Source of the DNA: Mogibacterium sp.
Lineage (GTDB): Bacteria > Bacillota > Clostridia > Peptostreptococcales > Anaerovoracaceae
Length of the DNA stretch: 64,000 nt
Reading direction: 5' to 3'
Assembly: GCA_017510725.1 (NCBI GenBank)
Contig: JAFWMD010000049.1
Coordinates: 82,478 to 146,477 of the forward strand
Shown: piece by piece, positions 1 through 64,000 of the stretch
How positions within the stretch are numbered: the stretch's first letter is position 1
Layout: every line of letters starts with the position of its first letter
Translations under genes and position numbers: made by a program
The notes under the pieces: generated by a model
Told to the model about the DNA's origin: nothing
What the model saw: only the letters and a program-made list of their open reading frames with translations
The model's database searches: none

Positions 1-1059
1 GCTTATAATGATCCACATAAAAACGACACAGACAATTGTAAGCACTGCTATCATGATGCAGTTTGCCGCTGTCGTAGTAAACTTGAAAAAGAATATCGGA
101 GCAGTGCCGATGAACAGTCCTATCGTTGTCCATCCGAACGCAAGTCCTGGTGTATGCGGCATGACCGATACAAGAATGCCCAGCGTTATCGCCATGGTCA
201 TGCTGAACAGCATCACGCCAAAGAGCGACACTATCATGTGATTATCTCCAGCCATCAGGAAGGGGGCCGCGAGCAGCGCGCTGATGATTGCTGTCCTTTT
301 GAAACCGCAGCAGTCGGCAAGTATGCCGCCAAGAGCCTTTCCGATCCCCATGAACGAGAACAGCATGACAGTCTGTATCACGGTCTTGTTCCATGATGTC
401 GGTATGCCGTAGCCCATAAACCCGCGGACAGCCACAACCGTCACAGCCATGATTATTATGATGCCGGCAGGTATTCCCGCTTTAGCATATCTGAAGTCCC
501 TGCATTGCTGTGAATAAGGGACTTCGCTGTCACTTATGAACCTCTGGGCATACAGGGCAAGAGGAAGCGCTGTCACTAATAGCACGGCAGGAAGCCAGCA
601 CTGTAATCCGGCTTTTGCCATCAGTCTGCCTGTTACAACTCCGAAAGAGCCTCCCGATACAAAAATTGCGCTGCCCGAAAGTTTGCCTTTTGCAGTTCTC
701 AGGGTAGTCTCTGCACCATTGACATGCACAAAGCAGTTGCCCAGGCAGAGCACTATCAGGGATGCATAGGGATTATCCGATATCTCGAAAACTCCCAGGG
801 CGATTGCCATCATGCCTAGTCCGATGGCACAGAGCGGCACTTTAGGATGCCTGTCGCTGAAGTAGCCTATGATTGCCTGCGGTACGAACGCAAGCATGTC
901 GTAGGAAAGGAATATCAGCCATATAGCAGGCCTGTCCCCTACATACCTTGTCAGGGTAAAAAAGCAGGCAACCTCTGTTACAAAGTGAATGTAGAAGTAG
1001 AGTATGCCTGATATATAATTGTCATTCAATCTTGCTTTTGCACGTTCTTCCATATACAT
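1..1059 (-). CDS. Polytopic membrane protein (MFS-transporter-like); C-terminal part lies beyond the window edge
   Basis: The minus-strand frame stays open from ATG 1059..1057 (MYMEERAKARLNDNYISGILYF...) to base 1, and is preceded by in-frame TAG at 1086..1084. Hand translation gives consecutive hydrophobic helices (VPLCAIGLGMMAIALGVFEI, ASLIVLCLGNCFVHV). It is absent from the ORF track because there is no stop inside the window. Confidence 0.6.
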   Translation of the reverse strand, partial: MYMEERAKARLNDNYISGILYFYIHFVTEVACFFTLTRYVGDRPAIWLIFLSYDMLAFVPQAIIGYFSDRHPKVPLCAIGLGMMAIALGVFEISDNPYASLIVLCLGNCFVHVNGAETTLRTAKGKLSGSAIFVSGGSFGVVTGRLMAKAGLQCWLPAVLLVTALPLALYAQRFISDSEVPYSQQCRDFRYAKAGIPAGIIIIMAVTVVAVRGFMGYGIPTSWNKTVIQTVMLFSFMGIGKALGGILADCCGFKRTAIISALLAAPFLMAGDNHMIVSLFGVMLFSMTMAITLGILVSVMPHTPGLAFGWTTIGLFIGTAPIFFFKFTTTAANCIMIAVLTIVCVVFMWIIIS

Positions 1060-1242
1060 CCGACGCCCGGTCTCTTTAAAGTACTATCAGGCAGATACCG
1101 AGTCCTATCAGAACTACGCCAAGAACAGATGCACCTATCATTGCTGCCCGGATGCCGCCGTCGCTCTTTTTTGCCTGTGTCATGAGCTTGGCAGTGTCCT
1201 CCATAAGCAATCCGTAATCGTTGTTTATTTCGTTCATTTTGA

Positions 1243-1746
1243 TTATCCGATTCCCAATGTAAGTTCGATATTACATGCTTCAGCGGTAGTATCGTCAGTA
1301 ATGCCCGTATTCCTGACAATCACCTTATCGCCCGGAGACAGTCCGGCCGGAATGTTGATCTCGTACCGCTTTCCAGTTCCGAAGTCCACCACTTTGCGGC
1401 AGCCCCGGAGCATCTCATCCAGAGACAGCGTCAGATTGGCCTGTAAATCTTTTCTTCTCTGCTGGCCTGCGTCGTTTGCTCCCCAGAGAAGAACCGTGCC
1501 CTCATGGCTGTCATCAGATTCATATACATTGTTGTTTGGCGCGTTTAAGCGCTTCTTTATTTCCTCATAGCTTGGAATGTTTGCCTGTGCTCTTGACACC
1601 TGTGCTGCAGGCGCTTCCACCTGCTGCATGGCTTGTCTGTTAGGGGCTGCAGAGCCCGGCATTCTTACCGGTGATCCGCATTTGCGGCAGAACTTGTCCC
1701 CGTCTTTTATTGTATTGCCGCATTTTGAGCAAAACCTTGCCTGCAT
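1243..1746 (-). CDS. Zinc-ribbon protein with conserved C-terminal beta-rich domain (paralogue of 54950..55837)
   Basis: N-terminal CxxC...CxxC (FCSKCG...FCRKCG). The C-terminal VDFGTGKRYEINIPAGLSPGDKV...CNIELTL matches [23 protein letters not shown]...CNIRLRI of 54950..55837. Confidence 0.8.
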   Translation of the reverse strand: MQARFCSKCGNTIKDGDKFCRKCGSPVRMPGSAAPNRQAMQQVEAPAAQVSRAQANIPSYEEIKKRLNAPNNNVYESDDSHEGTVLLWGANDAGQQRRKDLQANLTLSLDEMLRGCRKVVDFGTGKRYEINIPAGLSPGDKVIVRNTGITDDTTAEACNIELTLGIG

Positions 1747-1767
1747 CGTTTTCCTCCGAATCCATGA

Positions 1768-2844
1768 TCAGTCTATGCTGACATTGAACGTTATTTCTGC
1801 AACATTTATGCTGTCGCCCGCCTTGAGTTCGCACTTTCTGCCGGCTTCAACTTTTGAGCCGTTCAGGCTGACTCCGTTGGTAGAATTGTCATCTACGAGG
1901 TATACCGAGCCGCCTGATTCCTCGAAGTGCATGTGTTTACGGCTCATGCCTCTTCTTCTGACAGCATAGTCATTCTCATCGGACTTGCGGCCGATCGAGA
2001 ACGGGAACCTGTCGATCCTGAGTTTCTTTGTGTCACCTGTTTCGTCGTCAATCCAGCTGAGCATGAGTACAGGTTTTTTTGTCTCCGGTACTGCAGCAGG
2101 CTTCCTGACCGGTGCTTCAGGTGCAGCCGGCTCAGGTTTTTCGACCGGCACAACTACAGGAGCGGCCTTTTGTGTCTCCGCAGGCGTTACCGGTACCACT
2201 GGAGTTACAGGAGTTACAGGCGCAGCCGGTTTCGCTTTTTCTGCGGTATTTACGATTTCTTCTTTTCTGAGCAGCTTCGTCTGTTTAAGCTCGTCCTCCT
2301 GCGCTTTCTCGATCTCTTTCTTTCTGAGTTCGTTAGTATAGCTCAGGGACTTTTTCTTCGGCCTGAGCCCACAGTCTATGTACACGACCTCGCTCTCATC
2401 ATATTCGTATATGTTGAGCTCTTTTGCATCGATCGTTACCGATTTACTGCGGCTCTCCATTTCTGAACGCATTTCAGACTCATAGGCCATTTTCTTCATG
2501 GACTGGATCTGCTCACGTCTGGCAAGTTCATCATAATCCACGTGAACCGAAAGCTTGACCTTTCCTATCGTCAGCTTACAGCCTTCCTCAAGGTTGTACG
2601 GCACGTTTGCCTCAAGCTGCACACCGTTTATGAAAGTGCCTGCTGTTGAACCAAGATCCTTGACCGTGACCTTTCCGCCCATGCACTCAAAAACGCAATG
2701 TGCCCTGCTTATGCTTTCATGGAAAAGATATATATCTACCATGCCTTCGTTTCTGCCAAGCGTTGAAGGTATATTCGTGATTTCGATCTTCATTTTGCGG
2801 TTGCTGAGAACAGCAACCGGAGGCATTGCACTGTCGTTATACAT
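1768..2844 (-). CDS. Tandem FHA-domain protein
   Basis: Two FHA signatures: TLGRNEG...ISRAHCVF...STAGTFING and FSIGRKSD...MSRKHMHF...NSTNGVSLNG, joined by a Pro/Val/Ala-rich linker. Shares the inter-domain motif EYDESEVVYIDCGLRPKKK with 55868..56953. Confidence 0.9.
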   Translation of the reverse strand: MYNDSAMPPVAVLSNRKMKIEITNIPSTLGRNEGMVDIYLFHESISRAHCVFECMGGKVTVKDLGSTAGTFINGVQLEANVPYNLEEGCKLTIGKVKLSVHVDYDELARREQIQSMKKMAYESEMRSEMESRSKSVTIDAKELNIYEYDESEVVYIDCGLRPKKKSLSYTNELRKKEIEKAQEDELKQTKLLRKEEIVNTAEKAKPAAPVTPVTPVVPVTPAETQKAAPVVVPVEKPEPAAPEAPVRKPAAVPETKKPVLMLSWIDDETGDTKKLRIDRFPFSIGRKSDENDYAVRRRGMSRKHMHFEESGGSVYLVDDNSTNGVSLNGSKVEAGRKCELKAGDSINVAEITFNVSID

Positions 2845-2862
2845 AAAATTCAGGACCCTTCT

Positions 2863-3816
2863 TTACTCTTCATTGCTATCCTTGCGCACTTTCAGTCCGT
2901 AATCCTTCTCGACCGACAGTGCCAGCGGCGTGTCATTGGTAAAGTAATTATCGACACCCATGTCTATCGCTTTTTTGATCTCATCCTCTGTGTTGATTGT
3001 CCATGCTCCGAACTTCTTGCCTGCATCGTGAGCCGCTTTACAGTTGCTTTCCGTTAAAATACCGGTTTCGACAGTAGCTCTTACGGAAATGGTATCGATG
3101 TACGACTGATCCAATGCATAATCGAAGTCTCCCTGGTTCCAGCATACCAGCAGCTTCGGCATGTCCGGATACTTCTTGTCGAGTATGTCAAGTGTATCAG
3201 CTTTCATGGATGCAGCTGTAATAACATCGCTTAATCCGGTATCGTCCACCAGCTTTTCAAAAGCCAGCAGGCACTTGTCGCTGTTATCCTTGATCTCGAT
3301 CACATAATTGATATCCTTGCCGTAATGCTCGAACACCTCGCTCAGGCGCAGTATCTTATTGCCCGCCGCTGTTTTGAGTCCGTCAACGGTCTCGGAGCTT
3401 ATATACTCATACATTCCGTTATAGTCGGTCATCGTATAGGCATTGAGCTCGCTTGAAACATAGAGCACGCCGTCAGATGAGATAACTACATCCACGCCTA
3501 TGTACTGCGATCCGGCATCGATCGCCGCATCATAAGCCTTGAAGCTGTGTTCCTCTGGGCCCTCAGTTCCGCGGTAGGAGTATACATGCGAAGCTGCCAG
3601 CTTCTCTTCAGTCGATTTCTTCATGGCAGACTGCTCTTCTTCCTTCTTCTGCTCTTCTTCCTGTGCGGTTTCCTGTGAAGCCTGCTCATTCTGAGCTTGT
3701 TCCGGCTCACGTGCGGTATTGGCGGCCTTGCCGAGATGGAGTATCCACGCCACTGCAGCAACGACCAGTATGAGCATTACTATTATCAATGTCTTCAGTG
3801 TTTTTCTCTTTTTCAT
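2863..3816 (-). CDS. Membrane-anchored glycerophosphodiester phosphodiesterase (GDPD) family protein
   Basis: N-terminal TM (LIIVMLILVVAAVAWIL), then a GDPD-like core (HSFKAYDAAIDAGSQYIGVDVVISSDGVLYVSSE ... GAWTINTEDEIKKAIDMGVDNYFTND). Its start overlaps the upstream stop by 4 nt. Confidence 0.75.
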   Translation of the reverse strand: MKKRKTLKTLIIVMLILVVAAVAWILHLGKAANTAREPEQAQNEQASQETAQEEEQKKEEEQSAMKKSTEEKLAASHVYSYRGTEGPEEHSFKAYDAAIDAGSQYIGVDVVISSDGVLYVSSELNAYTMTDYNGMYEYISSETVDGLKTAAGNKILRLSEVFEHYGKDINYVIEIKDNSDKCLLAFEKLVDDTGLSDVITAASMKADTLDILDKKYPDMPKLLVCWNQGDFDYALDQSYIDTISVRATVETGILTESNCKAAHDAGKKFGAWTINTEDEIKKAIDMGVDNYFTNDTPLALSVEKDYGLKVRKDSNEE

Positions 3817-4706
3817 CCCTTGTGATCCCTGAACGCTTTGACTGCGTCTTTCATGTCGAGCGGCTCGTAGCCGAGCTCGCTTCTGAGTTTAGTTATATCC
3901 ATGTGGAACGGTCTTCCCTTTTCCGGATACGAATCATCGTAATCGATCGGAACAGGATTTCCGTACACTTCATTGACTATCTGCGCCACCTCTAGATTGC
4001 TGTACGCATGAGGCATGCCAACGTTTACTATAATGTTGCTGTCAGCACTGTACTGCTCATTGCCCAGCGCCAGAATGGCAAGCACTTTCACCAGATCCTT
4101 TACGTATACGTACTGTTTCTTCAGCACGCTTTTGCCCATCACCTTGATGGTGCCGTGGTCGCGCGCAGTGTCGAGAAACACGTTCATCATGCCGCGGCGT
4201 TTTTCGCCCTCGCCCAGCACCTGTGCTATGCGCGCGATGCCGTATGTTATCTCATTCTTCTCTGCGTATTCCCTGATGGTATGCTCGCAGTTTGCCTTGG
4301 AATCGCCGTAGCTGGAGCGTCCTTTCAGCGGTGCATCCTCGGTCCACGGCATAAGGCTGTCATCGTTATAGACCGACATTGTCGATGCAAATACGATGCG
4401 TCTTACGTGACATCTCAGCATCGCCTGTACAATGCTGTCGGTCATTGCCTCGTTTACCATGAATTTAGCCGGGTCGTTCTCGGTACCCCGCACGCCTGCA
4501 AGGTGGATGATCACATCCGCTCCTTCGAGTGCGCTTTCAAGGCTTTCGAGTGAGTAATTCGTACTGCGCCACTCGCAGCGCCCGGAATCCTCACAGGCGG
4601 AGGCATCCCTGGTCAATGCTATGACGCTGATATCTTCTCTCTTATTCAGTAAGGCAAGCAGCTCCGCACCTATGAAGCCGCTCGCGCCGGTGACTGCGAT
4701 CTTCAT
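3813..4706 (-). CDS. NAD-dependent epimerase/dehydratase (extended SDR) family protein
   Basis: N-terminal Rossmann motif MKIAVTGASGFIGAEL; 297 aa, a typical extended-SDR length. Confidence 0.85.
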   Translation of the reverse strand: MKIAVTGASGFIGAELLALLNKREDISVIALTRDASACEDSGRCEWRSTNYSLESLESALEGADVIIHLAGVRGTENDPAKFMVNEAMTDSIVQAMLRCHVRRIVFASTMSVYNDDSLMPWTEDAPLKGRSSYGDSKANCEHTIREYAEKNEITYGIARIAQVLGEGEKRRGMMNVFLDTARDHGTIKVMGKSVLKKQYVYVKDLVKVLAILALGNEQYSADSNIIVNVGMPHAYSNLEVAQIVNEVYGNPVPIDYDDSYPEKGRPFHMDITKLRSELGYEPLDMKDAVKAFRDHKG

Positions 4707-4707
4707 A

Positions 4708-6015
4708 TTATTTTACTTTGCAGACGAAGCATCTCTGCTTGCCTGTCTGATCAGGAGGCAGCTCGTCGAGCCACTCGATGGTGATCTTGAACTCATCGCC
4801 ATAGAGTTTTGTCACTTCGGTAATGAAGCGGTCCTCGATCTCCTCTTTCGTCATCGACTCGTTGAACGGATCTGCGACGAGCTGGATCTTCATGTCGTGA
4901 TATGTTTCCTCAATGAACCTGAACTGCGAGAGTCCTACCGTATGGTTCGCTATTCTCATCAGCTGAAGAGCCGACGAATCAGCTCCGCCCTCATGCTTAA
5001 CAAGGTCGTTCACACGGCCCTCGATATCCGTAAAGTAGCGGATGCCGTCCTTGACGAACGATTTTCCGAGGTCCATGGTCTCGTAGTTGATGAGCGGATA
5101 TGTCTGCTTGTAGAGCGATGTCACCAGTATGCGGCCGTCGTCTGCAAGCTCGTTTTTGTCGTTGTATACGTTTGCGACTGCTATATCGTTCGCGACCAGT
5201 CTGTACGGCTTTCCAGGGATCTCATAGATGAAGCTTCCCATCTCGGATACGCCATACGCGTCGATAAGTCCGTCGCCCAGAGTCTTGGCGAGCATTCTGC
5301 GCGTAACGCCGTCGACCATTTCGCTGATCGGGGCATAGAACTTAGGCTTGTATATGCTGAGTCCGTGCTCTTCCGCATACTGTACCATGCGCACCATTAC
5401 GTTGCGGCGCAGGCAGATGAGATCAGGCTTGTAATCATTGATATCCGCGATCAGATCGGCAATGCCGTCGCCCACGATATGATCTTCGCCTACTACCTTG
5501 CGGCGCATCAGCCCGAACTTCTGTATGATGGAGTCCCTGTTCTTCTTACGGGGACCCTTATGGCTCGTTGAAAAGGAATACATCTTGCCGAACAGCGGTC
5601 TGTAGCCCGCTGCCTTGAGGGCTCTCGCCCAGTTGGCGTCGCTGCATGCCTGCTCTTTCTGTGTGTAGAGCATCTTAAGAGGTGTTCCCGATGATCCGCT
5701 CGTGCTGAGAATGTTGATGTCGTCGTGCTTCTCAGGATGATCGTCCCACTCCTTCTGCATCCAGAGACGGAGCTCCGGTTTTGTAAGCGGAGGGAACTTT
5801 ACGAGATCCTCTGCCGAATGATAATCATTAGGCGTCGTTCCGGACTTCTCAAATTTCTCCCTGTACATCGGGATCTTATATGCCTTCTTCATCAGCTTAT
5901 AGATCCTGCGGTTCTGATCGCCTTTGATCTTCTTTGGATCTCCGTCGAGCGTCTTTCTGAGTGTCAGCAGGTACCAGACTGTATAAACATTTTTTAGCTT
6001 TTTCTGAATGCCCAT
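4708..6015 (-). CDS. Adenylate-forming enzyme, phenylacetate-CoA ligase / CapK / F390-synthetase-like
   Basis: AMP-binding core motif ILSTSGSSGTPLKM. The size (435 aa) and N-terminal region are typical of the CapK/PaaK-like group found in polysaccharide loci. Confidence 0.75.
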   Translation of the reverse strand: MGIQKKLKNVYTVWYLLTLRKTLDGDPKKIKGDQNRRIYKLMKKAYKIPMYREKFEKSGTTPNDYHSAEDLVKFPPLTKPELRLWMQKEWDDHPEKHDDINILSTSGSSGTPLKMLYTQKEQACSDANWARALKAAGYRPLFGKMYSFSTSHKGPRKKNRDSIIQKFGLMRRKVVGEDHIVGDGIADLIADINDYKPDLICLRRNVMVRMVQYAEEHGLSIYKPKFYAPISEMVDGVTRRMLAKTLGDGLIDAYGVSEMGSFIYEIPGKPYRLVANDIAVANVYNDKNELADDGRILVTSLYKQTYPLINYETMDLGKSFVKDGIRYFTDIEGRVNDLVKHEGGADSSALQLMRIANHTVGLSQFRFIEETYHDMKIQLVADPFNESMTKEEIEDRFITEVTKLYGDEFKITIEWLDELPPDQTGKQRCFVCKVK

Positions 6016-6028
6016 TTTCTCCTCCCGG

Positions 6029-7156
6029 TTATATAGTGCGGCCTGTTTTGCGGATGATATATCCGCATTTTTCCATGTAGCCGTTGATCTTCAGTACTCT
6101 GTCTCCGTCGCTGTAGTAGTAGCAGACATATTCCGCGCCTTCTGTATCGAAGTCCGCTTTTGAGAACTTTGTATTAGGTTCCTTGCTCATGAACACAAGG
6201 CTGTATTCTTCGCACGGCATCTCATACTCACCGTCGAGCACCGATTCACCTTCAAGCAGCTGCCTGAAGCACGCCTCGAGCAGATCAGCTCCGCAGTAGT
6301 GCCTGATCAGATTCCACATGTGGCATCCGTCGAGTCTCGGTGTCACCTCGATGATGACCGGCTCCCTTCCGTCCTTGAGTTTTATCTGGAAGTAGCACGG
6401 GCCGTTGTTGATGCCAATTTTTGCCGCCACTCTTGCGGCGAGGTCCATAGTCTTTGCCTGTGCTTCCCTGTCTGCAAACGACGAAGGAACTCTGTGCTCC
6501 TTGATGATGCCGCCCGGCAGTTCGTCGAACGCATAGCGGTCGCTCACCAGAGCGAACTTCATCTTACCGTCCTGCATGTAGGCATTGACCGACACTTCAG
6601 GGCCATCTATATACTCCTCTATTATTACCTTTCCTTCGAAGGAATAGTCCAGAGATGCCGCGAAATGCTCTTTTATATCCTCAGATGACACTACCTTGAA
6701 GCATCCTCTCTGTCCCTGGGAGTCGACCGGCTTCATCATGGCCGGAAAGTCTTTGTACTCAAGAGCTTCCTCAAGCGTACCGCATACCCTGAAAGCAGCA
6801 TTGCCTGCGAAGCCCTCTCCCAGAGTCTCTCTCATCATTCCTTTGGAGTGGCATATCTCTGCAGCTTCAGCTGTGATGAAATGAGGAAGGCCCAGTTTCT
6901 CGCTTACCTGCATGACTGTAGGCATGGCAAGGTCTGAGCCGACCGAATATATGGCCGACACACCGTACTTTTCTGCCAGGGCCGTTACGCCTTCTATGCT
7001 CTTTATGTCTACCTGTTCAAAAATATCGAGATGCGGAATGCCGCAGTCCACCGTCGTGTAGCTGCAGCCTACTACCTCGTAGCCGTGAGCCTTACAGTAT
7101 TCAATTGCATCAATCTGCGCATTTCCTGCGCCAAGTATAAGGATTCTTTTTTTCAT
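6029..7156 (-). CDS. ATP-grasp domain ligase
   Basis: KRILILGAGNAQIDAIEYCK pre-ATP-grasp segment. Central ATP-grasp-like region (MMKPVDSQGQRGCFKV ... IIEEYIDGPEVSVNAY). Confidence 0.75.
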   Translation of the reverse strand: MKKRILILGAGNAQIDAIEYCKAHGYEVVGCSYTTVDCGIPHLDIFEQVDIKSIEGVTALAEKYGVSAIYSVGSDLAMPTVMQVSEKLGLPHFITAEAAEICHSKGMMRETLGEGFAGNAAFRVCGTLEEALEYKDFPAMMKPVDSQGQRGCFKVVSSEDIKEHFAASLDYSFEGKVIIEEYIDGPEVSVNAYMQDGKMKFALVSDRYAFDELPGGIIKEHRVPSSFADREAQAKTMDLAARVAAKIGINNGPCYFQIKLKDGREPVIIEVTPRLDGCHMWNLIRHYCGADLLEACFRQLLEGESVLDGEYEMPCEEYSLVFMSKEPNTKFSKADFDTEGAEYVCYYYSDGDRVLKINGYMEKCGYIIRKTGRTI

Positions 7157-7379
7157 TGATAGTATTTAAATCTCATGCAGCAATAACGGATTATCTCTAT
7201 GGTCCCGGATTCACCTTAACAAGGAAGTCCCTTACAGCTGCCTTTATCCTGCCAGCCACTTTACCGGACTTCTCCTTTATGGTTTTCACTGTTTGCGTCA
7301 GTTTAAACTTGCTCATAGTTATTTACATTTTACCATAATTAACAAAACAAATGCTTATTTTGCCTGTATTTACAGGCAA

Positions 7380-7412
7380 ATAAAACGGCCCCGCCCTTAC
7401 GGTGCGGGGTCG
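7380..7412 (-). terminator. Rho-independent terminator downstream of 7430..8836
   Basis: GC stem CCCCGC (7389-7394) / GCGGGG (7404-7409). Read on the minus strand it is followed by TTTTATTT (7385-7378). A second small hairpin, TGCCTGTA..TACAGGCA, lies at 7361-7378. Confidence 0.7.
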
Positions 7413-7429
7413 CAGCATTCTTATCTGTT

Positions 7430-8836
7430 CTATGCGTTTGGTCCGGTGTATCTCATTACATAGCTCTTTCCGTCCCTGCCGTAGCGGCTCAGTCTTCCGG
7501 ACGCAGCGTTATGCTTGACTGCAATGGAGTTTGCACCCCAGCCGCCGCCGCTGGATTCGACTATGTCATTGCCGCCGATGTACATGCATGTATGACCGCT
7601 GTTGTCGCTGTGTGCAGACCAGTTGATGATAACATCTCCCGGCTGCAGATCGTTGACACTCAGGTTCTTGCACTTTCCGATCTTGGTCCAGCATGAGAAC
7701 TGAGAGAAGTTCTTGTCGTTCTCATACAGAGGCATCTTGCCGTGTGAGCATGCGTAATAGACTTCTGGGTCCTCCGCGCCATGAGCATATGCCGCTGCTA
7801 CGAATGTAAGGCAAACGTATGTCTTCTCGTAGCCCTTTGGCTTATTGTGCTTGACAGGTCCGCAGTTAGTGCCGCAGAAATAGCATCCGATGGCGTTTGC
7901 GGCAGGTTTCTTACCGTATGCGAACGAATCGTCAGCAGCTATATCGACTGCCCATGCGATGGCTGCCGCAGCTCCGTCTCCGGTCCAGACAGCATAGAGA
8001 TCCGTAGTCTCGCCCTTTTCCGCAAGGTCTTCAACTGTATCTCCGTCATGAAATTCCCTGAGGCCGCCATCTTCAGTCGCCCAGCCGAGGAACTTATGAG
8101 ATCCGTTCTCAAATGTGTTTGCATCGAGGTTCACGGCCTTATCCGATTCGATGATCTGTGTCGTAACAGCATCTTCATCGTCGCTTGAATGGAAGTTGAC
8201 GATATATGCGTCAATGGCTTCAACAGAGACGCTGACCTTCTCTTCAACTTCTTCATAGGCACTGCTTCCGATCTGCTTAACAAAGATCTCAGCTTCTCCC
8301 TCTCCTTTTGCCGTTATGTTGCCGTCCGCATCGACCTCAGCTACATTAGGATCGCTCGAAGTATAAATCAGCTTTTCGCCCGATGTAGACTCCGCGTTGA
8401 TGCATGCATCAAGTCCCGGATAGGTCATGGCATACTCAGTGCTGTCCGTTGAGATAGTCTGCTTCTGTCTCTCGATGTACTCGATCTCGACACGCTCACC
8501 TTTGCTGAGATTTTTGCCGTCCTTGCGCTCAACAAGGTAAAGGATCGAAGCGCTCTTTTCGCCGATGTTTTCAGCCGGTACTTTTATCTTGAACTTTGAA
8601 GGCATGCCGGTGTCAGGCAGCTTCTTCTCTGCAAGCACGCGAAGACCGGCCTTGAGGATTATCGACTGACCATTCGCCTCAGATACCTCTCCTTCGATAA
8701 ACGTTGCTTCTTTATCGTTGGTGACGAGTCTGGTGTTGTATACAGTCAGTCCCTGATTTTCCCCGGCCGCTGCAAACTGCGTTCCTATAAGCAGGACAAA
8801 ACATATTAATAATGCGATTCTAAATTTCTTCTTCAC
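7430..8836 (-). CDS. Secreted multidomain protein: Ig-like (Big_2), Listeria-Bacteroides-type repeat, C-terminal Cys/His papain-fold (NlpC/P60-like) domain
   Basis: Signal peptide MKKKFRIALLICFVLLIGTQFAAAG. YTSSDPNVAEVDADGNITAKGEGEAEIFV (Big_2-like). HKFLGWATEDGG...DLYAVW repeat. C-terminal KTYVCLTFVAAAYAHGAEDPE ... LQPGDVIINWS...GHTCMYIGGNDIVESSGGGWGANSIAVK is shared with 9989..11398. Confidence 0.7.
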   Translation of the reverse strand: MKKKFRIALLICFVLLIGTQFAAAGENQGLTVYNTRLVTNDKEATFIEGEVSEANGQSIILKAGLRVLAEKKLPDTGMPSKFKIKVPAENIGEKSASILYLVERKDGKNLSKGERVEIEYIERQKQTISTDSTEYAMTYPGLDACINAESTSGEKLIYTSSDPNVAEVDADGNITAKGEGEAEIFVKQIGSSAYEEVEEKVSVSVEAIDAYIVNFHSSDDEDAVTTQIIESDKAVNLDANTFENGSHKFLGWATEDGGLREFHDGDTVEDLAEKGETTDLYAVWTGDGAAAAIAWAVDIAADDSFAYGKKPAANAIGCYFCGTNCGPVKHNKPKGYEKTYVCLTFVAAAYAHGAEDPEVYYACSHGKMPLYENDKNFSQFSCWTKIGKCKNLSVNDLQPGDVIINWSAHSDNSGHTCMYIGGNDIVESSGGGWGANSIAVKHNAASGRLSRYGRDGKSYVMRYTGPNA

Positions 8837-8906
8837 AGCTCTAAAATTTTATCACAATAATCATGTGTTAACAACGTAAAACATAGCGTAATTTCACATA
8901 CAATTA

Positions 8907-8915
8907 TGGTATAAT
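8907..8915 (+). promoter_or_regulatory. Extended -10 box (TGgTATAAT) for 8923..9915; candidate leaderless transcript
   Basis: TG at 8907-8908 and TATAAT at 8910-8915. Only 7 nt (ctgccac) separate it from ATG 8923, and there is no Shine-Dalgarno sequence. Confidence 0.45.
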
Positions 8916-8922
8916 CTGCCAC

Positions 8923-9915
8923 ATGAGTGAAGAACTGAAGGATTTAGTTAATAGTGAAATCGAAGCTCTCGCAAAAGACACGCCGGAAGAGTCTGAAGAA
9001 GCGGAAACCCCCGCAATTACGGAGGTCCCTGAAGCATCCAGTCTGACCCCTGAGCATATCGAGCATCTTCTTAAAGTTCTCGGTGATGATATCATCGTAG
9101 ACATGCTCGAAAGTGCAGGCCTTACGGAAGAGGATCTTGAAAACGCGCTCGATGATGAACAGGAAGACGGAGAAAAGGATTCTGCATCGGCAGAGGCCCC
9201 TGCTGCCGGCAGGAAGCCTCGCCGCAAGGGCAAAGCGAAGAGGCGCCTTCTTTTCGTATTGATTTTTATAGGCATAATTCTTCTTGTAGCGGCTGTAAAC
9301 AAGATTTTCATGAGTGTTACCATAAACACCAACGCCCCGATACAGTATTCGGAAAGCATCGACGATATATCCGCTGACGAAGGGTCGCTCAACGTAAACA
9401 ACGTGAGCGTATCGGTCCCTACTGACGGTACTGAAGAATACAGCATCTCATATTCATGGGCTGAAGATGATGACAAGTACCCTTCCGTTCCTCACGCGAT
9501 CACCGCGATCTATTCCGGAAAGGCTGAAGAAAGTGAGGAGGAAGGCGAAGAAGAAAGCGGACCTGCAAAACTTTACAGTATTTCGCTCTACCGCAACGAT
9601 ATCACACCGTCAAAGAGTGTGAAGAAGGGCAAAAAGGCGAGCAACTGGTTCGATGACTGGGCAGTCGTGAATGAAGGAGACGTTCTTCAGGTACCGCTCA
9701 AGTCAGGCAGCATAAACGGCTTTTACGTATTCCCGCAGCCGCCTGCAGACGGTGAAACCGCAAGCGAGTATAACGACTTCAGCTATTATTTCGCAGTAAA
9801 GGATAAAGAAGGCATCAGCACATACGTGCTGGAAGGTGTGTGTCTCGACCCTGAGCGCGATGCGGAATTCAGAACGATCATGGACAACTGCATCCACAGC
9901 ATCACAATCAAATAA
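8923..9915 (+). CDS. Single-pass membrane protein of unknown function (acidic N-terminus, extracytoplasmic C-terminal domain)
   Basis: 330-aa ORF with one TM (LLFVLIFIGIILLVAAV) after a Glu/Asp-rich N-terminus. No family recognised. It is one of very few plus-strand genes here. Confidence 0.65.
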   Translation: MSEELKDLVNSEIEALAKDTPEESEEAETPAITEVPEASSLTPEHIEHLLKVLGDDIIVDMLESAGLTEEDLENALDDEQEDGEKDSASAEAPAAGRKPRRKGKAKRRLLFVLIFIGIILLVAAVNKIFMSVTINTNAPIQYSESIDDISADEGSLNVNNVSVSVPTDGTEEYSISYSWAEDDDKYPSVPHAITAIYSGKAEESEEEGEEESGPAKLYSISLYRNDITPSKSVKKGKKASNWFDDWAVVNEGDVLQVPLKSGSINGFYVFPQPPADGETASEYNDFSYYFAVKDKEGISTYVLEGVCLDPERDAEFRTIMDNCIHSITIK

Positions 9916-9934
9916 ACCGGTAATATAAAAATTG

Positions 9935-9969
9935 CCGGATACCAGGCATCTGCCCGGTATCCGGTTTTT
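9935..9969 (+). terminator. Bidirectional rho-independent terminator between convergent genes
   Basis: Stem CCGGATACC (9935-9943) / GGTATCCGG (9956-9964) followed by TTTTT (9965-9969). On the minus strand the same hairpin is followed by AATTTTTATATT. Confidence 0.75.
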
Positions 9970-9988
9970 CATTGTTTGTTTATTGACC

Positions 9989-11323
9989 CTAAGGGAGTCT
10001 GTATCTCATTACATAGTTTTTGGAACTGCTGCTGAGGCTTGCAAGCCTCTTTGCTACTGCATCACGTTTGACAGCGATGGAATTGGCGCCCCAGCCACCG
10101 CCGCTCGATTCTACCAGATCATTGCCCCCGATGTACATGCAGACGTGACCGTTATTGTCGTTGTGGTCAGACCATTTGATGATAACATCGCCCGGCTGCA
10201 GGTCATTGACCGTGAGGTCCTTGCAGGCACCTATCTTCATCCAGCATGAGAACTTTCTGAAGTTGTCATTTGTCTCATACATGGTCATGTAGCGCTTCTG
10301 ACACGCCTTTAGGATCTCCGGATCACCCGCTCCATGAGCATATGCCGCTCCTACGAATGTAAGGCAGACATAGGTCTTCTCATAGCGCTCAGGTTCTTCC
10401 ATTTTCTTTTTTATCGCTGCAGTGACCTTCCTGTCGTTGTTGCCACAGAAGAAGCAACCTTGTTGGTTAGCTATCGGCTTTTCTCCATAGGTAAAACTAT
10501 CATCATTAGCGATCCTAATCGCCCAATTGACAGCTGCCTTTGGTTTAGCACTAGGGAGCACTGTAAACTCTTTGTTGAATGCAATTACAACGCCTTTATC
10601 TGTGTGTAAATACATTCTGTACCTGTAATTACCACCCGGCAGCAAATCGAACCTGAGCCTTGAAGCAATTACACTCAAATCATAATTATAAGTACTTGCC
10701 GATGCGGTATATTTGTAATCTGTCCACTTGTTGGTTGGGGCAAAAACAATGCCGACCTCAACCTTATTAATCTTACTGGAGGAAGATACTACACCTGTAG
10801 TGTTGAACACCTTGCCGCACTGATACGTTCCAGGCGCTCTGACGCCGCTCAGTGTGATGTTAGGGCTTTCAGCTACGGATAAAGCTATTGTCTCAGCCCT
10901 ATTGTCTACAACAGTAAACCTTTGACTAAGCACTCTTTTTTTCTTTTTGCCCTTCAGCTGAACATATATTCTGTAATAGTAAGTCCCTGCTCTGAGATTT
11001 CCGAATTTAAGCTTTGAGTCTGCCTTTTTGATGCTGAATGTCTTTTTGTTTATGCCAGACTTTGTGTACTTGTATTTCCATTTACTTACCTTAGGATTAT
11101 AGATACCAATCTCGACTTTTTTGATCTTAGTTTTTGCTTTGATCTTTCCCTTGATGCTGAATGATTTGCCCAGATCAATAGTGGACGGAACATTGTAACT
11201 CTTCAACGTAATTGTTCCTACACTTGTGGTTATAGCATGCACGTCAGTGACCGCCAGTGAGAATACCATCACCAGCGATAACAGTACTGCCATTACTCTT
11301 TGGTTTCGTCTGAAAATGTACAT
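9989..11323 (-). CDS. Secreted protein with two Lys-rich Ig-like repeats and a C-terminal Cys/His papain-fold (NlpC/P60-like) domain
   Basis: The ORF is open to 11398, but the likely start is ATG 11323 (MYIFRRNQRVMAVLLSLVMVFSLAVTDVHA signal peptide). C-terminal KTYVCLTFVGAAYAHGAGDPE ... LQPGDVIIKWS..GHVCMYIGGNDLVESSGGGWGANSIAVK is paralogous to 7430..8836. Confidence 0.7.
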   Translation of the reverse strand: MYIFRRNQRVMAVLLSLVMVFSLAVTDVHAITTSVGTITLKSYNVPSTIDLGKSFSIKGKIKAKTKIKKVEIGIYNPKVSKWKYKYTKSGINKKTFSIKKADSKLKFGNLRAGTYYYRIYVQLKGKKKKRVLSQRFTVVDNRAETIALSVAESPNITLSGVRAPGTYQCGKVFNTTGVVSSSSKINKVEVGIVFAPTNKWTDYKYTASASTYNYDLSVIASRLRFDLLPGGNYRYRMYLHTDKGVVIAFNKEFTVLPSAKPKAAVNWAIRIANDDSFTYGEKPIANQQGCFFCGNNDRKVTAAIKKKMEEPERYEKTYVCLTFVGAAYAHGAGDPEILKACQKRYMTMYETNDNFRKFSCWMKIGACKDLTVNDLQPGDVIIKWSDHNDNNGHVCMYIGGNDLVESSGGGWGANSIAVKRDAVAKRLASLSSSSKNYVMRYRLP

Positions 11324-11418
11324 AATAAAACCCCGACATTTCCCCCAATAATACCTTATAGTACTAGAAATTTTATATGCCGGGGATGATCGACTCAATC
11401 AATCTGTATGGATATTAA

Positions 11419-12666
11419 TTATTTAATTATGCGCGCCAGCACCCTCTTTGACGAATTGCCGTCTTCATAAGGATTGAACCTCTTTACGAACGCTTTATAC
11501 TTTTCATCTGCTGTCCAGCCATCCGTCTTTCTGATTTCTTCTATGAGTGCCGTCTCATCCTTTACGATCGGTCCAGGCAGTTCATCGAGTGACAGGTAGA
11601 AGCCTCTCATCTCGTTGGCATAATGCTCGAGGTCATACATGTAGAAGATCACCGGGCGCTCGAGTATCGAGTAGTCGAAGAATACGCTCGAGTAGTCTGT
11701 CACGAGTATGTCCGCTGCGATATACAGGTCGTTGATGTCTGGATACGACGATACGTCCATGACAAAGCCTTTGTATTTCTCAAAGTCAAAGCTGTTCGCC
11801 ACGAGATAATGTGCCCTGAAGAGGATAATGTACTCATCTCCGAGCTCCTTCTGCAGCCTGTCGAAATCGACTTCCGTCTTGTATGTGTAACCCTGCCCGC
11901 TTGTGTGCTGGTTGTCACGCCATGTAGGAGCATAAAGTATGGCTTTTTTACCCTCCACTCCGAGCTGCTTTCTGAACTTCTTGCGGTCCTTTTCCGTGGC
12001 GACGGCGAGAGCATCGTTGCGCGGATAACCCTCTTCGATGATCTTGTCTCTCTGACCGGTCTCGTTAAGGTTCCATGCAGTGGCAAACTTGTCGGTCGCG
12101 AAAGGCGACGGCGAAAGGATATAGGAGAACTTTTCAGCGTCAGTTCTGTACTTCTCCTTGATTTCGTTGAGCGAGTTCATGGCATTGTCGCTCTCGATGA
12201 TGTCGTAGCCGAGTCTCTTGAGCGGTGTTCCATGCCAGCACTGCAGGTATACCTGTCCCTTGCGCGGGAACTGGTAATTCAGCATGCGGTAATTGGTGAT
12301 CCAGTATTTTGCCGTACGGAGCGCCTTGTTATCTTCCTTTGTTCTGAACTTCACCAGACTGGTGCGGTCGTTCTGCAGCAGGAAGCTGTATTCATCAGGA
12401 TCCTTGAAGCACCAGATGAATCTGTAGTCCTTATACTCAGGTGCCGTCAGCATGTACTGGTACATGGCCTTAGGCGAGTCGCTGTATCCGCGGCCTGAGA
12501 ACGTACGGAAATAGACCAGCTTGTCATCGATCTTTCCGAACGGATCATCAAGTGTCATCTTGGCGCGGTAAGCGGCGTCCCTGCTCCCCCTGAAGACCAG
12601 GCGGAATGTCTTGTTCTTCTTTGCGATGTCGAATACGACTTTTTTGAATTTTGTTGTGATACTCAT
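11419..12666 (-). CDS. CDP-glycerol glycerophosphotransferase (TagB/TagF family)
   Basis: Family motifs QCWHGTPLKRLGYD, ILYAPTWRD, LFRAHYLV, VTDYSSVFFDY. Confidence 0.85.
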   Translation of the reverse strand: MSITTKFKKVVFDIAKKNKTFRLVFRGSRDAAYRAKMTLDDPFGKIDDKLVYFRTFSGRGYSDSPKAMYQYMLTAPEYKDYRFIWCFKDPDEYSFLLQNDRTSLVKFRTKEDNKALRTAKYWITNYRMLNYQFPRKGQVYLQCWHGTPLKRLGYDIIESDNAMNSLNEIKEKYRTDAEKFSYILSPSPFATDKFATAWNLNETGQRDKIIEEGYPRNDALAVATEKDRKKFRKQLGVEGKKAILYAPTWRDNQHTSGQGYTYKTEVDFDRLQKELGDEYIILFRAHYLVANSFDFEKYKGFVMDVSSYPDINDLYIAADILVTDYSSVFFDYSILERPVIFYMYDLEHYANEMRGFYLSLDELPGPIVKDETALIEEIRKTDGWTADEKYKAFVKRFNPYEDGNSSKRVLARIIK

Positions 12667-12680
12667 CTTTCGTTCCCCGG

Positions 12681-13781
12681 TTATTTTGCGAGTGATATTA
12701 TGAAGTCTGCCAGCGCGGCAGTACAGTAATTTTCGGTATTCCCTGCTCCGGTATCGATGTCTATGTAACGGTCGCGGAATCCCTTCAGGGCATCTTTGTC
12801 ATAATCATCCCTGCCCACAGCTTCAGCGAGAGCTCCTGCATCGCGGAATACGTACGGTGCGATCGGCTCGCTGTCAAAATCTATATTGAGGCCCGTGTTG
12901 GCTTCATACTCTTCGAGATCATAGGCATATATGAACAGCGGCTTGTCTGCGATGGTGGACTCAATCACAAGTGATGAATAATCGCTGATTATTGCATCTG
13001 CAACTGAAAGCCAGTCGAACGACGGAAACTCTTCATCAAAGATGATATTGGAGCCTGCTTTCGCAGCCGACATCGCCTCTCCCCTGTACAGCGGATGGAG
13101 CTTTACTGCTATGTTGTACTTATCCGGATCGAAGGCCGCTATGAGGCCCTGAACATCGACAGCCTTGCCCCTGCGGAATGTCGGTGCATAAAGTACCGTC
13201 TTCTTTCCGTCTGACTTCAGCTGAGGATATGCTGCAAGTATCTTACCGGCTGTGTCGTCATGTCTTTCACCCCTGACTACACTGTTTATATAATCGATAC
13301 GCGGCAGGCCGTACTTAACGATCTTATTTCGGTCTGTCCTGAAAGCCTCACTGAAATGTTCTGCAGTCACATCGCTCGCGCAGACTACATAATCGTAGCC
13401 ATGATGCATCTTCATGAGCTTTGCAGTTTTTTCTGATGAGCCGCCCTCCTTGCCTACAGTCTGCCAGCCGAACTTCTTGATTGCTCCAAGGGCATGCCAT
13501 ATCTGCACCACCTTTGTGCCCCTGCGATGAGGGATCATGCTTGCCGGTATGCAGTACGTGTCCAGCACCACAACATCTGATGCCAGTATCGATGCCTCCT
13601 GCTTAGCCACATGACCGATATATCCAAGCGCTTTGAGCGACTTCTCCTTGGTCAGCAGCTTGCTGAGAACCGTTACATCACAGTCTCTCTTAAGAAGCTC
13701 CGCCTCGAGCATTGCTACATCGAGCGTCTTGCTGTTGCTCTCACGGCTTATTATTGAAATCTTTTTTTTACGTTCTTTCAT
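12681..13781 (-). CDS. CDP-glycerol glycerophosphotransferase (TagB/TagF family), shorter paralogue
   Basis: QIWHALGAIKKFG, VLYAPTFRRG, AVKLHPLY, ISDYSSLVIES. Confidence 0.8.
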   Translation of the reverse strand: MKERKKKISIISRESNSKTLDVAMLEAELLKRDCDVTVLSKLLTKEKSLKALGYIGHVAKQEASILASDVVVLDTYCIPASMIPHRRGTKVVQIWHALGAIKKFGWQTVGKEGGSSEKTAKLMKMHHGYDYVVCASDVTAEHFSEAFRTDRNKIVKYGLPRIDYINSVVRGERHDDTAGKILAAYPQLKSDGKKTVLYAPTFRRGKAVDVQGLIAAFDPDKYNIAVKLHPLYRGEAMSAAKAGSNIIFDEEFPSFDWLSVADAIISDYSSLVIESTIADKPLFIYAYDLEEYEANTGLNIDFDSEPIAPYVFRDAGALAEAVGRDDYDKDALKGFRDRYIDIDTGAGNTENYCTAALADFIISLAK

Positions 13782-13918
13782 ATTTCTTATTTTGTCCGGT
13801 CCCTTTCTGCCCTTACCTGAATTACGGTTACTGAGAGACCCTGATGTTTTATTGTATCATAAAATGCCTTTATTGTCGGCAGACACGGTTCTCATTGTCA
13901 GCAATAAGCACAAATTAA

Positions 13919-13946
13919 GCGGGATGACGCACAGGCGCCATCCCGC
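13919..13946 (-). terminator. Hairpin downstream of 13995..15467 (possible terminator)
   Basis: 8-bp stem GCGGGATG (13919-13926) / CATCCCGC (13939-13946). The clean T-tract (13952-13957) is on the plus-strand side, and the minus-strand trailing sequence is only moderately T-rich. Confidence 0.45.
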
Positions 13947-13994
13947 ATCGCTTTTTTCACAATTCTTCAGTAATGACCGTCTCAGTCGGTACCA

Positions 13995-15467
13995 TTACTT
14001 TGTTTTTATCTTCTTAGTTGAAGACCATTTTCCTACATATTTTACGCCGCTAGCGTATCTTATTGCACGTACCTTTACGTAGTAATTTGTTTTCTTCTTC
14101 AGACCGCTGATCTTCCCGGAAGACTTGCTCTTGCTGACTTCCTTCATCTTAGTATCTGCCTTAGCAAAGTTCTTGTTAGGGCAGGCCCAGATCTCATACT
14201 TCGTAACTTTTGATTTCTTCAGCTGCTTGCTTGTCAGTTTCGTCCACTTCAAAGTAATTGAAGACTTGCTTACTTTTGACTTTTTAGCACCCTTAACTTT
14301 AGGGATCTTGCTGTCAGCGACACCCTGGCGTGCCTTTTCTGCCTTTGCGGCAGCAGCAGCCTGATCTCTCTGGTTTTTCTGTGCCGGAGTATCGACAAAT
14401 ATGGTAACTGGTATTTTTACCTTCCTGTAGTTTACGCTTGCGCTGTTATTACCAGGCTGCAGCAAATTGTCATATTCAAGGTCCAGCAAGATAAAATCGT
14501 CCCCATTTATGAAATACGGAGAGTTGGTGGTTTCTGTGATATCAAAAAGACCCGCTTTGTATGTAACGGTTTTCCCGTCTATATATTTTACCGTCAGGGA
14601 ATCGCCCTTAGCGAACCATGTGTATTCGACACCATCATGTGTTGTCCATTTATATCTTCTGTCGATATCATAAAATGACCCGTGCTGATTCGATACCTGA
14701 ACATCTGGCCCCCATACACTTATGGTTACGGGAGTAAAGCTGACACTTGCTACGCCGCTTATGCATTTGGCATTAAAAGGACCATCTTTTAAGGCAGGAT
14801 CATAATCACATCTGACTTCATATGTGAAGCTCTTGCCGATATTGTCATCATTCTCGATATCAAAGGTTCCATCTTCGTAAATAGCATCAACAACGTAAGG
14901 TAATTCAGTGTTCTTATACAGCCACTTTCCGGAAGAGTATATATACGTCGCATCATTAAAACCACTATACTCCAGTGTGATTTTGTCTCCGTCCATGAAC
15001 TGGTCATATTTCCAGATTTCTCTTACGCCGGATTTAGCAGGAGTAAATGTAAGACCTGTAGGCATGGCATTAGATACATCGTAGAAATTATAATCCTCAC
15101 ATCCGTAAGAGTCGGTAACATAGCAAATGTAAGACCCGGCATGAGCCCCTTTCAGAGTGGATCCTGACCCAGCGTCTTTCTCCACAGTCTCCCCTGCGTC
15201 TTCATCATATACCCGCTCGACCCATCTGTAACTGAATGTAGGGAGCGCATATCCTTCTTCCTCATAATAGTCCATCTGGTTTAAATCCATGATTGCCTTC
15301 AAGTCACACGAGGTTTGCCCCGGCGCCAGAACAACATCATCTCCTTCTACATACCAATACCGTGGCATATCAGGATTCTCGTCTTCAGCAAATGCCAGTG
15401 CAGGCATGTAGGTGAGCACCATCATCAGCGTAAGCATTAGCGCCAGTGCTCTATGCAGCTTCTTCAT
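13995..15467 (-). CDS. Secreted protein with C-terminal Lys-rich FN3-like module
   Basis: Signal peptide (...LTYMPALAFA). C-terminal SSITLKWTKL...KYEIWACP...YYVKVRAIRY..GKWSSTKKIKTK resembles the C-termini of 15649..16872 and 17090..18325. Confidence 0.7.
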   Translation of the reverse strand: MKKLHRALALMLTLMMVLTYMPALAFAEDENPDMPRYWYVEGDDVVLAPGQTSCDLKAIMDLNQMDYYEEEGYALPTFSYRWVERVYDEDAGETVEKDAGSGSTLKGAHAGSYICYVTDSYGCEDYNFYDVSNAMPTGLTFTPAKSGVREIWKYDQFMDGDKITLEYSGFNDATYIYSSGKWLYKNTELPYVVDAIYEDGTFDIENDDNIGKSFTYEVRCDYDPALKDGPFNAKCISGVASVSFTPVTISVWGPDVQVSNQHGSFYDIDRRYKWTTHDGVEYTWFAKGDSLTVKYIDGKTVTYKAGLFDITETTNSPYFINGDDFILLDLEYDNLLQPGNNSASVNYRKVKIPVTIFVDTPAQKNQRDQAAAAAKAEKARQGVADSKIPKVKGAKKSKVSKSSITLKWTKLTSKQLKKSKVTKYEIWACPNKNFAKADTKMKEVSKSKSSGKISGLKKKTNYYVKVRAIRYASGVKYVGKWSSTKKIKTK

Positions 15468-15597
15468 ATTTTCCTCCTATTAATCAGTAATGGAATAGGC
15501 CCGGATGGGTCCGTTCCATCAATACATAATATTAGTGTTTATTAAAGTTATTTTACCTTATGGACATATTTGGAGCAACAACAACGCAACAGAGAAA

Positions 15598-15629
15598 AAG
15601 GTGGGCTCAACTTCTGTTGAGCCCACCTT
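15598..15629 (-). terminator. Rho-independent terminator downstream of 15649..16872
   Basis: 14-bp stem AAGGTGGGCTCAAC (15598-15611) / GTTGAGCCCACCTT (15616-15629). On the minus strand it is followed by TTTTTCTCTG. Confidence 0.8.
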
Positions 15630-15648
15630 GTACTGTTCTGTTTTAAGG

Positions 15649-15960
15649 CTATTTTACTTTGCCGACCTTTACGTTCGACCACTTGCCGTAGATAGTCTCG
15701 CCGTTTACCACATTATACGCGCGTACCATTACAGCATATGTGCCCTTCTTGAGCTTGAGTGTCTTGGTGATCTTGGACTTGCTGCTTGCCTTTACATTAT
15801 AAACCTTTACTTCTTTTGTTTTCTTGTTCTTAACAGCAACCTGATATCCCTTCGTCTTCGCTTTGATACGGTTCCATTTTACAGTAACCTTTTTACTCTT
15901 AACCTTTGCTGAAACGATCTTGGCTCTTGCAGGTGTTACAGGGGCAGGATTAAGCGATGG
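15649..15960. repeat. About 310-bp direct repeat, copy 1 (3' end of 15649..16872)
   Basis: By eye, colinear and roughly 90 percent identical to 17090..17400 (CTATTTTACTTTGCCGACCTT... through ...GCAGGTGTTAC). Confidence 0.85.
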
Positions 15961-16872
15961 AATGGTTGTCGACTTGGTAGCTCCGCATACTGTGCAGGTA
16001 TGAGTCTTTACTCCTGTATGTGTGTATCCGGCAGCCTTTTTAACTACACCACCGTTCCATGTATGAGCATTCGGTGTCCATACGCGGTAAGTGGTTCTGG
16101 ATTCTACCTGGCGTGTGTCTGCATTGGTATACGAGGTTGTTCCCCAGGACGACCAGCTGCCCCAGCTGCCCCATTTCCACCAGTAATAAACCCATGCTCT
16201 GTCACGATAGCGGTACTCTACGTGAGTAGTTGCTGCCACAGCCTGTGTTGATTCAAGCCACCACAGCTCATTAGCATATTTCACTTTGCTCGAATATTTA
16301 TACGCCTGATGACCGTCATAGGATTTTTCCTTTGTCAGCGTATTTCCCTTTGTCCACATTGTGACCTTTTCACCGCCATGATTTTTAGCATAATCAACTG
16401 AGTATGTGAACCATCTCGAGCCATTCATGTACGTGCCGTAATACCAGTTATACCTTGTATAGCCGTTATTGTCTGAGACATTTGTTTGCCCGATCTCTCT
16501 GTAAGAATACGAGGTCGGTTTCGTCTTGCTCCATGAGCTCCAGCTTCCATACGCACCGTCACGTGCTGAGCCATTAGCGTTCCAGCTGCTGTCAGGAGCA
16601 GAGCTCGAAGATGTGGATGTTGTTGTTTTACTTCTGGTTCTGTAGCGCCACTCAGTCCTTGAATCGTATACTTTGCCTGCTGCAGGCTTGGTAGTTGTCC
16701 AGTCTCCCCATGTACCTGTCGAATCACAAGGCTCTACAGCTGCCGACGCAACTCCGCTGTTGTCAGCAGCGATCCACGGCATCATTGCGAACGCCATCAT
16801 GAACGACAGCATTACCGTTAAACCTCTTGTCAGAATGCGTCTTTCTTTTTTTCTTTCCATCTTTAGTTTCAC
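15649..16872 (-). CDS. Secreted Trp/Tyr-rich repeat protein with C-terminal Lys-rich FN3-like module
   Basis: Signal/anchor (LTVMLSFMMAFAMMPWIAA). Recurrent T-x-(Y/W)RYR and W-rich segments (VEYRYRDRAWVYYWWKWGSWGSWSSWG). The C-terminal ~100 aa are nearly identical to 17090..18325. Confidence 0.7.
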   Translation of the reverse strand: MKLKMERKKERRILTRGLTVMLSFMMAFAMMPWIAADNSGVASAAVEPCDSTGTWGDWTTTKPAAGKVYDSRTEWRYRTRSKTTTSTSSSSAPDSSWNANGSARDGAYGSWSSWSKTKPTSYSYREIGQTNVSDNNGYTRYNWYYGTYMNGSRWFTYSVDYAKNHGGEKVTMWTKGNTLTKEKSYDGHQAYKYSSKVKYANELWWLESTQAVAATTHVEYRYRDRAWVYYWWKWGSWGSWSSWGTTSYTNADTRQVESRTTYRVWTPNAHTWNGGVVKKAAGYTHTGVKTHTCTVCGATKSTTIPSLNPAPVTPARAKIVSAKVKSKKVTVKWNRIKAKTKGYQVAVKNKKTKEVKVYNVKASSKSKITKTLKLKKGTYAVMVRAYNVVNGETIYGKWSNVKVGKVK

Positions 16873-17030
16873 CCCTTCTGCTGAATATCCCTCGGGATTA
16901 TTTTATGTTCACGCATATTGCTGATTTGTTGCGCATTTATACATGGTAAATATATCACTAAAAATATAAGCTTTCTATATGAATTCTTAATTTTTTGGAT
17001 GCTTTTTTGCTGGTTTAAAGCATAATAAAC

Positions 17031-17070
17031 GAGGTGCCCAACATTTTTATGCTCCCTTGCTGAGCACCTC
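17031..17070 (-). terminator. Possible terminator downstream of 17090..18325
   Basis: 7-bp stem GAGGTGC (17031-17037) / GCACCTC (17064-17070) with a long, partly self-paired loop. On the minus strand it is followed by GTTTATTATG. Confidence 0.35.
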
Positions 17071-17089
17071 AGTTTCTGTTTGGTTTAGG

Positions 17090-17400
17090 CTATTTTACTT
17101 TGCCGACCTTGACGTTTGACCACTTGCCGTAGATGGTTTCGCCGTTTATCACATTATATGCGCGTACCATTACAGCATACGTTCCCTTCTTGAGCTTGAG
17201 CGTCTTGGTGATCTTGGACTTGCTGCTTGCCTTAACCTTATAATATGTGACTTTTTGAGTCTTCTTGTTCTTGACTGCAACCTGGTATCCCTTGGTCTTT
17301 GCTTTGATACGGTTCCATTTTACAGTAACCTTTTTACTCTTGACCTTTGCCGAAACGATCTTTGCTCTTGCAGGTGTTACCGGTGCAGGGTTGAGCTTAG
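17090..17400. repeat. About 310-bp direct repeat, copy 2 (3' end of 17090..18325)
   Basis: See copy 1 at 15649..15960. Confidence 0.85.
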
Positions 17401-18325
17401 GAATGCTTGCATTCTTTGTTGATCCGCAGTGACTGCAGGTATATGTCTTGACTCCCGGCGTATAGTATTTTGCAGCCCTTGTCACTTTACCGCGGTCCCA
17501 GCTGTGTCCTACATATCCCGCTGTGCGGTATGTGGTTCTGGTCTCTACCTGTCGTGAGCTTGATGAAGACACGGCGCTTGCCTGCCATCCGGACCAGTCA
17601 CCCCATTTATAGTAGTAATATGTGTAACCCTTGGTGCCGTCACGATATCTGTAGTTGGTATAAGCAGCCGCAGTTTGAACCTGTTTCGACGTCTCATTGA
17701 ACCACTGGTTATTGCCATACAGATTGAAGTTTCCACCCATCTGATTGCTGTATTGAGTGCTGGATACCTCAAGCTTTGCGCCCCATCCTCTTTCAAAATA
17801 ATACTGGCAGTAGACACCACTCCAGGTGCCTTTGCAAGGCCCCAATGTACCGGTATTGTTGGAGTTTGAAGCCCATCTGCTATAGTTATACTGAGTCGTA
17901 TATGTAGCTGCTACATTCTGCGTCTGAACTTCTCTCTTTGAAGTTGTGTACTCATAAGCACTGACAGCTGTTCTTGAGTAGCTTGACCAGGCACCCCATG
18001 TCCAGCTTGAGTCGAGCACGCTTCTGTCATAAACCCAGCCTGCGCCCGGGCTTGTGTTTGTTCTGTTGGAAGTAGTGCTCTTGTCCTTGTAACGGTACTC
18101 TGTTCTGGACTCATAAGGAATACTTCCATCAGGCACCGTTGTTGTCCAGTCGCTCCAGGAATTATCATAGTAGCAAACATCTGCTGCCGAGACAGCATTT
18201 GCCTGCAGCTGGATGCCTGTTACCACAGGGATCATTGTGAACGCCATAATGAATACCAGCATACCCGTAAGTACGCGTCTGGTTATTCTCCCCTTCGCTT
18301 TTTTATCAGCTTTCATAGTATCCAC
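17090..18325 (-). CDS. Secreted Trp/Tyr-rich repeat protein with C-terminal Lys-rich FN3-like module (tandem paralogue)
   Basis: Signal/anchor (LTGMLVFIMAFTMIPVV). TEYRYKDK, NYRYRDG and YYYKWGDWSGW motifs. C-terminus NPAPVTPARAKIVSAKVKSKKVTVKWNRIKAKTKGYQVAVKNKKT... is identical in long stretches to 15649..16872. Confidence 0.7.
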   Translation of the reverse strand: MDTMKADKKAKGRITRRVLTGMLVFIMAFTMIPVVTGIQLQANAVSAADVCYYDNSWSDWTTTVPDGSIPYESRTEYRYKDKSTTSNRTNTSPGAGWVYDRSVLDSSWTWGAWSSYSRTAVSAYEYTTSKREVQTQNVAATYTTQYNYSRWASNSNNTGTLGPCKGTWSGVYCQYYFERGWGAKLEVSSTQYSNQMGGNFNLYGNNQWFNETSKQVQTAAAYTNYRYRDGTKGYTYYYYKWGDWSGWQASAVSSSSSRQVETRTTYRTAGYVGHSWDRGKVTRAAKYYTPGVKTYTCSHCGSTKNASIPKLNPAPVTPARAKIVSAKVKSKKVTVKWNRIKAKTKGYQVAVKNKKTQKVTYYKVKASSKSKITKTLKLKKGTYAVMVRAYNVINGETIYGKWSNVKVGKVK

Positions 18326-18503
18326 CCTTCTCTATATCAGTATGTATTATTAATACTCAATCCTTGTTGCAGGCATATTATGCAATAAGCCCGTTCATAT
18401 TATTTTACCATACAGACGGATTCTTTTTTATTAAACAATTAGTTAACAATATCCGGCTTGCCTTGCAATTCCAGGTATCTGATAGCAACTACGCATCCGG
18501 TTT

Positions 18504-20714
18504 CTACCAGTCTCCGTCGCCCCAGCTGCTGCTTCCGCCGCCGCTTGATTTCTTCTTCTTAGAGGACGACTTTTTCTTCTTGCTTCCGCCGCCGCCACCG
18601 CCGCTGCTTACGACAGGCTTAGGTCCTATGCTCTTGCTGATAGTGACGGTTGAACCCTTGTTGGCGGTCTTGCCGCCTGCTACGGACTGCTCTACGATCG
18701 TTCCCGATGCAGCGCTGTTATAAACTTCTACGACTTCTACGCCGAATCCAAGATCCTTAAGCGCCTTGGATGCCTCATCGGCTCCCTTGCCGACTACATC
18801 AGGCACTTCGACCTGTGTGATGCCCTTGCTCTTAACGACATTGATGACCTGGCCTTCCTCACAGTCGGTGCCCTTCTCGATCTCCTGGCTGATTATCATG
18901 TCCTTGCCAAGTGTGTCAGAGAATTCTTCTCCTGTTACCTCAATGACCAGTCCGAGCTTTTTAGCTGCTTTCTCAGCGTCTCCGAGTTTCTGCCCTACGA
19001 GCTCAGGTGCAGGGATTGGTTTTCCCTTACTGACAACAACCTCAACCGGTGATCCCTTCTTGAGGTGTGATCCGGCTTCAGCCGTCTGAGAAATTACTGT
19101 ATCCCTAGGTACATCATCCGAGAACTGGCGATCTTCTGAATATGAAAGGCCCGCATCTTCTATCGCTGCCTTTGCGCTGTCAGCTCCGAGGCCGGCAACA
19201 TCTGGCACAGTGTGATTGAAGTAGGTAAATGCGAAGATACCCAGAGCAACAACCACCACACCTGCTATGATAGGTATTATAGGTGTCTTCTTCTTTTCAG
19301 CCGGCTTGCGGACCGCAGTTTTTTTGCCGGCAGCAGCAGGTTTCTTCTCTTCGACTGCAGTATCAGCCGCAGCCGGAATTCCTGCATTCATTGCCATAAG
19401 AGCAGGATCACCCATCGTTTCTTCGTCTTCGAGCTCCTGCGAATCAGTGATCGGCACCATGACATCATCCAGATCCTCAGTAGCCTCTATTTCAGGCTTG
19501 AACCTGTCGTCGCTTACGCCCGTGCTCAATTCGATTTCAGGCATTGACGGTTCATGCACGGATGGCTCATGTACCGGTGGTTCCGGTCTTGATGGCTCTG
19601 GTCTGGAAATCTCCTGTACTGAAGGCTCAGACACCCTGACAGGTTCCGGATGCGAATATGCACCCATAGACCTCTCTCTGCCTGCAGCCGCTGAACTGAA
19701 TATCGATACCGTGGCATCTTCAGGAACGGCTGCCGACATGGCTGATCCGGTGCTTGCTTCCATTTTGCCCAGCGAATCGCCGGATGGATAAATCAGACTT
19801 GCTTCGTTGTCGTTGTACAGGATCGCCTCAAGAGCCTTACGCATGTCTCCCGGACGCTCATATCTTTCCTTAGGATCATATGCACACGCCTTGAGAATGA
19901 TCTCTGCAAGGCGTCCATGCGCATTGCATGGAGGAGGAAGCTGTTCTCCGTTCATCCTGCGCATGTTTGCTTTTTCGCGGTCGGAGTATTTGATCTCCTG
20001 CGGATACGGCGGCATCAGCGGAGTCCTGTTATTGTTAAGGAAACGGTAAAGAACTATGCCCAGTGAATAGATATCAACCGTTGAGTCATAGTGCTGCCCC
20101 TTATAGACTTCAGGAGCCATGTACGAATATGTGCCCTTCTTGGACATTCCGACGCTGGCTTTCTCCATCTGCCTTGCGATACCGAAGTCTCCGAGCTTAT
20201 ATGATCCGATGCTGGAGACGAAAATATTCTCAGGCTTGATGTCCCTGTGGATCAGGTTGAACTTCTGGCACACTTCAAGTGCCTTGCACATGTCAATACC
20301 GAGATTGATGACGTCACGGATAGTCAGAGGATGCTGCGAGATATATTGATAAAGCGGAGTCAGAAGCTCCATTCTTATGCAGATCTCCCAGCCGTAATAA
20401 TCCGTAATAGGCGTAACAGAGTGGTCTTCGTAGCTGACTATGTTGCTGTGTCCGCGAAGTTCGGACATCAGGGATATCTCGTCAACGATCTCATCTGCCA
20501 TGCCGCGGAAATACTCGGTCACGCTGTGCTCTTCCATTCCCTCGCTTATTACAGAATTCAGTTCTGATTTGCTCTGAGGGATGCGAATGACTTTAAGCGC
20601 GGATTCGTAAGTACGTCCGAATTCCTTTCTGACTACTTTATATACGCTTCCGAACGCGCCTTCACCGAGAAGTGAATCTATGGTCCAGTCTCTCCATTTA
20701 TCACCAATGTTCAT
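18504..20714 (-). CDS. Hanks-type Ser/Thr protein kinase with three PASTA repeats (K1)
   Basis: GEGAFGSVYK, ALKVIRIPQ, HRDIKPENIF, DFGIAR, YMAPE. TM (IIPIIAGVVVVALGIFAFTYF). PASTA-like VPDVAGLGADSAKAAIEDAGL, APELVGQKLGDAEKAAKKLGL, VPDVVGKGADEASKALKDLGF. Low-complexity tail GGGGGGSKKKKSSSKKKKSSGGGSSSWGDGDW. Confidence 0.92.
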   Translation of the reverse strand: MNIGDKWRDWTIDSLLGEGAFGSVYKVVRKEFGRTYESALKVIRIPQSKSELNSVISEGMEEHSVTEYFRGMADEIVDEISLMSELRGHSNIVSYEDHSVTPITDYYGWEICIRMELLTPLYQYISQHPLTIRDVINLGIDMCKALEVCQKFNLIHRDIKPENIFVSSIGSYKLGDFGIARQMEKASVGMSKKGTYSYMAPEVYKGQHYDSTVDIYSLGIVLYRFLNNNRTPLMPPYPQEIKYSDREKANMRRMNGEQLPPPCNAHGRLAEIILKACAYDPKERYERPGDMRKALEAILYNDNEASLIYPSGDSLGKMEASTGSAMSAAVPEDATVSIFSSAAAGRERSMGAYSHPEPVRVSEPSVQEISRPEPSRPEPPVHEPSVHEPSMPEIELSTGVSDDRFKPEIEATEDLDDVMVPITDSQELEDEETMGDPALMAMNAGIPAAADTAVEEKKPAAAGKKTAVRKPAEKKKTPIIPIIAGVVVVALGIFAFTYFNHTVPDVAGLGADSAKAAIEDAGLSYSEDRQFSDDVPRDTVISQTAEAGSHLKKGSPVEVVVSKGKPIPAPELVGQKLGDAEKAAKKLGLVIEVTGEEFSDTLGKDMIISQEIEKGTDCEEGQVINVVKSKGITQVEVPDVVGKGADEASKALKDLGFGVEVVEVYNSAASGTIVEQSVAGGKTANKGSTVTISKSIGPKPVVSSGGGGGGSKKKKSSSKKKKSSGGGSSSWGDGDW

Positions 20715-20768
20715 TAGTTTGCCAATTTCCTTTCAGTTTCAACATAAATAGCAAATTATTATATCATA

Positions 20769-22400
20769 TTATTTGCCCGTGTCATCATCCCATTCGCATA
20801 TATATCCGAAATATTTCGTGGAGCAGTAGTCCGGCGCTTCTTCATGACTGACGCCGTTAACATTGGATGTGCCTGCATTGTTTATATCGTTCCACCTCAG
20901 ATATTCGCCTGCACCCTGGTCTCCCTTAGTCAGCTGTATCTCAAGGTAATCCTGCCCTTCTTTCTTGATATCGTTTACACCGTCGTTAGGCTGGTTATCG
21001 CCCCAGTTTGAGTAGTCCCAGGCTTCTTCCGTTATCCATTTCCATCTGCTTTCTGATTCCTCGTCGGTACCTCCCAGCCAATAGTGATGGACATTTGCAT
21101 TCTGAGTATCATGCTCTTCTATCAGGTCTGAGATGAAGCTCTGCTCCTCTGCGCTTGTTATTGTGGCGAGGTGTCCGCTGTTTTCCTCGCATGCCGCCCT
21201 TGCCTCTGTCCAGGTAAGGTGTTCATCAATGAGCTTATAATAGTGGCCGTTGAACGCTGCTGCCCCTTCAAGGTATTCCAGAACAGCCTTCTCAGCAGGC
21301 TTCGTTGCCAGGAAGACCCCTCCTGCTATAAAAGCCAGGGCTACGGCAGCAGCTATAAGGATCAGCGGTTTTCTGCTGTGTGAAACAGGAACATCCCTTG
21401 CCGCTGCAGCTGTCGTTCCATCTGCCGCAGCTGCTTCATCTGCTACAGTTGCTTCATCCGCAAAGTCATAGACCGGACGATCGCCGTATTGCTGATAAGC
21501 CTCAAGATCACGGCGCATCTGAGAAGCAGTACGGTATCTGTCTGCCGGATCGGCCGCGCATGCTTTAAGTATGATCTGAGACAGCCTGTTTCCGGCATAT
21601 TGAGGCGCGGGGATCTTTTCTCCGCTGAGCCTTCTGACCCTTGCCTCTTCCTCATCCTGCAATGTCACCTTGGCAGGAGGCACCGGCAGGAACGGCGCCC
21701 TGTTTCCGTTGAGCAATGAATACAGTACTATGCCCAGCGAATAGATATCCACTGTCTCATCATAGCGTTCTCCCCTGAACACCTCAGGAGCCATGTATTT
21801 ATACGTTCCCTTTTTGGACATGCCTCCCGTTGTTTTCTCCATCGTTCTCGCAATACCGAAGTCTCCTAGCTTGAAGTCTCCATTATCCGAAATGAAGATG
21901 TTCTGGGGCTTGATGTCCCTGTGTATGATGTTCTTTTTATGACATATTTCGAGCGCCTTGCAGATGTCTGTGCCCAGCCTTACCACTTCACTCTCATCGA
22001 GCTTTCTTTCGATCATGCGGCTGATCAGCGGCGTGAGCAATTCCATCCTTATAAGGATGTCGTAGCCTATGCCGTCATCGTGAGGGATGATCATGTGATC
22101 TTCATAGCTCACTATATTGCTGTTTCCCTTGAGCTGAGCCATGATCTCGTTCTCATTGATTATCTCTTTGAGAACTGTATTGTAATAATCCGAGATCGAT
22201 GCGAGATCTGAGCCCTCACTTAGCAGACTCCTGATATCCTCCTCATCCTGAGGAACAGTGATTATCTTGAGAGCTGCCCTGTAAGTCGTTCCGAACTCCT
22301 CTCTGGTGATTTCGAATACCTTACCGAAGCTGCCCTTACCTATAAGTCTGCTCAGATACCACGACCCGAAAAACGGTTCATATTTTCTGTACTCTTCCAT
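20769..22400 (-). CDS. Hanks-type Ser/Thr protein kinase with extracellular C-type lectin-like domain (K2)
   Basis: GKGSFGKVFE, ALKIITVPQ, HRDIKPQNIF, DFGIAR, YMAPE. TM (LILIAAAVALAFIAGGVFLA). CTLD pattern: WTEARAACEENSGHLATITSAEEQSFI ... HYWLGGTDEESESRWKWITEEAWDYSNWGDNQPND ... RWNDINN ... YICEW. Confidence 0.88.
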   Translation of the reverse strand: MEEYRKYEPFFGSWYLSRLIGKGSFGKVFEITREEFGTTYRAALKIITVPQDEEDIRSLLSEGSDLASISDYYNTVLKEIINENEIMAQLKGNSNIVSYEDHMIIPHDDGIGYDILIRMELLTPLISRMIERKLDESEVVRLGTDICKALEICHKKNIIHRDIKPQNIFISDNGDFKLGDFGIARTMEKTTGGMSKKGTYKYMAPEVFRGERYDETVDIYSLGIVLYSLLNGNRAPFLPVPPAKVTLQDEEEARVRRLSGEKIPAPQYAGNRLSQIILKACAADPADRYRTASQMRRDLEAYQQYGDRPVYDFADEATVADEAAAADGTTAAAARDVPVSHSRKPLILIAAAVALAFIAGGVFLATKPAEKAVLEYLEGAAAFNGHYYKLIDEHLTWTEARAACEENSGHLATITSAEEQSFISDLIEEHDTQNANVHHYWLGGTDEESESRWKWITEEAWDYSNWGDNQPNDGVNDIKKEGQDYLEIQLTKGDQGAGEYLRWNDINNAGTSNVNGVSHEEAPDYCSTKYFGYICEWDDDTGK

Positions 22401-22428
22401 ATGTCTGTACCTGTTTTTCTATTATGAT

Positions 22429-22500
22429 TTTATAACATCCGTATGCGGGGAATGGCCAAAACTGACAGTCTGCACGTCTATACGCCTGAACGGCATATTT
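22429..22500 (-). promoter_or_regulatory. Candidate regulated promoter of K2-K1 unit: 31-bp phased-repeat element plus extended -10
   Basis: Plus-strand 22470-22500 CTGCACGTCTATACGCCTGAACGGCATATTT has TGCA/GGCA cores 21 nt apart. 35 nt further on in minus-strand reading is TGTTATAAAAT (22437-22427). See the related sites at 31040-31070 and 48006-48036. Confidence 0.45.
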
Positions 22501-22574
22501 ATGCCTGTCCTGCTGCGGATTTGATGCGTAATTATAGCACAGCCCGGTCCGGCATTCGGCTAACCTTTATTTAT

Positions 22575-22583
22575 TGTTATAAT
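22575..22583 (+). promoter_or_regulatory. Extended -10 box (TGtTATAAT) for the plus-strand K3-K4-PP2C unit
   Basis: TG at 22575-22576 and TATAAT at 22578-22583, about 60 nt upstream of GTG 22643. A second TATAAT lies at 22593-22598. Confidence 0.4.
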
Positions 22584-22642
22584 GTTTGATGATATAATAA
22601 TCAGACAGCAATTTTTAACAGTATACGGACAATGGTGGATCA

Positions 22643-24379
22643 GTGAATATAGGTGATACATGGAAAGGCTGGACTGTCGACTCCGTCATCGGAGAAGGCA
22701 CGTTCGGCTCAGTTTACAGAATAGTGCGCGAAGAGTTCGGTCATGTATATGAGTCGGCTCTCAAAGTCATCAGAGTACCTCAGAGCAGCACCGAACTGGC
22801 TTCCCTCAGGGAAGAGGGCATGAGCGATGAGAGCATTACCTTGTATTATCAGGGAATGATTGAAGAGATCGTATCTGAGATCTCCATCATGTCAAAGCTC
22901 AGAGGCAACAGCAACATTGTCAGCTACGAGGATCACAAGGTAGTCGAACTTGAGGATGACTTCGGGTGGAACATCTTCATCCGCATGGAGATGCTGACTC
23001 CTCTGTATACGTATATAAAGGATCACCCGATGTCCGAGAAGGATGTTGTAAAACTGGGAATCGATATCTGCAGGGCTCTCGAGGTCTGCCAGCATTTCAG
23101 CATCATCCACAGGGATATAAAGCCTGAAAACATATTCGTTTCATCACAGGGAACTTTCAAGCTGGGAGATTTCGGCATCGCCAAGCAGCTCGACAAAGCC
23201 ACCCAGGCTCTTTCGAAGAAAGGCACCTATACATACATGGCACCTGAGGTTTACCGCGAGGAGCCTTACGGAGCTACAGTCGACACCTATTCACTGGGAA
23301 TCGTTCTGTACAGATTCCTCAATGACGGACGTACACCGTTCATGCCGCCTGCCGACCAGCCAATACGCTTCCAGGACAAGGACAAGGCAACAGCAAAAAG
23401 AATGCTGGGCCAGCCTCTGCCTCCTCCTTCCGGAGCTCAGCCTGCGCTATCAGATATCATACTCAAAGCCTGCGCTTTTGCCCCTGAAGACAGGTACAGC
23501 AGCGCCAGGGATATGCGTCTGGCTCTTGAATCCCTCTATCCTGACGAATTCAGGACTTTATCCGGGACAACTGAAATGGACCTGAGCGACGACCCTACTC
23601 TTGCATGGGATGCGGCTTCCGATGATTCCGATGAAGTGACACTGCCATGGAATGCAGTTCCTGAAAAACCGTCTGCATCCGGCGGCAAAGGCAGGAAAAA
23701 CTACGGTAAGATCATAGGTATCGCAGCAGCAGCTGTAATCGTTATACTTGCCGGTTATCTCATATACAGCAACATGGGCAAGGTAGAAGTTCCATACGCT
23801 GTCGGCCTTAATGAAGATGAGGCACAGACTGCGATAGAGTCAGCCGGCTTTATATATACCGAAAACCGTGAATTCTCTGAAGACGTTGATCAGGGTACAG
23901 TTATATCCCAGTCTACTGCCGAAGGAGGTTCTCTGAAAAAGGGTTCTGAAGTCACAGTAGTTGTAAGCCGCGGTGAGCCTCTGGAAGTGCCGGATACCCT
24001 GCGTACACCAAAGAAAAGGTCTCAGGTGATTATAGAATCGGCAGGCTTTGCCTATGAGTTCGGCGGAGAAGAATATTCCTATGAAGTTACCTCCGGATAT
24101 ATCTGCCGGCAGGAACCGGGTCCGGGTGAACAAGGTGAAGCCGGTCAGACCATAAAAGTATGGCTCAGCAAAGGCCCGGCAAGTAAGACGGTCCCTGACG
24201 TGACAGGAATGACGCCTGACAAGGCAAGAGCCGCCTTGCAGGAGGTAGGACTGAGGATAATGGTAACCTCCATGCACAGCGACAAAGTCCCTTCCGGTCA
24301 GATCATAACCCAGGAACCTGTTCCTGGAACCGAAGTTGATGAAAATTCGCTCGTTAGAGTCACAGTAAGCATCGGATAA
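22643..24379 (+). CDS. Hanks-type Ser/Thr protein kinase with PASTA repeats (K3)
   Basis: GTG start. GEGTFGSVYR, ALKVIRVPQ, HRDIKPENIF, DFGIAK, YMAPE. TM (IIGIAAAAVIVILAGYLIY). PASTA-like VPYAVGLNEDEAQTAIESAGF and VPDVTGMTPDKARAALQEVGL. Confidence 0.92.
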   Translation: MNIGDTWKGWTVDSVIGEGTFGSVYRIVREEFGHVYESALKVIRVPQSSTELASLREEGMSDESITLYYQGMIEEIVSEISIMSKLRGNSNIVSYEDHKVVELEDDFGWNIFIRMEMLTPLYTYIKDHPMSEKDVVKLGIDICRALEVCQHFSIIHRDIKPENIFVSSQGTFKLGDFGIAKQLDKATQALSKKGTYTYMAPEVYREEPYGATVDTYSLGIVLYRFLNDGRTPFMPPADQPIRFQDKDKATAKRMLGQPLPPPSGAQPALSDIILKACAFAPEDRYSSARDMRLALESLYPDEFRTLSGTTEMDLSDDPTLAWDAASDDSDEVTLPWNAVPEKPSASGGKGRKNYGKIIGIAAAAVIVILAGYLIYSNMGKVEVPYAVGLNEDEAQTAIESAGFIYTENREFSEDVDQGTVISQSTAEGGSLKKGSEVTVVVSRGEPLEVPDTLRTPKKRSQVIIESAGFAYEFGGEEYSYEVTSGYICRQEPGPGEQGEAGQTIKVWLSKGPASKTVPDVTGMTPDKARAALQEVGLRIMVTSMHSDKVPSGQIITQEPVPGTEVDENSLVRVTVSIG

Positions 24380-24393
24380 ACGGAGATCTTTTT

Positions 24394-26064
24394 ATGTTAA
24401 ACCCCGGAGATACCTGGAATGAATGGACAGTAGATTCATTTCTCGGTGAAGGACAGTTTGGAAAAGTTTTTAAAATAGTCCGGCGTGACAGTTTCGGCAA
24501 CGTTTACGAATCTGCTCTCAAGGAGATGAGGATCCCTGAGAGCGATGTTGAGCTGGAGACAATCAGAAACGAGGTCCAGGACGAGGAAGGCGTCTACAAT
24601 TACTTCCGCAGCAAAGTTGAGGATATTGTTTCCGAGTTCATTCTGATGTCTGAGCTCAAAGGAAACAGCAACATCGTCAGCTATGAGGACCATCAGGTGA
24701 TCCAGCATCCCGGTGAGCCGGTCTGGGACATCTTTATCCGGATGGAGCTGCTGACACCTCTCAACAAGCACGTCCGCAAGTCCTCTTTCACTATCAAAGA
24801 TGTTGTAAAGCTCGGCATCGATATCTGCAGCGCTCTGGAGCTTTGCCAGGCCAATCACATCATCCACAGGGATATCAAGCCAGAGAATATATTCTATTCT
24901 GAAACAGGAAACTATAAACTTGGCGATTTCGGTATCGCCCGTGAACTGGATGCTACCGCAGCCATGACACGTGTCGGTACGTACTCATACATGGCTCCTG
25001 AGATCAGCAAAGGCCTTGCGTATAACGCTTCCGTAGACATCTACTCTCTCGGTCTGGTTCTGTACCGTTTTCTTAACAACAACAGGCTGCCGTTCACCCC
25101 GCCTTACCCGGAACCTGTAAGGCACAGGGACAGAGAAGAGGCGAACAGAAAACGCATGAGGGGCGAACCAATGCCGCCGCCATGCAACGCTTCAAAAGAA
25201 CTCGCGGATGTAGTCCTCAAGGCCTGTGCATACAATCCTTTATACAGATACAGCAACGCAACGGAGATGCGTAAGGCTCTCGAGATGATCGATCCGGACA
25301 ATGCAAACGTTGTTCTGCAGCCAAAAGATGAATACAGCCGCACCGGCTCATCAGCAATATCAGCTTCTGCATCAGCCTCATCATCAGTTTCATCATCAGC
25401 TTTTGCATCCGATGATGAAGAGAAGACAGTAAAGGAAAAACCTAAGAAGAAAATCGGCAAGATCATCCTTATCTTCTTCCTGGTGCTCTTTCTGCTGGCA
25501 GCAGCCGCAGGCGGTGCAGCATTCTACTTTACCGACTATTACCTGACGTACTTCACACCTGAATATGACAACGGCCCGATCAGTGAAAAAGATCAGGCTA
25601 ACGGGTTCAACGGATCATGGGGCTATAATGAGAAAAAAGTCAAAAAGCTGAAGTACGGTGACGTTACGGCCTATGTCCCTTCCAACTGGAGACGGTACTT
25701 CCTCGACATGGGTATATACGGTAAGGAAGCCGAGGGAAGATACGCAGAAATAGATGACGCTAACGGCAACAGGCTCGCCTGGTTCAAAATCGAATATCTT
25801 GGCGAGTTCTCCTCAATAAAAGAGCTGCGGAAAAGTGATACGGGCAAGGAGCTCTTTCTTAAAGGAAAGTCAAAAGACATTGAGGGCTGCGATGATGCCT
25901 GGGCCATCAAGAGTTTCAGAAACCTTGACGGTGAGACTATCAAGGCGATTGCCGTGATAGTCAACGGCAAGGCGTACTGGATAGGCGGCGGCGCAATAGG
26001 AGATAACTACAGCGTCACCAATTTCAATAAACTGATAGACTCCTGCGAATACGCGCAGGAATAA
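24394..26064 (+). CDS. Hanks-type Ser/Thr protein kinase, single TM, unassigned ~170-aa ectodomain (K4)
   Basis: GEGQFGKVFK, ALKEMRIPE, HRDIKPENIF, DFGIAR, YMAPE. TM (IILIFFLVLFLLAAAAGGAAFYF). Confidence 0.9.
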   Translation: MLNPGDTWNEWTVDSFLGEGQFGKVFKIVRRDSFGNVYESALKEMRIPESDVELETIRNEVQDEEGVYNYFRSKVEDIVSEFILMSELKGNSNIVSYEDHQVIQHPGEPVWDIFIRMELLTPLNKHVRKSSFTIKDVVKLGIDICSALELCQANHIIHRDIKPENIFYSETGNYKLGDFGIARELDATAAMTRVGTYSYMAPEISKGLAYNASVDIYSLGLVLYRFLNNNRLPFTPPYPEPVRHRDREEANRKRMRGEPMPPPCNASKELADVVLKACAYNPLYRYSNATEMRKALEMIDPDNANVVLQPKDEYSRTGSSAISASASASSSVSSSAFASDDEEKTVKEKPKKKIGKIILIFFLVLFLLAAAAGGAAFYFTDYYLTYFTPEYDNGPISEKDQANGFNGSWGYNEKKVKKLKYGDVTAYVPSNWRRYFLDMGIYGKEAEGRYAEIDDANGNRLAWFKIEYLGEFSSIKELRKSDTGKELFLKGKSKDIEGCDDAWAIKSFRNLDGETIKAIAVIVNGKAYWIGGGAIGDNYSVTNFNKLIDSCEYAQE

Positions 26065-26082
26065 TTAAGGGAGGATAGCGCT

Positions 26083-26856
26083 TTGAAATTTACAATATCG
26101 GGAATATCTGATCCGGGAAAGCTCCGGAAAATAAACCAGGACAATTTCTGCTGTGACGGACGCATTCGCGATCTTATACTTGACAGACTGACTTTTGATG
26201 GAGAAGTGAATGAAGACAAAGGCTGGCTGGCAGCTGTCTTTGACGGCATGGGCGGAGAGAAGTTCGGCGAAATAGCCTCTCTGCTTGCTGCTGAAGCCAC
26301 ACTGAAGTATTGCGCCATGACGGAGCCGCCTTATGACATTAACAGTCTTATATACGATATAAACTCAAAGCTGTGCGATGAGATCGATCTCCGCATGTGC
26401 ACCATGGGCAGCACATGTGTCTATCTGGAGTTTGACGGTGACAAGTGCCGCAGCTGGAATCTCGGAGACAGCAGGGCATACATATTACATGACGGCGCAT
26501 TGGAGCAGCTTTCAGAAGATCATACTGAAGCATCCTCTTACCGCGCTGTCTTTGGCGATGCCGCTGTGCGCCTCGGAAGCGAGAACCGCCTGACGCAGCA
26601 CCTGGGCATCCCGGCGGATGATTTCATCGTTGAGCCTTATGTTTCCCAGTGGAACACCCTGGAACCGGGGGATTTACTGCTGCTTTGCAGTGACGGCCTC
26701 TCTCACCTGGTTGACGACGAAGACATCACTGCAGTGATGACCTCTTCATCCTCCATACAGGAAAAAAGAGACCAGCTTCTGGAGCTGGCTCTTGATAACG
26801 GCGGCAAGGACAACGTCACTATTATTCTCTTTGAAGCCGGAGACTCCGACTTTTGA
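26083..26856 (+). CDS. PP2C-family Ser/Thr phosphatase
   Basis: TTG start. AAVFDGMGGEKFGEIAS, GDSRAYIL, LLLCSDGLSHLV, GGKDNVTIILFE. Confidence 0.9.
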   Translation: MKFTISGISDPGKLRKINQDNFCCDGRIRDLILDRLTFDGEVNEDKGWLAAVFDGMGGEKFGEIASLLAAEATLKYCAMTEPPYDINSLIYDINSKLCDEIDLRMCTMGSTCVYLEFDGDKCRSWNLGDSRAYILHDGALEQLSEDHTEASSYRAVFGDAAVRLGSENRLTQHLGIPADDFIVEPYVSQWNTLEPGDLLLLCSDGLSHLVDDEDITAVMTSSSSIQEKRDQLLELALDNGGKDNVTIILFEAGDSDF

Positions 26857-26883
26857 TGATCACCAAGTGATTTGCAGTAGTTT

Positions 26884-28677
26884 CTATATTTCTTCGCAGC
26901 TATTCAGCCAGACCATATTGCCGGGATAAATGTAGTCTTCGCCCTCGCTGATATCCATCGAGCCGAAGTCTTCCATCTTTATCCCTCCATTTTCGATTGA
27001 AACTACTGCATATGTCTGTGATCCCATATGTCCCCATCCTACAACCATACCGTTGTGACCGGGATAGGCATATACTGCTGAATGTCCTCCGTTGAGCTCC
27101 CCTGCCTCGGTCACTTCTCCGGATTTATATGTGAATATCTTCAGCTTCATATCTGATTCAGGCCCGGGTGTGTAAACGATCAGTTCCGGGACCCCATCTA
27201 TATCTATATCTGTGTATCCGCACATTCCGGTAAATCCGTCAGAATCTGTTGCATACTGCTTTGCTACGGCACTGTATGCTGCTGCGATATCTGTCGGCAT
27301 GTTCAGGACTACGCTTTCGTTGACGTATTCCGGATTCTTACCTCCCCATTCTGCAGCCTCATCATAATTTCCATTACGGAATGCGGTCAGGAAATTCTCT
27401 GTATTTATTCCTTCAGTATTGACTGCGGTATCAGACGAAACAGTCTGTTCATCGATCTCCTGAGACTCTTCAGTCTGACCCGTATCCTGCATGCCGGTGT
27501 TCTCACTCTGAGCGGCAGGAGCGGCAGTGTCTCCCTTCCAGAAACCATTAAGCGCCCCTATCAATACGATCACCCCAAGCAAAGCAGCCGCTATACCGGC
27601 AAACACTTTTTTATTTCGACCTGTTTTTCCCGCATAGCCGGTATTATTTAAGCTATTTCTGCTCCTGGCTGAGCCTGTATATGCCGTCTGGCGGCCTGTG
27701 TATGATCCTGGTGAAGTCTGTTCATATACTGTGGATTTCTCATCATCAGCGACATCGAACATCGGCATTGTTCCTTCGCCTGCAAGAGTAAGGTCCTCCA
27801 GCATGTCTTTTGAAGATCTGTACCTGTCTTTCCTGTTATAAGAACATGCTTTCAGGACCACTGCCTGCAGCGGCAGGCTTCCTGAAACCGGCGCCGGTAT
27901 GATTTCACCATTCAGCCTTCTTTGCAGAGATGCTTCTTTTTCACTGGCAGTAGGTATTCTGTCAGGATCAAGAAAAGGCAGTTTACCCTTATTCAGCATT
28001 CTGTACATGACAAGCCCCAGAGAATAAGTGTCCACATCTCTGCCATATTTCTTTCTCATTATGACCTCAGGAGCCATGTATGATTCAGTGCCTGCAACAG
28101 TTGCACTTACCGTATGCTCAAAGGGCCTTGCTGTTCCGAAGTCACCGAGCTTATATGCACCGTTGTCAGTTACCAGAATATTCTGAGGTTTGATATCCCT
28201 GTGGATCAGTTTGTGGTTCTCACATGCGACAAGGGCTTTGCAGATATCCTCTCCCAGTCTCAGCACATCATCTTCAGTGATGTCTCTGTATTTCCACATC
28301 TGCTGCAATGGAGTCAAAAGCTCCATCATTATATAAAGATCGCAGCCGATTCCGTCCCGGTGACCAACCATTTTAAAATCATCACACCTGACGATATTCG
28401 GGTTGCCTCTCAGCTCATACATGATGTCATATTCCCTGCGTATGCTGTTGACTCTCTCTTCACACAGCCTGCGCGCAGAAGCGTCATCATAGCTTGATCC
28501 ATATATGTCATCAAGCATGTCTGCCCCAATTGAAATGACTTTCATCGCCGCTTTCAGAGCCTGCTTACCTCCGGCAGATGGTTTTTCTATTTCATATACT
28601 CTTCCGAAGCTGCCCTGTCCCAGCAGTTTTACAAGCTGCCATCCGGTCCAGGGAACATAAACATCTGAATAATTCAC
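26884..28677 (-). CDS. Hanks-type Ser/Thr protein kinase, single TM, unassigned ectodomain (K5)
   Basis: GQGSFGRVYE, AMKVISI, HRDIKPQNILV, DFGTAR, YMAPE. TM (VFAGIAAALLGVIVLIGALNGFW). About 200-aa C-terminal extracellular region. Confidence 0.9.
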   Translation of the reverse strand: MNYSDVYVPWTGWQLVKLLGQGSFGRVYEIEKPSAGGKQALKAAMKVISIGADMLDDIYGSSYDDASARRLCEERVNSIRREYDIMYELRGNPNIVRCDDFKMVGHRDGIGCDLYIMMELLTPLQQMWKYRDITEDDVLRLGEDICKALVACENHKLIHRDIKPQNILVTDNGAYKLGDFGTARPFEHTVSATVAGTESYMAPEVIMRKKYGRDVDTYSLGLVMYRMLNKGKLPFLDPDRIPTASEKEASLQRRLNGEIIPAPVSGSLPLQAVVLKACSYNRKDRYRSSKDMLEDLTLAGEGTMPMFDVADDEKSTVYEQTSPGSYTGRQTAYTGSARSRNSLNNTGYAGKTGRNKKVFAGIAAALLGVIVLIGALNGFWKGDTAAPAAQSENTGMQDTGQTEESQEIDEQTVSSDTAVNTEGINTENFLTAFRNGNYDEAAEWGGKNPEYVNESVVLNMPTDIAAAYSAVAKQYATDSDGFTGMCGYTDIDIDGVPELIVYTPGPESDMKLKIFTYKSGEVTEAGELNGGHSAVYAYPGHNGMVVGWGHMGSQTYAVVSIENGGIKMEDFGSMDISEGEDYIYPGNMVWLNSCEEI

Positions 28678-28692
28678 TCCATACTCCCGTTT

Positions 28693-28800
28693 TTACCTGT
28701 TCATCCATCCCAGCAAAAGCGAAACGGCGATCAGCACAGCGATCGCCTTGAATACCTTAAAAAGAAGTTCCATCAGCATTTCTTTCTTTTTTTCATCCAT
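28693..28800 (-). CDS. 35-aa single-TM micro-protein
   Basis: Below the ORF-track size cutoff. ATG 28800 is preceded by a strong SD (TTAGGAGGATATTCATT-ATG). Hand translation: MDEKKKEMLMELLFKVFKAIAVLIAVSLLLGWMNR, with stop TAA at 28695..28693. Confidence 0.55.
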   Translation of the reverse strand: MDEKKKEMLMELLFKVFKAIAVLIAVSLLLGWMNR

Positions 28801-28836
28801 AATGAATATCCTCCTAAGATAAATTTCATTGAAAGA

Positions 28837-29271
28837 CTACCTTTCGGACTTTATTGGCCACTCTCCCGTGTCCATGTTTTTCACAGCATCGACGCTGCCG
28901 CTGCCGGTTAGATAGATCCGATACACAGTATCATCCTCCGCTGTTATATCAAGATAACTGTCTCCTCCATCCATTCCAGCCTCTGCACTTTTTATCTGTC
29001 CCGCGCCAATAGTATCAAGGGTTTTAAGTATAAAGCGGATGTTTCTGCTGCCTTCATCGATTCCAAGCGCTTCCGCTATGATTGCTCTGTTATTTTCACT
29101 CATCTCGCCAGTCTCCTCCATTGCATCGTTATCAGCAGGTATCTGTTCTTCAGTCCCGCTTACTGTTGTATCTGCTCCGGCAATACTGTCCTCTTCACCG
29201 CTGTAGTTGCTGCAAGCTGATAGCAGAAGGCACATTATTAGTATATATATGATTGCTATTTTGTTTTTCAT
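28837..29271 (-). CDS. Small lipoprotein; candidate immunity protein for the upstream HExxH effector
   Basis: Lipobox in MKNKIAIIYILIMCLLLSACSNYS. 144 aa, immediately downstream of 29311..30297 on the same strand. Confidence 0.7.
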   Translation of the reverse strand: MKNKIAIIYILIMCLLLSACSNYSGEEDSIAGADTTVSGTEEQIPADNDAMEETGEMSENNRAIIAEALGIDEGSRNIRFILKTLDTIGAGQIKSAEAGMDGGDSYLDITAEDDTVYRIYLTGSGSVDAVKNMDTGEWPIKSER

Positions 29272-29310
29272 TATAACACCATCTTTTCAATATCGCCTGC
29301 CATTTGGTTA

Positions 29311-30297
29311 TTATGCTAATCTGCCGAATCCGCCTGATGGGAAAACCCTGATTACCTGCGGCCCGCTGCTTACTCTGGAATTTCTGTTTACCTGGAAGTC
29401 TCTTGCATCGACCTCAACAGGCTGAGCACGATAGGCATCATAGTCCGTGTCTGAATTGATGTAATTATCAAAATTGTTTTTCCACGTATCTATCGTTTCC
29501 TTAGAAACCATGAATTGTGTAGGGTGATCGATCGCTTCGTGCTGATATGCGTGTCTGAGCTCGTGGCTGACTGTCTCGAGCAGATCATATGAATCCCAGT
29601 TACCCACACTGTCTGCGAGAGCTGCTTCATTCAGTGTAACAGTATGTGTGCCATGAGTATAGTATCCCCAGGTTATGCTCTTACTTGTATACTTCGCATC
29701 CGGATCCCAGTTGATATTCACATTCACATCCTTCAGGCCATATACCTTTATCACTTCATTCATGTAATCCTGAAGTATCTGCTTGCGCTCTTCTATCGAT
29801 GCCTTGTCCCAGTGCTCAGGAGAGTATTTTTCATCCTGAAGGATCTTCCACAGCTCCTTCTTCATCATGGCATCAGCAGCCTTCTCCTGCGCCCTTGTTG
29901 TAGTGTCGTACATGTCAGGATCTTTGTGCCTGAACCAGTCTACGATCTTTTCCCATAGATTTCTCTTATCCGTTCCCGGAAGTACCGGGAAAATATCGGC
30001 TATTGATATTATTATACCGCTCTTACCTGAAAGTATGGCTTTTTCGGCCCTTCTGTAGTAATTTGCGATCGTCTCAAGCGCGCTGCCCATTGAATCCATC
30101 TTGGCGGCTTTGGTCAGAACACTCTCTGACAGATTCATGATCGAAGCATTGATCATAGTATTATAAGCACTGTTGAAGAATCCCGCTTTCTTAACTGCTT
30201 CAATTTCTTTTCCAAGCCTGCTCAGTCTTACTGCAGTCTGGTGTATTTCCATCGAGTAGGAAATAATATTATTTGTATTTACATTGATATCTGTCAT
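29311..30297 (-). CDS. Candidate T7SS effector: N-terminal helical targeting domain plus C-terminal HExxH zincin-like domain
   Basis: The N-terminal ~95 aa are helical; ...SALETIANYYRRAEKAI resembles the Rhs N-terminus (...LQAIASHYEITEIAI) and 47575..47937. The C-terminal region carries LLETVSHELRHAYQHEAIDHP. Confidence 0.7.
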   Translation of the reverse strand: MTDINVNTNNIISYSMEIHQTAVRLSRLGKEIEAVKKAGFFNSAYNTMINASIMNLSESVLTKAAKMDSMGSALETIANYYRRAEKAILSGKSGIIISIADIFPVLPGTDKRNLWEKIVDWFRHKDPDMYDTTTRAQEKAADAMMKKELWKILQDEKYSPEHWDKASIEERKQILQDYMNEVIKVYGLKDVNVNINWDPDAKYTSKSITWGYYTHGTHTVTLNEAALADSVGNWDSYDLLETVSHELRHAYQHEAIDHPTQFMVSKETIDTWKNNFDNYINSDTDYDAYRAQPVEVDARDFQVNRNSRVSSGPQVIRVFPSGGFGRLA

Positions 30298-30308
30298 TTT
30301 GTCACCTC

Positions 30309-30950
30309 TTATACTTCAGGGCTGTCACTTATCTGATCTTCATATATGTCTGTGTCATGCTCACCGGCAGCGATGTTTTCAAGCATCCATATTGTTGCGG
30401 TATTGATCAGGCTGCTTACATCCGGCTGATCCTCCGCGCCGTCTGGCAGGCTGATCTCTGAGATCAATGATCTATCCTTATCCCAGGCTCTTCCGCTTAT
30501 TTTTAAGCACTTGTTTATATCATGCTCCGGTGTAATGGATCCAAGCGCATATGTAAATGCTCCTACAACGAGGTCCAGCCTCGGCAGCAGTTCGATCGTA
30601 TATTTGCCCGGATCATCTGCTTTTGTTATGTTCTTATCGTCTATTACACACAGATAGTATGCATTCCTTATATATACAGTCAGTCCTGCGCTGTTTAATT
30701 CATTATCTATCCTGATTTGCTGCTCAGGTTCTATCATCATGTTCAGCAGGTGATGTGCAAGAGCTCCAAGGTGTATGTTCCCGTCAGTGGATTCGAGAAA
30801 CTCCGCTTCTGCCAGCTCCCTTATCACGCTTTCTTCCTCATCTTCTGTCAGGTCATTTAGTATGTCATTATCTATATCCTCGAACCCTATGAGTTCACCC
30901 TTTCCGTATTTCATCCTGCACAGTGCGATTGCTCTTTGCGATAAATTCAT
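30309..30950 (-). CDS. Acidic cytoplasmic protein, candidate effector chaperone/adaptor
   Basis: 213 aa with no TM or signal peptide, Asp/Glu-rich. First gene of the effector-lipoprotein unit. Good SD (GAGGTGA) upstream of ATG 30950. No family recognised. Confidence 0.6.
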   Translation of the reverse strand: MNLSQRAIALCRMKYGKGELIGFEDIDNDILNDLTEDEEESVIRELAEAEFLESTDGNIHLGALAHHLLNMMIEPEQQIRIDNELNSAGLTVYIRNAYYLCVIDDKNITKADDPGKYTIELLPRLDLVVGAFTYALGSITPEHDINKCLKISGRAWDKDRSLISEISLPDGAEDQPDVSSLINTATIWMLENIAAGEHDTDIYEDQISDSPEV

Positions 30951-30996
30951 ATCCGGTCACCTCGCTTTTTTCATATTGCTCTGATCTGTTATCAAT

Positions 30997-31070
30997 ATCG
31001 TAGCATACAGATTTCGCAATTCTCCTGTATTCCCTTAACATGCAGATATACCGCCCTGAAATGCATATAG
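30997..31070 (-). promoter_or_regulatory. Candidate regulated promoter of the effector unit: 31-bp phased-repeat element plus extended -10
   Basis: Plus-strand 31040-31070 ATGCAGATATACCGCCCTGAAATGCATATAG has ATGCA cores 21 nt apart. 37 nt further on in minus-strand reading is TGCTACGAT (31005-30997). Confidence 0.5.
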
Positions 31071-31073
31071 GTG

Positions 31074-31082
31074 TGCTATCAT
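31074..31082 (+). promoter_or_regulatory. Extended -10 box (TGcTATCAT) for kinase K6, abutting the phased-repeat element
   Basis: TG at 31074-31075 and TATCAT at 31077-31082, about 50 nt upstream of ATG 31134. Confidence 0.4.
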
Positions 31083-31133
31083 ATGAACAGCAGATTTTTC
31101 ATTTTGAAGTTTTGACAGTTCAATTAACAGTAT

Positions 31134-33005
31134 ATGGATGTAGGAAATTACTGGAGAGAGTGGGAAATAACAGAACTTGTCGGTGCCGGATCGTACGGCA
31201 AAGTCTTTAAGATAAGGCGTACCGGCATAAACAATTTTGTTGAAGAGTCCGCTCTTAAAGTCATACGAATACCGCAGAATGCATCTGACTATCAGTCTGC
31301 ATTGAGTGAGGGCATGGATGACGAGAGTGTCAGCGCTTATTTTGAGAGCATAGTAAACGAGCTTTCCAATGAATTTGCACTGATGTCACGCCTTAAGGGC
31401 AACACTAACATAGTAAGTTTCGAAGACTATGAAGTTGTCCGTGTTCCTGACGATTTCGGTTGGGAGATATTCATCCGGATGGAGTTTCTCACTCCACTGA
31501 CATCATACATAGCGAACAAAGAAATTACGGTTAAGGATGTAGCCAGAATCGGCATAGATATATGCAAGGCTCTCGAGGTATGTGAGAAAGAAAAAATAAT
31601 CCACCGCGACATCAAGCCCGAGAACATCTTCGTTTCTTCACGCGAAGATTTCAAGCTGGGAGACTTTGGCATAGCCAAGAAGCTTGAAAACACTTCGGTA
31701 AGCCTTACGAAAAAAGGTACCCTTTCATACATGGCACCTGAAGTATACAAAGGCCAGCCATACACTGCTTCTGTTGATATATACTCGCTGGGAATAGTCC
31801 TCTACAGGCTGCTCAACTACAACAGGAATCCGTTTATGCCGCCTTACCCTGAGCGTATCCAGTATCACCACAGAGAAGAAGCAAGAGTGAGGCGGATGAG
31901 CGGTGAGCCTCTGCCTCCGCCGATCAGTGCACCGGAAGATTTTGCCCGTGTCATACTCAAGGCATGTGCCTACGATCCGGCCAACCGCTTTCCTGATGCG
32001 AGGAGCATGCGGCAAGCTATTGAATCTATCGTTTCTGAGGACGAAGAATCCCTCAAGCTGTATCTTGATCAATCGGCTGCTACCGAAACGACCAAGACTC
32101 TTCGTGAAACGGAAACTATAGCTATCAGCGATGCAGAGGTTCAAAAGCCTTCCGGTACGGGAAAGAAAAAACTGGCAATTGGCGGCGCAGTTCTGGCTGT
32201 CCTGCTCATTGTTGTCATCGCAATCTTTACAATGCCAGGTGATGATTCCGTGAGTGATGCCGCTCTGGGTAATACCGTATCCTGGGCAAATGATAAGATA
32301 ACGGGAGCAGCAGAAGATGCCGTACCGGAGCAGACAGCAGCGAAGCAGGATGAGTCAGCTGATGGAATTGAATATCCGGACTACAGCGGCAAAGTTATCA
32401 GGGTTACAAATTCTCAGGAGCTCAGAAATGCCGTACAAAGTCTCAGCGGCTCTTCTTCAGGAACAATAGAGATAGAACCCGGCGTCTATAATGATGGCAA
32501 GCCGCTGATAATAAACTCATCTGATATCAAACTCATGGGTGTCGGCGACAGCAAGCCTGTAATAGGATTCATGATCCAGGTCGATGCAAACAATGTAATG
32601 ATAGAGAATCTGAGCATCGAAATAAAGGATCCAAAATCGACTGCAACATCTGAAGAAACCGAAAACAACGGCATTCTCTGTCAGTCCCCGGGTGGAAAGA
32701 CATATATAAAGAATACTGACATTGACCTGAGTTACGATACGGACTACATCATTTATGGCGTCATGGTCTACAGTCCTGTTGTAATGTCAGGGTGCAGCGT
32801 AGATGTCAGCCATAGTGCGAACGGAAATGTCGCTGTTGGCGCTAACACCAAGTTCACTGCCAGCGGCAACACATTTATCTCCAACGATCTTGGAATGAGT
32901 GTATTTGGCGATTCGAGCGGAATGACTCAGGAAGACCTTCAGGAAATAGTAAATAATAATACATTCCAGGCTCCTACACGCATATCCGCAGCAACGACAT
33001 TCTGA
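31134..33005 (+). CDS. Hanks-type Ser/Thr protein kinase with extracellular right-handed beta-helix-like domain (K6)
   Basis: GAGSYGKVFK, ALKVIRIPQ, HRDIKPENIF, DFGIAK, YMAPE. TM (LAIGGAVLAVLLIVVIAIF). The ectodomain IRVTNSQELRNAVQSL..GTIEIEPGVYNDGKPLIINSSDIKLMG...VMIENLSIE... is typical of pectin-lyase-fold repeats. Confidence 0.88.
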   Translation: MDVGNYWREWEITELVGAGSYGKVFKIRRTGINNFVEESALKVIRIPQNASDYQSALSEGMDDESVSAYFESIVNELSNEFALMSRLKGNTNIVSFEDYEVVRVPDDFGWEIFIRMEFLTPLTSYIANKEITVKDVARIGIDICKALEVCEKEKIIHRDIKPENIFVSSREDFKLGDFGIAKKLENTSVSLTKKGTLSYMAPEVYKGQPYTASVDIYSLGIVLYRLLNYNRNPFMPPYPERIQYHHREEARVRRMSGEPLPPPISAPEDFARVILKACAYDPANRFPDARSMRQAIESIVSEDEESLKLYLDQSAATETTKTLRETETIAISDAEVQKPSGTGKKKLAIGGAVLAVLLIVVIAIFTMPGDDSVSDAALGNTVSWANDKITGAAEDAVPEQTAAKQDESADGIEYPDYSGKVIRVTNSQELRNAVQSLSGSSSGTIEIEPGVYNDGKPLIINSSDIKLMGVGDSKPVIGFMIQVDANNVMIENLSIEIKDPKSTATSEETENNGILCQSPGGKTYIKNTDIDLSYDTDYIIYGVMVYSPVVMSGCSVDVSHSANGNVAVGANTKFTASGNTFISNDLGMSVFGDSSGMTQEDLQEIVNNNTFQAPTRISAATTF

Positions 33006-33016
33006 TCAAACAAAAC

Positions 33017-33040
33017 AGAGGAGGGTACTTGCCCTCCTCT
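33017..33040. terminator. Bidirectional rho-independent terminator between convergent kinase genes
   Basis: Stem AGAGGAGGG (33017-33025) / CCCTCCTCT (33032-33040). ATCTTTT follows on the plus strand and GTTTTG on the minus strand. Confidence 0.75.
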
Positions 33041-33073
33041 ATCTTTTCACGTTTGTCAGTTGTGTATACAGCC

Positions 33074-35419
33074 TCATTCAATGTGTATGCTGTTCACGAT
33101 CTTCTCCTGCAGCAATTTATCCCGGTCTGTGTATATACCATTATCTTCATAATCTAATGTTACTCTGATCAGCGCCTTCTTTTTGTCAAGAGGGATATAT
33201 AGTGTATATATATGTCTGTCATTTTTGAGTACTCCTTTTCCAACAGTATCCAGCATGGTTCCTTCGCTGTACCAGCAATCTATACCATCGATTGTTATTT
33301 GTTCCTTGATTGCTCCTGTGTACCTGTCAGAATTATTCATTTTGAAAAGGTCGTAATCAGCTGATTTTTCCGCACCCTTTATATAGACATAGTCTTCATC
33401 TTTATACTCATCCACCACGATAGTCATGCTGCACCATTTACCGTAAGCCCATCTCTGAGAATCATATTCCTCATCCCAGCCTTTTGTCTCAAGGTCAGCC
33501 GGAAATGTGAGGCTGATTCCTGCTACATTCTCAGTAGTTTCCTTATACTCAGGCAATATGGCCTCCTTCCCGGGCTCAGCTGTTATCCTGATGCTTCTGA
33601 TCAACGCCTTGCAGACTTTTCTGTTCTCCTCATTGTCAGGGCCATAGAATGTGAACTCATCGATCCATTCTCCTCCGGCTACCGGGATCATAATGTGATA
33701 ATAGTAGGTATCAGAATCATAAATGAATTCCTGATAACAAGACTCCGTTCCGTCTATAACTATATTTCCCTGACTTAGAATATCATAACTTTTATTATCT
33801 TTATTAGGCGTATGGTATTCATTCACAAGTCCTTTAAGACCTTCTTTATAAAAAATCTCATAAGCAGATTCGTTCGAGTCCCGGTCCCAGCGGTATATAC
33901 AAAAAGTTGCTCCGTTTGTGGAATCATCCGAAGCCCAGTACCATCCCAGTGATTCATCTTCAGATTCGATATTACTTTCAGAGCTTTTCCATCCTGCAGG
34001 TAAATCAAAGCTAAGGCCGTGATCTCTTTGCGGCCACGTTGTCTCCCGCACCTCAGTCGTCTGTTCATCAGCAGTCTGTTCTTCTGCGGCCTTTTCTTCT
34101 GAGGACTGTTCTCCTGATACCATCTCTTCAGCCTTCTGCTGTCCGAGCATGTTGATCACGGATGCAATAAGAGTCAAGGCTACGGCTATAACTGCCAGAA
34201 CGACCCATTTAGGCTTTCTGTTATTCTTTTTCCGATCGCTGAATGCTTTGCTCCTGACTTTACCCCCTGAGCCATTACTGCCTGCATGCTCATCACCTGA
34301 TAAACCGGCTTCCGGCTCATCAGGACTACCTGCCAGCGTCTCGTCCATGACAGTAGGTTCCTGCTCCGTCGGGATATCAAACATACCTAGGGTTTCATCC
34401 AGACTGTCTTCTTTTACAAATACCCGGGATTCTTTTTCTTCAGCCGGTTTTGCAGTAGATACAGCCTGAGATGTTTCCTCAGCGCTTTTTACTTCTGCGG
34501 CTTTTGGCTTGCTGCTGTCTTTACAGCTATTCTCAAGAGCGTTGAGGTCATTGAGGAGTTCCCTCGCGGATTTATATCTGTCCTTTCTGTCATAGGCACA
34601 GGCTTTCAGTATGATGTCTTTCAGCCTGCGGCTTCCGTTGACAGGATCCGGAAGTGTTTCTCCTAAAAGCCTCCTGATATTTGCTGCCTGCACTTCTGAA
34701 GCCAGCGGCGTATCATCCGTTGGTACGAATGGATGCCTCCTTTTGTTGAGCAGCCAGTACATTACAAGCCCGAGCGAGTAAACATCTGCATCCATTCCGT
34801 ATTCTTTTCTGGCTTCTATTTCCGGAGCCATAAAAGTAGGCGTACCCTTGAGAGATGCCATTGTAGTATGGTCCATCTCCCTCGCTACGCCAAAATCTCC
34901 GAGCTTGTATACTCCTTCGTCTGAAACAAGGATGTTATCCGGTTTGATATCACGGTGAATTATGCCCTTTTCTTCACAGAAAACGAGCGCTGACGAAATA
35001 TCCTTTCCGAGCTTTATTACTTCTTCTTCCTTTAATTCCCTGCGCATCCTGTAGAGGGAGCTGAGCAGCTCCATCCTGATGCAGACATCCGAGCCCTCAT
35101 CATCTTCATGAGGCACTTCACGGCAGTCATCGCATCTCACTACGTTAGGGTTTTGCTTCAGCTGGGACATCAGCGCATATTCCCTGAAAATATCGCTGAT
35201 TATCGAACGGCACCATTTGCTGACATCATAATTTGAATTGCGCAGGGTCTCCAGCTCATCTTCACTGGATGGCACACTAATAATTTTGAGCGCAGCTTTC
35301 TCCGTAAACCCGTAAGCGTTGCGCTCAATCTCATATACGCTTCCGAACGATCCCTGTCCGATGCGCCTTATTATTTTCCAGTCTTTCCATGGATTGGTGA
35401 TATTGCTGAAATCTTTCAT
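33074..35419 (-). CDS. Hanks-type Ser/Thr protein kinase, single TM, large (~330 aa) unassigned ectodomain (K7)
   Basis: GQGSFGSVYE, ALKIISVPS, HRDIKPDNILV, DFGVAR, FMAPE. TM (WVVLAVIAVALTLIASVINML). Its start overlaps the PP2C stop by 4 nt. Confidence 0.9.
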   Translation of the reverse strand: MKDFSNITNPWKDWKIIRRIGQGSFGSVYEIERNAYGFTEKAALKIISVPSSEDELETLRNSNYDVSKWCRSIISDIFREYALMSQLKQNPNVVRCDDCREVPHEDDEGSDVCIRMELLSSLYRMRRELKEEEVIKLGKDISSALVFCEEKGIIHRDIKPDNILVSDEGVYKLGDFGVAREMDHTTMASLKGTPTFMAPEIEARKEYGMDADVYSLGLVMYWLLNKRRHPFVPTDDTPLASEVQAANIRRLLGETLPDPVNGSRRLKDIILKACAYDRKDRYKSARELLNDLNALENSCKDSSKPKAAEVKSAEETSQAVSTAKPAEEKESRVFVKEDSLDETLGMFDIPTEQEPTVMDETLAGSPDEPEAGLSGDEHAGSNGSGGKVRSKAFSDRKKNNRKPKWVVLAVIAVALTLIASVINMLGQQKAEEMVSGEQSSEEKAAEEQTADEQTTEVRETTWPQRDHGLSFDLPAGWKSSESNIESEDESLGWYWASDDSTNGATFCIYRWDRDSNESAYEIFYKEGLKGLVNEYHTPNKDNKSYDILSQGNIVIDGTESCYQEFIYDSDTYYYHIMIPVAGGEWIDEFTFYGPDNEENRKVCKALIRSIRITAEPGKEAILPEYKETTENVAGISLTFPADLETKGWDEEYDSQRWAYGKWCSMTIVVDEYKDEDYVYIKGAEKSADYDLFKMNNSDRYTGAIKEQITIDGIDCWYSEGTMLDTVGKGVLKNDRHIYTLYIPLDKKKALIRVTLDYEDNGIYTDRDKLLQEKIVNSIHIE

Positions 35420-36240
35420 TCTCCCTGATCAGCTGTAACTTTACAGATCAGTATCGTGACGTTGTCACGGCCGCCGTTCTTAAGAGCCTCGACCAGAAGC
35501 GCCTGTGCTTTTTCCTCTTCGTCCTCATCTCCCATGAGGATCTCAGTGATCTTCTCCGGTGTCACCATGTCCGTAAGTCCGTCGCTGCTAATGAGCAGTG
35601 TATCTCCGTCCTTCAAGCTGTCCCTGAATATTGCAGGGACGACTCTCATCTCTCTGCCGTCAATACCGAGGTAACGGGTCACATAAGGCTTTCTTCCCGT
35701 GATCCCATTGAGCTTCATGGTTTCTGCGTCAGTGTGGTCCACGGAGATCTGCTCGAGCTCTCCATCCCTGAGCCTGCTGCACTTGCTGTCTCCTGTATTG
35801 CAGCACCAGACATCTCCATCATAGAAGTAGCACCCCACCATCGTGGAGCCCATCTGATTTACAGCTCTCTCGCTGCTCTCGGCAAACACGGCATCATTGA
35901 GTATCAGAGTCATATCCGTGAGCATTTCCGCGACATCCGTATAGTCATCCGGAACATGCTCGTCGAGGAATTCATATGTCTTTATCGCTGCCGTATAAGA
36001 AGCTATTTCGCCATACTGACCCCCTCCCATGCCGTCAAAAACAGCAAAGAAACAACCGTCGTCTTCCCCGTGTCCCGAAACCCTGCGGGTACAGGTCAGC
36101 ACGTATTCAAGGCCGTTGTTATCAGAGTCCATGAGCTTGCCGTCAAAGTAGAAATTGTCTTCGTTGTTGGCACGGCGCAGGCCTCTGTTGCAGGCACATG
36201 CAGCTGAAATATTGTAATCACATGAGTTGAAAAGACTCAT
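35416..36240 (-). CDS. PP2C-family Ser/Thr phosphatase
   Basis: FAVFDGMGGGQYGEIAS, NTGDSKCSRL, LLISSDGLTDMV, GGRDNVTILICK. Confidence 0.9.
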   Translation of the reverse strand: MSLFNSCDYNISAACACNRGLRRANNEDNFYFDGKLMDSDNNGLEYVLTCTRRVSGHGEDDGCFFAVFDGMGGGQYGEIASYTAAIKTYEFLDEHVPDDYTDVAEMLTDMTLILNDAVFAESSERAVNQMGSTMVGCYFYDGDVWCCNTGDSKCSRLRDGELEQISVDHTDAETMKLNGITGRKPYVTRYLGIDGREMRVVPAIFRDSLKDGDTLLISSDGLTDMVTPEKITEILMGDEDEEEKAQALLVEALKNGGRDNVTILICKVTADQGE

Positions 36241-36265
36241 TTAATTAACTCTCCTTGTAAAAAAC

Positions 36266-38836
36266 TTATAATCTGACCGCTTCGAGAGCCTTACAGAGCT
36301 CTTCGATATCCTGATATCTTTCATCAGGGTCTATCCTCATACATTTCTCGATAACGGCCGCAAAATCAGATGATATATCATTATGATACTCGTGTGCAGG
36401 CTTTATGGCAAAGAAATTCAGACTCGGCCTTACCCCTGTCAGCAAATGATACAATGTTGCCCCTATCGCATATATGTCAGATCGAGGACCATACCCCTTT
36501 TGTATGCAGTCTATGAGGAATGACCTGTTATCAACAACCAGATCCAGCTGATCCTGTGGAAGTGTCTGTTCATCCGGAATCGCGGATGTTTCATCATCCC
36601 ACTCTGCCGCAACGGTTGCCTCATCCCAGTCTCCGGCTACTGTAGGTTCATCCCATTCCTCACTCCACATATCGCCGGATAAGGCCTTATCCAGATTGTT
36701 CTGTACCGGAGAAACAGCCGGCGGCGAAGTATTAGCGCTGTTGAGCAGACTTCGGCTGAGTTCGTCCGACAGTTTGCTGCTGAGATATCCTGATTCTACT
36801 TTGGCCTTGCTGAATGCCTCTACATCAACGCCTCGCTTCTGAAGCAGATTCAGGTAATTCTTTACAAATCCATACTGTTCGATTGGTGAGTAACCAGGGG
36901 TAGTACCTACCGACTTCACTGTCCCCTTGTCAATAATAGCCGAGATGTTGAAATCTATCAGGCATATATTCCCATCAGGTGTCAGCATTATGTTTCCGGG
37001 CTTGATATCGCTGTGTACGATAGCAGGCTGCATGTTGTGCAGGTATCTGACAGCGTCAGACAGCTGCTTTGCCCATATGAGGACGTATTTCTGTTCAAAC
37101 CTGCGCCCTTCCTTGAGATAGTCAGCAAAGCTCTTCCCAGGGACAAAGTCAGTAACAAGATACAGAGCCTGGTCGGCATCAAACACGTCATATATCTTAG
37201 GCAGATACATGTGCTTGACTCTCTTTAGCAATTCTACCTCGCGTTTGCCCGACACGGAGGTCTTCTGGTCGGCAGCTACCTTCTTCAGAACTACCTTTTC
37301 ATTCAGCCTTGTGTGCCATGCCGAGAACACCTCACCGAAGCCGCCCTTGCCTATCACATCAAGAACAGCATATGTATCATTGTAGATTATACTGTCCCCG
37401 ATACCTGCATGGATGACTCTGCTGATCCCGTTCTCACCAAAGCAGTCGTCAGGAACTTCAGAAGGATTGTCAGCTGCAAGAATAAACATTGCATTTCTGT
37501 CATCAGCTGTATTGCTGATAAAGTCCATCAGTTTCTGAGCTGTTTTTTTACCCGGATCACTTCCGAACAGCGAGTCAAAATGATTGATGAAGAAGCATGT
37601 CGGCTTATTGCTGTCGCATTTCAGTTCTATTTCACCACTGTCCGCCATCCGTCTCATGAGATCAGATGCATCCAGATACTCTATTTCCTGACTGAGCGAA
37701 GAGGAAAGATTCTCTACTACATACTGTTTATTCATTTCAGCATTGCCGTAGAGCAGTATCGTTTTTACCGGTTTTTTCCCCGTAAATATGACTTTGCTGT
37801 AGCTCTTTTCGCTGGAAAGTGTGCCGGCAATTGCTTCGATTTCTTCAGAGAAGTTCCTTTCTACATCTATCGCAGAAATGATCAGCTGGCCTGTGTTTGC
37901 TTCAAGATCCGCCTGTGACATTGCATTTGAGACCTTGAATGATGAGAACGGTCTTGTGATCACATATGCCAGGATGGTCTGTATCAGGACCTGAACGACT
38001 GAAATATTCACAGTAAGTCCGTCGACAAGGTTCAGCAGCGGTCCCGAGCCTGTCAGCAGCGCTGCCATAAGAGCAAATATCACTCCTTCACGAATATCAA
38101 GAGGGATCCTGGTGATCTTCACATTTTCGGATATCAGCAGTCTGCCGGCTATTATGGCAATGATCAGGTTAACTGCAATGACTACTATCAGCGGCAGCAG
38201 CATGCTTCCGGCCTGAGTGGCTCCGAACCCCAGATCAATACCTGCGATAACATTCTCCAGGTTTGATTTCATGCTCATGCCTTGCTGATTCCAAATGCTT
38301 AGCGGCTCCTCGTTAGCTATGTAGATGCCTGACACAAATCCCATAATTGAAAAAACTACCGCCGCTGTATATTTTGGGGAGCTGCTCATCTTATGTCCGC
38401 AAAAAACTATCAGGGTAAACAGCAGATATGCTGCTGCAGGTGAGCCTTCCTTCGAAGTCATCATACATAATGGGATCAGCATAAGTATCAGGCAGTGGAC
38501 CGACTTTGATATGACTCCTTCAAAAATCATAAGAACCGCAGCCACTGTAACAAGAATCGGAGCGGTCCCGCCTATCGTTATGAACAATGCGGCTCCCGAC
38601 AAGGCAACACCCAGTCCAGGGGATAACAGTGTCAGGGCAGCACATCCAAGCGATATAAGAATTACCAGCTGCCCCTCTACCAGGCCCGGCAGAGGTACTT
38701 CTCCAAGCTTGCTGTAAAAACTCAGCATCCTGAAAACGCCTGCACCGCATACTGCGGCGCAGACTATTTTCATGATGATCTCATATTTAACTTTTTTCAG
38801 GAAGAAATTATCCCATCTGAGTCTCAGATTATCCAT
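36266..38836 (-). CDS. Three-part fusion: polytopic membrane domain, degenerate AAA+ (SpoVK/CbxX/EccA-like) module, atypical Hanks kinase (K8)
   Basis: aa ~20-297 form multiple TM helices. aa ~345-465: VIFTGKKPVKTILLYGNAEMNKQYV ... CFFINHFDSLFG ... AQKLMDFISNTADDRNAMFILAADNP has the AAA+ layout with the Walker A/B residues lost. aa ~488-856: GKGGFGEVFS, VVLKKV, HSDIKPGNIML, IDFNIS, TPGYSPIE, SDIYAIGATLYHLLTG, with a WDE-repeat insert. Confidence 0.8.
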   Translation of the reverse strand: MDNLRLRWDNFFLKKVKYEIIMKIVCAAVCGAGVFRMLSFYSKLGEVPLPGLVEGQLVILISLGCAALTLLSPGLGVALSGAALFITIGGTAPILVTVAAVLMIFEGVISKSVHCLILMLIPLCMMTSKEGSPAAAYLLFTLIVFCGHKMSSSPKYTAAVVFSIMGFVSGIYIANEEPLSIWNQQGMSMKSNLENVIAGIDLGFGATQAGSMLLPLIVVIAVNLIIAIIAGRLLISENVKITRIPLDIREGVIFALMAALLTGSGPLLNLVDGLTVNISVVQVLIQTILAYVITRPFSSFKVSNAMSQADLEANTGQLIISAIDVERNFSEEIEAIAGTLSSEKSYSKVIFTGKKPVKTILLYGNAEMNKQYVVENLSSSLSQEIEYLDASDLMRRMADSGEIELKCDSNKPTCFFINHFDSLFGSDPGKKTAQKLMDFISNTADDRNAMFILAADNPSEVPDDCFGENGISRVIHAGIGDSIIYNDTYAVLDVIGKGGFGEVFSAWHTRLNEKVVLKKVAADQKTSVSGKREVELLKRVKHMYLPKIYDVFDADQALYLVTDFVPGKSFADYLKEGRRFEQKYVLIWAKQLSDAVRYLHNMQPAIVHSDIKPGNIMLTPDGNICLIDFNISAIIDKGTVKSVGTTPGYSPIEQYGFVKNYLNLLQKRGVDVEAFSKAKVESGYLSSKLSDELSRSLLNSANTSPPAVSPVQNNLDKALSGDMWSEEWDEPTVAGDWDEATVAAEWDDETSAIPDEQTLPQDQLDLVVDNRSFLIDCIQKGYGPRSDIYAIGATLYHLLTGVRPSLNFFAIKPAHEYHNDISSDFAAVIEKCMRIDPDERYQDIEELCKALEAVRL

Positions 38837-38854
38837 AATTGCTCGTCCTAAGAC

Positions 38855-39355
38855 TTACTTCACCCTTATCTCGATACCCTCTTCTTCCATGCGGTTTACC
38901 CAGTTCATAATATTGCCGCTCATGCTGTCAATAACCATGCGTCTTTTACCTTTAACATAAATCTCATATCCGCCCCGGTCATCAACGCAGAAGTCGATAT
39001 CATGTATATCAATAGTTTTTCTGAATATCCAGAATCTGGAGGATGTCACCTTATCGCCATTAACTGTAACCTCCCAGAAGCCTTTAACCGGCAGGAGGAT
39101 AACGAAAATCCCAAGCAGGAACAGTCCTCCGAAGATAGCTATAAGATAGCCTTCCAAAGCACCGGCAATACTCGCCCCGATAATACAGAACAGGAAAAAT
39201 GCTGCTCCGATAATGCCTATTACCGAAATGGCTCTTCCGGGTCTCATATCAAATTGTTGGGTCGAATCGGTATTAATTGCATTTGATTTTCCGGACAACC
39301 AGCTCAATAATGCCGGAACAACAAGTGCAATTATAAGTATTGTTATTAAGCTCAT
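38855..39355 (-). CDS. Membrane protein, candidate immunity protein for the Rhs C-terminal toxin
   Basis: 166 aa with three hydrophobic helices (ITILIIALVVPALLSWL; VIGIIGAAFFLFCIIGASIAGAL; LIAIFGGLFLLGIFVILL) followed by a soluble tail. It starts 16 nt after the Rhs stop, on the same strand. Confidence 0.65.
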   Translation of the reverse strand: MSLITILIIALVVPALLSWLSGKSNAINTDSTQQFDMRPGRAISVIGIIGAAFFLFCIIGASIAGALEGYLIAIFGGLFLLGIFVILLPVKGFWEVTVNGDKVTSSRFWIFRKTIDIHDIDFCVDDRGGYEIYVKGKRRMVIDSMSGNIMNWVNRMEEEGIEIRVK

Positions 39356-39370
39356 TATTTCACCTAGTCA

Positions 39371-42300
39371 TTATGCAATTCGAAGTAAGCATTTTGTAAA
39401 ACCACCGGCTAATTTTTTGATATATGCACTTGGTTGTATCTTTTTTATGAATTCTTTTACAACTGCACCTTTTATATGCTGCCCGAAAGTATGCAGTAAT
39501 TCAGGCCCCCATGTTTTCGGGCTGCACACTTTAATAACACCAGCCAAATTACTTAACTGTCCCTCATAGAAGTCCTTCGCAGGATTTGCTGTCAGATCCT
39601 GGTACCATTTAGGCATAAAGGTCTTAAGCTTTTTCCCGATGGCTCCAACCGCGGCTCCAATAGCTGCATCGACTGCACCGCAGGCGATGGACTCTCCCCA
39701 GCCTTTTTTATCTACGAACTTTGCTTCGGCAAATCCTCCGACAAATCCTCCGGCTGCTCCAGCTAAAACAGGATTTCCGGTTAAGCCCAAAACACCACCT
39801 TCAACAGCTCCGCCAAGTGCAGATGTTCCAACTTTACCCCAATTTACATTCTTCAGGTTTACATTGCTTAATCCGCCTTCCTTGATCTGTCCGATAAGCT
39901 GCTTGCCGAGCTCCATGCCTCCGCCAACAACTGCTCCTCCAATTGCGCCGATGGCTCCTGCAGCTAAATGTGCAAGGAATCTGCCCTCAGGGTCATAGTA
40001 TGTAAAAGGCATATTCGCGCAGTAAAGATACGGATTCAGAGTTATCGGCCTGACGATATCGCCCTTAACAGGGTCCTGTCCGGCAAAGCGTCCATGCTCA
40101 GGCATGTATTCTCTGGCCTGAGCAAAATACATGTCTGCTGTCGGATCATTCCTGTATCCTATGTATCTCAGTGGCTGGATGCTGTTCTCTGGTTCGTAAA
40201 GAGATGTACCGAATTCATCGTATCCGTAAGTCTCCGCATTGCTTCCATCCATGCCGAGAAGTCTTATCGGGCTGCCTTTATCATCATTTATAACATTGTA
40301 ATCGGTTTCACCTTTAAGTGTTATAAATGTGCCGTCAAAGATATATGCTTCCGACTTACCGTTAATGCTTCTCTCAAACAGGTTGTTGAAGTACTTAGTC
40401 ATGTCGACTGTGTACTTGATCTTCCTGTCTGAATCCGCGCCTCCCAGAATCGTTTCTTCGATACGGTGTCCTAATCCGTTATATGTATAGGATGCTTTGT
40501 TTAAGCCGTTAGCTGCCTCTGCCAGTTTTCCTGCAGGATCATAAACATAGGAGTTGCAGGTCTTGCCATCAATGGCTCTCTCGATGACATTACCTCTCTT
40601 ATCATATCTGAAAGTTTCTTTTACCGGGCCGGCTGCTTCCAGCAGGCGGTCCATAGCATCATATGTATAACTGGTGCTGACACCACCGGATACCAACGAT
40701 TTTCTGTTTCCAAACGCATCATACTCATATGAGCGAAGCGCTGCCCCATTTTTCTTTACAGAAGCAAGTCTTCCGGTCGGATCGTAGCCAAACTCGAACA
40801 GTCCGCTTTCTTCAGGCAGTCCTTCTCTGAAGCGCTCAATCGATGTTCTCTCTCCGTTTGAATCGTAAGTGATACGGGAAGAATCCAGCAATTTTCCGTT
40901 CTGCATGCTTTTGATCTCAGTAAGAAGGCCTCTGTTATCATATGCATACGATGTTGCCAGCCCTGTTCCGACAGTCTTGCTTATAAGATAACCGTAATCG
41001 TCATATCCATAGCGTACATCTGTATCTCCCTCTTTCAGAGATGTCAGTCTCATTGCTTTATCATAACCATATGATACGACTCTGCCGTCAGGATGTTTTA
41101 CGCTGAGCCTCTCACCGGCCTTGCCATATGTATACTCTGCGGATCTGTTATCCGGATATATAACTTTAGTTATTCTGCCGAGGATGTCACTTTCAACTTT
41201 GGTTATTCCAGTCCAGTCACTGACCTCTGAAAGCTTGCCAAGAGCATCATGCTGCATCATGATCTCTCTGCCGTCATCATACTTTACAGAATTGAGTTCT
41301 CCGTTACGGTCATATCCATATTGTGTAAGGTAGCCGTCTTTATCTATTGCCTGAGTAAGCTCTCCTCTGCCATTGTACACAAACTTTTCTGTATACCCGA
41401 GAGGATCCGTAACAGATACGATGTTTCCGCAGAGGTCTCTGACACACTCTGTCTTGTGGATCTCGCCTTCTCCAATCTTTTTGATTTCGACAAGCATGTC
41501 GAGTGCATCATAAACGTATTCAGTTCTGCATCCGAGTTCATCGGTAACGCTGCTCAGTTTACCTGTCAGTGTGTATTCATATACATTCTTATTGCCATTG
41601 CAGTCGCAGGATGATGTCATATTGCCTACTGCATCGTATGTATATGTATTATTTGCACCATTATTGTCTCTGATTGCAATTACGTTGCCTACCGCGTCGT
41701 ATTCATATCTGACAGTATAGCCTCTGTTTGTGCCCTGAGATTCGAGTCTTCCGTTTATATCATAGGTAAAATACTGTTCCCTGCCATCCGGATATGCGAT
41801 TTTTGATGGCTTTCTGATCGAATCATATTCGATTGTAGTTACTCTGCCTGCCTCATCGATAACTTTTGAAACATCACCGTCAGGGGTATATGCATATTTC
41901 CTTGTTTCTCCAAGTGCATTCTTTTCGCAGATGAGCTGATCGGCGTCATCATATTCCAGATGCACTTCTCCGCCGTTTGCATCTTTGATATGTACAAGGT
42001 TGTTATTTGCATCATACTCATATTCAGTTTCATTACCTTCAGGATCCTTGACATAAATCAGATTGTCAAGATTATCGTACCTGAATTCTGCCACAGCTCC
42101 TTCAGGATCAATGCTGAATTTCAGATTGTTGTTACCGTCGTACTCAAAAGTGCTCTCATTACCCATAGGATCGATTTCCTTGGTAACATTGCCGTTTTCA
42201 TCATACTCGAAGTGAACGGTTGCACCATTTGGAAGCTTATGGGATGAGACATTCCACATGTCGTCATACTCTTCTTCCGTTATTCGGCCCAACGGATCCG

Positions 42301-44107
42301 TTATTCTGCTTACAAAGCCCAGCTTGTTGTACGAGAGTCGTGTAGTTGCCCCGTTAAAGTCGGTAAATTCTTCTATACTATTAATTTCATTAAATTTGAA
42401 ACGTCTCGAGTTTCCTGCTGCATCGGTGAAGCGTGTCAGATTTCCATATCTGTCATACTCATAATTGCTGGTATTGTTTGTGGCATCTGTACTGCTAATA
42501 ATTCTGTTGAGTTCATCATATTCATAAGATGTCCTGACACCCTGAGGATCCTTGAACCAGTTTAAGTTGCCTTTTTCGTCATAGCTCAGTTCAACAGTTC
42601 TTCCGCTTGGAAGTCTCATCTCAGTCGGAAGCCCTTTTTCATTATATTTATATGAGACCTTTCTTCCGAGTGCATCTATAGCCTCCAGCAGATTTCCCTT
42701 GCTGTCATAAGCATTTTTGATCTTACGGACACCATTAACTGAAATCGTAACTGGTTTGTTATGCTTCTCGTATGTCATATTAATGACTACACCATCTGGC
42801 CTTACTATTTTACTTATATTGCCACGGTTGTCATACTGATACTTGATCTCATTCTCATTGAGGTCCTTTTCGGATGTCACGAGGTTTTTGTCATTGTATT
42901 CAAATGACTCTGTACCATTTGTATATACATTATCGGTATTCCTTAACAGCTCATCATGGAAGTGATAGCTCTCACTGCCATTCTTCTCTGTTATGGTCGT
43001 AGCAGCATTCTCCTTGTCATATGTATATCTCATTTCTGAGCCATCAGGGAAAAATTGCCTTGATACTCTTCCCTCATCATCATATTCGTTGTGAACAACT
43101 GTTACGCCTCTTGAATCTACTACATCACTTAAGCAGCCTGAACTATCATAATCAAATTTAACGACTCTGTCGCCGCTGGTAACAGATGTCAGATTCCTCC
43201 CATTATACTTATAAAGTATGCTTCTGCCTGAGTGGTCTGTTACAGATTCTATATGATCCGGGTTTTCCTCAGAATACGTAAACTCAAATGAATCGCCATT
43301 ATCTCTGATAACTTTGATAAGTTTTCCTGCTTCATATTCGAGATCATATCCGAATCCGTTGGCATTTTCTGCTCTTAGAAGCGTTCCCTGCTCATCAAAA
43401 ATGGACAGGTCATTGTCGATCGTTGTGTAATGATATTTCCCATCGATAACTTCAAGTGTAGCTGTACCACCCAGAGCAACATAATTTTTATTGTCTTTCG
43501 TAAAGACTTCCTCCGAGCCGTCGCCAAGTCTTACAGCGGCACCTTGTTCATTGATACTGATCTGCATCTCGTAATTATGAGTCCAGCCCAGACCAAATGC
43601 ACCGTTATTTGTATCACTTGAGTTATAGAAACGTGTCAGTGTGAACGGTGTTTCTGTTCCCATCTGAAGATCATCAATTTCCAGTATAAAGTTACCTGAT
43701 TCTACTGCAACAGGATCTCCTACATACTTATTCCACCATTTTTTACCTTTACCCCAAATATCCTGAATAGTTGCTCCGCCTATAACCAGCCCGCCACCTA
43801 TGATCTTGGCCAGGTCGCCAAGACTCATTTTTTTATTGCGCTGATTCTTGATAGCTATTTCAGTTATCTCATAATGCGATGCTATTGCCTGAAGATTGGT
43901 GCGGATCTTGCTTGTAGCTCCCTGTATCACTTCAAGCTTTTCATTACTCTTTTTCAGGGTGCTCTTGATCTGGCCGGTGCTGTTTCCGATATTGACATTA
44001 TTCATTACACTTGTAATTTCCATGCTGGCCTTTTTCAGCCCCAGCCATGAGGTGCGGATATCGCCCGTCGATCCTTTAAGCTTCTTCGTTCTGACTTTGA
44101 ATTCCAT
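39371..44107 (-). CDS. Rhs/YD-repeat polymorphic toxin with T7SS-type N-terminal helical domain and glycine-zipper C-terminal toxin domain
   Basis: Dozens of YD repeats (YxYDxxGN/R..., e.g. YKYNEKGLPT, YEYDELNRII, FEYDENGNVT). Core-end motif PFTYYDPEGRF. The last ~201 aa (39374-39976) are rich in GxxxG runs (AAGAIGAIGGAVVGGG, GGAVEGGVLGLTG, AGAAGGFVGGFA, AAIGAAVGAIG). The N-terminal ~100 aa are helical and resemble 29311..30297. Confidence 0.9.
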   Translation of the reverse strand: MEFKVRTKKLKGSTGDIRTSWLGLKKASMEITSVMNNVNIGNSTGQIKSTLKKSNEKLEVIQGATSKIRTNLQAIASHYEITEIAIKNQRNKKMSLGDLAKIIGGGLVIGGATIQDIWGKGKKWWNKYVGDPVAVESGNFILEIDDLQMGTETPFTLTRFYNSSDTNNGAFGLGWTHNYEMQISINEQGAAVRLGDGSEEVFTKDNKNYVALGGTATLEVIDGKYHYTTIDNDLSIFDEQGTLLRAENANGFGYDLEYEAGKLIKVIRDNGDSFEFTYSEENPDHIESVTDHSGRSILYKYNGRNLTSVTSGDRVVKFDYDSSGCLSDVVDSRGVTVVHNEYDDEGRVSRQFFPDGSEMRYTYDKENAATTITEKNGSESYHFHDELLRNTDNVYTNGTESFEYNDKNLVTSEKDLNENEIKYQYDNRGNISKIVRPDGVVINMTYEKHNKPVTISVNGVRKIKNAYDSKGNLLEAIDALGRKVSYKYNEKGLPTEMRLPSGRTVELSYDEKGNLNWFKDPQGVRTSYEYDELNRIISSTDATNNTSNYEYDRYGNLTRFTDAAGNSRRFKFNEINSIEEFTDFNGATTRLSYNKLGFVSRITDPLGRITEEEYDDMWNVSSHKLPNGATVHFEYDENGNVTKEIDPMGNESTFEYDGNNNLKFSIDPEGAVAEFRYDNLDNLIYVKDPEGNETEYEYDANNNLVHIKDANGGEVHLEYDDADQLICEKNALGETRKYAYTPDGDVSKVIDEAGRVTTIEYDSIRKPSKIAYPDGREQYFTYDINGRLESQGTNRGYTVRYEYDAVGNVIAIRDNNGANNTYTYDAVGNMTSSCDCNGNKNVYEYTLTGKLSSVTDELGCRTEYVYDALDMLVEIKKIGEGEIHKTECVRDLCGNIVSVTDPLGYTEKFVYNGRGELTQAIDKDGYLTQYGYDRNGELNSVKYDDGREIMMQHDALGKLSEVSDWTGITKVESDILGRITKVIYPDNRSAEYTYGKAGERLSVKHPDGRVVSYGYDKAMRLTSLKEGDTDVRYGYDDYGYLISKTVGTGLATSYAYDNRGLLTEIKSMQNGKLLDSSRITYDSNGERTSIERFREGLPEESGLFEFGYDPTGRLASVKKNGAALRSYEYDAFGNRKSLVSGGVSTSYTYDAMDRLLEAAGPVKETFRYDKRGNVIERAIDGKTCNSYVYDPAGKLAEAANGLNKASYTYNGLGHRIEETILGGADSDRKIKYTVDMTKYFNNLFERSINGKSEAYIFDGTFITLKGETDYNVINDDKGSPIRLLGMDGSNAETYGYDEFGTSLYEPENSIQPLRYIGYRNDPTADMYFAQAREYMPEHGRFAGQDPVKGDIVRPITLNPYLYCANMPFTYYDPEGRFLAHLAAGAIGAIGGAVVGGGMELGKQLIGQIKEGGLSNVNLKNVNWGKVGTSALGGAVEGGVLGLTGNPVLAGAAGGFVGGFAEAKFVDKKGWGESIACGAVDAAIGAAVGAIGKKLKTFMPKWYQDLTANPAKDFYEGQLSNLAGVIKVCSPKTWGPELLHTFGQHIKGAVVKEFIKKIQPSAYIKKLAGGFTKCLLRIA

Positions 44108-44134
44108 AGTTGCCGTCCTCTCGGATTATACAGT

Positions 44135-45733
44135 TCAGATATAAGTTATTTCTTCGTTTGCTACACTGATCAAATCTCCGGAGATCAGTCTGATACCATT
44201 GCCTGTGACCCTCTGACCGTTAAGGTAGGTTCCGTTGATCGAGCCCATGTCATGAATGAAATATGTTCCCTTGCGGTTCTCGATCATTGCATGCATTTTT
44301 GCAACATACTCATTACCTTCAATACAGATATCTGCATCGCGGCTCCTGCCGATGGTCATGATATTCTTTTTAAGTTCGTATACCGCGCCTGTTCGTCTTA
44401 CGATTGCTCTTGGTACATTTTCATTATTGCCATTATCCGGCTCCGGTCGAAGAACAGCTGCAGGCATTACCTTATCAGGTGCAGCCTTTACCGGTGCCGC
44501 TTTTGCCGGTGTCGCTTTCACAGGTGCAGCCTTCTCAGGTTTTTTAGCTGCCGCCTTTTGCTTTTTTTCTTTTACCGGTTTCTGTTCTGCCGGCTTGTTC
44601 TTCTTTCCTTTTTTTTGAGGTGCTGCCCCCGGATTGTCTGCTTCATATCTCCTGTTCCATATCACAAGTGTGACAAGCTTGAATACCAGGAAGGCAATGA
44701 GCGCTCCAAGTGCAATTATGAGGTATAGCAGCTTTGATGGCTTGAGTTCGGAAGTATCAAGTGTGGTCTGGAGCTTACTGAAAGCACCCTGAAGGGCTTT
44801 GCGGTTATATCGCGATTCTCCCATGACTTTGATAGCATTCTGTATCGCATCTTTAAAATCGTCCTTATATTCTTTTTTGACCTTCTTGTAAGTTCCGATG
44901 CTCTGATCGCATAATTTATAGAGTTTGCCATACAGAGCGTCTTTGTCTTTGGTCTGATGTTGTATGCCTGCACTGTCAAGAAGTTTATCTGCTTCCTGTA
45001 TCAGAAGTGCGCAGCTGCCATCATCCCCTGAAGCTTTTGGATTGTTAATACCGATTACGTAGCCATGCTCATCTACGAGAGGGCCTCCATCAAGGCCTCC
45101 GCTGATGTCTGCAGTATGGCTTATATATGTTGCGCTGTCTTTTTTGAGCGCCATGGACTTTATGGTCCCTGTATTCACTTTTACATCTGAGGCACTGAAC
45201 TCTGTCCCCGAGGCAGCTTCGGAATTAAAACCTAGAGCTTTGACCTCTGCACCCTCTGACAGTGTATCGCCTTCTTCGTCATATTCCGTTATTCTGAGCG
45301 GCAATGCCGTCTTGCCGTTCAAACCTCCCGCACTGATTATGCAGAAGTCCTGCTCGACGCTGTATGATTCTACCAATGCGTCAACAGCTGTATCGTTCTT
45401 GACTATTACATGGATGGCCGCGTCCTGTCCATGATTGACATTATGCCATGTAGTGACTATGTATACGCCACCGTTTCCGGTATCACCTACAACAAATCCG
45501 CTGAAGGTATGATCAGCTTTGAACTTTCCATTTGTATCGTTGATTCCGGTCACTATCCGTACTACCCCGGTTGCAGCATCTACATCAGAAACCGTCTGTG
45601 GCTCTGCCAGTCCGTTCATCTCACTGTGGGAAGATGCCGCAAGGGCAGCCTGCGGCATGATGATCATTATCAGCGCGATCATAAACGCAAGGCTGCCCGT
45701 TATTCTTTTTCTGATTCTTTTTGTTTCGATCAT
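44135..45733 (-). CDS. Bitopic protein: extracytoplasmic trypsin-like (probably inactive) domain, TM, Lys/Ala/Pro linker, cytoplasmic FHA domain
   Basis: N-terminal anchor/signal (LAFMIALIMIIMPQAALA). His (VTTWHNV) and Asp (EQDFCII) are present, but the GxSGGP serine box reads GGLDGGPL (Asp codon GAT at 45091..45089). Second TM (LLYLIIALGALIAFLVFKLVTLVIW). C-terminal FHA: MTIGRSRD...AKMHAMI...GSINGTYLNG. Confidence 0.8.
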   Translation of the reverse strand: MIETKRIRKRITGSLAFMIALIMIIMPQAALAASSHSEMNGLAEPQTVSDVDAATGVVRIVTGINDTNGKFKADHTFSGFVVGDTGNGGVYIVTTWHNVNHGQDAAIHVIVKNDTAVDALVESYSVEQDFCIISAGGLNGKTALPLRITEYDEEGDTLSEGAEVKALGFNSEAASGTEFSASDVKVNTGTIKSMALKKDSATYISHTADISGGLDGGPLVDEHGYVIGINNPKASGDDGSCALLIQEADKLLDSAGIQHQTKDKDALYGKLYKLCDQSIGTYKKVKKEYKDDFKDAIQNAIKVMGESRYNRKALQGAFSKLQTTLDTSELKPSKLLYLIIALGALIAFLVFKLVTLVIWNRRYEADNPGAAPQKKGKKNKPAEQKPVKEKKQKAAAKKPEKAAPVKATPAKAAPVKAAPDKVMPAAVLRPEPDNGNNENVPRAIVRRTGAVYELKKNIMTIGRSRDADICIEGNEYVAKMHAMIENRKGTYFIHDMGSINGTYLNGQRVTGNGIRLISGDLISVANEEITYI

Positions 45734-45791
45734 AATTGCGGTTTTGGGTACTTATTGTTGAATAAGTATTTGGTTTTTCTTTTGCTTTGTC

Positions 45792-46109
45792 TTATGCGAA
45801 GATCTCTGAATTCAGTGAAGAAGCTGTCTGAGTTGCTTCATTTTCTGCTCTCTCATACTCTGCTGCCATCTCATTGAGGTCCTTTACATGTTCCTGAATC
45901 ATTTTATCGATCTTCTGGATCTCATCCTGGAGGCCATTGAACTTGTTAGCATATGCAGTTGCTGCATCGCCCGACCATACGGAGCCTGAAAGCTGCCCGA
46001 CTGTCTGTGTCATAGTGTTTGTAGCGTTCTTGATCTGTGCGCTTGTGTTGGAAAATTCACTTGCTGCTGCTTTGAGTCTAGAGGTTTCAACCTTAATTGT
46101 ATTTGCCAT
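45792..46109 (-). CDS. WXG100-family (EsxA-like) protein 5 of 5
   Basis: 105 aa helical hairpin; W-x-G in SVWSGDAATAYANKF. Confidence 0.88.
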   Translation of the reverse strand: MANTIKVETSRLKAAASEFSNTSAQIKNATNTMTQTVGQLSGSVWSGDAATAYANKFNGLQDEIQKIDKMIQEHVKDLNEMAAEYERAENEATQTASSLNSEIFA

Positions 46110-46200
46110 TTTTCTGTCTCCTTTTCTATTTCAAGACTGTGAGGTCTGTTGTTTCCTGAAAGTTTTTTATTTAAGTCCCTATCCGGTTTTAAGTTCGGTT

Positions 46201-46500
46201 TTATACGGTTCTTGCATTTGCTGTGCTTACGTTCTTGTTCTCAGCCACATCATACTTGTCTGCAATTGTATCAAGTGCTGATGCATACTGATCTATAGCT
46301 GCACAGAACTCTGTCATTTTAGCAATGTCTGTTGAGAATGCGTTTCTGAACGAGTCACGTGCTTCACCTTCCCACATTCCGCTGAGTGAATTCTCCTGTG
46401 CTCTCAAATTTTCGATCTGGTTTCTGACATTGTTGTTCTGACTTCTCAGATCTGCTGCCTTGTCTCTGAGCTGCTGCGATGTTACCTGAATAAGTGCCAT
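46201..46500 (-). CDS. WXG100-family protein 4 of 5
   Basis: 99 aa; W-x-G in SGMWEGEARDSF. Confidence 0.88.
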   Translation of the reverse strand: MALIQVTSQQLRDKAADLRSQNNNVRNQIENLRAQENSLSGMWEGEARDSFRNAFSTDIAKMTEFCAAIDQYASALDTIADKYDVAENKNVSTANARTV

Positions 46501-46568
46501 TTGTTTTTCCTCCTGTTAATTAGTTTTAGATTTATGGATTAAGTTAAATTTTATATCGTTTTTTGGTG

Positions 46569-46925
46569 TTAGCCCCTGCGGCCGCCTCCGCCGCCTCCGC
46601 CGCCTCCACCGCCGCTGTAAGTTCTCATGTCGGCGATTCTCTTGGCTTCCATCTCTGCATCGTAGATGGTCTTGGCGTTTTTCCTTATAGCTGCTGCTGT
46701 CTTTTCCAGGTTGCTTGCTATTTTATCAAGATCTTCGGAGACCATGCCCATCTTATTGGTGAACTTTGACGCGTTGTCTCCTGTCCAGGCGGATGCTACG
46801 TCGCTTCTGCAGCTGCTGAAGCGATTACTTTCCTTTCTAAGGGTTCTTGCTGCATCTTCAAGTCTGCTTGCCTGGTTTTTGGACTTCTGGAAGTCCATGT
46901 TTATCTGAAAACTACTTTTAGCCAT
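46569..46925 (-). CDS. WXG100-like protein 3 of 5 with poly-glycine C-terminal tail
   Basis: 118 aa; W-x-G in ASAWTGDNASKF. C-terminus YSGGGGGGGGGGGRRG is encoded by (GCCGCCTCC)x3-type repeats at 46581-46616. Confidence 0.8.
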   Translation of the reverse strand: MAKSSFQINMDFQKSKNQASRLEDAARTLRKESNRFSSCRSDVASAWTGDNASKFTNKMGMVSEDLDKIASNLEKTAAAIRKNAKTIYDAEMEAKRIADMRTYSGGGGGGGGGGGRRG

Positions 46926-46937
46926 TTCTGCCTCCTA

Positions 46938-47249
46938 TCAGAATATATCATCCGGTAAACTGTTGCCTACTGCTGCTGCTTCCTGTTCTGCTGCTTCATA
47001 CACGCCTGCTTCCATCTGAAGTTTTACAGGATTTTCATTCAGTCTCTTGAGAACCTTTTCTACATCCGGCTCTATATCCCTGAAGATTTTGATGTGTGCA
47101 TCGCTCGCCTCTCCTTCCCAGTAGGTTTTGGTGTTCTTTATCAGCTGGCAGATGCTTTTCCAGTGTCTCTCTATGTTTTTTACGTCATTTCTCACCAGGT
47201 TTGACTGATCTTTCATGACGTTGGTGTCTACTCTAAGATTGATGCTCAT
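46938..47249 (-). CDS. WXG100-family protein 2 of 5
   Basis: 103 aa; W-x-G in KTYWEGEASDAH. The C-terminal ...NSLPDDIF resembles ...SSLNSEIFA of 45792..46109. Confidence 0.85.
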   Translation of the reverse strand: MSINLRVDTNVMKDQSNLVRNDVKNIERHWKSICQLIKNTKTYWEGEASDAHIKIFRDIEPDVEKVLKRLNENPVKLQMEAGVYEAAEQEAAAVGNSLPDDIF

Positions 47250-47259
47250 GTCTATCCCC

Positions 47260-47565
47260 CTATCTCACATGTATCTGATTGACAAGGTCCCCGACCTTAC
47301 TTTCGCAGTTATTATATTTGGTTCTGGCGTTTTCTTCGAAACGGTTGATTCCCTCGAGGGTTTTGACCACTTCCTCCATCGCCTTGATGTCTGATTCAAA
47401 ATTGATCTTGAATGCCTCACTGGCCGGGCCGTCCCACATTCCGTCAAGTACTCTGTTGTGGTTCCTCAGATCGGTAATCGCCTTCTGGATCGCCTTGATA
47501 TGATCTCCGAATTCCTTCAGGTCTGTATCAAGTCTGTTTGTGTTGACTTTAATTAAATCTGCCAT
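47260..47565 (-). CDS. WXG100-family protein 1 of 5
   Basis: 101 aa; W-x-G in DGMWDGPASEAF. Confidence 0.88.
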   Translation of the reverse strand: MADLIKVNTNRLDTDLKEFGDHIKAIQKAITDLRNHNRVLDGMWDGPASEAFKINFESDIKAMEEVVKTLEGINRFEENARTKYNNCESKVGDLVNQIHVR

Positions 47566-47574
47566 ATCTGCCTC

Positions 47575-47937
47575 CTAATATTCCTCGAAGTGCTCTTTTG
47601 CCTTTACCGTCACATCTCCGAGGAAAATCGTTCCATATGTGACCGGAGCTATATATATCTGATCGCCGTATTCAAGGGAGTCTCTTTCTGTTCTCAGGTA
47701 TTCCTCTGCTACCTTCTCAAGCATCAGGCTCATGCTTTCGGATACCCGGCTCTCCCATTCGATATCTGATACATACCGTTCAAGCTTTTCTGCTATACTG
47801 TGCATCGCCTCATCCGGGTCACTCCTCAGGTAGCTGCAGACCTCTGTTACTATGTCTGCCTGCTGTAGAAGTACTCGTCTGGTCCCTGACAGCTCTTCCG
47901 CAGATCTTATGCATCTGTTTGGATTTACGTCTATCAT
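47575..47937 (-). CDS. Small helical T7SS-associated protein without WXG motif
   Basis: 120 aa. The N-terminus MIDVNPN... and LEKVAEEYLRTERD echo MTDINVN... and LETIANYYRRAEKA of the HExxH effector. It is the first gene after the internal promoter. Confidence 0.7.
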   Translation of the reverse strand: MIDVNPNRCIRSAEELSGTRRVLLQQADIVTEVCSYLRSDPDEAMHSIAEKLERYVSDIEWESRVSESMSLMLEKVAEEYLRTERDSLEYGDQIYIAPVTYGTIFLGDVTVKAKEHFEEY

Positions 47938-47963
47938 TTGTCTGTCTCATCCTTTCTGTCTGT

Positions 47964-48036
47964 AGTATAGCACGCATCCGGGACTTATAACGCAATCTGC
48001 ATAAAATGCATATATTTCATCCCGAAATGCACATTT
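47964..48036 (-). promoter_or_regulatory. Candidate regulated internal promoter of the WXG100/effector unit: 31-bp phased-repeat element plus extended -10
   Basis: Plus-strand 48006-48036 ATGCATATATTTCATCCCGAAATGCACATTT has ATGCA cores 21 nt apart, and an extra TGCAT lies at 47998. 36 nt further on in minus-strand reading is TGCTATACT (47972-47964), then SD AAAGGATGAG and ATG 47937. Confidence 0.55.
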
Positions 48037-48285
48037 CTATACCAGGATGAGTCTGTCGGCATCTCTCACGCCGCTTTCGTACAGTGTTCGGTCAGCTGAG
48101 AGTGGCATTCTTTTGTCTGTGTAGTACAGAACAAATCCGTCATCGCCCGGTTTGAGCTCGCTCTTGGTCCTCCTCGCGATCATCTCCGTCACCTCAAGTA
48201 TGACGACTTCAAGGTCCGCATTCTCATCGAGCATAAAGTCGAAACTCTCGTCCAACGCAGGCATATATATGTCTACCATTATCAT
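48037..48285 (-). CDS. esaB: YukD/EsaB-like ubiquitin-fold T7SS protein
   Basis: 82 aa; MIMVDIYMPALDESFDFMLDENADLEVVI...YYTDKRMPLSADRTLYESGVRDADRLILV fits the YukD beta-grasp pattern. It has a 4-nt overlap with the upstream gene and lies in the essC/WXG100 context. Confidence 0.8.
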   Translation of the reverse strand: MIMVDIYMPALDESFDFMLDENADLEVVILEVTEMIARRTKSELKPGDDGFVLYYTDKRMPLSADRTLYESGVRDADRLILV

Positions 48286-48950
48286 TGTGATTTACCTCCT
48301 GCCCAGCTTCTCATAATTTCTTTTATACTTTCCATGGTGAACATCTCTCTCATTGAAAATGTCCGGCTGTTTTGTATAATCATCCCATATGTGCCGCAGT
48401 CGAAAAGCATAAGCTTCTCCAGCAGCTTCCCGTCCGGAATGCTGCGCACAGCAAACTCTGATATCAGGTCGCCATTCTCGGGAAACATGTGCTCCGCGTC
48501 CATGTCCGGAGGAGCCTCCATTACCTTAGGGAGGTATCCTCCCTTTTCGAACATTGAGATCCATTCATCTGCGGACATCAGCGTCAGTTTGATCTCATCG
48601 GTTCCCAGCAGGCTTCTCTCGCTGATAACTACCCTGCCATCGCTGCAGTAACTCCCGATGTCGGAATTCTGCTCTCTTAAGTTTGTACTTGTAATACATA
48701 CCGGAGCGCTCCTCAGGACATCAAACACCGGCCTTACATTGTCGGATACCCTTGCCTTGCTCTCTCCCCACTCTATCAGGCCTTTGCGGTACAGCCCGGC
48801 GATACATCCGTTGAGCCTTATATCATCATTTGCAAAGCCTGTATCTCCGCTGAGTTCTATGCCGTACCATCCGCTGATTCCTGCTGCGGAGAGAAGGAGA
48901 ATGAACTCTTCATTATTCAGTATCAATGTTTCTGCTGCCCGAAATTCCAC
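48282..48950 (-). CDS. T7SS-associated cytoplasmic protein of unknown function
   Basis: 222 aa with no TM, located between the LytTR gene and yukD. The start may be internal, because it overlaps the upstream gene by 38 nt. Confidence 0.6.
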   Translation of the reverse strand: MEFRAAETLILNNEEFILLLSAAGISGWYGIELSGDTGFANDDIRLNGCIAGLYRKGLIEWGESKARVSDNVRPVFDVLRSAPVCITSTNLREQNSDIGSYCSDGRVVISERSLLGTDEIKLTLMSADEWISMFEKGGYLPKVMEAPPDMDAEHMFPENGDLISEFAVRSIPDGKLLEKLMLFDCGTYGMIIQNSRTFSMREMFTMESIKEIMRSWAGGKSQ

Positions 48951-49662
48951 GCAGGTACTCCTTTACTGACGCTTTGTATGATCTTGACAGAGGCACTATT
49001 ATGTTGTTTTCCAGGTATACCGCATTATCTGAAAGCTTGATTCGCTCAAGAAATCCGGAGTTGAACATGAAGCTGCGGTGGCTCTGCACGAATGTCTGCG
49101 GCAGATCCTTTCTCACATTATCCAGAGTATCATACTTGCTGTATTCCCTGTCCCGGAGTCTGAAATAAACTTTCTTGTTTCGTGCCTCTATATAATATAT
49201 CTGATTATACGGTACGACTGTTTTGCCGTCCCTGTTTTCTATAACTATGGAATTTCCTTCATCCGGTACATCCTTTTTACGGAAATAAGATGAAAGGAAT
49301 TCGCGTATGACCGAACGCATCGCTTCTTCCTGATATGGTCGCAGCAGAAGTGAGCATGCCCGTATGTCCGGCGTGAGATATTTCATGGGTGAAACAGTCC
49401 CGTCGGCTACAAGCATGATATCAGCGTCTGTCCTGCCGGATCTCACCGTTCTGCTGAGATCTACATCCCCATCATCTTTGATTTCAAGCACGGAGAGATC
49501 AAACGGATCATCCTTGCCGAGGTATTTATATAACCCGCCGGCATCCAGAAACCCCTTGCAGGAAAGGCTGTCGTCAGACATGTAAGCGACCATGTCTCTT
49601 GCATGCCTGGCAACACGCTCCATTTCCTTTTTATCACGGTCATAAATCAGCAGATCTATCAT
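48913..49662 (-). CDS. LytTR-family DNA-binding protein with degenerate receiver-like N-terminal domain
   Basis: C-terminal LytTR pattern: IVIENRDGKTVVPYNQIYYIEARNKKVYFRLRDREYSKYDTLDNVRKDLP.TFVQSHRSFMFNSGFLERI. The N-terminus (MIDLLIYDRDKKE...) resembles a receiver, but the acidic pocket reads YDRD. It overlaps the essC stop by 4 nt. Confidence 0.8.
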   Translation of the reverse strand: MIDLLIYDRDKKEMERVARHARDMVAYMSDDSLSCKGFLDAGGLYKYLGKDDPFDLSVLEIKDDGDVDLSRTVRSGRTDADIMLVADGTVSPMKYLTPDIRACSLLLRPYQEEAMRSVIREFLSSYFRKKDVPDEGNSIVIENRDGKTVVPYNQIYYIEARNKKVYFRLRDREYSKYDTLDNVRKDLPQTFVQSHRSFMFNSGFLERIKLSDNAVYLENNIIVPLSRSYKASVKEYLRGISGSRNIDTE

Positions 49663-52600
49663 TTGCTCTTGTCTTCCTGCTCAATCTTCTTAACAAGCGG
49701 AACTACTACCTTACGCGTAGCGTTCTCATCATATACATCAGGCAGCTGGCCCACGCCGACCTTGGCGTTTTTGTTCTGTTCGGAATAAGGCATATACTCA
49801 AAATTGAGCAATGTGTTGGCTGCGACATTGCCGCCCATGTGGATACCCTTCTTGTAACCCGTGAAGCTGTCGAATGCAGCATATCCGCTCGCATTTGCCT
49901 TATTCTTGATCGAAAGATCTCCAATAAAGTATATATTGTTTCCACTGCCCTTGGCGATTATGTTTTCAAACAGTGGTGCAAGATTGATAGTCGACTTGTA
50001 AATCAGATTGATGAACTGGTCGATCTGCGGCAGGAAGAAGAATACCGGCTTGAATTCGCTGCTCATCACCTCGAATATCTCGTCAGCCTCCTTGCCCTCG
50101 CTAATGAGTACATCCTTGCGTTTTCTGCGCTCAATAAAGTCAGGAATAAGCTTTCCAAGGTAGCTTTCGAGTTCCTTCTCTGTCACTACATACGTGACTC
50201 CCGGAGACTCCTTGAACATGCTGAGATCGTTCTCACCATTGTCCACTATGCAGATCTCAGCACCCTTCTTAAGTGCACCAAGCACGCATATCTTGAGCAG
50301 GTTTGTCTTGCCGGTCTGCATCGCGCCGTAGATACCATAACAGAATGTCTCGTTCAGAGGTATTCCGTATACCGCAGCGCTTGCGGCATCGTATCCGATT
50401 GGCAGCAGATCCTTGCGTGCAATCATGTTCTCGTATTCTTCCAGTCTTGAGAACGACTGCCATACCGGCTTCTCAGGTATCTCAGGTACCGGTCTAGCAA
50501 GTCTTCCCGTCCACGTCTCTGCCATTTTGTCGCAAATGGCTCTGATACCTTCCATACGCTCATAGTCGTTGTCTGCTCTGACCGCAAGTGCAGTCTGATA
50601 CTCAAGGATCCTGGTGCCATAGTAAGCAAGGCCTCTTCCCTTGACTCCACTCTCAGGCAGAACGCTTATCTGTGTTGTATGCAGCAGGTCGCCGTACTCG
50701 AACTTATCCTTAAGCGACAGAGTAAGCACTGTGCTCATGTTCTCTCCTACGCGGGAGGTGATCTCTGCGGCGCTGTATCCTCCTCCGGATACGAGCAGGA
50801 AGATACCATTGCTGATGCCTTCCTTTGACAGCCTGATCATATCTTCTTCATAAGCTTCATTGGTCTTCTGCTTGAATGCACCGTAGTTGTCTATCATGAT
50901 GAAGATGGCAGGCATTGTTACTCCGTTTACACGGACGTACTGCTTATAGCTTCCGCCGCGGAAGATCTTCTTTCTCTCTTCAAGTATGCCGTTGATCATG
51001 TTGAAGAATTTGCCGATCTTCTCCTTGTCATTTTCATACATGACTCCGCCGAACTGAGGAGCGTTCTCAAACGCAGACATCATCTTGCTGCTGAAGTCCA
51101 GTGCGTAGATATTCACCACCTCAGGCGAGTATCTCTGTATCAGCGAGAATGCGATCGTCTGCATCGTGGTACTCTTACCGCTGACGATGGATCCGCAGAT
51201 CGCCATGTTGCCATCTTCAGCAAAGTCGATGTCGAATGGCATCTGTGCCTGATTCTCAGGGTCATCCATCTGTCCGATGGTGACAGCCAGATTCCAGTTG
51301 CTGTCAGCCGGTTTCCACGACCCGTTTGTAGTAAAAGCATTGTCTCTGTATGCCGGGAATTCCTCCAGGAATATCCTCTCTCTGAGGACAGGCAGCCACA
51401 GCTGGTGCTTGGCTGTATATCCATTCTCTTTTGCAACTACAGCCAGGTATTCCTTGATGGCATCGAGCTCTGTGTGCTCCTTCTGCTGCGGCAGCTTTCT
51501 TCCGGTCTCGGCAGAATATGCTACAAGGCCCTCTGCATCAGGAATGTCTCCCTCTGCGCTGAGCTCTGCGTACATGCGTACAAGGTCCTGAAGTCTTGCA
51601 GTATTGAACTTGCTCTCCTGATAGTCAATGTTGCTCCTGGCCATGATGTCGTACATGCCAGTGATAATTGCCTGTACGTTATCCGGATCACCGAGGCTTC
51701 CGTCAGATTCCGCGAGTACTGCTGCTGCAGTCTGTTCCAGCATGTCTATGAGCTTCTCCGCCCATCTGATTTCCGCTGTCTTCTTGCGGGCCTGCTTGAT
51801 CGAGTTACCGGTCATGTCGACCTTTCCTGTAAGGCTGATCAGCTTGGCGACGTCAGCATTGCCCTCGTATGAGCTTTCATCATATGCAGCTCCGCTGTAT
51901 CCTGACTGGAACAGCTCGTACAGCTCGTCATTACCTACCTGCAGGTAACATCTTCCGGCCTGTGTGATGTAAGCAGCATCAGGCTTGTGCAGCATGTCGT
52001 TACTGTCCTGCTTATCCTGTACTCTTAAGCACAGTCTGAATTTGGAGTTACTCCAGATGTTATCGTCTACTGTACCGCTAGGCTTCTGTGTGGCGAGTAT
52101 CAGGTGTACTCCGAGGCTTCGTCCTACCTGGGCTACGCTGATGAGCTCGCGCATGAACTCAGGCTCTTCGCGCTTCAGTTCGGCGAACTCGTCTATTATG
52201 ATGAAGAGGTGCGGAACCGGAGTCGTGACCTCTCCGTTTTTGTACAGTTTTGTGTATGCGTTTATGTTGTTGACGCCGTTCTCCGTAAAGATCCTCTGTC
52301 TGCGCCTGTTCTCACTCTTGATGGAGATCATCGCACGCTTGACTTGGTTGCCCGACAGGTTTGAAATGGATCCTGCCATCTGAGGCATTCCGTCGAAGAG
52401 GTTGGCCATTCCACCGCCCTTATAGTCTATGATGAAGAACGCTACATCATCCGGGCTGTAGTTGATAGCAAGTGAGAGGATGTATGTCTGAAGCGTCTCA
52501 CTCTTTCCGGATCCGGTAGTACCCGCAACCAGGCCGTGAGGTCCGTGGTATTTTTCGTGTACGTCCAGATAGCAAGGCACGCCGCCGGCTTTCTGTCCGA

Positions 52601-54698
52601 CAAGGCCTTTAATGTTCTCATATACCCTGCTCTTTGCCCAGAGTTCTTCAACCGGCAGGTCTTCAGGCTTCTTGATACCCATCATGTCGAAGAACGTGAG
52701 TGAGTTAGGGATCTCGCCTCCGGATTCGATCTCAAGAACCTTAAGTTTGGATACGCGTCTTGCAAACTGTTCGAGATCGTCCTTGTTTACCTGGTCGAAT
52801 ACTATGGATGCATCCTGATCCGACTCAGCTGTCGTCTCATAGTAACCTCTGAAATTATTAGTATTTTCTATGATGAACTCACAGCTGTTTGGAAGTTCTT
52901 CATATCTTTCTGCCAGCATGATTGTTGTCAGGCCGTACAGTGCGTTATCTTCGAATATGTATTTTGAGAACATCTCGCCTTCAATCAGAGACTGATCTGA
53001 TATGAAGAGCACGAAGTATGGTTTAGGGAATGCCGCTTTTGGAGAGGAATTGTTGCTGGTGGCTTCCTCAGCCCTTGCACGCATGACATTACCCATTTCA
53101 TACAGGATGTCTCCTACTTCATCACGGTTGGATGCTACATACCTGGTTTTTCTGTCCTCTGACCAGACATGAGGCAGCCATTTTGCAAAGCCCCACTCAT
53201 CATGGTCGGCAGATTTGCTTCCGTCATAAATGTATGCCAGCTTGACATCCGTATAGCAATTGTTGGTTGCGATCTGGGCACTGAGTACTCTTGCTATGTC
53301 GATAGCGCCCTTCTTCATTTCACCTCCAACGATACCTATAATATGATGTTCGCTGAGGTCTACTGTTATAGGAACATTGCTGAGCGTCCTGTATGATGAT
53401 TTGATCATCTCAGGTCTCTCTGCAAGGTCATCTTCATACAACGAGAACCGGCTGGAAGGTATTCCGATCTCCATGTTGAACGGTGCATTACCCATTCCAA
53501 GCCTGTGAACAAGGAAGTCTCTGTGTGATACGTTTCTGCTCCACAGAGAACCCGACGTTTCATCGTACTGCAGGCACTTGTTTACTTCCGGATAGTTCTC
53601 ATGCAGGCTCTGAGTCGTTTCTTCATATACTTTCTTGATTTCTTCACTCTTTTTGATCAGATAATCGCCGTATTTATTGAGTCGGAGTTCCTTAAGCGCC
53701 GCAAGCTCTTTCTTTGATTGCTTGCGGTTGATAAGAGTCCACATGACTCCGATGAAGGCAGACGAAACAGCCATTACAAGGCCGGAGAACATGAAGAGGT
53801 TTCCTCCGCCACCCATCGTTCCCTGAGATCTGTACGACATGATCATGAGCGAGCATCCCAGCAGCATAGGCAGTGACATTGTCAGGGCCGGGCCGACAGA
53901 CATGAACAGGGACTGGTTCCTCTCCTGAGGGAGCGGCGGTGGTCCTTCGATCTCGATTTTCTCATGACGGATACTCTCTACATAACGAGGCGCTCTTCTG
54001 TAGGTCGTTTTACCCTGAGACAACGTTTTATTGGTTCTGGTCGGTCTCTTTGCATTTGCGGAAGGTGTTATCAGTCTCTTCAGCTTGGCCTCATTGATCG
54101 TTACTTTGTAATTCTTGGTATCGATTGCCAGGAGTGATCCGAGGTACACCATGTGAAGGCCGATGATGTTGATGTAGTCTCCAAATTCGAGCCTGATGCG
54201 ATCCTGGATCTTGACTGAGTTGACATAAATACCGTTGTCACTCATGTTCCTTATGTATGTTTCGCCTCCGCTTGACGTGATTTCGGCATGATGTCGCGAT
54301 ACCATTCCTCCGAAGTTGTATGCGATATCGTTCGAAGGGTCCTTTCCGATGGTGATACTATCTACATTACTGATTCTGTACTTGGACATCGAATGGAACG
54401 GACTGTCTGAATCCGACACGATGAGTGACAGGAGGTCTCCCTTGATCGTGGAAATTCCCACCATAAGTCTGTCAGACAGCTCGACCTCGCTGTAGCGGTC
54501 TTTGAGTACCGTCAGGCTGTATTCCGGACGCTCCTTGATTTTCCATACGTTGTTCATGACCTCAAGTGAAAGTTCGAGGTCGTCAGAAAGCTTGAACTGA
54601 TCCTTGAGGATGGTTATCTCGCAGTCTGAGTTGTTGATTGAAGGAAGAATGAATTCTTTGAAAGCTTCCTTTGAATAGATCGACAGAATAAGGCTCAT
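49659..54698 (-). CDS. essC: EssC/YukB-type FtsK-SpoIIIE T7SS ATPase (two N-terminal FHA-like domains, two TM, three P-loop domains)
   Basis: FHA-like ITIGKDPSNDIAYNFGGMVSRHHAEI...MSDNGIYVNS. TMs LFMSVGPALTMSLPMLLGCSLMIM and LFMFSGLVMAVSSAFIGVMWTLI. Walker A boxes GTTGSGKSE, GSIVSGKST, GAMQTGKTN. Walker B LFIIIDEFAEL. Confidence 0.93.
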   Translation of the reverse strand: MSLILSIYSKEAFKEFILPSINNSDCEITILKDQFKLSDDLELSLEVMNNVWKIKERPEYSLTVLKDRYSEVELSDRLMVGISTIKGDLLSLIVSDSDSPFHSMSKYRISNVDSITIGKDPSNDIAYNFGGMVSRHHAEITSSGGETYIRNMSDNGIYVNSVKIQDRIRLEFGDYINIIGLHMVYLGSLLAIDTKNYKVTINEAKLKRLITPSANAKRPTRTNKTLSQGKTTYRRAPRYVESIRHEKIEIEGPPPLPQERNQSLFMSVGPALTMSLPMLLGCSLMIMSYRSQGTMGGGGNLFMFSGLVMAVSSAFIGVMWTLINRKQSKKELAALKELRLNKYGDYLIKKSEEIKKVYEETTQSLHENYPEVNKCLQYDETSGSLWSRNVSHRDFLVHRLGMGNAPFNMEIGIPSSRFSLYEDDLAERPEMIKSSYRTLSNVPITVDLSEHHIIGIVGGEMKKGAIDIARVLSAQIATNNCYTDVKLAYIYDGSKSADHDEWGFAKWLPHVWSEDRKTRYVASNRDEVGDILYEMGNVMRARAEEATSNNSSPKAAFPKPYFVLFISDQSLIEGEMFSKYIFEDNALYGLTTIMLAERYEELPNSCEFIIENTNNFRGYYETTAESDQDASIVFDQVNKDDLEQFARRVSKLKVLEIESGGEIPNSLTFFDMMGIKKPEDLPVEELWAKSRVYENIKGLVGQKAGGVPCYLDVHEKYHGPHGLVAGTTGSGKSETLQTYILSLAINYSPDDVAFFIIDYKGGGMANLFDGMPQMAGSISNLSGNQVKRAMISIKSENRRRQRIFTENGVNNINAYTKLYKNGEVTTPVPHLFIIIDEFAELKREEPEFMRELISVAQVGRSLGVHLILATQKPSGTVDDNIWSNSKFRLCLRVQDKQDSNDMLHKPDAAYITQAGRCYLQVGNDELYELFQSGYSGAAYDESSYEGNADVAKLISLTGKVDMTGNSIKQARKKTAEIRWAEKLIDMLEQTAAAVLAESDGSLGDPDNVQAIITGMYDIMARSNIDYQESKFNTARLQDLVRMYAELSAEGDIPDAEGLVAYSAETGRKLPQQKEHTELDAIKEYLAVVAKENGYTAKHQLWLPVLRERIFLEEFPAYRDNAFTTNGSWKPADSNWNLAVTIGQMDDPENQAQMPFDIDFAEDGNMAICGSIVSGKSTTMQTIAFSLIQRYSPEVVNIYALDFSSKMMSAFENAPQFGGVMYENDKEKIGKFFNMINGILEERKKIFRGGSYKQYVRVNGVTMPAIFIMIDNYGAFKQKTNEAYEEDMIRLSKEGISNGIFLLVSGGGYSAAEITSRVGENMSTVLTLSLKDKFEYGDLLHTTQISVLPESGVKGRGLAYYGTRILEYQTALAVRADNDYERMEGIRAICDKMAETWTGRLARPVPEIPEKPVWQSFSRLEEYENMIARKDLLPIGYDAASAAVYGIPLNETFCYGIYGAMQTGKTNLLKICVLGALKKGAEICIVDNGENDLSMFKESPGVTYVVTEKELESYLGKLIPDFIERRKRKDVLISEGKEADEIFEVMSSEFKPVFFFLPQIDQFINLIYKSTINLAPLFENIIAKGSGNNIYFIGDLSIKNKANASGYAAFDSFTGYKKGIHMGGNVAANTLLNFEYMPYSEQNKNAKVGVGQLPDVYDENATRKVVVPLVKKIEQEDKSK

Positions 54699-54901
54699 CT
54701 GTTATTTCCTCTCTTATTTGTTATCTGTTCATCAAGCATATTGAATTTGCTTAATTCCTGCTTGCTGTTGATTTCAGCTACCCTGGCTTTTTTCAGACGT
54801 GAGAATTTTACGGTAAAAAATATGAGAACTGCTGCGACAACGACCTCAACCGCAAGCCAGAAATAATATGATGTGAATATTTCCTTGAGTTGTTCTTCCA
54901 T
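54695..54901 (-). CDS. 68-aa single-TM protein translationally coupled to essC
   Basis: TM YYFWLAVEVVVAAVLIFFTV followed by a basic segment. It has a 4-nt overlap with the essC start. Confidence 0.6.
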   Translation of the reverse strand: MEEQLKEIFTSYYFWLAVEVVVAAVLIFFTVKFSRLKKARVAEINSKQELSKFNMLDEQITNKRGNNR

Positions 54902-54949
54902 GAGGTGATCCTGTTTCTCCTTTATAACAGAAATATCTTCTTTTTTAAG

Positions 54950-55837
54950 TCAGATCCTGACTATTCTTAACCTTATATTGCAGGCAGAGCCTGTTGCATG
55001 ATCCCTGAGGCCGGTATCCGTGATGAGCAGGCAATCGCCCTCTCTCACTCCTGCAGGAATGGTGATTTCAAACCTCTCACCTGTACCGAAATCAACTATC
55101 CTGACAACCCCTTTCTGCATTTCAGAATCACTGAGGTAAAATATACCGTTTTTCTCTTTTACAGTTCCGGGATGGGCACTATGTTGTCCGACCAGGAAGA
55201 CGGTTCCTTCGTTCAGGCCATTATACATGTCGAACATATTGTCATTTATGTCGACTTTTTTATCTATATTATTATCGAAATGGACCTCTCCCTCCGGAGC
55301 AGCCTCCGCCGGCTCATGTGCAGGTTCTGCTGCCGGCTCTGCGATCACCGGTACCGCTTCTGGTATTGGTTCCGGTTCTGGCACATATACTGGCTCTTCG
55401 ATCACTGGTTCCGGTTCTGGCACATATACCGGTTCCTCGATAACTGGTTCTGGTTCCGGTATCGGTTCTGGTTCTGCCATATATACCGGTTCCTCGATCA
55501 CTGGTTCCGGTTCTGGTTCTGGCACATATACCGGCTCCTCGATCACCGGTTCTGGTTCTGGTTCCGGCTCCGGTATCGGTTCAGGTTCTGCCATATATAC
55601 CGGCTCTTCGATCACCGGTTCTGGTTCTGGTTCCGGCTCCGGTATAGGTTCAGGTTCTGCCATATATACCGGCTCTTCGATCACCGGTTCAGGTTCAGGA
55701 ATAGGTTCCGGCTCCGGCTTTGCAGTCACCACCGGTTCCTCTACTTCCGGAACGAGCAGTTTAGCTCCGCAATATGCACAGAACAGTGCGCCTTCTATTA
55801 TTTTTTCTCCGCATTTAATACAAAATCTCTGCCGCAT
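54950..55837 (-). CDS. Zinc-ribbon protein with PEPEP-type tandem repeats and conserved C-terminal beta-rich domain
   Basis: FCIKCG...FCAYCG zinc ribbon. About 150 aa of ([23 protein letters not shown])n. The C-terminal [32 protein letters not shown]...CNIRLRI is paralogous to 1243..1746. Confidence 0.8.
55300..55750. repeat. Coding tandem repeat (69-bp unit and shorter derivatives)
   Basis: Units 55548-55616 and 55617-55685 differ at one base (ggtatcggt vs ggtataggt). More diverged copies flank them. Confidence 0.9.
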
Positions 55838-55867
55838 CTCTTAACCTCCTGGTGCTCCGTATGCAGC

Positions 55868-56953
55868 TTAGCGCTTTTCCGGAAACCCTATTCTGTAAAC
55901 ATTATCAGATAATTTAATGGTATCACCCTCTGATATGCGGTACTCAACCGACTTATCTATCCTGATGCCGTTCACCCTGACGCCGTTTGTTGAATTGGCA
56001 TCGGTTACATAATACATGCCTCCCTTTTCTGTAAAGATGGCATGCTCGCGGCTTATCTTGTCGATTTTCAGTATGTAATCATTAGCCTTGCTGCGGCCGA
56101 TTTTGAACGGGAAGTGATCTATAAGGATCTCTTCTCCTACTCCGACACCCCTTATGCAGGTAAGACTCATAGGTTTCTCTGCTAAGCGCTTTACTTCTTC
56201 TATCGGCATTGCTACCGTTTTTTCCAATTCGGCTGGTCCGTCATCAGGCTCAGGTATAAAAACAGGAATCGAATTCTGCAGGGAAGGACGTTCCTGTGCA
56301 GGAGCCGGTACGTCGTACACCGGGCCTGCGGCAGGCATTTCTTCCACCTTTCTCTCTTCTGCTGCTTTCAGAGCCTCGCGAATCTGTTCGGTTTTTATTT
56401 CCTGTGTATATGCAGCTTTTTTCTTCTCAGGCTCAAGGCCGCACGAAACATAAACAACCTCCGGCTCATCATACTCCATAGGCAGGACAGGTCTTGCCTT
56501 TATGGTGTAAGTCTTCGGCTCAGGTTTTTCTGCTTCCTGCACCTGCAGAGCTTCCCGGCTTCTCTTTTCAAGCACCGGATAGTTTATAACAAACTCAAAT
56601 TCAACTTTGCCGAGTATTATGCTGTCCCCGTTATTCACACTATAAGGAACTCCGGACTGGATCTTCTGCCTGTTGATCTTTGTTCCTTCTCTTGATCCAT
56701 TGTCCATGATGGTGAACTGTCCGTTATGGCAGTCTATGGTGCAGTGGACATTATCAACACTGTTGTGAAAAAAAGAAACATCTGCCGCATTAGGGTTTTT
56801 CCCTATAGTTGCAGGTACTTTGCTGATACCCCTTTTGATCTTCTTGTTGAAAAGGACTGCCAGCATTTCTTCTTCCTGAGTGTCGGACATATTGCTGGTC
56901 TTTTCAGCTTCTGGTTCCGCTACGCTGTCTTCTTTTTTGAACCATTCAAGCAT
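55868..56953 (-). CDS. Tandem FHA-domain protein (paralogue of 1768..2844)
   Basis: N-terminal FHA-like ATIGKNPN...VDNVHCTI...GSREGTKINR. C-terminal canonical FHA FKIGRSKAND...ISREHAIF...NSTNGVRVNG. Inter-domain motif EYDEPEVVYVSCGLEPEKKK. Confidence 0.9.
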   Translation of the reverse strand: MLEWFKKEDSVAEPEAEKTSNMSDTQEEEMLAVLFNKKIKRGISKVPATIGKNPNAADVSFFHNSVDNVHCTIDCHNGQFTIMDNGSREGTKINRQKIQSGVPYSVNNGDSIILGKVEFEFVINYPVLEKRSREALQVQEAEKPEPKTYTIKARPVLPMEYDEPEVVYVSCGLEPEKKKAAYTQEIKTEQIREALKAAEERKVEEMPAAGPVYDVPAPAQERPSLQNSIPVFIPEPDDGPAELEKTVAMPIEEVKRLAEKPMSLTCIRGVGVGEEILIDHFPFKIGRSKANDYILKIDKISREHAIFTEKGGMYYVTDANSTNGVRVNGIRIDKSVEYRISEGDTIKLSDNVYRIGFPEKR

Positions 56954-56991
56954 ATGTACAACTCCTTTTATCGCTTAATGACGATGCATGC

Positions 56992-57594
56992 CTACTTTTC
57001 AATATTGAAAGTAAACTCTACATCGGCAAATTTTATCCTGTCTCCGTCATTGACAGGCATCTGCTGAGTCTTAGGTACTGGTACTCCGTTCACGGTGGTT
57101 CCGTTTTTGGAGTTATCTACTATAAAATAATTGCCGTCTCTTTCATAGAAAGTCGCATGCAGCCTGCTGATCTTCTGACTACCCGGAATCATGTAATTAG
57201 AGCTGTTAAGGCTTTTGCCTACAGAGAACAGATCTCCTGTGCACTCTATCCTGTATCCATCAGAACATCTTGTCAGTACTACTTTGCATTGCGGCTTTTC
57301 TTCCATGAAGAACGGCAGCGTTTTATCATCATCATCGTCATCAACCGGTACAGTTGCATCATCATACGAAGCAATGGTTTTCTCATCGTAAAAATCATCA
57401 TCTACTTCAGGGACCAGAACCATGTTCTGAGGTGTCACTGCAGGTCCCTGGTTGTATGCTTCAGCGCGGACGTCGGACGGGCTGCTGCCGGCACTGTCAG
57501 TTTTACTTTTCTTTTTATTTCCGCTAATCACCGCAAAAATAATACCACCGACTATAACCACGGTAGCTAAAACTGCAATCCATACTTCTGCCAT
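56992..57594 (-). CDS. N-terminally membrane-anchored FHA-domain protein
   Basis: TM VWIAVLATVVIVGGIIFAVI followed by KKKSK. C-terminal FHA: FSVGKSLNSSNYMI...ISRLHATF...NSKNGTTVNG. Confidence 0.88.
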   Translation of the reverse strand: MAEVWIAVLATVVIVGGIIFAVISGNKKKSKTDSAGSSPSDVRAEAYNQGPAVTPQNMVLVPEVDDDFYDEKTIASYDDATVPVDDDDDDKTLPFFMEEKPQCKVVLTRCSDGYRIECTGDLFSVGKSLNSSNYMIPGSQKISRLHATFYERDGNYFIVDNSKNGTTVNGVPVPKTQQMPVNDGDRIKFADVEFTFNIEK

Positions 57595-57747
57595 GATCTG
57601 TAAACCGTCCTTTCAGATGATGTCTGTAATAATACTTACATAAAAAAAGAATGCACTATTCTATACTATAATAACACATTCTCTCCCTTGAATCTATGAA
57701 TCTATTGCCTCCCGCATCGTATCCCATGCAGGATAAAAAGTTGCATT

Positions 57748-58581
57748 CTAATCAAGTCCGCCTCCATCGTCGGAATATTCATCTCCATCATCGGAGCCAT
57801 CATCAGATATCTCCGCTTCTGCTTCTGCCTCTTTCTTTCTTCTCGCAGCTGTTGCACCAAGGTTTTCCACATAATAAGCAGACGCTTCCTCATAGCTGCC
57901 GTCAAACTCCACCTTGCCTTCATTAAGAATTATTCCTCTTGTACAGTAATTTGCCGCCGTGCTAAGTCTGTTTACGGCCATAACCAGCGTGACCTCAGGA
58001 TCGAGAAGCAAAGCCTTCAGATGTTCCATATATTTCGGGGTATACGATTTGCCGCCAAAAGTTAGCTTTTCATCAAACAGCATGATATCGGGCTTATCAT
58101 ATGTAGAAATTGCAAATCCGAGTCTGTTTGCTCCAGTGCTTTTTACACTTCTCAACTGTTGATCTGCAGCCTTACTCAGGCCGGCAAAATTCAGTATCTC
58201 CTCTTCACGCTCCTTCATGCTCTCACGGGACCAGCCGAGCAGAGTACACCTGATCTCATAGTTATCTCTTATAGTAAGGCTGTTGTCAAAACCATATCTG
58301 AAATCAAGAAGAGTAGTAATATCGCCCTTGACTTCGACGCTTCCTTTTTCAGGCGTTAAAATACCTGCAAGAAGACGCATCATCGTAGTCTTGCCGCCTC
58401 CGGGTTTTGTTATGATTCCAACTTTTTCGCCTTTACATATCTCGAATGAGACATCACTGAAGACGTTCCTAATATCTCCTGTGCGCCTGAGCAGCAGCAT
58501 ATGCTGCATCTTCTGTATGTTCCTTTTATAATGCCTGAACGTTTTTCTGAGGTGATTAGCTTTGATTACTACTTCGCTCAT
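57748..58581 (-). CDS. tagH: Teichoic-acid/polysaccharide export ABC transporter ATP-binding protein (TagH-like)
   Basis: Walker A TKPGGGKTT. Signature-like KSTGANRLGFAIS. Walker B DIMLFDE. It is adjacent to an ABC-2 permease and has an acidic C-terminal tail. Confidence 0.8.
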   Translation of the reverse strand: MSEVVIKANHLRKTFRHYKRNIQKMQHMLLLRRTGDIRNVFSDVSFEICKGEKVGIITKPGGGKTTMMRLLAGILTPEKGSVEVKGDITTLLDFRYGFDNSLTIRDNYEIRCTLLGWSRESMKEREEEILNFAGLSKAADQQLRSVKSTGANRLGFAISTYDKPDIMLFDEKLTFGGKSYTPKYMEHLKALLLDPEVTLVMAVNRLSTAANYCTRGIILNEGKVEFDGSYEEASAYYVENLGATAARRKKEAEAEAEISDDGSDDGDEYSDDGGGLD

Positions 58582-58593
58582 TTATCCACCTCC

Positions 58594-59397
58594 CTAAACG
58601 AATTCCGGCATGCGTTTAGCCATGCGCTTATATAGCAGGAATGTAACAAAAGTCATTATCAGCATAACGACACAGTAATTGAACAAAAGTCTCTTCTGCT
58701 CCCATATCCAGACATGGTAAGCAAAGACATTTCTGTAGCCTTCTGCTATGAAACGAATCGGGTTTAAAGTGAAGAAAAGACTTTTCTTCCCCCGTGAGTT
58801 AAACAGAATACCGGACAGCCAAAAGAATGCCGTCCTTATTGTCTTTATGAATTCAAGTATATCTGCGCTCATCACGTTCATGAGACCAGTCATCATGACC
58901 CACACATATACGAATATAATTGTGAGAAGCATATATATCGGCAGCTGAAGCCAATAGATGCTCGGCTTTACCCCCATAAGGACTGCGATTAACATCAGTA
59001 TGACCACCATAATGCAATGAATAAGCAGCTTGGATATTACAGGAATCGTCGGAATGGCTGATACCGGATACTTTGTGCCTTTGATGATGCTCTTGTATCT
59101 GTTGAAGCAGTTTGCACCTCCTACCAACAGGTCAGAGATGTACTGCCATGGAACAATCCCTGATGCAAGCCAGATGAAGTACGGACATACAGAACCTTCT
59201 ATGTCACGGGCATTTCTGAATCCAGTGGATATGGCAAAATAAAACATCATAATATAAAAGAGCGGTTTTGCGATCGCCCAGAACCAACCAAGATCGGACT
59301 TCATGTGCGCTCTCTTAATATCCTTGCGGGCAAGGCATAGCGTTGACCTCAGGCATTTTATATTATCTCTGATGATTGTTATTAACCAGCTAATCAT
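58594..59397 (-). CDS. tagG: ABC-2 type polysaccharide/teichoic-acid export permease (TagG-like)
   Basis: 267 aa with six hydrophobic helices, immediately upstream of the TagH-like ATPase. Confidence 0.8.
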   Translation of the reverse strand: MISWLITIIRDNIKCLRSTLCLARKDIKRAHMKSDLGWFWAIAKPLFYIMMFYFAISTGFRNARDIEGSVCPYFIWLASGIVPWQYISDLLVGGANCFNRYKSIIKGTKYPVSAIPTIPVISKLLIHCIMVVILMLIAVLMGVKPSIYWLQLPIYMLLTIIFVYVWVMMTGLMNVMSADILEFIKTIRTAFFWLSGILFNSRGKKSLFFTLNPIRFIAEGYRNVFAYHVWIWEQKRLLFNYCVVMLIMTFVTFLLYKRMAKRMPEFV

Positions 59398-59409
59398 TTT
59401 TCTTATGTC

Positions 59410-60633
59410 TTACTTATCGGAATACAGCAGTCTTCTGGTATACTTCTTCCTCAATCTGTTATATCTCTTTTCTGGTACGATTTGTCTTATCACAGAGAAC
59501 ATCATTCTTCTAAATGGCTTATGGTGCTTCCTCAGATCATCCTTGAAGACAGCCTTATAAACCTGAGCCGATGAAGTACCCGTCTCATATGTCAGGTACT
59601 TTGCACGGAAACCTTCTATGCGCCTGCCATTGATCTCATAGTGTCTTTTTATGTCTTTGACCGCTCTGATGACATCTTCCGTGGTCTCCGCAAGTGCACC
59701 GGGCGCTTCGGTGGAGATGTCGAAATACGCTCCGCGAGTATCCTTTGTATACTCTTTCAGATCATAGGCAAAGAATACCATTGGCTTCTCTGTCAGAGCA
59801 AAATCAAACATCACCGAGGAGTAATCAGTGATCAGTATGTCCGTTATCGGGAAAAGGTCCTCTATCTTGCCCGTCCTGCCGCCGTCAAAGATAAACTTGC
59901 CGTCATCAGGCATATCGTATTTGTCAGCCACAAAATAGTGCGGCCTTACAAGGATCACGTATTCGTCAGAGAGAGCCTTGCGCATTTCTTCGAGATCGAG
60001 CATCATATCGAAGCGGTCCATGTCTCTCCATGTAGGAGCATACAGCATCACCCTCTTGTCTGCAGGTATGCCAAGCTCAGCTTTCAGCTCCTTCGCCGTC
60101 TCTTCATCCTGCCTGTAGATAGAATCCGTGCGCGGATAACCTGTCTCGAGCACTACATTGTCGAAGCGGAACCATCTCCACGCCATATTCTTCGTGAACT
60201 CGCCTTGGGCTACCAGGTAGTCCCAGATGATACTGCGGCTCACGACACGGAGTTCCTCCTTCTCTGTCGGAAGCTCCTCCTTGACATCGAGGCCGAAGGT
60301 CTTGAACGGTGTTCCATGCATGGTCTGCACTATGATCTGCCCTTCGCGTTTTTTGAACGACACCGGAAAGTTGGCATTGTATATGAAGTATTTGGCGGTC
60401 GCCAGGTAATGATAATACTCCTCAGAATTTCGCTCTACCTTCCTTGCGTTTCCCCTGATTGGCGTGTTTACATCATTCAGGAACCAGACGCACTCATACT
60501 CCGGGTAGTTTTCAATAATGTACTCATACAAAGCTGCGGGATTACAGCTGTAGCTGCGTCCCCAGAGAGATTCGAACACTATGCAGTTTTCTCTGATTGG
60601 CTCCTTGCGGAATTCCTCATACTTTTGCTTCAT
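59410..60633 (-). CDS. CDP-glycerol glycerophosphotransferase (TagB/TagF family)
   Basis: VQTMHGTPFKTFGLD, MLYAPTWRD, LVRPHYFV, ITDYSSVMFDF. Confidence 0.85.
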   Translation of the reverse strand: MKQKYEEFRKEPIRENCIVFESLWGRSYSCNPAALYEYIIENYPEYECVWFLNDVNTPIRGNARKVERNSEEYYHYLATAKYFIYNANFPVSFKKREGQIIVQTMHGTPFKTFGLDVKEELPTEKEELRVVSRSIIWDYLVAQGEFTKNMAWRWFRFDNVVLETGYPRTDSIYRQDEETAKELKAELGIPADKRVMLYAPTWRDMDRFDMMLDLEEMRKALSDEYVILVRPHYFVADKYDMPDDGKFIFDGGRTGKIEDLFPITDILITDYSSVMFDFALTEKPMVFFAYDLKEYTKDTRGAYFDISTEAPGALAETTEDVIRAVKDIKRHYEINGRRIEGFRAKYLTYETGTSSAQVYKAVFKDDLRKHHKPFRRMMFSVIRQIVPEKRYNRLRKKYTRRLLYSDK

Positions 60634-60636
60634 ATC

Positions 60637-62760
60637 TTAGTCATGTTCTGAAGCTGACCGTGCGAATGCCTTGCGGTATCCATCGAGCTTCTGTTTCTTG
60701 TCGAAGACTTTGAGTCTGAGACGTTTGCGCTTGTCAAGAGCTGCAAATACACGGTCCCAGTCCACGCTCTCATCGATAAGCCTGTAGTAATTGTTGGCAC
60801 TTATCTCGTAATCCACCCTGAACGCATGGCTCTTTCGGCCTGCACCTTCAGGGATCACATTCCAGTCGCTGCCGTACTGCATCTCGAGGCACTCAACGGC
60901 TCTCACCGGAACCGGGAACTCGGTATCCTCGAACTTATGATATACCGGATCGTCCATCTGACCCGGCTCGTATATGCGCGGACGTCTTGCCCAAAGCCTT
61001 ACCACCTGCAGGTCATCCGGCTTGCGCGATCCGTATTTTTCAAGCGCTTCTATGCGTCTTGCGGTCTCCTCTGCCTTGCTGGTTGCGTCTTCGCGCTCCT
61101 TGCATGCGTAGTATTCGTCCTTGTACTCGAGTATCCTTGCATTGTTGATGAATACGTCGGACAGTATCTCCTGATAAAGCAGGCTGTCGCGCAGGTATTC
61201 ATCGAGATGCTCGCGCGGAACGTTGTCCATGACGAATACATCGATGCCTGTGCCCATGCCGACTCCGCCCATGAAGATTCGAGTCTTAACGAAGCGAGTG
61301 TCACTCAGCTGTGTGAACATGCCGAAAGGCCTCTGGAACGCGTGATTCTTCTCGTAGCAGTCGAAGGTGATGTCGTCCCAAGGCAAGTCATCAGACACGG
61401 CTATAAGCTTGTAGTAGTTATCCCTGCTCATAACGATGTCGATGTCGTCATCCCACGGTATGAATCCATCATGTCTGATGGCTCCGAGCAGACTGCCTCC
61501 GAAGAGGAAGTACTCGATATCCTTCTCACGTAGGAAGGCATCGACTTTCTTCATCAGTGTAAGGAGTCTCTCCTGCGTCTCGGAAAGCACTCCGTTTTCG
61601 AGGTCCTTTTCGCTGTCGCGCGGATCAGTCCTCGGTGGAAGCACTTCGAGCGGTCTGCCGCTGTAATCGGTCAGCGCCACAGGCTTCCTGTTCTGAGGGA
61701 TTAGCTTCGTGATGTCCTTCACGAAGGCTGTCATGCCCTTATGCTCCAGGAGCGCGGTTACTATATCCGTGAGCCTTTCATCTATATACAGATCGAGACC
61801 TGCATCATGGTGCTTCTTGATTGCGTAAAGATAAGGCTTCAGCTCAGCTTCGAGCAGGTCATAACTGCCTTTATCAAGCATGGCTTTAAGCTCATCCTCA
61901 CGTCCGCTGAGTTCTCTGTAAAAAAATATCTTGTCTGCCGCCTGATCACTCACGCGGTAGCACTTCTCTATCTCTCTGTGAGTCTTGCGGAACTCTGCAC
62001 TTTCCGTACGATACTCCTTAAAGAGCTTCTCGTACGCGCTTATGTCTTCTGCCGGTACGCGTGACTTCCATTCCTTCCAGCTGATATCCGTGCTGAGGAA
62101 TCGGTCATCGTCAGGCGTGAACTCAGCAATCTCCGCATACTCCCAGCCCGGCCCGAACTGAGCCGTGAAAAAAGCATCATAATCTTCAGGGATGCTGAAG
62201 GCCTTGCCGTAAAGGGACAGCTCCTTGCTTTTTTCAAAAAGGCCTCTTTCGAATACACAGCCCGCGGCTTTTAAACTGCCCTCCTGTTTCGAAGCCTCGG
62301 CAGACCATCTTGCGAAAAGCCTGTCCGCTCTGAGAAGCTTTTTTTCGAGCCTCTTAAGGTATCCGGCTGCCTTTCCCTTTGCAGCATCCGACGGTCTGAG
62401 GAGATGCACGGTCACATGCATGCAATTATTTTCAATATTGAAAAAATCATTCGTGTCGCAGTCGATGGTGGAAGGATCGAACAGTCTTATCTCATACCTT
62501 GGATAATCGCCGTTGGTGATCATCGATTCCACACCAAATGACCCGGTGGTCTCGCCCCTGAGAGCCTTCTCAAGTCTGACCGCATCCTGGGCGCGCGCGT
62601 AAACGTTCACATCCGTGAACGTGAGCCGCCCGTCCCTGAACGCACTGAGGGCGGCAGCATCGGCGAGCCAGAGCCCGATGCCCTCGCGCGCGCATACATC
62701 CTGCGCCTTGCTCAGAATATTAAAGTATATTGATTCCCACTTTTCCAAAACGGCTGTCAC
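60637..62760 (-). CDS. Double LicD-family phosphotransferase-like protein
   Basis: The C-terminal half has the LicD motif YFLFGGSLLGAIRHDGFIPWDDDIDIVM. The N-terminal half has a degenerate version (GLWLADAAALSAFRDGRLTFTDVNVYA). Confidence 0.8.
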   Translation of the reverse strand: MTAVLEKWESIYFNILSKAQDVCAREGIGLWLADAAALSAFRDGRLTFTDVNVYARAQDAVRLEKALRGETTGSFGVESMITNGDYPRYEIRLFDPSTIDCDTNDFFNIENNCMHVTVHLLRPSDAAKGKAAGYLKRLEKKLLRADRLFARWSAEASKQEGSLKAAGCVFERGLFEKSKELSLYGKAFSIPEDYDAFFTAQFGPGWEYAEIAEFTPDDDRFLSTDISWKEWKSRVPAEDISAYEKLFKEYRTESAEFRKTHREIEKCYRVSDQAADKIFFYRELSGREDELKAMLDKGSYDLLEAELKPYLYAIKKHHDAGLDLYIDERLTDIVTALLEHKGMTAFVKDITKLIPQNRKPVALTDYSGRPLEVLPPRTDPRDSEKDLENGVLSETQERLLTLMKKVDAFLREKDIEYFLFGGSLLGAIRHDGFIPWDDDIDIVMSRDNYYKLIAVSDDLPWDDITFDCYEKNHAFQRPFGMFTQLSDTRFVKTRIFMGGVGMGTGIDVFVMDNVPREHLDEYLRDSLLYQEILSDVFINNARILEYKDEYYACKEREDATSKAEETARRIEALEKYGSRKPDDLQVVRLWARRPRIYEPGQMDDPVYHKFEDTEFPVPVRAVECLEMQYGSDWNVIPEGAGRKSHAFRVDYEISANNYYRLIDESVDWDRVFAALDKRKRLRLKVFDKKQKLDGYRKAFARSASEHD

Positions 62761-63800
62761 TCCTGATTATCCAAAACCATATTCATGAACATTTCTGTGA
62801 TATATATGTACCACTTCTGATCGGGCGTCATGTCCCTTCCGACGCCCGGATAAAACTCCGGTCTCTTCGCGCCTTCAAAATCCGCCATCCACTGAGCCAA
62901 AGCCCTTGGCATAGGCAGCTTCTTAGGCTGGCCCATGTCCGGATAAAGCCTGTGGAACACCTCACGCACCAGATACTTGTTCTCTCCCGAGCGTATGCGG
63001 TCGAGATCGAGTTCGATGCCGAGCTTCGTGGTCAGATAAGGTGCCACGAATTCGATATTCGCCAGAGTACATGAATTTATATAAGAATTCGGCGATTGTC
63101 TCAGATGCACATCGTTCAGGAATCCGTAAACATCCATCCTTCCGTCCTTAAAATGCCTTTCGTAAGGCTCGCGTATAATGACGCCTTCTTTCAGCACCTC
63201 TCTTGGGTCAATGAAGTTGTGATAATCGATATACTCATCAAGGCCAAACTCCCTGCAGAGCTGTATGCTGTGTCCGCCGTAGATTATATCCGCCGTCTCA
63301 CCGAAAATGAGTTTGTCGAAGCCTGCGTTTACCGCTGTGAGTGCTGCCTTGTATATCTGCGGCTCTATCGAATGCACCGGTTGGCCCATATGTTTCAGCA
63401 GTTGCGGTGTGTACTTGATGTAGTCGTCCCATGTAATGTCGATTATCTCGTGATCGAGCCCGCAGATTTCCGCATATTTCGCAGCCTGCGAGGTCTCGTC
63501 GACCGCACCCGGAGCACAGCAGCGCAGCGTATACGCCTTTGTACCCTCAGGCATCATCCTGGCAAGTATTGCCGAGTCGATGCCGCTGCTGAGCATCAGC
63601 GCGCACTTTCCCTCTGCCAGGGCTTTCTCCGTCTCATTGCGCAGCGCCTCCTCCAGCTCAAAGCTGTCGTGAATGAGAGTCCTGTTCTCTGGTATCCTGA
63701 ATCTGCGCGGAACAACGCCCTCCGCAAATGTATAATTCTCATCTTCAACCATGCGAAACTCAAAGAATGAGCTGGCACAATAAACCGCATCGGCTTTCAT
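62757..63800 (-). CDS. Asparagine-synthetase-domain (PP-loop ATP pyrophosphatase) protein lacking the glutaminase domain
   Basis: PP-loop-like ALMLSSGIDSAILARM. At 347 aa it corresponds only to the AsnB C-terminal synthetase domain. Confidence 0.7.
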   Translation of the reverse strand: MKADAVYCASSFFEFRMVEDENYTFAEGVVPRRFRIPENRTLIHDSFELEEALRNETEKALAEGKCALMLSSGIDSAILARMMPEGTKAYTLRCCAPGAVDETSQAAKYAEICGLDHEIIDITWDDYIKYTPQLLKHMGQPVHSIEPQIYKAALTAVNAGFDKLIFGETADIIYGGHSIQLCREFGLDEYIDYHNFIDPREVLKEGVIIREPYERHFKDGRMDVYGFLNDVHLRQSPNSYINSCTLANIEFVAPYLTTKLGIELDLDRIRSGENKYLVREVFHRLYPDMGQPKKLPMPRALAQWMADFEGAKRPEFYPGVGRDMTPDQKWYIYITEMFMNMVLDNQE

Positions 63801-63815
63801 CTGAAGCTTTCCTTT

Positions 63816-64000
63816 CTATTTCACATCGTTGAGTATGTGTTTACGTACGGATCTGAGCGCCTCTGAGATTCTTGTCGATGACACGCCCTTGGTGTATGGG
63901 AAGTAGATGATCTGTATGCCTTCCCTGGTGAATTCCTTCTCATACTCCTTCCACTTTTCGGTTCCGTACCAGTCGTCGCCTACGAAGAGATACTTCGCGC
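63816..64000 (-). CDS. tagD: Glycerol-3-phosphate cytidylyltransferase (TagD-like), C-terminal fragment; N-terminus beyond the window
   Basis: Hand translation of the minus strand: ...AKYLFVGDDWYGTEKWKEYEKEFTREGIQIIYFPYTKGVSSTRISEALRSVRKHILNDVK, with stop TAG at 63818..63816. This matches the TagD/TarD C-terminal pattern (VGDDW...K...Y.PYT.G.S(S/T)T.I). Confidence 0.7.
   Translation of the reverse strand, partial: AKYLFVGDDWYGTEKWKEYEKEFTREGIQIIYFPYTKGVSSTRISEALRSVRKHILNDVK

Follow-up and report, generated by a model that had tools for sequence, protein, structure and literature searches.

Hanks-type kinases, PP2C phosphatases and FHA proteins linked to a non-canonical T7SS in Mogibacterium

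Background

Which cellular process is served by a whole array of Ser/Thr kinases that is encoded next to a T7SS? This question is raised by a 64,000-nt stretch of DNA (in the following, the window) from a Mogibacterium MAG (Anaerovoracaceae, Clostridia), which combines a non-canonical T7SS with a Ser/Thr phospho-signalling module comprising eight ORFs with a Pkinase domain, two genes for PP2C and eight domains of the FHA or FHA-like type. The initial annotation, made from the sequence alone, proposed a multi-input sensor array that gates the T7SS via FHA proteins. Comparable Thr-phosphorylation pathways belong to the T6SS of P. aeruginosa (PpkA/PppA/Fha1) and A. tumefaciens (PpkA-TssL-Fha). 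There, too, the locus of a contact-dependent toxin-secretion machine includes genes for a PP2C, an FHA protein and a Hanks kinase that sits in the membrane and has an extracytoplasmic domain. However, the T6SS is an unrelated machine of diderm bacteria with a single kinase, and its mechanism has been shown, whereas here we infer it.

Both the idea of kinase/phosphatase/FHA control of the T7SS and the T6SS analogy are already published, since Garrett, Higginson & Palmer reported in 2024 that T7SSc-j clusters encode kinases along with PPM phosphatases and FHA proteins, and explicitly proposed phospho-regulation on the model of the T6SS (PMC11217815). In addition, a 2026 preprint demonstrates experimentally a kinase/phosphatase/FHA pathway, Esr, that controls Esx in Schaalia odontolytica, with Thr phosphorylation controlling T7SS transcription and the secretion of late substrates (PMC13622651).

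Results and discussion

The T7SS genes are encoded on the minus strand in the order FhaZ, 2xFHA protein (FhaY), Zn-ribbon protein (ZnY), 68-aa TM protein, EssC, LytTR regulator, 222-aa protein, YukD, 120-aa protein, five WXG100 proteins, Trypsin-TM-FHA protein and variable cargo. The EssC-type ATPase (49659..54698, 1679 aa; TIGR03928, 1081 bits versus a cutoff of 778) carries an FHA domain at residues 115-178 and has more than 120 homologue clusters with at least 49% identity, widespread in Clostridial MAGs. Directly upstream lies the gene of the 68-aa single-TM protein (54695..54901), and a gene of 68-71 aa occupies the matching spot in the related loci L094, L086 and L095. The LytTR-type DNA-binding regulator (48913..49662; PF04397, 62 bits) overlaps the stop codon of EssC and directly follows EssC also in L003, L007, L085-L087 and L094. 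The 222-aa cytoplasmic protein (48282..48950), conserved in position and without a match in Pfam, NCBIfam or PDB, sits where a chaperone such as TsiG/EspG would and is a candidate for this role. It is followed by the YukD/EsaB-like ubiquitin-fold protein (48037..48285; PF08817, 34 bits versus a cutoff of 27) and the 120-aa protein (47575..47937), which has no family match and keeps its position in L001, L003 and L085-L087. The five tandem genes with a Pfam WXG100 match (45792..47565, at 45792-46109, 46201-46500, 46569-46925, 46938-47249 and 47260-47565) have one-to-one orthologues in all related loci.

The variable cargo of the window is a 1578-aa Rhs/YD-repeat toxin (39371..44107, minus strand; RHS_repeat, 359 bits, and DUF6531), next to a DUF6560 membrane protein (38855..39355, minus strand) that is a candidate Rhs immunity protein. 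The DUF6560 gene accompanies Rhs in L001, but L003, in which a 455-aa protein and DUF4176 take the place of Rhs, does not have it. A second candidate cargo or toxin is encoded within the kinase array, between K5 and K6. This 328-aa protein (29311..30297, minus strand) has a helical N-terminus and a HELRH (HExxH) motif, and its homologue (phmmer, 102 bits) is found in the cargo region of the T7SS locus L087, adjoining DUF4176 genes. Its neighbors on the same strand are a 144-aa predicted lipoprotein (28837..29271; signal and lipobox-like LLLSAC, no Pfam match), a candidate immunity protein, and upstream a 213-aa acidic protein (30309..30950; no Pfam or NCBIfam match), possibly a chaperone, for which comparison revealed no relation to the 222-aa protein.

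On the T7SS strand the cargo is followed by K8, the PP2C gene P2 and K7, and then by K1-K6 with the second PP2C gene P1. The minus-strand gene string from 57594 to 33074 has short gaps and ends at a strong hairpin (33017..33040; 10 bp stem with six GC pairs) at the point where K6 and K7 converge, between their stop codons, which is likely a bidirectional terminator closing the string. K8, P2 and K7 would be co-transcribed with the T7SS genes as part of one transcription unit, since they are separated by gaps of 16-28 bp or overlap and no convincing minus-strand terminator was found within the string before this hairpin.

All eight proposed kinases, with starts at 20714(-), 22400(-), 22643(+), 24394(+), 28677(-), 31134(+), 35419(-) and 38836(-), match Pfam Pkinase (133-154 bits versus a cutoff of 31.7). 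They had been described as wrapped around the secretion genes, which is true for the FHA proteins, encoded to both sides, but not for K1-K8, which all lie to one side. K1-K7 are Hanks kinases with one TM segment each and share 38-62% identity in the kinase domain. K1 (18504..20714, minus; TM at 475-503; Pkinase 143 bits, PASTA 143 bits) and K3 (22643..24379, plus) each possess three PASTA repeats, and K2 (20769..22400, minus; Pkinase 154 bits) has a C-type lectin ectodomain (Lectin_C, 46 bits), so that the assignment of two PASTA and one lectin ectodomain is borne out by Pfam. The ectodomains of K4 (24394..26064, plus; 175 aa), K5 (26884..28677, minus), K6 (31134..33005, plus; 249 aa) and K7 (33074..35419, minus; 353 aa; 4 bp overlap with P2) have no Pfam match even at E<=1. 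The beta-helix assigned to K6 is thus not recovered, and the AF2 model has a pLDDT of 43.

The catalytic residues of K1-K7 are intact, although K5 has AMK instead of the expected ALK and K6 a GxGxYG loop, and the nearest solved relatives in a PDB search are PknB, Stk1 and StkP. The pre-kinase W-x-x-W motif is present in six of the seven, whereas K2 has F-x-x-W; among 120 family members, 36 have WxxW and 61 have F/Y-xx-W, and the second Trp corresponds to the canonical beta1 aromatic position. The insert after the beta3 strand, noted before in several members, is a family-wide feature of 21-25 residues in the N-lobe, with a spacing of approximately 139 residues between G-loop and HRD versus 112-118 in outgroups, K8 and PknB. 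Like the PASTA kinases of Firmicutes (PrkC/Stk1/StkP/IreK), K1 and K3 are PknB-class kinases with a single TM segment and three PASTA repeats, but they belong to the distinct family with the insert and lack the PrpC-PrkC-RsgA context.

A tree of the kinase domains, together with the ectodomains of orthologues, supports local duplication followed by ectodomain swapping. K1 and K3 are sisters (support 78) with 38% identity between their ectodomains, and K2 groups with K9 and K10, two kinases encoded outside the window (support 100). K5 has kinase-domain orthologues in L001 and L003 and K7 has one in L003 (support 100 each), in all cases with unrelated ectodomains.

K8 (36266..38836, minus) is not a paralogue like the rest. 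It consists of a membrane module (residues ~1-300) with about eight TM segments instead of the single one expected, a degenerate AAA+ domain (~350-470) and, at residues 489-856, a Hanks kinase of the non-RD type, in which HRD and DFG are replaced by HSD and DFN, which carries a large acidic insert with conserved Thr and Trp and which shares about 23% identity with K1-K7. Its position after the T7SS cargo is kept in L001 and L003. Homologues of the membrane module occur in fusions with TIR or active AAA+ domains, namely ThsB-like TIR fusions (hhalign 98%, E 1.9e-13) and IetA-like AAA+ fusions (99%).

This homology, the fast turnover of ectodomains between orthologues and the recurrent tandem expansions in the family would be compatible with kinases that, together with K8, sense threats such as phage, epibionts or incoming toxins in an arms race, and not everyday cues from the environment, modelled on Stk2, PD-T4-6 or Esr, with T7SS toxins as one effector arm. 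Esr of oral Actinomycetota (PMC13622651) and the reported IreK-dependent induction of the E. faecalis T7SS by phage (cited in PMC11217815) could serve as precedents. However, the PADLOC matches of the kinases (PD-T4-6, mad6) are generic kinase-domain matches, no MoxR, vWA or known defence genes were found in the window, and the TIR/AAA+ fusions are few, with 19 matches in 1.84 billion representatives. We therefore consider this conflict or immunity role improbable.

EssA, EssB and EsaA were not detected in the window by Pfam and NCBIfam family searches, which raises the question whether the kinases are structural stand-ins for EssB that partner the FHA region of EssC independently of phosphorylation, with the paralogues as alternative extracellular heads. 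The EssB/YukC pseudokinase of T7SSb has the same bitopic topology as K1-K7 (cytoplasmic kinase fold, one TM segment, extracellular domain) and binds the FHA domains of EssC/YukB without phosphorylation (PMC9600267); a topological similarity to EssB was also noted for TscD by Garrett et al. (PMC11217815). In addition, the phosphate-contacting Arg is not conserved in the EssC FHA, where 121 homologues have K, E, R or N at this position, which would suit phospho-independent binding. Nevertheless, we regard such a mainly structural role as very doubtful. K1-K7 have no Pfam YukC match, their PDB matches are of the PknB class and neither search revealed sequence similarity to EssB, while the catalytic residues are all retained under clear constraint and PP2Cs are co-encoded, which argues for real phosphotransfer. 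Furthermore, no kinase was found within 10 kb of the loci L086 and L094 of this EssC family. Numerous T7SS-linked family members in other loci lack an ectodomain, so that the term sensor does not fit the family as a whole.

Both PP2C genes, proposed at 26083 and 36240, are recovered by Pfam: P1 (26083..26856, plus; PP2C_2, 50 bits) directly 3' of K4, and P2 (35416..36240, minus; PP2C, 43 bits) between K8 and K7. Their motifs are intact, with DGxGG, SDG and DN in the P1 translation. The adjacency of K8 and PP2C is kept in L001 and L002, and in L003 the PP2C is located further downstream.

The expected FHA domains were all found, two each in FhaX (1768..2844, minus) and FhaY (55868..56953, minus) and one each in FhaZ (56992..57594, minus; N-terminal TM), the Trypsin-TM-FHA protein (44135..45733, minus; trypsin-like ectodomain, one TM, cytoplasmic FHA) and EssC. 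The full GR...SxxH...(S/T)xNG signature is present in only two FHA domains of the window, the C-terminal ones of FhaY (GR/SREH/STNG) and its paralogue FhaX. It had been attributed to both domains of FhaX, but the N-terminal one reads STAG and is therefore without the Asn of (S/T)xNG; the N-terminal FHA of FhaY is degenerate. FhaZ has GK/SRLH/SKNG and the Trypsin-FHA protein GR/AKMH/SING, the Ser to Ala exchange being a feature of this lineage. The 2xFHA proteins FhaX and FhaY and those of L085 and L094 keep GR/SRxH/STNG in the C-terminal FHA, and this domain is the best candidate reader. The 2xFHA proteins have Zn-ribbon partners, ZnX (1243..1746, minus; profile match) next to FhaX and ZnY (54950..55837, minus; Zn_Ribbon_1, Pro/Glu-rich repeat) next to FhaY, and such a pair is located 5' of EssC in L085 and L094. 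The EssC-adjacent 2xFHA protein of L085 matches FhaX better than FhaY, and in L094 an ATP-grasp/435-aa/epimerase block as near FhaX is followed by the 2xFHA and Zn-ribbon genes abutting EssC. Judged from its presence in L001, L003, L086, L087 and L094, the Trypsin-TM-FHA protein is a conserved component of this T7SS type. L087 additionally encodes a vWA-FHA protein. An ABC transporter ATPase with a 267-aa partner (57748..59397, minus; ABC_tran) adjoins FhaZ and is possibly a second FHA-regulated machine; a 2xFHA-ABC2 transporter fusion adjoins a kinase array in L156.

The distribution of the genes in relatives suggests that the linkage of kinases, PP2Cs and FHA proteins to the T7SS exceeds chance adjacency, because the order EssC...Trypsin-FHA-[variable cargo]-K8-PP2C-kinases is kept in L001 and L003 with K8 only 57-66% identical. 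Outside Mogibacterium, the three homologues nearest to K1-K7 (from Lachnospiraceae, Eubacteriales and Oscillospiraceae) are each encoded beside EssC and WXG100, as are family kinases in L005, L006, L007, L087, L088 and L089, and in a locus with an EssC of only 49% identity a PP2C-kinase-FHA group is directly upstream of EssC. Co-occurrence with EssC is nevertheless not exclusive. When 31 family loci from metagenomes, each 8 kb or longer, were sampled, seven (23%) had EssC within about 7 kb, for which we estimate a chance probability of under about 1%, and seven to eight of the 31 (approximately one quarter) contain T7SS genes. The remaining ones have no T7SS gene in view. None is in view either at arrays of at least six (L090), six (L141), four (L170) and three kinases (L171), with Zn-ribbon, FHA-ABC, amidase and PASTA-SBP genes as neighbors. 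The kinase family is not T7SS-exclusive.

It has to be considered, therefore, whether the kinases belong, with the PP2Cs, FHA and Zn-ribbon proteins, to a general envelope-sensing network for cell-wall and cell-envelope homeostasis that is placed by chance in an envelope gene region shared with a T7SS and has the T7SS as a minor target at most. Networks for comparison are PknA/PknB-PstP-FhaA/FhaB in Actinomycetota and the PASTA kinases of Firmicutes. Next to the arrays without T7SS, such a network is suggested by the two PASTA kinases, by the teichoic-acid and cell-wall genes on both flanks of the region (LicD, GDPD, NlpC/P60 and ATP-grasp among them) and by at least three further family kinases (K9-K11), which continue the array up to 10 kb to the left of the window. 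These lie on the same contig among genes for LGT, VanY and SH3 proteins, at a distance of over 55 kb from EssC. However, K8-P2-K7 are contiguous with the cargo on one strand and stay there while the cargo changes, candidate cargo is embedded between K5 and K6, the closest homologues from three other Clostridia families are in T7SS loci, the 2xFHA and Trypsin-FHA genes are conserved near EssC even with different flanks, and the co-occurrence with EssC is far above chance. A network with hardly any role in secretion is thus rather unlikely.

We lean slightly towards a phospho-signalling module that acts on the T7SS, while the kinase family would also serve other envelope machines. Active kinases may autophosphorylate, or phosphorylate presumed T7SS-associated substrates, on Thr, and the PP2Cs would undo this modification. 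Phospho-Thr might be read mainly by the C-terminal FHA of FhaX/FhaY, perhaps also by FhaZ and Trypsin-FHA. This readout would either promote or block the EssC machine, at the level of its assembly or of its activity, and could possibly also alter transcription via the orphan LytTR regulator. For the multi-input array of the initial annotation, the conserved linkage and local duplication with ectodomain swapping are supported; it is weakened by the occurrence of the family without a T7SS and by the variable Arg position in the EssC FHA.

Like T7SSc/d/e/j (PMC11217815), the locus combines an EssC-type ATPase, WXG100 and YukD-like proteins with a membrane Hanks kinase with intact active-site residues (TsxD), a PPM phosphatase (TsxF), separate FHA proteins (TsxJ) and cargo of the Rhs or LXG-like type, accompanied by additional WXG100-like partners. 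In contrast to the one kinase there, the window encodes eight and the contig at least 11, with two PP2Cs. The FHA set comprises 2xFHA with a Zn-ribbon partner, TM-FHA and Trypsin-TM-FHA, whereas DUF6382-FHA was not found by Pfam; no large Ig-rich TsxI protein was seen adjoining EssC, and a LytTR regulator follows EssC. With T7SSi of Vallitalea (TsiB, TsiC, TsiG, TsiM, TsiN; PMC11217815), compared by description, the locus shares an N-terminal EssC FHA with a poorly conserved pThr motif, a LytTR-type regulator, a YukD-like protein and multiple WXG100 genes. It differs in that no TsiM-like P-loop/ParA-like tail-anchored protein was found in the window, Hanks kinases, PP2Cs, Trypsin-FHA and 2xFHA proteins are added, and this EssC type occurs in more than 120 Clostridial MAG clusters rather than in Vallitalea only. 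Esr (PMC13622651) likewise has, within T7SS operons, a kinase paired with a phosphatase and an FHA protein as its output, together with diversified sensor domains and Zn-finger variants of the output protein. However, Esr of Actinomycetota senses via MoxR, vWA and a beta-propeller surface protein, all absent from the window, where the variable ectodomains are on the kinases themselves.

Conclusions

What is new here is how large and diverse the kinase set is, along with the odd K8 kinase fusion. K1-K7 would represent a large Clostridial kinase family that expanded by tandem duplication and C-terminal domain exchange, and its at least ten copies with different ectodomains in this lineage would provide several extracellular inputs. 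Other envelope machines, such as an ABC transporter and cell-wall enzymes, are probably further targets of the kinase/FHA/Zn-ribbon toolkit, so that the array would not be dedicated to the T7SS alone.

Gene organization and components of the secretion locus

The genes in the window were taken from a six-frame ORF listing together with Pfam and NCBIfam scans, and the string that they form lies on the minus strand for the most part. In minus-strand order, it starts with an ABC transporter pair (59397-57748), the TM-FHA protein FhaZ (57594-56992), FhaY with two FHA domains (2xFHA; 56953-55868), its Zn-ribbon partner ZnY (55837-54950) and a 68-aa protein with a single TM segment (54901-54695), the gene of which overlaps the start codon of EssC (54698-49659; TIGR03928, 1081 bits versus a cutoff of 778). 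EssC is followed by a LytTR regulator (48913-49662), a 222-aa protein, a YukD-like protein (34 bits versus a cutoff of 27), a 120-aa protein, five WXG100 genes, the gene for a trypsin-like protein with a TM segment and an FHA domain (Trypsin-TM-FHA; 44135-45733), an Rhs toxin and a DUF6560 protein. The kinase K8 (36266-38836), the PP2C phosphatase P2 and the kinase K7 come next in succession, still on the minus strand. Beyond K7 lie K6 (plus strand), a three-gene module (28837-30950, minus strand) encoding a 213-aa protein, a 328-aa HExxH protein and a 144-aa lipoprotein, K5 (minus strand), the phosphatase P1 with K4 and K3 (plus strand), and K2 and K1 (minus strand). A second 2xFHA/Zn-ribbon pair, FhaX and ZnX, is located at 2844-1243, teichoic-acid and cell-wall genes are present on both flanks of the region, and Rfam gave no match across the whole window. 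[quoted passage not shown]

All genes from FhaZ to K7 are encoded on the same strand and overlap or are separated by gaps of mostly less than 100 bp. The gap between the DUF6560 gene and K8 amounts to 18 bp and that between K8 and P2 to 25 bp, while P2 and K7 overlap by 4 bp. A terminator scan revealed no convincing minus-strand site within this string, and it detected a hairpin with a 10-bp stem (33017-33040) exactly between the convergent stops of K6 and K7. Judged by gene spacing and the terminator scan, it is plausible that K8, P2 and K7 are co-transcribed with the T7SS genes.

No window ORF had a Pfam or NCBIfam match to EssB/YukC, EssA or EsaA/YueB, which excludes the system from the T7SSb type. 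A relationship of the kinases themselves to EssB was also considered and rejected, as the Pfam and PDB matches gave it no sequence support. Trypsin-TM-FHA, which combines a trypsin-like ectodomain, one TM segment and a cytoplasmic FHA domain, is conserved in this type of T7SS (comparison loci L001, L003, L086, L087 and L094 from other genomes and metagenomes) and is absent from the component lists of T7SSc-j; in function it may correspond to the mycosin protease (MycP) of the mycobacterial T7SSa. The 68-aa ORF with a single TM segment keeps its position at the EssC start in L086, L094 and L095, and its product may serve as a small subunit in the membrane, in the manner of EssA or TsxH/TsxK. 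The LytTR regulator, the gene of which overlaps the EssC stop codon, has a receiver-like N-terminus and follows EssC in every locus of this EssC type examined. No histidine kinase is encoded near its gene, and the regulator is a candidate target of the Ser/Thr kinases.

Within the three-gene module, the 213-aa protein is acidic and the 328-aa protein carries a HELRH metallopeptidase-like motif. Since the latter has a homolog in the cargo region of the T7SS locus L087, the module looks like a toxin/immunity cassette inside the kinase array. The 213-aa protein was also considered as a paralog of the EssC-adjacent 222-aa protein, but comparison proved the two to be unrelated. Two ORFs of 407 and 411 aa adjoin each other at 15649-18325, between K1 and the teichoic-acid genes; they have no family match, and their sole resemblance seen is a weak match to a 182-aa ORF in L086. 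Pfam searches at E ≤ 1 with the 222-, 120-, 213-, 411- and 407-aa proteins returned nothing credible, and PDB sequence searches with the 222- and 328-aa proteins gave no match.

The kinases K1 to K7 and the phosphatases

All eight kinase ORFs reach 133-154 bits with Pkinase (Pfam gathering cutoff 31.7), and in the PDB the K1-K7 profile matches PknB, S. aureus PknB and StkP best. K1 to K7 constitute one family, the kinase domains being 38-62% identical and sharing 67 invariant columns in the family alignment, every catalytic residue included. The G-loop, β3 Lys, αC Glu, HRD Asp, Asn, DFG Asp and APE are present in all seven, in agreement with the intact motifs and the single TM segment that had been ascribed to each of them. 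The assumption of eight paralogs holds for these seven, but K8 is about 23% identical to the others and is a different kinase. The proposed insert in the N-lobe is real and family-wide, with a spacing of approximately 139 residues between G-loop and HRD versus 112-118 elsewhere. The W-x-x-W preceding the kinase domain, however, is partly trivial and was rejected as a special motif, since its second Trp is the ordinary β1 aromatic position and its first aromatic varies across 120 family members.

The ectodomains do differ, although not in every respect as initially described. PASTA repeats, three in each protein, occur in K1 and K3, which are the only pair among K1 to K7 to share an ectodomain (38% identity), and are absent from K2 and K4 to K8. 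K2 carries a C-type lectin domain, whereas K4 to K7 are without a recognizable ectodomain (Pfam at E ≤ 1: nothing credible). The β-helix suggested for K6 is not supported by any Pfam match, and the single-sequence AF2 model of this ectodomain is unusable (pLDDT 43). Both phosphatases, P1 (PP2C_2, 50 bits versus a cutoff of 24) and P2 (PP2C, 43 bits versus a cutoff of 20.3), possess the metal-binding motifs DGMGG, SDGL and (K/R)DN.

Left of the window, within 10 kb of FhaX, there are three further family kinases, among which a C-type lectin domain was detected in one, and one without a stored Pfam record was recovered by the family HMM. This brings the contig to at least 11 kinases within about 76 kb. 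Additional Zn-ribbon proteins, LGT, VanY and an SH3 protein are also encoded on the left; right of the window there are cell-wall polymer genes only.

Evolution of the kinase family

A neighbor-joining tree was built from the kinase domains (Kimura distances, 100 bootstraps). It pairs K7 and K5 one to one with orthologs in L003 and L001 (support 100), unites K2 in a recent clade with K9 and K10, which are encoded outside the window (support 100), and places K1 and K3 as sisters (support 78). Separate tandem expansions are seen in L088, L090 and L091. The L090 array groups beside the kinase of the T7SS-linked locus L089 (support 100), and the deeper nodes of the tree are without resolution. No ectodomain similarity is detectable between K5 and its orthologs in L001 and L003, between K7 and its ortholog in L003, or among the recent paralogs K2, K9 and K10. 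Because orthologs and recent paralogs thus have dissimilar ectodomains, local duplication followed by ectodomain swapping is supported. Many T7SS-linked family kinases in other genera are soluble or C-terminally tail-anchored and have no ectodomain. The family thus probably does its core work inside the cell, and the sensing of extracellular cues seems to have been added in some lineages.

K8 is a kinase of a different kind

K8 consists of about eight N-terminal TM segments, an AAA-like domain with the degenerate P-loop LYGNxEMNK and a kinase domain, and it contains an acidic insert of approximately 110 residues with invariant Thr and Trp residues. The Lys, the catalytic Asp, the Asn and the Asp of DF(N) are retained, with HSD, DFN and PIE fixed in six orthologs, and K8 is therefore probably an active non-RD kinase. 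An AF2 model based on a six-sequence alignment is unusable (pLDDT 36).

A protein annotated in a MAG of Mogibacterium sp. (Anaerovoracaceae, Peptostreptococcales, Clostridia) is 100% identical to K8. Only five full-length relatives (57-76% identity) were found among approximately 5.8 billion clustered proteins. With the N-terminal 480 residues, a search of 1.84 billion representative proteins yielded only 19 relatives, most of them with the same membrane/AAA-like/kinase architecture; two others possess two intact AAA+ domains (IetA-like, PADLOC) and another two a TIR domain (ThsB-like). By hhalign, the K8 membrane module matches the TIR protein with 98% probability (E 1.9e-13), MDxLRxRWD and AY(V/I)xTRP being common motifs, and K8 matches the AAA+ protein with 99% probability, where the intact Walker A GPPGTGKT aligns with YGNxEMNK of K8. 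These alignments support a true homology of the membrane module (K8 residues 1-300) in the TIR and AAA+ fusions, and by the same comparison the AAA-like domain of K8 is seen as a degenerate copy of an AAA+ domain. The membrane module is a rare domain that had not been described before. As a lead and not a conclusion, it can be read as a sensor in the membrane to which different outputs are coupled interchangeably.

Association of the kinases with type VII secretion

The two K8 relatives with enough surrounding sequence, in L001 and L003, keep the order EssC, LytTR, 222-aa protein, YukD, 120-aa protein, five WXG100, Trypsin-TM-FHA, cargo and K8, with PP2C and kinases further on. The cargo between Trypsin-TM-FHA and K8 differs between the loci (Rhs and DUF6560 versus a 455-aa protein and DUF4176). 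A membrane kinase, a PP2C phosphatase and FHA proteins are co-encoded and syntenic with the secretion genes across taxa. The long EssC type of about 1,660-1,680 aa comprises more than 120 clusters at ≥ 49% identity and is common in Clostridial MAGs. Four sampled EssC loci (L085, L086, L087 and L094) have a core in common that consists of the 2xFHA and Zn-ribbon pair, EssC, LytTR, five WXG100 genes and, in part, Trypsin-TM-FHA. L085 has one K8-like TPR kinase, and L087 has a PP2C phosphatase and then a K2-like kinase upstream of FHA and EssC; in L086 and L094 there is no kinase within 10 kb.

Starting from the kinases, a scan of reference genomes with the kinase alignment, which used generic HRD/DFG patterns, listed 14 in-family loci out of 80, with no Mogibacterium reference genome among them. 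Among the matches listed, EssC and WXG100 adjoin the kinase in all of the three closest loci outside Mogibacterium (52-58% identity; Lachnospiraceae, Eubacteriales and Oscillospiraceae), and no EssC or WXG100 lies beside the kinase in the loci at ≤ 50% kinase identity. Four further family proteins were picked only by the extent of surrounding sequence; two belong to T7SS loci (L088 and L089), L090 comprises six kinases in an array without any T7SS gene in view, and L091 is at a contig end. In L088 and L089, genes for HD_4 and ADP-ribosyl_GH proteins lie between PP2C and kinase, and L090 encodes a 1522-aa kinase fused to an ADP-ribosylglycohydrolase domain.

A metagenome scan with the family-specific peptide IRMELLTPL yielded 74 loci with a family kinase. 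Thirty-one of these are at least 8 kb long, and among them PP2C was present in 9, FHA in 8 and two or more family kinases in 16. Similar kinase arrays with no T7SS gene in view do exist, for instance L090 and L141, yet EssC was encoded in 7 of the 31 loci and some T7SS marker in 8. From a locus of about 25 kb in a genome of 2-3 Mb, we estimate a chance co-occurrence of EssC in so short a neighborhood at less than about 1%. The EssC enrichment is therefore strong, and the association is clearly not obligatory. Head-to-tail arrays of three to six family kinases with varied C-terminal lengths and no T7SS gene in view were seen in gut-type metagenomes (L090, L170, L171 and L141, where positions 1-11354 hold six family kinases in a row). 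Such arrays have genes for Zn-ribbon proteins, an amidase, a PASTA-SBP protein and a fusion of 2xFHA with an ABC2 transporter in their neighborhood. Taken from gene context, the coupling of kinase, PP2C and FHA genes to this T7SS is well supported, above all for K8-P2-K7 and the 2xFHA proteins, while the kinase array is neither dedicated nor confined to the T7SS.

FHA domains as possible phosphothreonine readers

The full signature of GR, SxxH and (S/T)xNG is found only in the C-terminal FHA domains of FhaX (1768-2844) and FhaY. The pThr-binding residues are only partly kept in FhaZ, Trypsin-TM-FHA and the N-terminal FHA domains, of which that of FhaX reads STAG. Trypsin-TM-FHA is variably degenerate, with Ser replaced by Ala in the Mogibacterium lineage. 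In the second FHA domain of 121 EssC homologs, Ser, His and Asn are conserved; the position of the phosphate-binding Arg is occupied by Lys in 66, Glu in 26, Arg in 17 and Asn in 4. Since this key residue is not conserved, EssC itself was rejected as the pThr reader, and its own FHA domain is unlikely to serve as one. The relaxed Arg resembles EssC of the T7SSb, whose FHA domains bind the EssB pseudokinase independently of phosphorylation (PMC9600267). The best candidate reader is the C-terminal FHA domain of the 2xFHA protein, which reads GR, SRxH and STNG in all four orthologs examined (FhaX, FhaY and those of L085 and L094) and the gene of which lies immediately upstream of EssC in relatives. 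Candidate acceptor sites would be the Ser/Thr-rich juxtamembrane linkers of the kinases and the conserved Thr residues of the K8 insert.

In L094 (3344-9794), genes for an Ig/NlpC-P60 protein, an ATP-grasp protein, a 435-aa CapK_C-like protein, an epimerase, a 2xFHA protein and a Zn-ribbon protein lie directly upstream of EssC. The same block is found in the window at 1243-8836, about 47 kb from EssC, and the diverged duplicate FhaY/ZnY occupies the EssC-adjacent place. Because the block abuts EssC in L094, the FhaX block is taken to be ancestrally T7SS-adjacent; an insertion or rearrangement thus seems to have placed the kinase array and the teichoic-acid genes between this block and EssC. 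A long tandem repeat in ZnY is rich in Pro and Glu and nearly perfect (17 protein letters not shown), and Zn-ribbon proteins recur beside FHA proteins and kinases of the family at many loci that are unrelated (L085, L092, L094, L170 and L171). FhaZ adjoins the ABC transporter (56992-59397), and in L156 (7681-9885) a 2xFHA protein is fused to an ABC-2 transporter beside a three-kinase array. A second output of the kinase family may therefore be ABC transport under FHA control.

Comparison with known systems and implications

The types T7SSc-j were defined by Garrett, Higginson and Palmer in 2024, who found kinases, PPM phosphatases and FHA proteins to be frequent components, likened the kinase topology to EssB and proposed phospho-regulation by analogy with the T6SS (PMC11217815). 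By component list, the window core is most like T7SSi, reported only from Vallitalea (PMC11217815), with an FHA-bearing EssC (TsiC), a YukD-like protein (TsiB) and a LytTR protein (TsiN). The 222-aa protein, itself without Pfam or PDB match, is in a plausible position for TsiG (EspG-like chaperone). Trypsin-TM-FHA, the 2xFHA/Zn-ribbon pairs, the kinases and the PP2C phosphatases are additions of the window, whereas a ParA-like tail-anchored protein of the TsiM type (P-loop NTPase or kinase-like with C-terminal TM) was not found in it. TsiM has a C-terminal TM segment, whereas K8, a degenerate AAA+ plus kinase, has N-terminal ones.

The threonine-phosphorylation switch of the T6SS has the same logic of co-encoded kinase, PP2C and FHA proteins; the likeness is one of working principle only, the machine here being a T7SS and not a T6SS. 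K1 and K3 share the architecture of kinase, single TM and PASTA repeats with the PASTA kinases of Firmicutes (PrkC/Stk1/IreK), but not the PrpC-PrkC-RsgA/CpgA context: no RsgA, RlmN or Fmt-type genes are near, and the neighbors are other kinases. PADLOC matches of the kinases to anti-phage kinase models (mad6 178-206 bits, PD-T4-6) are restricted to the kinase domain or, in K1, to the PASTA repeats, and no partner genes are present; being generic, these matches are not taken as evidence of a defence system. In Schaalia, the Esr kinase/phosphatase/FHA pathway has been shown experimentally to control Esx transcription and late secretion (September 2026 preprint, PMC13622651). Its MoxR AAA+ protein, vWA protein and β-propeller surface sensor were not found in the window, whereas a vWA-FHA protein is present in the related locus L087.

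The concept of kinase/PP2C/FHA control of a T7SS is already published. In our literature searches, no paper on arrays of several kinases at T7SS loci was found, nor on T7SS kinases of Mogibacterium or Lachnospiraceae. The novelty lies in the size of the array and the diversity of its ectodomains, in the recognition of the large, tandem-expanding kinase family of Clostridia and in the K8 fusion. The prevailing view gives most Firmicutes very few Hanks kinases, and the tandem arrays of 3-11 seen in Clostridia of gut, rumen and mouth call for its revision. The proposal of the initial annotation that the array gates the T7SS through FHA readers gains from the genomic coupling; it loses in that the array is not T7SS-confined, the EssC FHA domain is an improbable reader, and the concept had precedents. 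We regard it as rather unlikely that the K1-K7 family, with its Clostridia-wide occurrence, tandem duplication and ectodomain swapping, is a bacterial counterpart of expanded receptor-kinase repertoires with inter-microbial conflict as driver, in which at least ten Mogibacterium receptors and K8 would couple recognition of different competitors or threats to the firing of an EssB-less T7SS via 2xFHA adaptors, and the K8 membrane module would be an undescribed sensor domain common to TIR and AAA+ immune-type effectors.

The published phospho-regulation hypothesis for non-canonical T7SS now has a concrete system, with a conserved K8-PP2C-K7 unit, one FHA reader that by its signature residues appears clearly competent, and orthologous kinase domains with unrelated ectodomains. 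The K8 membrane module, which recurs in the TIR and AAA+ fusions, offers a lead toward a sensor domain of a new type. If the proposed control is true, the locus would be an extreme case of a secretion system under many membrane receptors, from which one could learn how a Gram-positive machine for toxin delivery chooses the moment, and perhaps the target, of its firing.

Follow-up and report, generated by a model that had tools for sequence, protein, structure and literature searches.

Garrett, Higginson and Palmer (2024) defined the type VII secretion subtypes T7SSc to T7SSj, which are devoid of EssA, EssB and EsaA and contain, besides kinases and PP2C phosphatases, FHA proteins, Rhs cargo and a regulator resembling LytR (PMC11217815). 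The same work noted that a kinase-TM protein has the topology of EssB, and proposed that phosphorylation regulates T7SSc, e, f and j (PMC11217815). That publication already covers the general class of these variants, including the concept of a type VII system with such parts and the EssB-like topology of its kinase-TM protein, which a preliminary description of the present locus had put forward on its own. Among these subtypes, T7SSi (Vallitalea) has TsiB, TsiC, TsiG, TsiM (a ParA/MinD-like P-loop protein with a C-terminal TM helix) and TsiN as defining parts, and no fixed WXG100 gene could be assigned to it (PMC11217815).

Here, we analysed a locus located at 33074-57594 of a 64-kb window (the whole stretch of DNA under study), whose architecture corresponds to none of the published subtypes, T7SSi being the closest. 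Our main reading, to which we attribute a probability of about three in four for the cluster and its proposed mechanism taken jointly, is that the locus is a complete, non-standard type VII secretion gene cluster belonging to neither the T7SSa nor the T7SSb lineage.

Organization and conservation of the core

All 20 minus-strand ORFs listed from 57594 to 33074 were present at their coordinates, and the gene order and labels of the preliminary description were borne out using Pfam and NCBIfam:

56992..57594, minus strand, TM-FHA protein, 200 aa (Pfam FHA E=6e-16; TM residues 6-24)
55868..56953, minus strand, double-FHA protein, cytoplasmic, 361 aa (Pfam FHA, two stretches, E=3e-33)
54950..55837, minus strand, Zn-ribbon protein, 295 aa (Pfam Zn_Ribbon_1)
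54695..54901, minus strand, 68-aa single-pass membrane protein, TM68 (TM residues 13-31)
49659..54698, minus strand, EssC-type ATPase (TsxC), 1679 aa (TIGR03928, FHA, Walker A)
48913..49662, minus strand, LytTR protein, TsxN-like, 249 aa (Pfam LytTR E=6e-17)
48282..48950, minus strand, P222, predicted EspG-like chaperone (TsxG-like), 222 aa (AlphaFold2 and Foldseek)
48037..48285, minus strand, YukD/EsaB ubiquitin-fold protein, TsxB (Pfam YukD 34.4 bits, cut-off 27)
47575..47937, minus strand, P120, divergent WXG100-like helical protein, 120 aa (hhalign)
47260-47565, minus strand, WXGa (Pfam WXG100)
46938-47249, minus strand, WXGb (Pfam WXG100)
46569-46925, minus strand, WXGc (Pfam WXG100)
46201-46500, minus strand, WXGd (Pfam WXG100)
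45792-46109, minus strand, WXGe (Pfam WXG100, PPE, EspC)
44135..45733, minus strand, trypsin-fold pseudoprotease/FHA protein, 532 aa (Pfam Trypsin_2 and FHA)
39371..44107, minus strand, Rhs effector, 1578 aa (Pfam RHS_repeat E=4e-110, DUF6531, Rhs core)
38855..39355, minus strand, putative immunity protein, 166 aa, 3 TM (Pfam DUF6560)
36266..38836, minus strand, K856, membrane/AAA-like/kinase fusion, 856 aa (Pfam Pkinase, weak AAA)
35416..36240, minus strand, PP2C/PPM Ser/Thr phosphatase, TsxF-like (Pfam PP2C)
33074..35419, minus strand, K781, bitopic Hanks-type Ser/Thr kinase, TsxD-like, 781 aa (Pfam Pkinase E=2e-42)

Overlaps of 4 nt join TM68 (stop) to EssC (start), EssC to LytTR, P222 to YukD and PP2C to K781, the LytTR and P222 genes overlap by 38 nt, and the remaining intergenic gaps measure 9-99 nt. 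The comparative genomics called for by the preliminary description revealed a core order (EssC, LytTR, EspG-like protein, YukD, P120, WXGa-e) conserved in 80 other, species-level genomes with EssC identities of 47-92%, so that this arrangement is not due to chance. Uncultured members of Lachnospiraceae, Anaerovoracaceae and other Clostridia account for nearly all carriers.

The ATPase scores 1081 bits against TIGR03928 (cut-off 778) and is identical in sequence to MBR3200979.1. Its tandem N-terminal FHA domains (one at residues 115-178) are followed by two TM helices and three P-loop domains with Walker A motifs at 726, 1169 and 1458. YukB (9qks) is its best sequence match in the PDB, and the AlphaFold2 model of residues 1-260 (pLDDT 85) has the FHA structures of YukB and EssC as leading fold matches. 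YukD was found in 82 of the 87 related loci and the LytTR gene in 70 of them, always accompanied by P222. The LytTR protein, which aligns partially with BtsR, AgrA and LytR, carries an N-terminal pseudo-receiver domain whose acidic phospho-acceptor pocket is not conserved among 68 homologues. P222 has no sequence-family match in Pfam or NCBIfam; its AlphaFold2 model (pLDDT 86, pTM 0.83) retrieved only EspG1/3/5 structures as its first 13 Foldseek matches in the PDB (best E=2.5e-6, TM about 0.55), predicting an EspG-chaperone fold that the preliminary description had missed.

The five WXG100 genes (45792-47565) all exceed the Pfam WXG100 cut-off, and WXGe additionally those of PPE and EspC. These paralogues are orthologous by position across related loci, the same one occupying each position in 38-39 of 40 loci for WXGa-d and in 29 of 40 for WXGe. 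P120, whose place between YukD and WXGa is conserved, has no WXG motif; its hhalign matches to the five WXG families (probability 89-97%, E 1e-11 to 2e-6) identify it as a sixth, divergent WXG100-like protein, another likeness overlooked previously.

Putative membrane partners in a locus lacking recognisable EssA, EssB and EsaA

The claim that EssA, EssB and EsaA are not recognisable here stood up to profile searches: the EssA, EssB/YukC and EsaA models matched neither the ORFs of 33074-57594 at E<=0.1 (NCBIfam) or E<=0.01 (Pfam), nor 38 other ORFs scanned in the window, which include 37 of its listed ORFs of at least 150 aa. These families were likewise absent from the products of 68 genes lying upstream of EssC in related loci and, according to precomputed Pfam annotations, from the 10 kb on either side of EssC in 5 related loci. 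An ordinary T7SSb with the three genes elsewhere in the genome or diverged past sequence detection, as may be suggested by the passing of the Firmicutes EssC equivalog model TIGR03928, by the resemblance of the tandem FHA fold to YukB and EssC and by a search scope of 64 kb of the source genome, appears very improbable in view of these negative searches. Furthermore, the EspG-like chaperone, the LytTR partner and the six-gene WXG array are foreign to T7SSb, and the EssC N-terminal region matches S. aureus EssC most weakly (92 bits). What the locus shares with T7SSb (S. aureus Ess, B. subtilis Yuk) is the layout of EssC, YukD/EsaB, WXG100 proteins and antibacterial cargo of Rhs or LXG type with adjoining immunity genes; it differs by the missing EssB/YukC pseudokinase, EssA and EsaA, by an EspG-like chaperone and six WXG-like genes versus a single EsxA, and by pThr-binding residues that are absent from T7SSb EssC (PMC11217815) but mostly kept in the FHA domains of the window.

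Immediately upstream of EssC, 59 of 74 loci have a gene for a single-pass protein anchored at its N-terminus; Pfam recognises an FHA domain in the product of this upstream gene in 33 of 68. TM68 matches no Pfam or NCBIfam family, and about 20 related loci have an N-terminally anchored protein of ~65 aa at its position. The TM-FHA protein, of a type found directly upstream of EssC in many related loci, combines an N-terminal membrane anchor, an acidic linker and a C-terminal cytoplasmic FHA domain with GK / SRxH / NG as pThr-pocket residues. The double-FHA protein has a degenerate N-terminal FHA domain and a canonical phosphothreonine pocket in the C-terminal one, with homologues upstream of EssC in loci L001, L009, L010 and L054. 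In the Zn-ribbon protein, a Pro/Glu-rich tandem-repeat linker (DNA repeats at 55360-55696) precedes a small C-terminal domain found in only 7 related loci. The window also contains a paralogue of the double-FHA protein (1768-2844) and one of the Zn-ribbon protein (1243-1746).

On the other side of the core, the 532-aa protein comprises a signal/TM segment (residue 15), an extracellular trypsin fold, a second TM (residue 339) and a cytoplasmic FHA domain. Its catalytic Ser is replaced by Asp, and among the 41 family members the triad His, Asp and Ser are kept in 16, 28 and 12, respectively. Its slot after WXGe is conserved; however, it is detectable in only 18 of the 38 loci with full flanks, which weighs against our reading, as does the replacement of the conserved FHA-pocket Arg by Lys in EssC and TM-FHA. 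Most FHA domains of the locus mostly retain their pThr-pocket residues. Taken together, membrane-anchored FHA proteins keep conserved positions beside EssC in most related loci, and the conserved machine consists of EssC, YukD, an EspG-fold chaperone with its LytTR pseudo-response-regulator, six WXG100-superfamily genes and single-pass membrane proteins, some of them with an FHA domain on the cytoplasmic side.

Variable cargo, kinases and phosphatase

The Rhs effector is composed of N-terminal P120/WXG-like helices, DUF6531, a YD shell and a C-terminal glycine-zipper hydrophobic toxin domain. Its residues 1-110 match the P120 family (hhalign probability 92.5%), suggesting membership of the same helical family. 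Neither its N-terminal nor its C-terminal toxin region has a homologue among the 87 related loci, which designates Rhs as variable cargo. The putative immunity gene directly downstream has no counterpart in these loci either, and this locus-specific toxin and immunity gene match what is expected of polymorphic cargo. K856 associates a polytopic membrane domain, a degenerate AAA-like domain (Walker A degenerate) and a non-RD kinase (HSD, DFN motifs); neither its TM region nor its middle region finds a homologue among the 87 loci, and it is probably an accessory or neighbour gene. Lacking counterparts, these three genes are variable cargo or neighbours of the conserved core; the preliminary view of a type VII system without recognisable EssA, EssB and EsaA holds, whereas its inclusion of these genes in the apparatus does not.

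K781 consists of a kinase domain with a canonical catalytic core (Gly-loop, AALK, HRD, DFG, APE), one TM (residue 406) and an extracellular C-terminal domain without homologue in the 87 related loci. The PP2C protein matches NF033484 (Stp1-type) at E=3e-41, under the model cut-off. Kinases and PP2C are frequent in related loci, yet not universal: a kinase occurs in 25 of the 38 full-flank loci (missing in 13) and a PP2C in 15 (missing in 23). Eight kinases in a row and two PP2C, PASTA kinases among them, fill 18.5-38.8 kb of the window, hence some may be unrelated neighbours. Considering also the second FHA-FHA/Zn-ribbon pair (1243-2844), 50 kb away beside teichoic-acid genes, some of the phospho-signalling genes may work in envelope signalling at large. 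An alternative explanation would make the kinases, the PP2C and some of the FHA and Zn-ribbon genes unrelated neighbours drawn from cell-envelope Ser/Thr signalling, reducing the secretion unit to a TM protein, EssC, YukD, P120 and WXGa-e, with or without LytTR and the EspG-like protein. The incomplete distribution of kinases and PP2C and the homologue-less domains of K856 and K781 are consistent with this explanation, which we regard as somewhat unlikely: FHA proteins other than EssC occur in 34 of the 38 full-flank loci and occupy fixed positions flanking the core, the FHA pocket of EssC itself is largely intact, and the PP2C/K781 overlap continues the co-directional string. Moreover, kinases belong to published subtypes c, d, e and j, and PPM phosphatases to c, e, f and j (PMC11217815).

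Proposed mechanism and relation to other secretion systems

Under our main reading, EssC hexamers would form the membrane complex with bitopic partners (TM68, TM-FHA and the trypsin-fold/TM/FHA protein) standing in for EssA, EssB and EsaA. Threonine phosphorylation may govern its assembly or gating, with membrane Hanks kinases writing the mark, FHA domains reading it and PP2C erasing it. The WXG100 paralogues and the EspG-like chaperone would escort the cargo, an Rhs toxin with a P120-like N-terminal helical domain whose glycine-zipper C-terminus probably attacks target membranes, while the 3-TM DUF6560 protein may protect the producer. The LytTR protein is probably the transcriptional regulator of the locus. 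The phosphorylation switch would follow the logic already proposed for T7SSc, e, f and j (PMC11217815) and parallel that of type VI secretion (PpkA/PppA/Fha), where a membrane Hanks kinase, a PP2C and FHA proteins (PpkA, PppA, Fha1-TagH) also lie inside the secretion locus, and the FHA proteins of the window give sub-threshold matches to the TagH model TIGR03354; the secretion machines are unrelated, limiting this likeness to functional analogy.

The locus could alternatively be the described T7SSi with a wider host range, which we judge unlikely. Both lack EssA, EssB and EsaA, and four of the five defining parts are common (YukD-like TsxB, EssC with N-terminal FHA, EspG-fold TsxG, LytTR/receiver-like TsxN). 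Vallitalea belongs to Lachnospirales, the order of most carriers, and TsiC is the best match of the EssC N-terminal 680 aa (179-205 bits) among published representatives, taken as one per subtype from OCR text. However, with the same OCR-derived single representatives, identity to TsiC is 25-26% over 668 residues and the published subtypes score similarly between themselves (TsiC-TseC 207-226 bits, TseC-TsdC 219-227 bits), placing this region about as distant from TsiC as these subtypes are from one another. In addition, TsiM is absent from all 87 related loci and from the Pfam results of the window, P120 and the five WXG100 genes form a fixed array, and the anchored FHA and trypsin-fold/FHA proteins, kinases and PP2C are additions to the T7SSi parts.

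Like the window, T7SSe and T7SSj (Bacillota; PMC11217815) combine a Hanks kinase of the membrane (TsxD) with a PPM phosphatase (TsxF), a stand-alone FHA protein (TsxJ), a small protein of Zn-ribbon or single-TM type (TsxK/TsxH) and an EssC whose FHA keeps conserved pThr residues, but they have no LytTR or EspG-like parts and only one or two WXG100 genes versus five or six. Neither a DUF6382 domain nor a TsxI-like protein was found in the window; one relative (L005) carries a DUF6382-FHA TsxJ and another (L001) a TPR kinase resembling TsjD. Mycobacterial ESX (T7SSa) also presents an EspG-fold chaperone, tandem WXG100 paralogues and an FtsK/SpoIIIE ATPase, and one WXG100 paralogue of the window passes the PPE and EspC cut-offs. 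By contrast, the window has no EccB, EccD, EccE or MycP, its EssC forms one continuous chain that includes FHA domains, and the hosts are monoderm Clostridia.

Beyond the published class, our results add the predicted EspG fold of P222, the WXG100-like nature of P120 and the apparent membership of the Rhs N-terminus in the same helical family. They also provide a core gene order conserved across species-level genomes, in a lineage that is common among uncultured Clostridia of the gut and rumen.

The locus and its type VII core

The minus-strand gene string running from 57594 to 33074, proposed in the preliminary description, was recovered exactly as described, with four overlaps of 4 nt and one of 38 nt at its gene junctions and all remaining gaps below 100 nt. 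The gene labels proposed at the same time were all confirmed by Pfam and NCBIfam. Compared with shuffled sequence, a promoter and terminator scan of 44000-58000 detected no excess of sites and is therefore silent on operon structure.

Genes of the string and a related pair elsewhere in the window (source of the label in brackets)
56992-57594, minus strand, membrane-anchored FHA protein, TM-FHA (Pfam/NCBIfam)
54950-56953, minus strand, double-FHA protein and Zn-ribbon protein (Pfam/NCBIfam)
in string, minus strand, 68-aa single-pass protein
49659-54698, minus strand, EssC
in string, minus strand, LytTR protein (Pfam/NCBIfam)
48282-48950, minus strand, 222-aa protein
in string, minus strand, YukD (Pfam/NCBIfam)
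47575-47937, minus strand, 120-aa protein, P120
45792-47565, minus strand, five WXG100 proteins, WXGa to WXGe (Pfam/NCBIfam)
in string, minus strand, trypsin-fold/TM/FHA protein, catalytic Ser replaced by Asp (Pfam/NCBIfam)
in string, minus strand, Rhs protein, then 3-TM DUF6560 protein (Pfam/NCBIfam)
36266-38836, minus strand, polytopic/AAA-like/kinase fusion, K856, sole polytopic member of the string (Pfam/NCBIfam)
35416-36240, minus strand, PP2C phosphatase, TsxF-type PPM (Pfam/NCBIfam)
33074-35419, minus strand, bitopic kinase with Pkinase domain, one TM and canonical motifs, K781 (Pfam/NCBIfam)
1768-2844, same strand as the 54950-56953 pair, second double-FHA gene
1243-1746, same strand as the 54950-56953 pair, second Zn-ribbon/DnaJ_C-like gene

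EssC has the same sequence as GenBank MBR3200979.1, encoded in a 'Mogibacterium sp.' MAG (family Anaerovoracaceae). It scored 1081 bits against TIGR03928 (cut-off 778), and two PF01580 matches, three Walker A motifs and two TM helices mark it as an EssC/EccC-type FtsK/SpoIIIE ATPase of the membrane with multiple P-loop domains. Its residues 1-192 were modelled as two FHA domains (AlphaFold2, pLDDT 85), a tandem N-terminal arrangement characteristic of T7SSb, and the best Foldseek matches (9qks_H, 5fwh and 1wv3) were B. subtilis YukB (9qks_H) and the FHA structures of EssC from Geobacillus and S. aureus. The other type VII hallmarks were a ubiquitin-fold YukD/EsaB (PF08817, 34.4 bits for a cut-off of 27) and five WXG100 ORFs above the PF06013 cut-off, each with a W-x-G motif. 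In view of its EssC equivalog score and the accompanying YukD and WXG100 genes, a conjugative or DNA-translocase role, conceivable for an FtsK-like ATPase, was rejected.

EssA, EssB/YukC and EsaA, declared unrecognisable in the preliminary description, were indeed not found, with no model match in the 20 ORFs of the locus (Pfam E<=0.01; NCBIfam E<=0.1) or in the 38 other window ORFs scanned. Within the 64-kb window, neither the EssB/YukC pseudokinase-TM protein nor the EssA/YueC and polytopic EsaA/YueB proteins that define T7SSb were thus encountered. The search extended to the 10-kb flanks of related loci, and the gene just upstream of EssC never belonged to the YukC, EssA or EsaA families (68 loci).

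The 222-aa protein matched no sequence family, and its AlphaFold2 model (pLDDT 86, pTM 0.83) retrieved exclusively mycobacterial EspG1/3/5 chaperones as its 13 best Foldseek PDB matches (best E=2.5e-6, TM about 0.55; E<=1.4e-4 for the first 12), hence the term EspG-like used below. The word-indexed search returned few homologues (11 proteins, 15 with a profile query), so that the structure was predicted on a shallow alignment, the model being confident nonetheless. P120 is, judging from its profile, a divergent WXG100-like protein of predicted helical structure (profile-profile probability of 89-97% for all five WXG families). Residues 1-110 of the Rhs protein matched the P120 family (probability 92.5%), and this N-terminus fits a putative helical type VII targeting domain. 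Beyond its DPEGRF motif, the Rhs C-terminus is hydrophobic and rich in glycine zippers, and the next gene encodes a 3-TM protein; we read them as a putative membrane-acting toxin and its putative immunity protein, respectively. The LytTR protein (PF04397, E=6e-17) gave partial alignments to BtsR, AgrA and LytR reaching into its N-terminal domain, which is receiver-like with an unconserved acidic acceptor pocket. Most members of the family no longer keep the catalytic triad in the trypsin-fold ectodomain; a sensing or binding role is more likely for it than protease activity.

Two repeats were also observed in the string. Within the Zn-ribbon gene, DNA tandem repeats with a period of 39-69 nt (55360-55696) encode Pro/Glu-rich PEPEP...VIEEPVY units, probably a variable-length linker. 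At the C-terminal end of WXGc (46569-46925), a 9-nt DNA repeat (46581-46613) encodes eleven glycines in a row, followed by RRG.

Conservation across uncultured Clostridia

The EssC scan of species-representative genomes yielded up to about 440 stretches (442), of which the best 80 were compared. These best 80 relatives, with 47-92% full-length EssC identity, share a common gene order and are almost all MAGs labelled Lachnospiraceae, Eubacterium, Clostridiales, Anaerovoracaceae or Acutalibacteraceae. The strongly conserved order comprises an anchored small protein or TM-FHA, EssC, LytTR, EspG-like, YukD, P120, WXGa, b, c, d and e, and an FHA protein often carrying a trypsin-fold ectodomain. At each WXG position the loci share one paralogue, in 38-39 of 40 for a to d and in 29 of 40 for e. 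The gene just upstream of EssC encodes, in 59 of 74 loci, a single-pass protein with an N-terminal anchor, and its product has a Pfam FHA domain in 33 of 68. Among the 38 loci with full 10-kb flanks, YukD was found in 38, WXG100 in 37, LytTR, EspG-like and additional FHA proteins in 34 each, a kinase in 25, a trypsin-fold protein in 18 and PP2C in 15.

The LytTR and EspG-like genes are either both present or both absent, and since both are missing from 14 related loci where YukD directly follows EssC (L013, L015-L017, L020, L022, L026-L028, L038, L042, L069, L077 and L079), the pair behaves as one removable module. Conversely, no homologue was found in the 87 loci for either end of the Rhs protein, the putative immunity protein, the K781 ectodomain or the membrane and AAA-like parts of K856, which assigns them to variable cargo or neighbours rather than to the apparatus.

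Other proteins were observed around the relatives' loci. DUF4176 genes lie beside 355-430-aa proteins of unknown family downstream of WXGe (L001, L003, L006, L007), and 340-395-aa proteins with an N-terminal WXG-like domain occur in L015, L022, L023 and L082; both groups probably represent alternative LXG-type cargo replacing Rhs. Upstream of EssC, nine loci (L023, L034, L036, L037, L040, L041, L052, L070, L080) have a gene for a protein of 1050-2720 aa whose N-terminus bears a signal or TM segment and whose C-terminus bears a TM; bacterial Ig-like domains were detected in three of the four scanned with Pfam (L023, L034 and L036; none in L070).

Relation to the published subtypes

The preliminary interpretation, a variant apparatus in which FHA/TM and kinase proteins take over the roles of the missing components, was partly right, its central idea being already published. 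A RefSeq search by Garrett, Higginson and Palmer (microLife 2024) added eight subtypes to the classification, designated T7SSc to T7SSj and devoid of EssA, EssB and EsaA (PMC11217815). Membrane Ser/Thr kinases, PPM phosphatases and stand-alone FHA proteins occur among them in varying combinations, as do EspG-like proteins, small proteins of the single-TM or Zn-ribbon kind and cargo of the Rhs or LXG type; a LytR-like regulator is present in T7SSi only, and the EssB topology of the membrane kinases was remarked upon in the same study (PMC11217815). The question thus becomes which subtype, if any, the locus belongs to.

By its parts, the closest is T7SSi (Vallitalea, order Lachnospirales), with TsiB, a TsiC (the EssC of this subtype) bearing FHA domains, TsiG and TsiN: the 222-aa protein, as modelled, corresponds to the EspG-like TsiG, and the LytTR protein to TsiN, a LytR-like regulator with a CheY-like domain. 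However, the fifth T7SSi part, TsiM (ParA/MinD-like, with a P-loop and a C-terminal TM), is missing from each of the 87 loci, whose 11,549 ORFs gave no phmmer match to a MinD seed and no deviant Walker A motif; no TsiM-like protein was matched by Pfam in the window either. K856 was ruled out as an equivalent of TsiM: its middle domain resembles AAA proteins rather than ParA, its Walker A is degenerate and it is unconserved. For T7SSi itself, no core WXG100 gene could be assigned (PMC11217815).

Several parts present in the window, namely a kinase, a PPM phosphatase, stand-alone FHA proteins and the Zn-ribbon/small-TM proteins, recall T7SSe and T7SSj, whose TsxD membrane kinase and TsxF PPM phosphatase have counterparts at 33074-35419 and 35416-36240. 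However, no DUF6382 match was obtained in the window, which has a double-FHA protein in place of their TsxJ (DUF6382 + FHA); among relatives, a DUF6382-FHA TsxJ was found in L005 and a TPR kinase in one locus. Likewise, the 1050-2720-aa proteins of the relatives resemble TsxI of T7SSd, T7SSe and T7SSj, whereas the window has no such protein. The locus also differs from T7SSa, as nothing above noise was found for EccB, EccD, EccE or mycosin, the sole EccD match (E=0.055) being the YukD-like fold.

The N-terminal ~650-680 aa of EssC were compared by bit score and identity with six representatives from Figure S2 of PMC11217815 (one OCR sequence per subtype). On these OCR sequences, the best match was TsiC (179-205 bits, 25-26% identity over 668 residues), followed by TseC (160), TsfC (155), TsjC (131), TsdC (121) and S. 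aureus EssC (92). With the same limits, the score to TsiC is about equal to the distances between published subtypes (TsiC-TseC 207-226 bits, TseC-TsdC 219-227, TsfC-TsjC 159-164). Over residues 1-1000, the matches were a continuum of metagenomic EssCs down to 32% identity, which gave no help in classifying the family. Compared with the published representatives (1479-1572 aa), this EssC family has about 100-200 additional residues, and a poorly conserved stretch lies between the first and second P-loop domains (residues ~940-1090).

The family combines parts that PMC11217815 assigns to different subtypes. Its architecture is none of the described subtypes, is widespread in uncultured gut Clostridia and was described nowhere in the literature searched; the cluster members of ten close EssC relatives and ten distant representatives bore GenBank MAG accessions or no names at all, and none could be paired with the WP_ lists of Supplementary Data 5. 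On present evidence, from parts and the OCR-based N-terminal EssC comparison, the family appears to be a lineage of its own with the rank of a subtype, its nearest neighbours being i, e and f. Being built from RefSeq, the 2024 scheme did not capture this lineage, which occurs almost exclusively in metagenome-assembled genomes.

Proposed mechanism and implications

The mechanism to which we commit is a reading of the gene content. EssC and the small bitopic proteins would form a membrane complex. Threonine phosphorylation would act as the switch for its assembly or gating: Hanks kinases would add the mark, FHA domains would recognise it and PP2C would remove it. The WXG100 set and the EspG-like chaperone would accompany cargo proteins whose N-terminal domain is P120-like, and the LytTR protein would probably regulate transcription. 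The phosphothreonine-pocket residues are GK/SRxH/NG in EssC and TM-FHA, the canonical GR/SRxH/NG in the C-terminal FHA of the double-FHA protein and GR/AKxH/NG in the trypsin-fold protein; the catalytic core of K781 is canonical.

The phospho-signalling genes are the main weakness of this mechanism. An unusually dense array of eight bitopic Hanks-type Ser/Thr kinases (18504-38836; two with PASTA repeats, one with a C-type lectin ectodomain), interspersed with two PP2C phosphatases (26083-26856 and 35416-36240), adjoins the secretion locus. The second double-FHA/Zn-ribbon pair (1243-2844), 32-35% identical to that at 54950-56953, is located 50 kb off beside teichoic-acid-type genes. Given this array, the second pair and the non-universal occurrence of kinases and PP2C among relatives, some of these genes may serve general envelope signalling. 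Teichoic-acid-type genes occur on both sides of the secretion locus and kinase array (2863-3816, 11419-13781 and 57748-62760), including three CDP-glycerol glycerophosphotransferases (TagF-like), LicD, GDPD and an ABC exporter pair.

We give slightly less than even odds (about 0.45) to a reading in which this family constitutes an eleventh type VII subtype, distinct from the others, and serves as the principal type VII system in uncultured Lachnospiraceae and Anaerovoracaceae of the gut and rumen. On this reading, an EspG-fold chaperone and six fixed WXG100-like proteins would provide ESX-like substrate handling in a Firmicute, and a membrane-anchored, phosphothreonine-reading FHA network would replace the EssB pseudokinase/EssA/EsaA scaffold. 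A few carriers from the mouse gut are apparently cultured (MGBC000124, MGBC000269), making experiments feasible. The six-gene WXG100 array and EspG-like chaperone offer a route to study cargo selection by WXG100 partners and chaperones outside mycobacteria, while the anchored FHA proteins provide a testable model of a type VII machine built and switched without EssB, EssA and EsaA. If this is confirmed, the system would be the prevalent means by which major commensals of the gut and rumen deliver toxins on contact, with a bearing on strain competition within the microbiome.

Follow-up and report, generated by a model that had tools for sequence, protein, structure and literature searches.

Introduction

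The T6SS components PpkA, PppA and Fha1 provide threonine-phosphorylation control of secretion. Membrane kinases (TsxD) were described in the T7SSc-j systems together with PPM phosphatases (TsxF) and FHA proteins (TsxJ), and these systems were proposed to be regulated by phosphorylation (Garrett, Higginson & Palmer 2024, PMC11217815). TsxD was described with its kinase at the N-terminus, a single TM helix and an extracellular domain at the C-terminus, and TseD was listed with 1 TMH (PMC11217815). In T7SSb, the EssC FHA was reported to bind the EssB pseudokinase (PMC9600267, PMC11217815). In Actinomycetales, the Esr pathway (MoxR AAA+, vWA, kinase, phosphatase and FHA output) was linked to Esx, and a pathway from a kinase to an FHA protein was shown experimentally to control Esx (PMC13622651). 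The kinase, phosphatase and FHA genes of non-canonical T7SS loci have been noticed recently.

A stretch of 64,000 nucleotides of Mogibacterium sp. (GCA_017510725.1 JAFWMD010000049.1:82478-146477), referred to as the window, was analysed here. It was found to contain a gene for a membrane-integral non-RD Ser/Thr kinase, predicted to be catalytically competent, which probably turns an atypical T7SS on and off by phosphorylation. The locus was found to resemble those of TsxD (T7SSc/d/e/j) in the presence of FHA-EssC (TsxC), YukD (TsxB), several WXG100 proteins (TsxA) and an Rhs candidate substrate, and the kinase was found to share with TsxD the intact active site, an adjacent PPM/PP2C gene and nearby FHA proteins. 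The topology was found to differ, since the kinase of the target is C-terminal and is preceded by about 10 TM helices and by a degenerate AAA domain, with no ectodomain, which sets it apart from the published description of TsxD. The locus also contained a LytTR protein and a trypsin-FHA protein which were not listed for T7SSc-j. Mogibacterium is not mentioned in the main text of PMC11217815, and the supplementary files examined contain none of Mogibacterium, Anaerovorax, Lachnospiraceae or Eubacterium.

The locus was found to follow the same logic as T6SS and Esr, with a membrane kinase, a PP2C and FHA readers beside a secretion machine. Esr also contains an AAA+-family component; however, this is a separate and active MoxR protein whereas the target contains a classic AAA domain, and the Esr sensor is a surface beta-propeller protein whereas the target contains a polytopic module with short loops.

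Gene and locus

The ORF was found on the minus strand at the coordinates given by the initial annotation, and the plus-strand reading was full of stops. The ATG was preceded by the RBS-like AGGACGAG. The product was identical to P0001 of a Mogibacterium sp. MAG, which is labelled by NCBI only as 'serine/threonine protein kinase', and had five full-length homologues. The coordinates of the features are given in Table 1.

Table 1. Features of the kinase gene and of the surrounding T7SS locus (window coordinates; residues refer to the 856-aa product)
Feature	Residues	Coordinates	Strand	Basis or remark
Whole ORF	1-856	36266..38836	-	856 aa plus stop; membrane module, putatively dead AAA domain, Ser/Thr kinase
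Polytopic membrane module, ~10 TM helices, N-in/C-in (predicted)	1-299	37940..38836	-	hydropathy, AlphaFold helices
Cytoplasmic linker	300-344	37805..37939	-	AlphaFold models
Degenerate AAA alpha/beta subdomain, five parallel strands	345-480	37397..37804	-	Pfam, PDB sequence, Foldseek, alignment
Hanks-type Ser/Thr kinase	488-856	36269..37375	-	Pfam Pkinase, Foldseek, conservation
Disordered acidic insert, SPIEQYG motif to subdomain IX	657-768	36533..36868	-	pLDDT, composition
'WDE' repeats	724-750	36587..36667	-	three or four copies of W-[DE]-[DE]-x-T-V-A-[AG]
Canonical HRD/DFG Ser/Thr kinase		33074..35419	-	781 aa; overlaps PP2C stop by 4 nt
PP2C/PPM phosphatase (Stp1/IreP-like)		35416..36240	-	25 nt downstream of target
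DUF6560 membrane protein, candidate Rhs immunity protein		38855..39355	-	Pfam scan
Rhs/YD-repeat toxin, N-terminal DUF6531, candidate T7SS substrate		39371..44107	-	domain scans
Signal peptide, trypsin-like protease, TM segment, cytoplasmic FHA		44135..45733	-	conserved in L001, L003
WXG100 array		45792..47565	-	45792-46109, 46201-46500, 46569-46925, 46938-47249, 47260-47565
YukD/EsaB-like ubiquitin-fold protein		48037..48285	-	
LytTR-domain protein		48913-49662	-	
FHA-EssC/FtsK-SpoIIIE ATPase		49659-54698	-	EssC FHA reads GK...SRHHA...NG
Stand-alone FHA protein, two FHA domains		55868-56953	-	
Stand-alone FHA protein		56992-57594	-	

Domain scans assigned the middle region to AAA and the C-terminal part to Pkinase. 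The same architecture was found in 15 homologues (30-76% identity), among them five close ones and nine further representatives at 30-60%, and it was uninterrupted in assemblies that derive from various samples and sources and are independent of each other. An assembly or frameshift artefact joining two or three genes, in favour of which no point was found, is refuted by this conservation and carries a negligible probability. The ORF is a single genuine gene of three parts, as had first been annotated.

The gene was found within an atypical T7SS operon of tightly packed genes on the same strand, comprising FHA-EssC, LytTR, YukD, six WXG100, trypsin-FHA, the Rhs toxin, the target and PP2C. The gene order was conserved in the homologous loci L001 and L003, with a different toxin cassette; in L003 a DUF4176 gene was present in place of the DUF6560 gene. 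The PP2C gene also adjoined the homologue in L001 and L002 and was found within 5 kb in L003. The initial annotation had placed the gene directly after an Rhs toxin/immunity pair and before a PP2C. Both neighbours were found, but the link to the Rhs pair is incidental because an orthologous locus exchanges the cassette for another gene pair and keeps the kinase. The FHA-rich T7SS operon, which that annotation did not mention, is the decisive context.

Kinase domain

The kinase was matched by Pfam Pkinase (E 2.4e-40, 139 bits against a cutoff of 31.7), and the best Foldseek matches were Stk1, PknB and PknA with a TM-score of 0.73-0.75 on the target. The domain was found to contain GKGGFGEV, K518, E533, HSD610IK612PGN615, D628FN, SPIE653, D787 and R840, with HSDIKPGN starting at 608, DFN at 628 and SPIE at 650. 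The nucleotide-binding and catalytic positions G496xG498G499, K518, E533, D610, K612, N615, D628, E653, D787 and R840 did not vary among 10 members, the most distant of which had 30% identity, and include the catalytic Asp and Asn and the metal-binding Asp first noted as retained. The RD-type Arg and the DFG Gly were absent, and HSD and DFN were present instead and were invariant in the family. The kinase is therefore of the non-RD type owing to HSD, which marks a subclass and leaves the Hanks-type membership standing. Judged by these conserved residues, the kinase is likely active. The presence of DFN for DFG and of Ser for the HRD Arg could lower the activity.

The catalytic core was 87-93% identical among the orthologues P0002-P0006 whereas the membrane module was 44-76% identical among orthologues. 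The deviating motifs, which had been presented as unusual, were confirmed as present but are not special to this protein, being common to a large Clostridia clade (DFN in 77/79 clade members and DYN in 2/79).

No EssB/YukC, EsaA or EssA family was detected among the locus genes scanned, so that other T7SS membrane components would be needed. This could be accounted for if the protein were a structural core subunit of the T7SS membrane complex, an analogue of EssB/YukC and of the polytopic EccD, in which the kinase fold served as a docking surface and catalysis was secondary or dispensable. The ~10 TM helices, the N-terminal FHA of EssC as in T7SSb, and the constant position of the gene while the toxin cassette varies also fit such a role. 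It is nevertheless an unlikely one, since the catalytic residues are invariant at 30% identity and the core is the most conserved part, unlike in EssB-type pseudokinases; the PP2C is adjacent; the best 50 Foldseek matches of the N-terminal model were all AAA proteins and included neither EccD nor another membrane protein; and part of the family is encoded outside T7SS loci. The reading as a regulatory kinase is preferred.

The target and EssB/YukC are both kinase-fold membrane proteins of T7SS loci with an EssC containing N-terminal FHA domains. EssB is single-pass with an extracellular domain and without catalytic residues whereas the target is polytopic with all of the catalytic residues. 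Identity with EssB/YukC was ruled out by these two differences and by the absence of a YukC match in the Pfam scan.

Acidic insert

An insert of about 100 aa with WDE-type repeats had been described before subdomain IX. It was found to contain 22 acidic and 8 basic residues, with pLDDT <50 over 681-768 (AlphaFold), and four W-acidic cores, WSE, WDE, WDE and WDD, were present at residues 724, 728, 737 and 746, respectively. No tandem repeat was found in the insert at the DNA level. The residues T732 and T741 were invariant across six orthologues.

The insert was present throughout the clade with a variable length of 35-177 aa and contained 11.7% Thr versus 4.0% elsewhere in the kinase. The WDE repeats were found to be the local form of a clade-wide motif consisting of an acidic residue, 0-2 residues, and T-x-hydrophobic-hydrophobic. 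This motif was about 10-fold enriched over composition-preserving shuffles, a value that is inflated by tandem repeats and refers to a motif defined post hoc. The acidic-Thr repeats are possibly docking sites for FHA domains. The +3 position of the target repeats was occupied by Gly or Ala, not by the Ile, Leu or Val favoured by many FHA domains.

Degenerate AAA domain

Residues 360-464 were matched by Pfam AAA (PF00004) with E 2.6e-5 and 25.1 bits against a gathering score of 21.2, and the search of PDB sequences with this region yielded Vps4 at E about 1e-3. The Foldseek search with the N-terminal model yielded p97, Cdc48, Vps4 and i-AAA over ~165 columns (rmsd 3-4 A, E 4e-5, prob 1.00). The strands were located at 359-363, 384-389, 413-418, 449-455 and 473-476 with pLDDT 82-93, and the region was colinear with the first AAA domain, itself intact, of relatives sharing the membrane module.

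The Walker A position contained GNAEMNKQ in the target whereas the relatives contained GPPGTGKT, and Walker A was absent from all 10 family representatives. The Walker B position contained FFINHFD versus ICFDEIE (NH for DE), followed by the replacement of the sensor-1 Asn by Asp (AADNP versus TTNNP) and the loss of the Arg fingers (GENG(IS) versus RPGR(FD)). The lid domain was missing, and the kinase N-lobe was found to begin ~10 residues after beta-5. The fold of the classic clade is thus retained while its Walker motifs, sensor 1, Arg fingers and lid are not. The loss of Walker A and Walker B in an AAA-derived module, as first annotated, is borne out by Pfam, fold and column alignment, and the domain is, judged from these motifs, catalytically dead, neither binding nor hydrolysing ATP. 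Without lid and Arg fingers, the formation of a hexamer is doubtful. The AAA part appears to descend from D1 of double-AAA proteins that are anchored in the membrane and form a small family. Its uncharacterised members P0080, P0082 and P0087 were found to share the membrane module, including its motifs, and to contain a colinear first AAA domain; their second AAA domain is replaced by the kinase in the target.

The initial annotation had assigned the domain to the SpoVK/CbxX/EccA type, which did not hold, as the closest sequence and fold were those of the Vps4/Cdc48/FtsH-type classic AAA. No EccA, CbxX or SpoVK model was matched in the NCBIfam/TIGRFAM scan at E <= 0.01, and no TPR domain, a feature of EccA, was found in the target by the Pfam scan; membership of that subfamily was rejected on both counts. 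EccA of T7SSa (CbxX/SpoVK-like) and the target both have an AAA-family domain in a T7SS context; unlike EccA, the domain of the target is membrane-tethered, single, truncated and putatively inactive.

The same annotation had suggested a membrane scaffold that couples an EccA-like, nucleotide-independent AAA module to phospho-signalling. In a T7SS, such a module would act as a chaperone or dock for substrates. The AAA-derived domain is real and apparently nucleotide-independent, the locus is a T7SS, and T7SSa has a cytosolic AAA+ EccA of unknown role (PMC11217815). The suggestion is very improbable, since Vps4, Cdc48 and i-AAA were matched best in place of any EccA-type model, a hexamer is doubtful, and the AAA remnant appears to have come with the membrane module from membrane-AAA-AAA proteins. 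Furthermore, the single-pass orthologues that occupy this locus position lack an AAA domain altogether, so that the remnant is unneeded for the T7SS role of the clade.

Membrane module

Hydropathy and two AlphaFold models placed ~10 TM helices at residues 15-297, in agreement with the many hydrophobic helices first seen at ~20-297, and the mean pLDDT of the N-terminal model was 81. The N-in/C-in topology is proposed because the loop charges fit. The external loops were <=32 aa and no ectodomain was found. The linker was found to contain one long helix, followed by a disordered part (310-326) and the first helix of the AAA-like domain.

The cytoplasmic face was found to contain conserved R5-x-x-W8-D9, D247-I-R249-E and A290-Y-x-x-T-R295-P296-x-x-S299. 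No match to the module was obtained in the Pfam and NCBIfam scans. The profile search with the module yielded 26 representatives, of which 23 aligned over it; R295 was invariant in this alignment (n=23), and R5, P122, D247, F254 and P296 were conserved in >=90%. The target was found to share the characters of this module family, namely a polytopic part of ~300 aa with RxKWD, DIRD and AYxxTRPxAS motifs, placed N-terminal to variable cytoplasmic domains. In other proteins the module was joined to TIR domains or to a pair of intact AAA domains, and no T7SS context was visible for these proteins. This undescribed module, common to TIR and AAA proteins, provides a lead.

A bolder and speculative reading, held with low confidence, is that the N-terminal 300 residues form a new portable membrane module which feeds interchangeable effectors and ties T7SS firing to an intramembrane cue. 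The module would sense perturbation of the membrane or envelope, or oligomerise on it, and the effectors would be a TIR domain, a double-AAA unfoldase, or the kinase acting through a fossil AAA adaptor. The autophosphorylated insert would recruit FHA domains as a platform of several phosphothreonines for EssC and its partners, forming a phospho-dependent counterpart of the contact between the EssB pseudokinase and the EssC FHA in T7SSb.

Relatives and distribution

Among 1.84 billion representatives, 10 of the 26 profile matches shared the full architecture (clusters at 50% identity), and the combination is rare and uncharacterised, as had been supposed. In six loci with the target architecture, the sole HSD-type kinase motif was that of the target homologue. 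A family member of 30% identity was likewise found after EssC and WXG100. The genes of P0070 and P0075 adjoined DUF6382-FHA (TsxJ-like) genes; P0075 was found beside Tad-pilus-like genes, not EssC, and no T7SS or FHA gene was found within 10 kb of P0076. The T7SS link is therefore frequent and not universal, as P0076 and P0075 lie outside EssC loci.

The HSD/SPIEQYG peptide patterns were found in at least 537 Clostridia loci. Among the clade loci kept, the kinase was N-terminal in 79/80, usually with one hydrophobic segment downstream. EssC, WXG100 or LytTR was found within 10 kb in only 26/79 single-pass clade loci, many of which were on short contigs. Many single-pass kinases hold the place of the target in T7SS loci, and the order in Lachnospiraceae was EssC, LytTR, five WXG100, (trypsin-FHA, PP2C) and a single-pass HSD/DFN kinase. 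The kinase domain of the target was 39-50% identical to these single-pass kinases (E 1e-50 to 1e-81) whereas only marginal similarity (E 1e-4 to 1e-7) was found to the seven HRD/DFG kinases of its own window.

The single-pass Clostridia kinases (Lachnospiraceae, Oscillospiraceae and others) were found to contain HSDIKPxN, DFN, [SA]PxEQY and the Thr-rich acidic insert, as in the target; their domain order and anchor are inverted, and they contain neither an AAA remnant nor a polytopic module. The clade appears to consist of T7SS-locus kinases marked by HSD, DFN, SPxEQY and the insert, a signature for T7SS-linked kinases in gut and oral Clostridia. The target would be a T7SS kinase grafted onto a membrane and AAA module, because the clade kinases share its oddities and its locus position.

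Nine kinases and two PP2C genes were found in a 20-kb span of the window, EssC was missing near both P0076 and P0075, and fusions to TIR or active AAA domains without visible T7SS context are typical of modular sensor-effectors. These findings could indicate a general envelope- or threat-sensing kinase of a signalling island, with outputs not specific to T7SS and a circumstantial adjacency. The probability of this is small, because the gene lies between the substrate cassette and the PP2C of a T7SS operon in three lineages, the 30%-identical relative is also packed in a T7SS operon, the kinase clade occupies the same spot in many Clostridia T7SS loci, and the target is the sole HSD/DFN kinase in the window.

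Proposed role

In the preferred reading, T7SS regulation by the kinase, a clade kinase would have been grafted in the Mogibacterium/Anaerovoracaceae and a few other lineages behind the 10-helix module and the AAA alpha/beta half. The anchor would have been taken from the small membrane-AAA-AAA family, the graft taking the place of the D1 lid and of the second AAA domain. What is left of the AAA domain would act as a rigid adaptor from the membrane module to the kinase, a clear example of an AAA domain persisting as a non-catalytic adaptor after domain replacement. Given the short external loops and the absence of an ectodomain, the signal would be picked up within or at the membrane. The kinase may phosphorylate Thr residues of its own insert (T732 and T741) and/or T7SS components, and the phosphothreonines would be read by the FHA domains of EssC, trypsin-FHA and the two stand-alone FHA proteins, followed by the assembly or activation of the secretion machine. 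The adjacent PP2C would reset the system.

The same T7SS kinase was thus found with two anchors, a single-pass helix with an ectodomain and a polytopic module without an ectodomain, which implies different input signals and the same output. The Thr repeats of the disordered insert provide a further lead as candidate FHA docking sites.

FHA domains of the locus

Signatures of phosphothreonine binding were retained by FHA domains of the locus, in favour of the proposed reader role; those of the stand-alone FHA proteins were GRS...SREHA...NG and GKS...SRLHA...NGT. Against this role, the phosphate-binding Ser was replaced by Ala in the trypsin-FHA protein, and GK was found in place of GR in two other FHA domains.

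Architecture and occurrence of the 856-aa protein

The minus strand of the window was found to carry an uninterrupted ORF encoding a protein of 856 aa, whereas the plus-strand reading contained stops throughout, and an identical protein of a Mogibacterium sp. MAG was annotated only as "serine/threonine protein kinase". All of the elements listed in the initial annotation were found to be present at the positions collected in the table: hydrophobic helices (hydropathy), followed by an AAA-derived middle region (Pfam AAA, E 2.6e-5, 25.1 bits against a gathering threshold of 21.2) and a kinase domain (Pfam Pkinase, E 2.4e-40) with HSDIKPGN, DFN and SPIE motifs and an acidic insert with WDE repeats, the gene being flanked upstream by an Rhs + DUF6560 gene and downstream by a PP2C gene. 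The interpretation placed on these elements was only partly supported.

The architecture was found to be uninterrupted in five full-length homologues of 57-76% identity, which rules out a fusion artefact, and an assembly or frameshift error has a negligible probability. The rarity of the three-domain combination was shown by an exhaustive HMMER search of 1.84 billion representative proteins with the N-terminal 487 residues, which gave 26 matches in total. In ten of them a degenerate AAA domain stood between membrane module and kinase in the same arrangement; P0069 (60% identical), which represents the protein's own clade, was the first of these. HSDIKPxN and DFN were conserved in all ten and a Walker A motif was found in none of them.

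Positions of the described features (window nucleotides unless stated otherwise)
Feature	Position	Strand	Content
Membrane module	residues 15-297		hydrophobic helices
Module motif	residues 247-250		D-I-R-[DE]
Module motif	residues 290-299		A-Y-x-x-T-R-P-x-A-S
AAA-like domain	residues 360-464		Pfam AAA match
Kinase domain	from residue 489		Pfam Pkinase match
Kinase motifs	residues 608, 628, 650		HSDIKPGN, DFN, SPIE
Acidic insert	residues 657-768		W[SD][ED] at 724, 728, 737, 746
T7SS part of operon	44135-57594	minus
FHA genes		minus	two stand-alone FHA proteins at 55868-56953 and 56992-57594, and a zinc-ribbon protein, upstream of EssC
EssC		minus	FHA-EssC, 1679 aa
LytTR gene		minus	LytTR-domain protein, directly after EssC
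YukD region		minus	222-aa protein, then YukD, then 120-aa protein
WXG100 genes		minus	six genes
WXG100 paralogue	46569-46925	minus	poly-glycine C-terminal tail ...YSGGGGGGGGGGGRRG
Trypsin-FHA gene		minus	signal peptide, trypsin-like protease, TM segment, cytoplasmic FHA domain
Toxin cassette	38855-44107	minus	Rhs + DUF6560 gene
856-aa kinase	36266-38836	minus	then PP2C, then canonical kinase
Kinase-rich region	18504-38836		nine Ser/Thr kinases and two PP2C in ~20 kb
Cell-wall polymer genes	57748-62760	minus	CDP-glycerol glycerophosphotransferase, LicD-domain protein, ABC ATPase
Toxin slot of orthologous locus L003	L003:8245-9982		455-aa protein and DUF4176 gene
Locus of P0075	L096:1-9578		P0075 downstream of Tad-pilus-like genes (TadE, DUF5702, prepilin peptidase, WG_beta_rep) and a DUF6382-FHA gene

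The AAA-like domain

The strongest evidence on the nature of the middle region was its sequence alignment with three of the HMMER matches (P0080, P0082 and P0087), which were found to share the membrane module of the 856-aa protein, with two intact AAA domains behind it (Pfam AAA, E ~1e-85) with the Walker A motifs GPPGTGKT and GPPGCGKT. The AAA-like domain was colinear with the first of these domains. The Walker A GPPGTGKT was replaced by GNAEMNKQ and the Walker B DE by NH, as the initial annotation had noted for both motifs, followed by the replacement of the sensor-1 Asn by Asp and of the RPGR arginine fingers by GENG. The entire helical lid was absent because the kinase N-lobe starts about 10 residues past beta-5.

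By sequence, the nearest solved relatives were found to be Vps4, Cdc48 and the proteasomal Rpt subunits. A five-stranded alpha/beta core was present in the model that AlphaFold gave for residues 1-487 (mean pLDDT 81); its Foldseek matches were p97/Cdc48, Vps4 and i-AAA protease, aligned at 3-4 A across some 165 columns. The domain had been read as an EccA/SpoVK/CbxX-type module; no EccA, CbxX or SpoVK model was matched in the NCBIfam scan and the nearest relatives were of the Vps4/Cdc48 type, so that membership in this group was ruled out. The lost motifs, the missing lid and the lack of such a match point to a truncated, catalytically dead remnant of a classic-clade AAA domain. The proposal of a membrane scaffold built on an EccA-like, nucleotide-independent module, for which the loss of the Walker motifs would speak, is accordingly very improbable.

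The membrane module

The membrane module contained about 10 helices in the models, with basic residues in the predicted cytoplasmic loops and a longest external loop of about 32 aa, and an N-in/C-in topology without an ectodomain is therefore predicted. The module was found to contain a conserved R-x-K-W-D motif at the N-terminus, followed by the two further motifs listed in the table, and all three mapped to the cytoplasmic face. It remained unmatched in Pfam, NCBIfam and PADLOC. Foldseek searches gave only AAA proteins among the top 50 matches of the N-terminal model, with no structural relative of the membrane module and no EccD, and only kinases with the full model. Since PADLOC left the module unmatched and gave domain-level matches only (generic defence kinases, ThsB-like TIR, IetA/TRIP13 AAA), no defence system was assigned. 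When the 23-sequence alignment of the module was used in a word-index homology search, P0090 was the sole match, the hydrophobic words having probably swamped the index. The anchor is rare and previously undescribed.

Judged from the sequences of its relatives, the module is portable across cytoplasmic partners. It was found to be fused to the dead AAA domain and kinase in the 856-aa protein and its relatives, to two intact AAA domains in P0080, P0082 and P0087 (loci L086, L087, L089 and L090), to one degenerate AAA domain in P0090 and P0091, and directly to a TIR domain in P0079, P0081 and P0084-P0086 (loci L088 and L091). The TIR- and double-AAA-fused relatives come from uncultured bacteria, and their gene contexts were obtained by exact-protein look-ups. 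No T7SS genes were found on their contigs of only 2-7 kb, where the neighbours were rimP-nusA, a PBECR4 (nuclease-like) gene and RyR/EamA genes.

The kinase domain and its clade

The kinase domain was found to contain an invariant Gly-rich loop followed by invariant K518, E533, D610, K612, N615, D628, E653, D787 and R840 in members down to 30% identity. Among the orthologues P0002-P0006, the catalytic core was the most conserved portion of the protein (87-93% identity, against 51-72% for the AAA remnant and 44-76% for the membrane module). Conservation of this kind speaks for catalytic activity and against a pseudokinase. A chiefly structural role as a core subunit, like that of EssB or EccD, is an unlikely alternative; it is favoured by the finding that no EssB, EsaA or EssA families were detected in the T7SS part of the operon, but membership of the protein itself in EssB was rejected.

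The HSD, DFN and SPIE motifs and the acidic insert had been regarded as unusual and were found to be clade traits. At least 537 loci were confirmed in a scan of the GTDB species genomes with the patterns HSDIKP[GA]N and Y[SA]PIEQYG, and the best 80 among them all came from Clostridia-type genomes. The kinase was N-terminal in 79 of these 80 loci, in proteins mostly of 630-1100 aa, and most of the 45 clade proteins listed contained a single hydrophobic segment at about residue 280-470. DFN was conserved in 77 of the 79 N-terminal-kinase members and DYN was present in the other two. The architecture studied here was found in one of the best 80 loci (L005, from an Anaerovoracaceae MAG and on the same contig as the orthologous locus L001).

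The kinase domain was 39-50% identical to the single-pass Lachnospiraceae kinases (E 1e-50 to 1e-81) and barely similar to seven HRD/DFG kinases of its own window. Within the window and five other loci with this architecture, the HSD-type motif was found only in the protein or its homologue. The simplest history would be that the membrane module and first AAA core of a membrane-AAA-AAA protein became the new anchor of a T7SS kinase belonging to this clade; such a graft would have displaced the lid and second AAA domain of the donor as well as the single-pass anchor and ectodomain of the kinase.

Immediately downstream of the T7SS genes, signalling genes are exceptionally dense in the kinase-rich region. 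Two of its nine kinases were PASTA kinases, and one of the nine contained a C-type lectin domain; HSD/DFN was found in the 856-aa protein only, the seven others checked being HRD/DFG.

The threonine-rich insert

The insert before subdomain IX was 35-177 aa long in the 33 clade kinases with both flanking motifs located, and across the clade its Thr content was 11.7%, compared with 4.0% for the remainder of the kinase, with acidic residues enriched as well. It often consisted of tandem units lying inside the kinase domain, C-terminal to the APE-equivalent motif and ahead of subdomain IX (loci L006-L084), such as DTADEE[RK]TVLLS x7 and EDD[RT]TE[TV]LPRE x ~5 (e.g. L016 and L017). A motif in which 0-2 residues separate an acidic residue from T-x-[LVIA][LVIA] was defined post hoc, and its counts are inflated by the tandem repeats. 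The 34 single-pass inserts contained 110 copies where shuffles gave 10.9 +/- 3.8, an enrichment of about 10-fold, and the ten polytopic family members contained 28 (in nine of the ten) where shuffles gave 1.7 +/- 1.5. By sequence, the WDE repeats, W-[DE]-[DE]-x-T-V-A-[AG], are the local form of this acidic-Thr motif. T732 and T741 were invariant among six orthologues, and no DNA-level repeat was found under the WDE region by Tandem Repeats Finder.

The signature for phosphothreonine binding was retained in several FHA domains of the locus (GRS...SREHA...NG, GKS...SRLHA...NGT and, in EssC, GK...SRHHA...NG), so that the insert threonines are plausible candidates for (auto)phosphorylation and FHA-docking sites.

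The T7SS locus and the proposed function

The gene was found within a tightly packed minus-strand operon, which is a non-canonical T7SS of the sort described in the catalogue of Garrett, Higginson & Palmer (PMC11217815) and may be of a type outside the published T7SSc-j types. In that catalogue, T7SS membrane kinases (TsxD), PPM phosphatases (TsxF) and FHA proteins (TsxJ) were noted and phospho-regulation of such systems was proposed (PMC11217815). The protein belongs with these T7SS-associated membrane Ser/Thr kinases, already known as a kind.

Two orthologous loci, L001 and L003, had an identical gene order. Between the trypsin-FHA gene and the kinase lies a variable toxin cassette, made up of Rhs + DUF6560 in the window and in L001 but of a 455-aa protein and a DUF4176 gene in L003, where the kinase was kept; this ties the kinase to the secretion machine and not to the Rhs toxin, and a functional link with the Rhs/immunity pair was rejected. 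P0073 (30% identical) was likewise found downstream of EssC and WXG100 genes. The Lachnospiraceae loci L006, L048 and L020 contained EssC (outside the fetched stretch in L020), LytTR and five WXG100 genes, then (trypsin-FHA, PP2C), followed by the single-pass HSD/DFN kinase, and many loci of the Lachnospiraceae and Oscillospiraceae shared the EssC-LytTR-WXG100 core (L006, L020, L048 and L084). Among culturable Clostridia, Dorea sp. D27 and Lachnospiraceae CE91-St61 (L060 and L058) have the single-pass HSD/DFN orthologue in a locus of this type.

The family members P0070 and P0075 adjoined DUF6382-FHA genes, and no neighbours of the EssC, WXG100 or DUF6382-FHA type were found around P0076. The location of two family members outside EssC loci favours a general envelope or threat sensor in a kinase-rich island, which is nevertheless improbable.

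Read from sequence and context, the protein is, with moderate confidence, a catalytically active kinase that is integral to the membrane and regulates the T7SS. The kinase would receive an intramembrane or cytoplasmic input, EssC and its partners would recognise the resulting phosphothreonines through their FHA domains, and the PP2C encoded next to the kinase would reset the system, with the AAA remnant as a putative structural adaptor. A precedent for this role is the kinase-to-FHA control of Esx secretion, which is experimentally supported in Actinomycetales (PMC13622651).

Among the further observations, EssC was not found within 10 kb of P0075, and one WXG100 paralogue of the window was found to contain a poly-glycine tail. 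The T7SS locus was flanked by teichoic-acid/cell-wall polymer genes.
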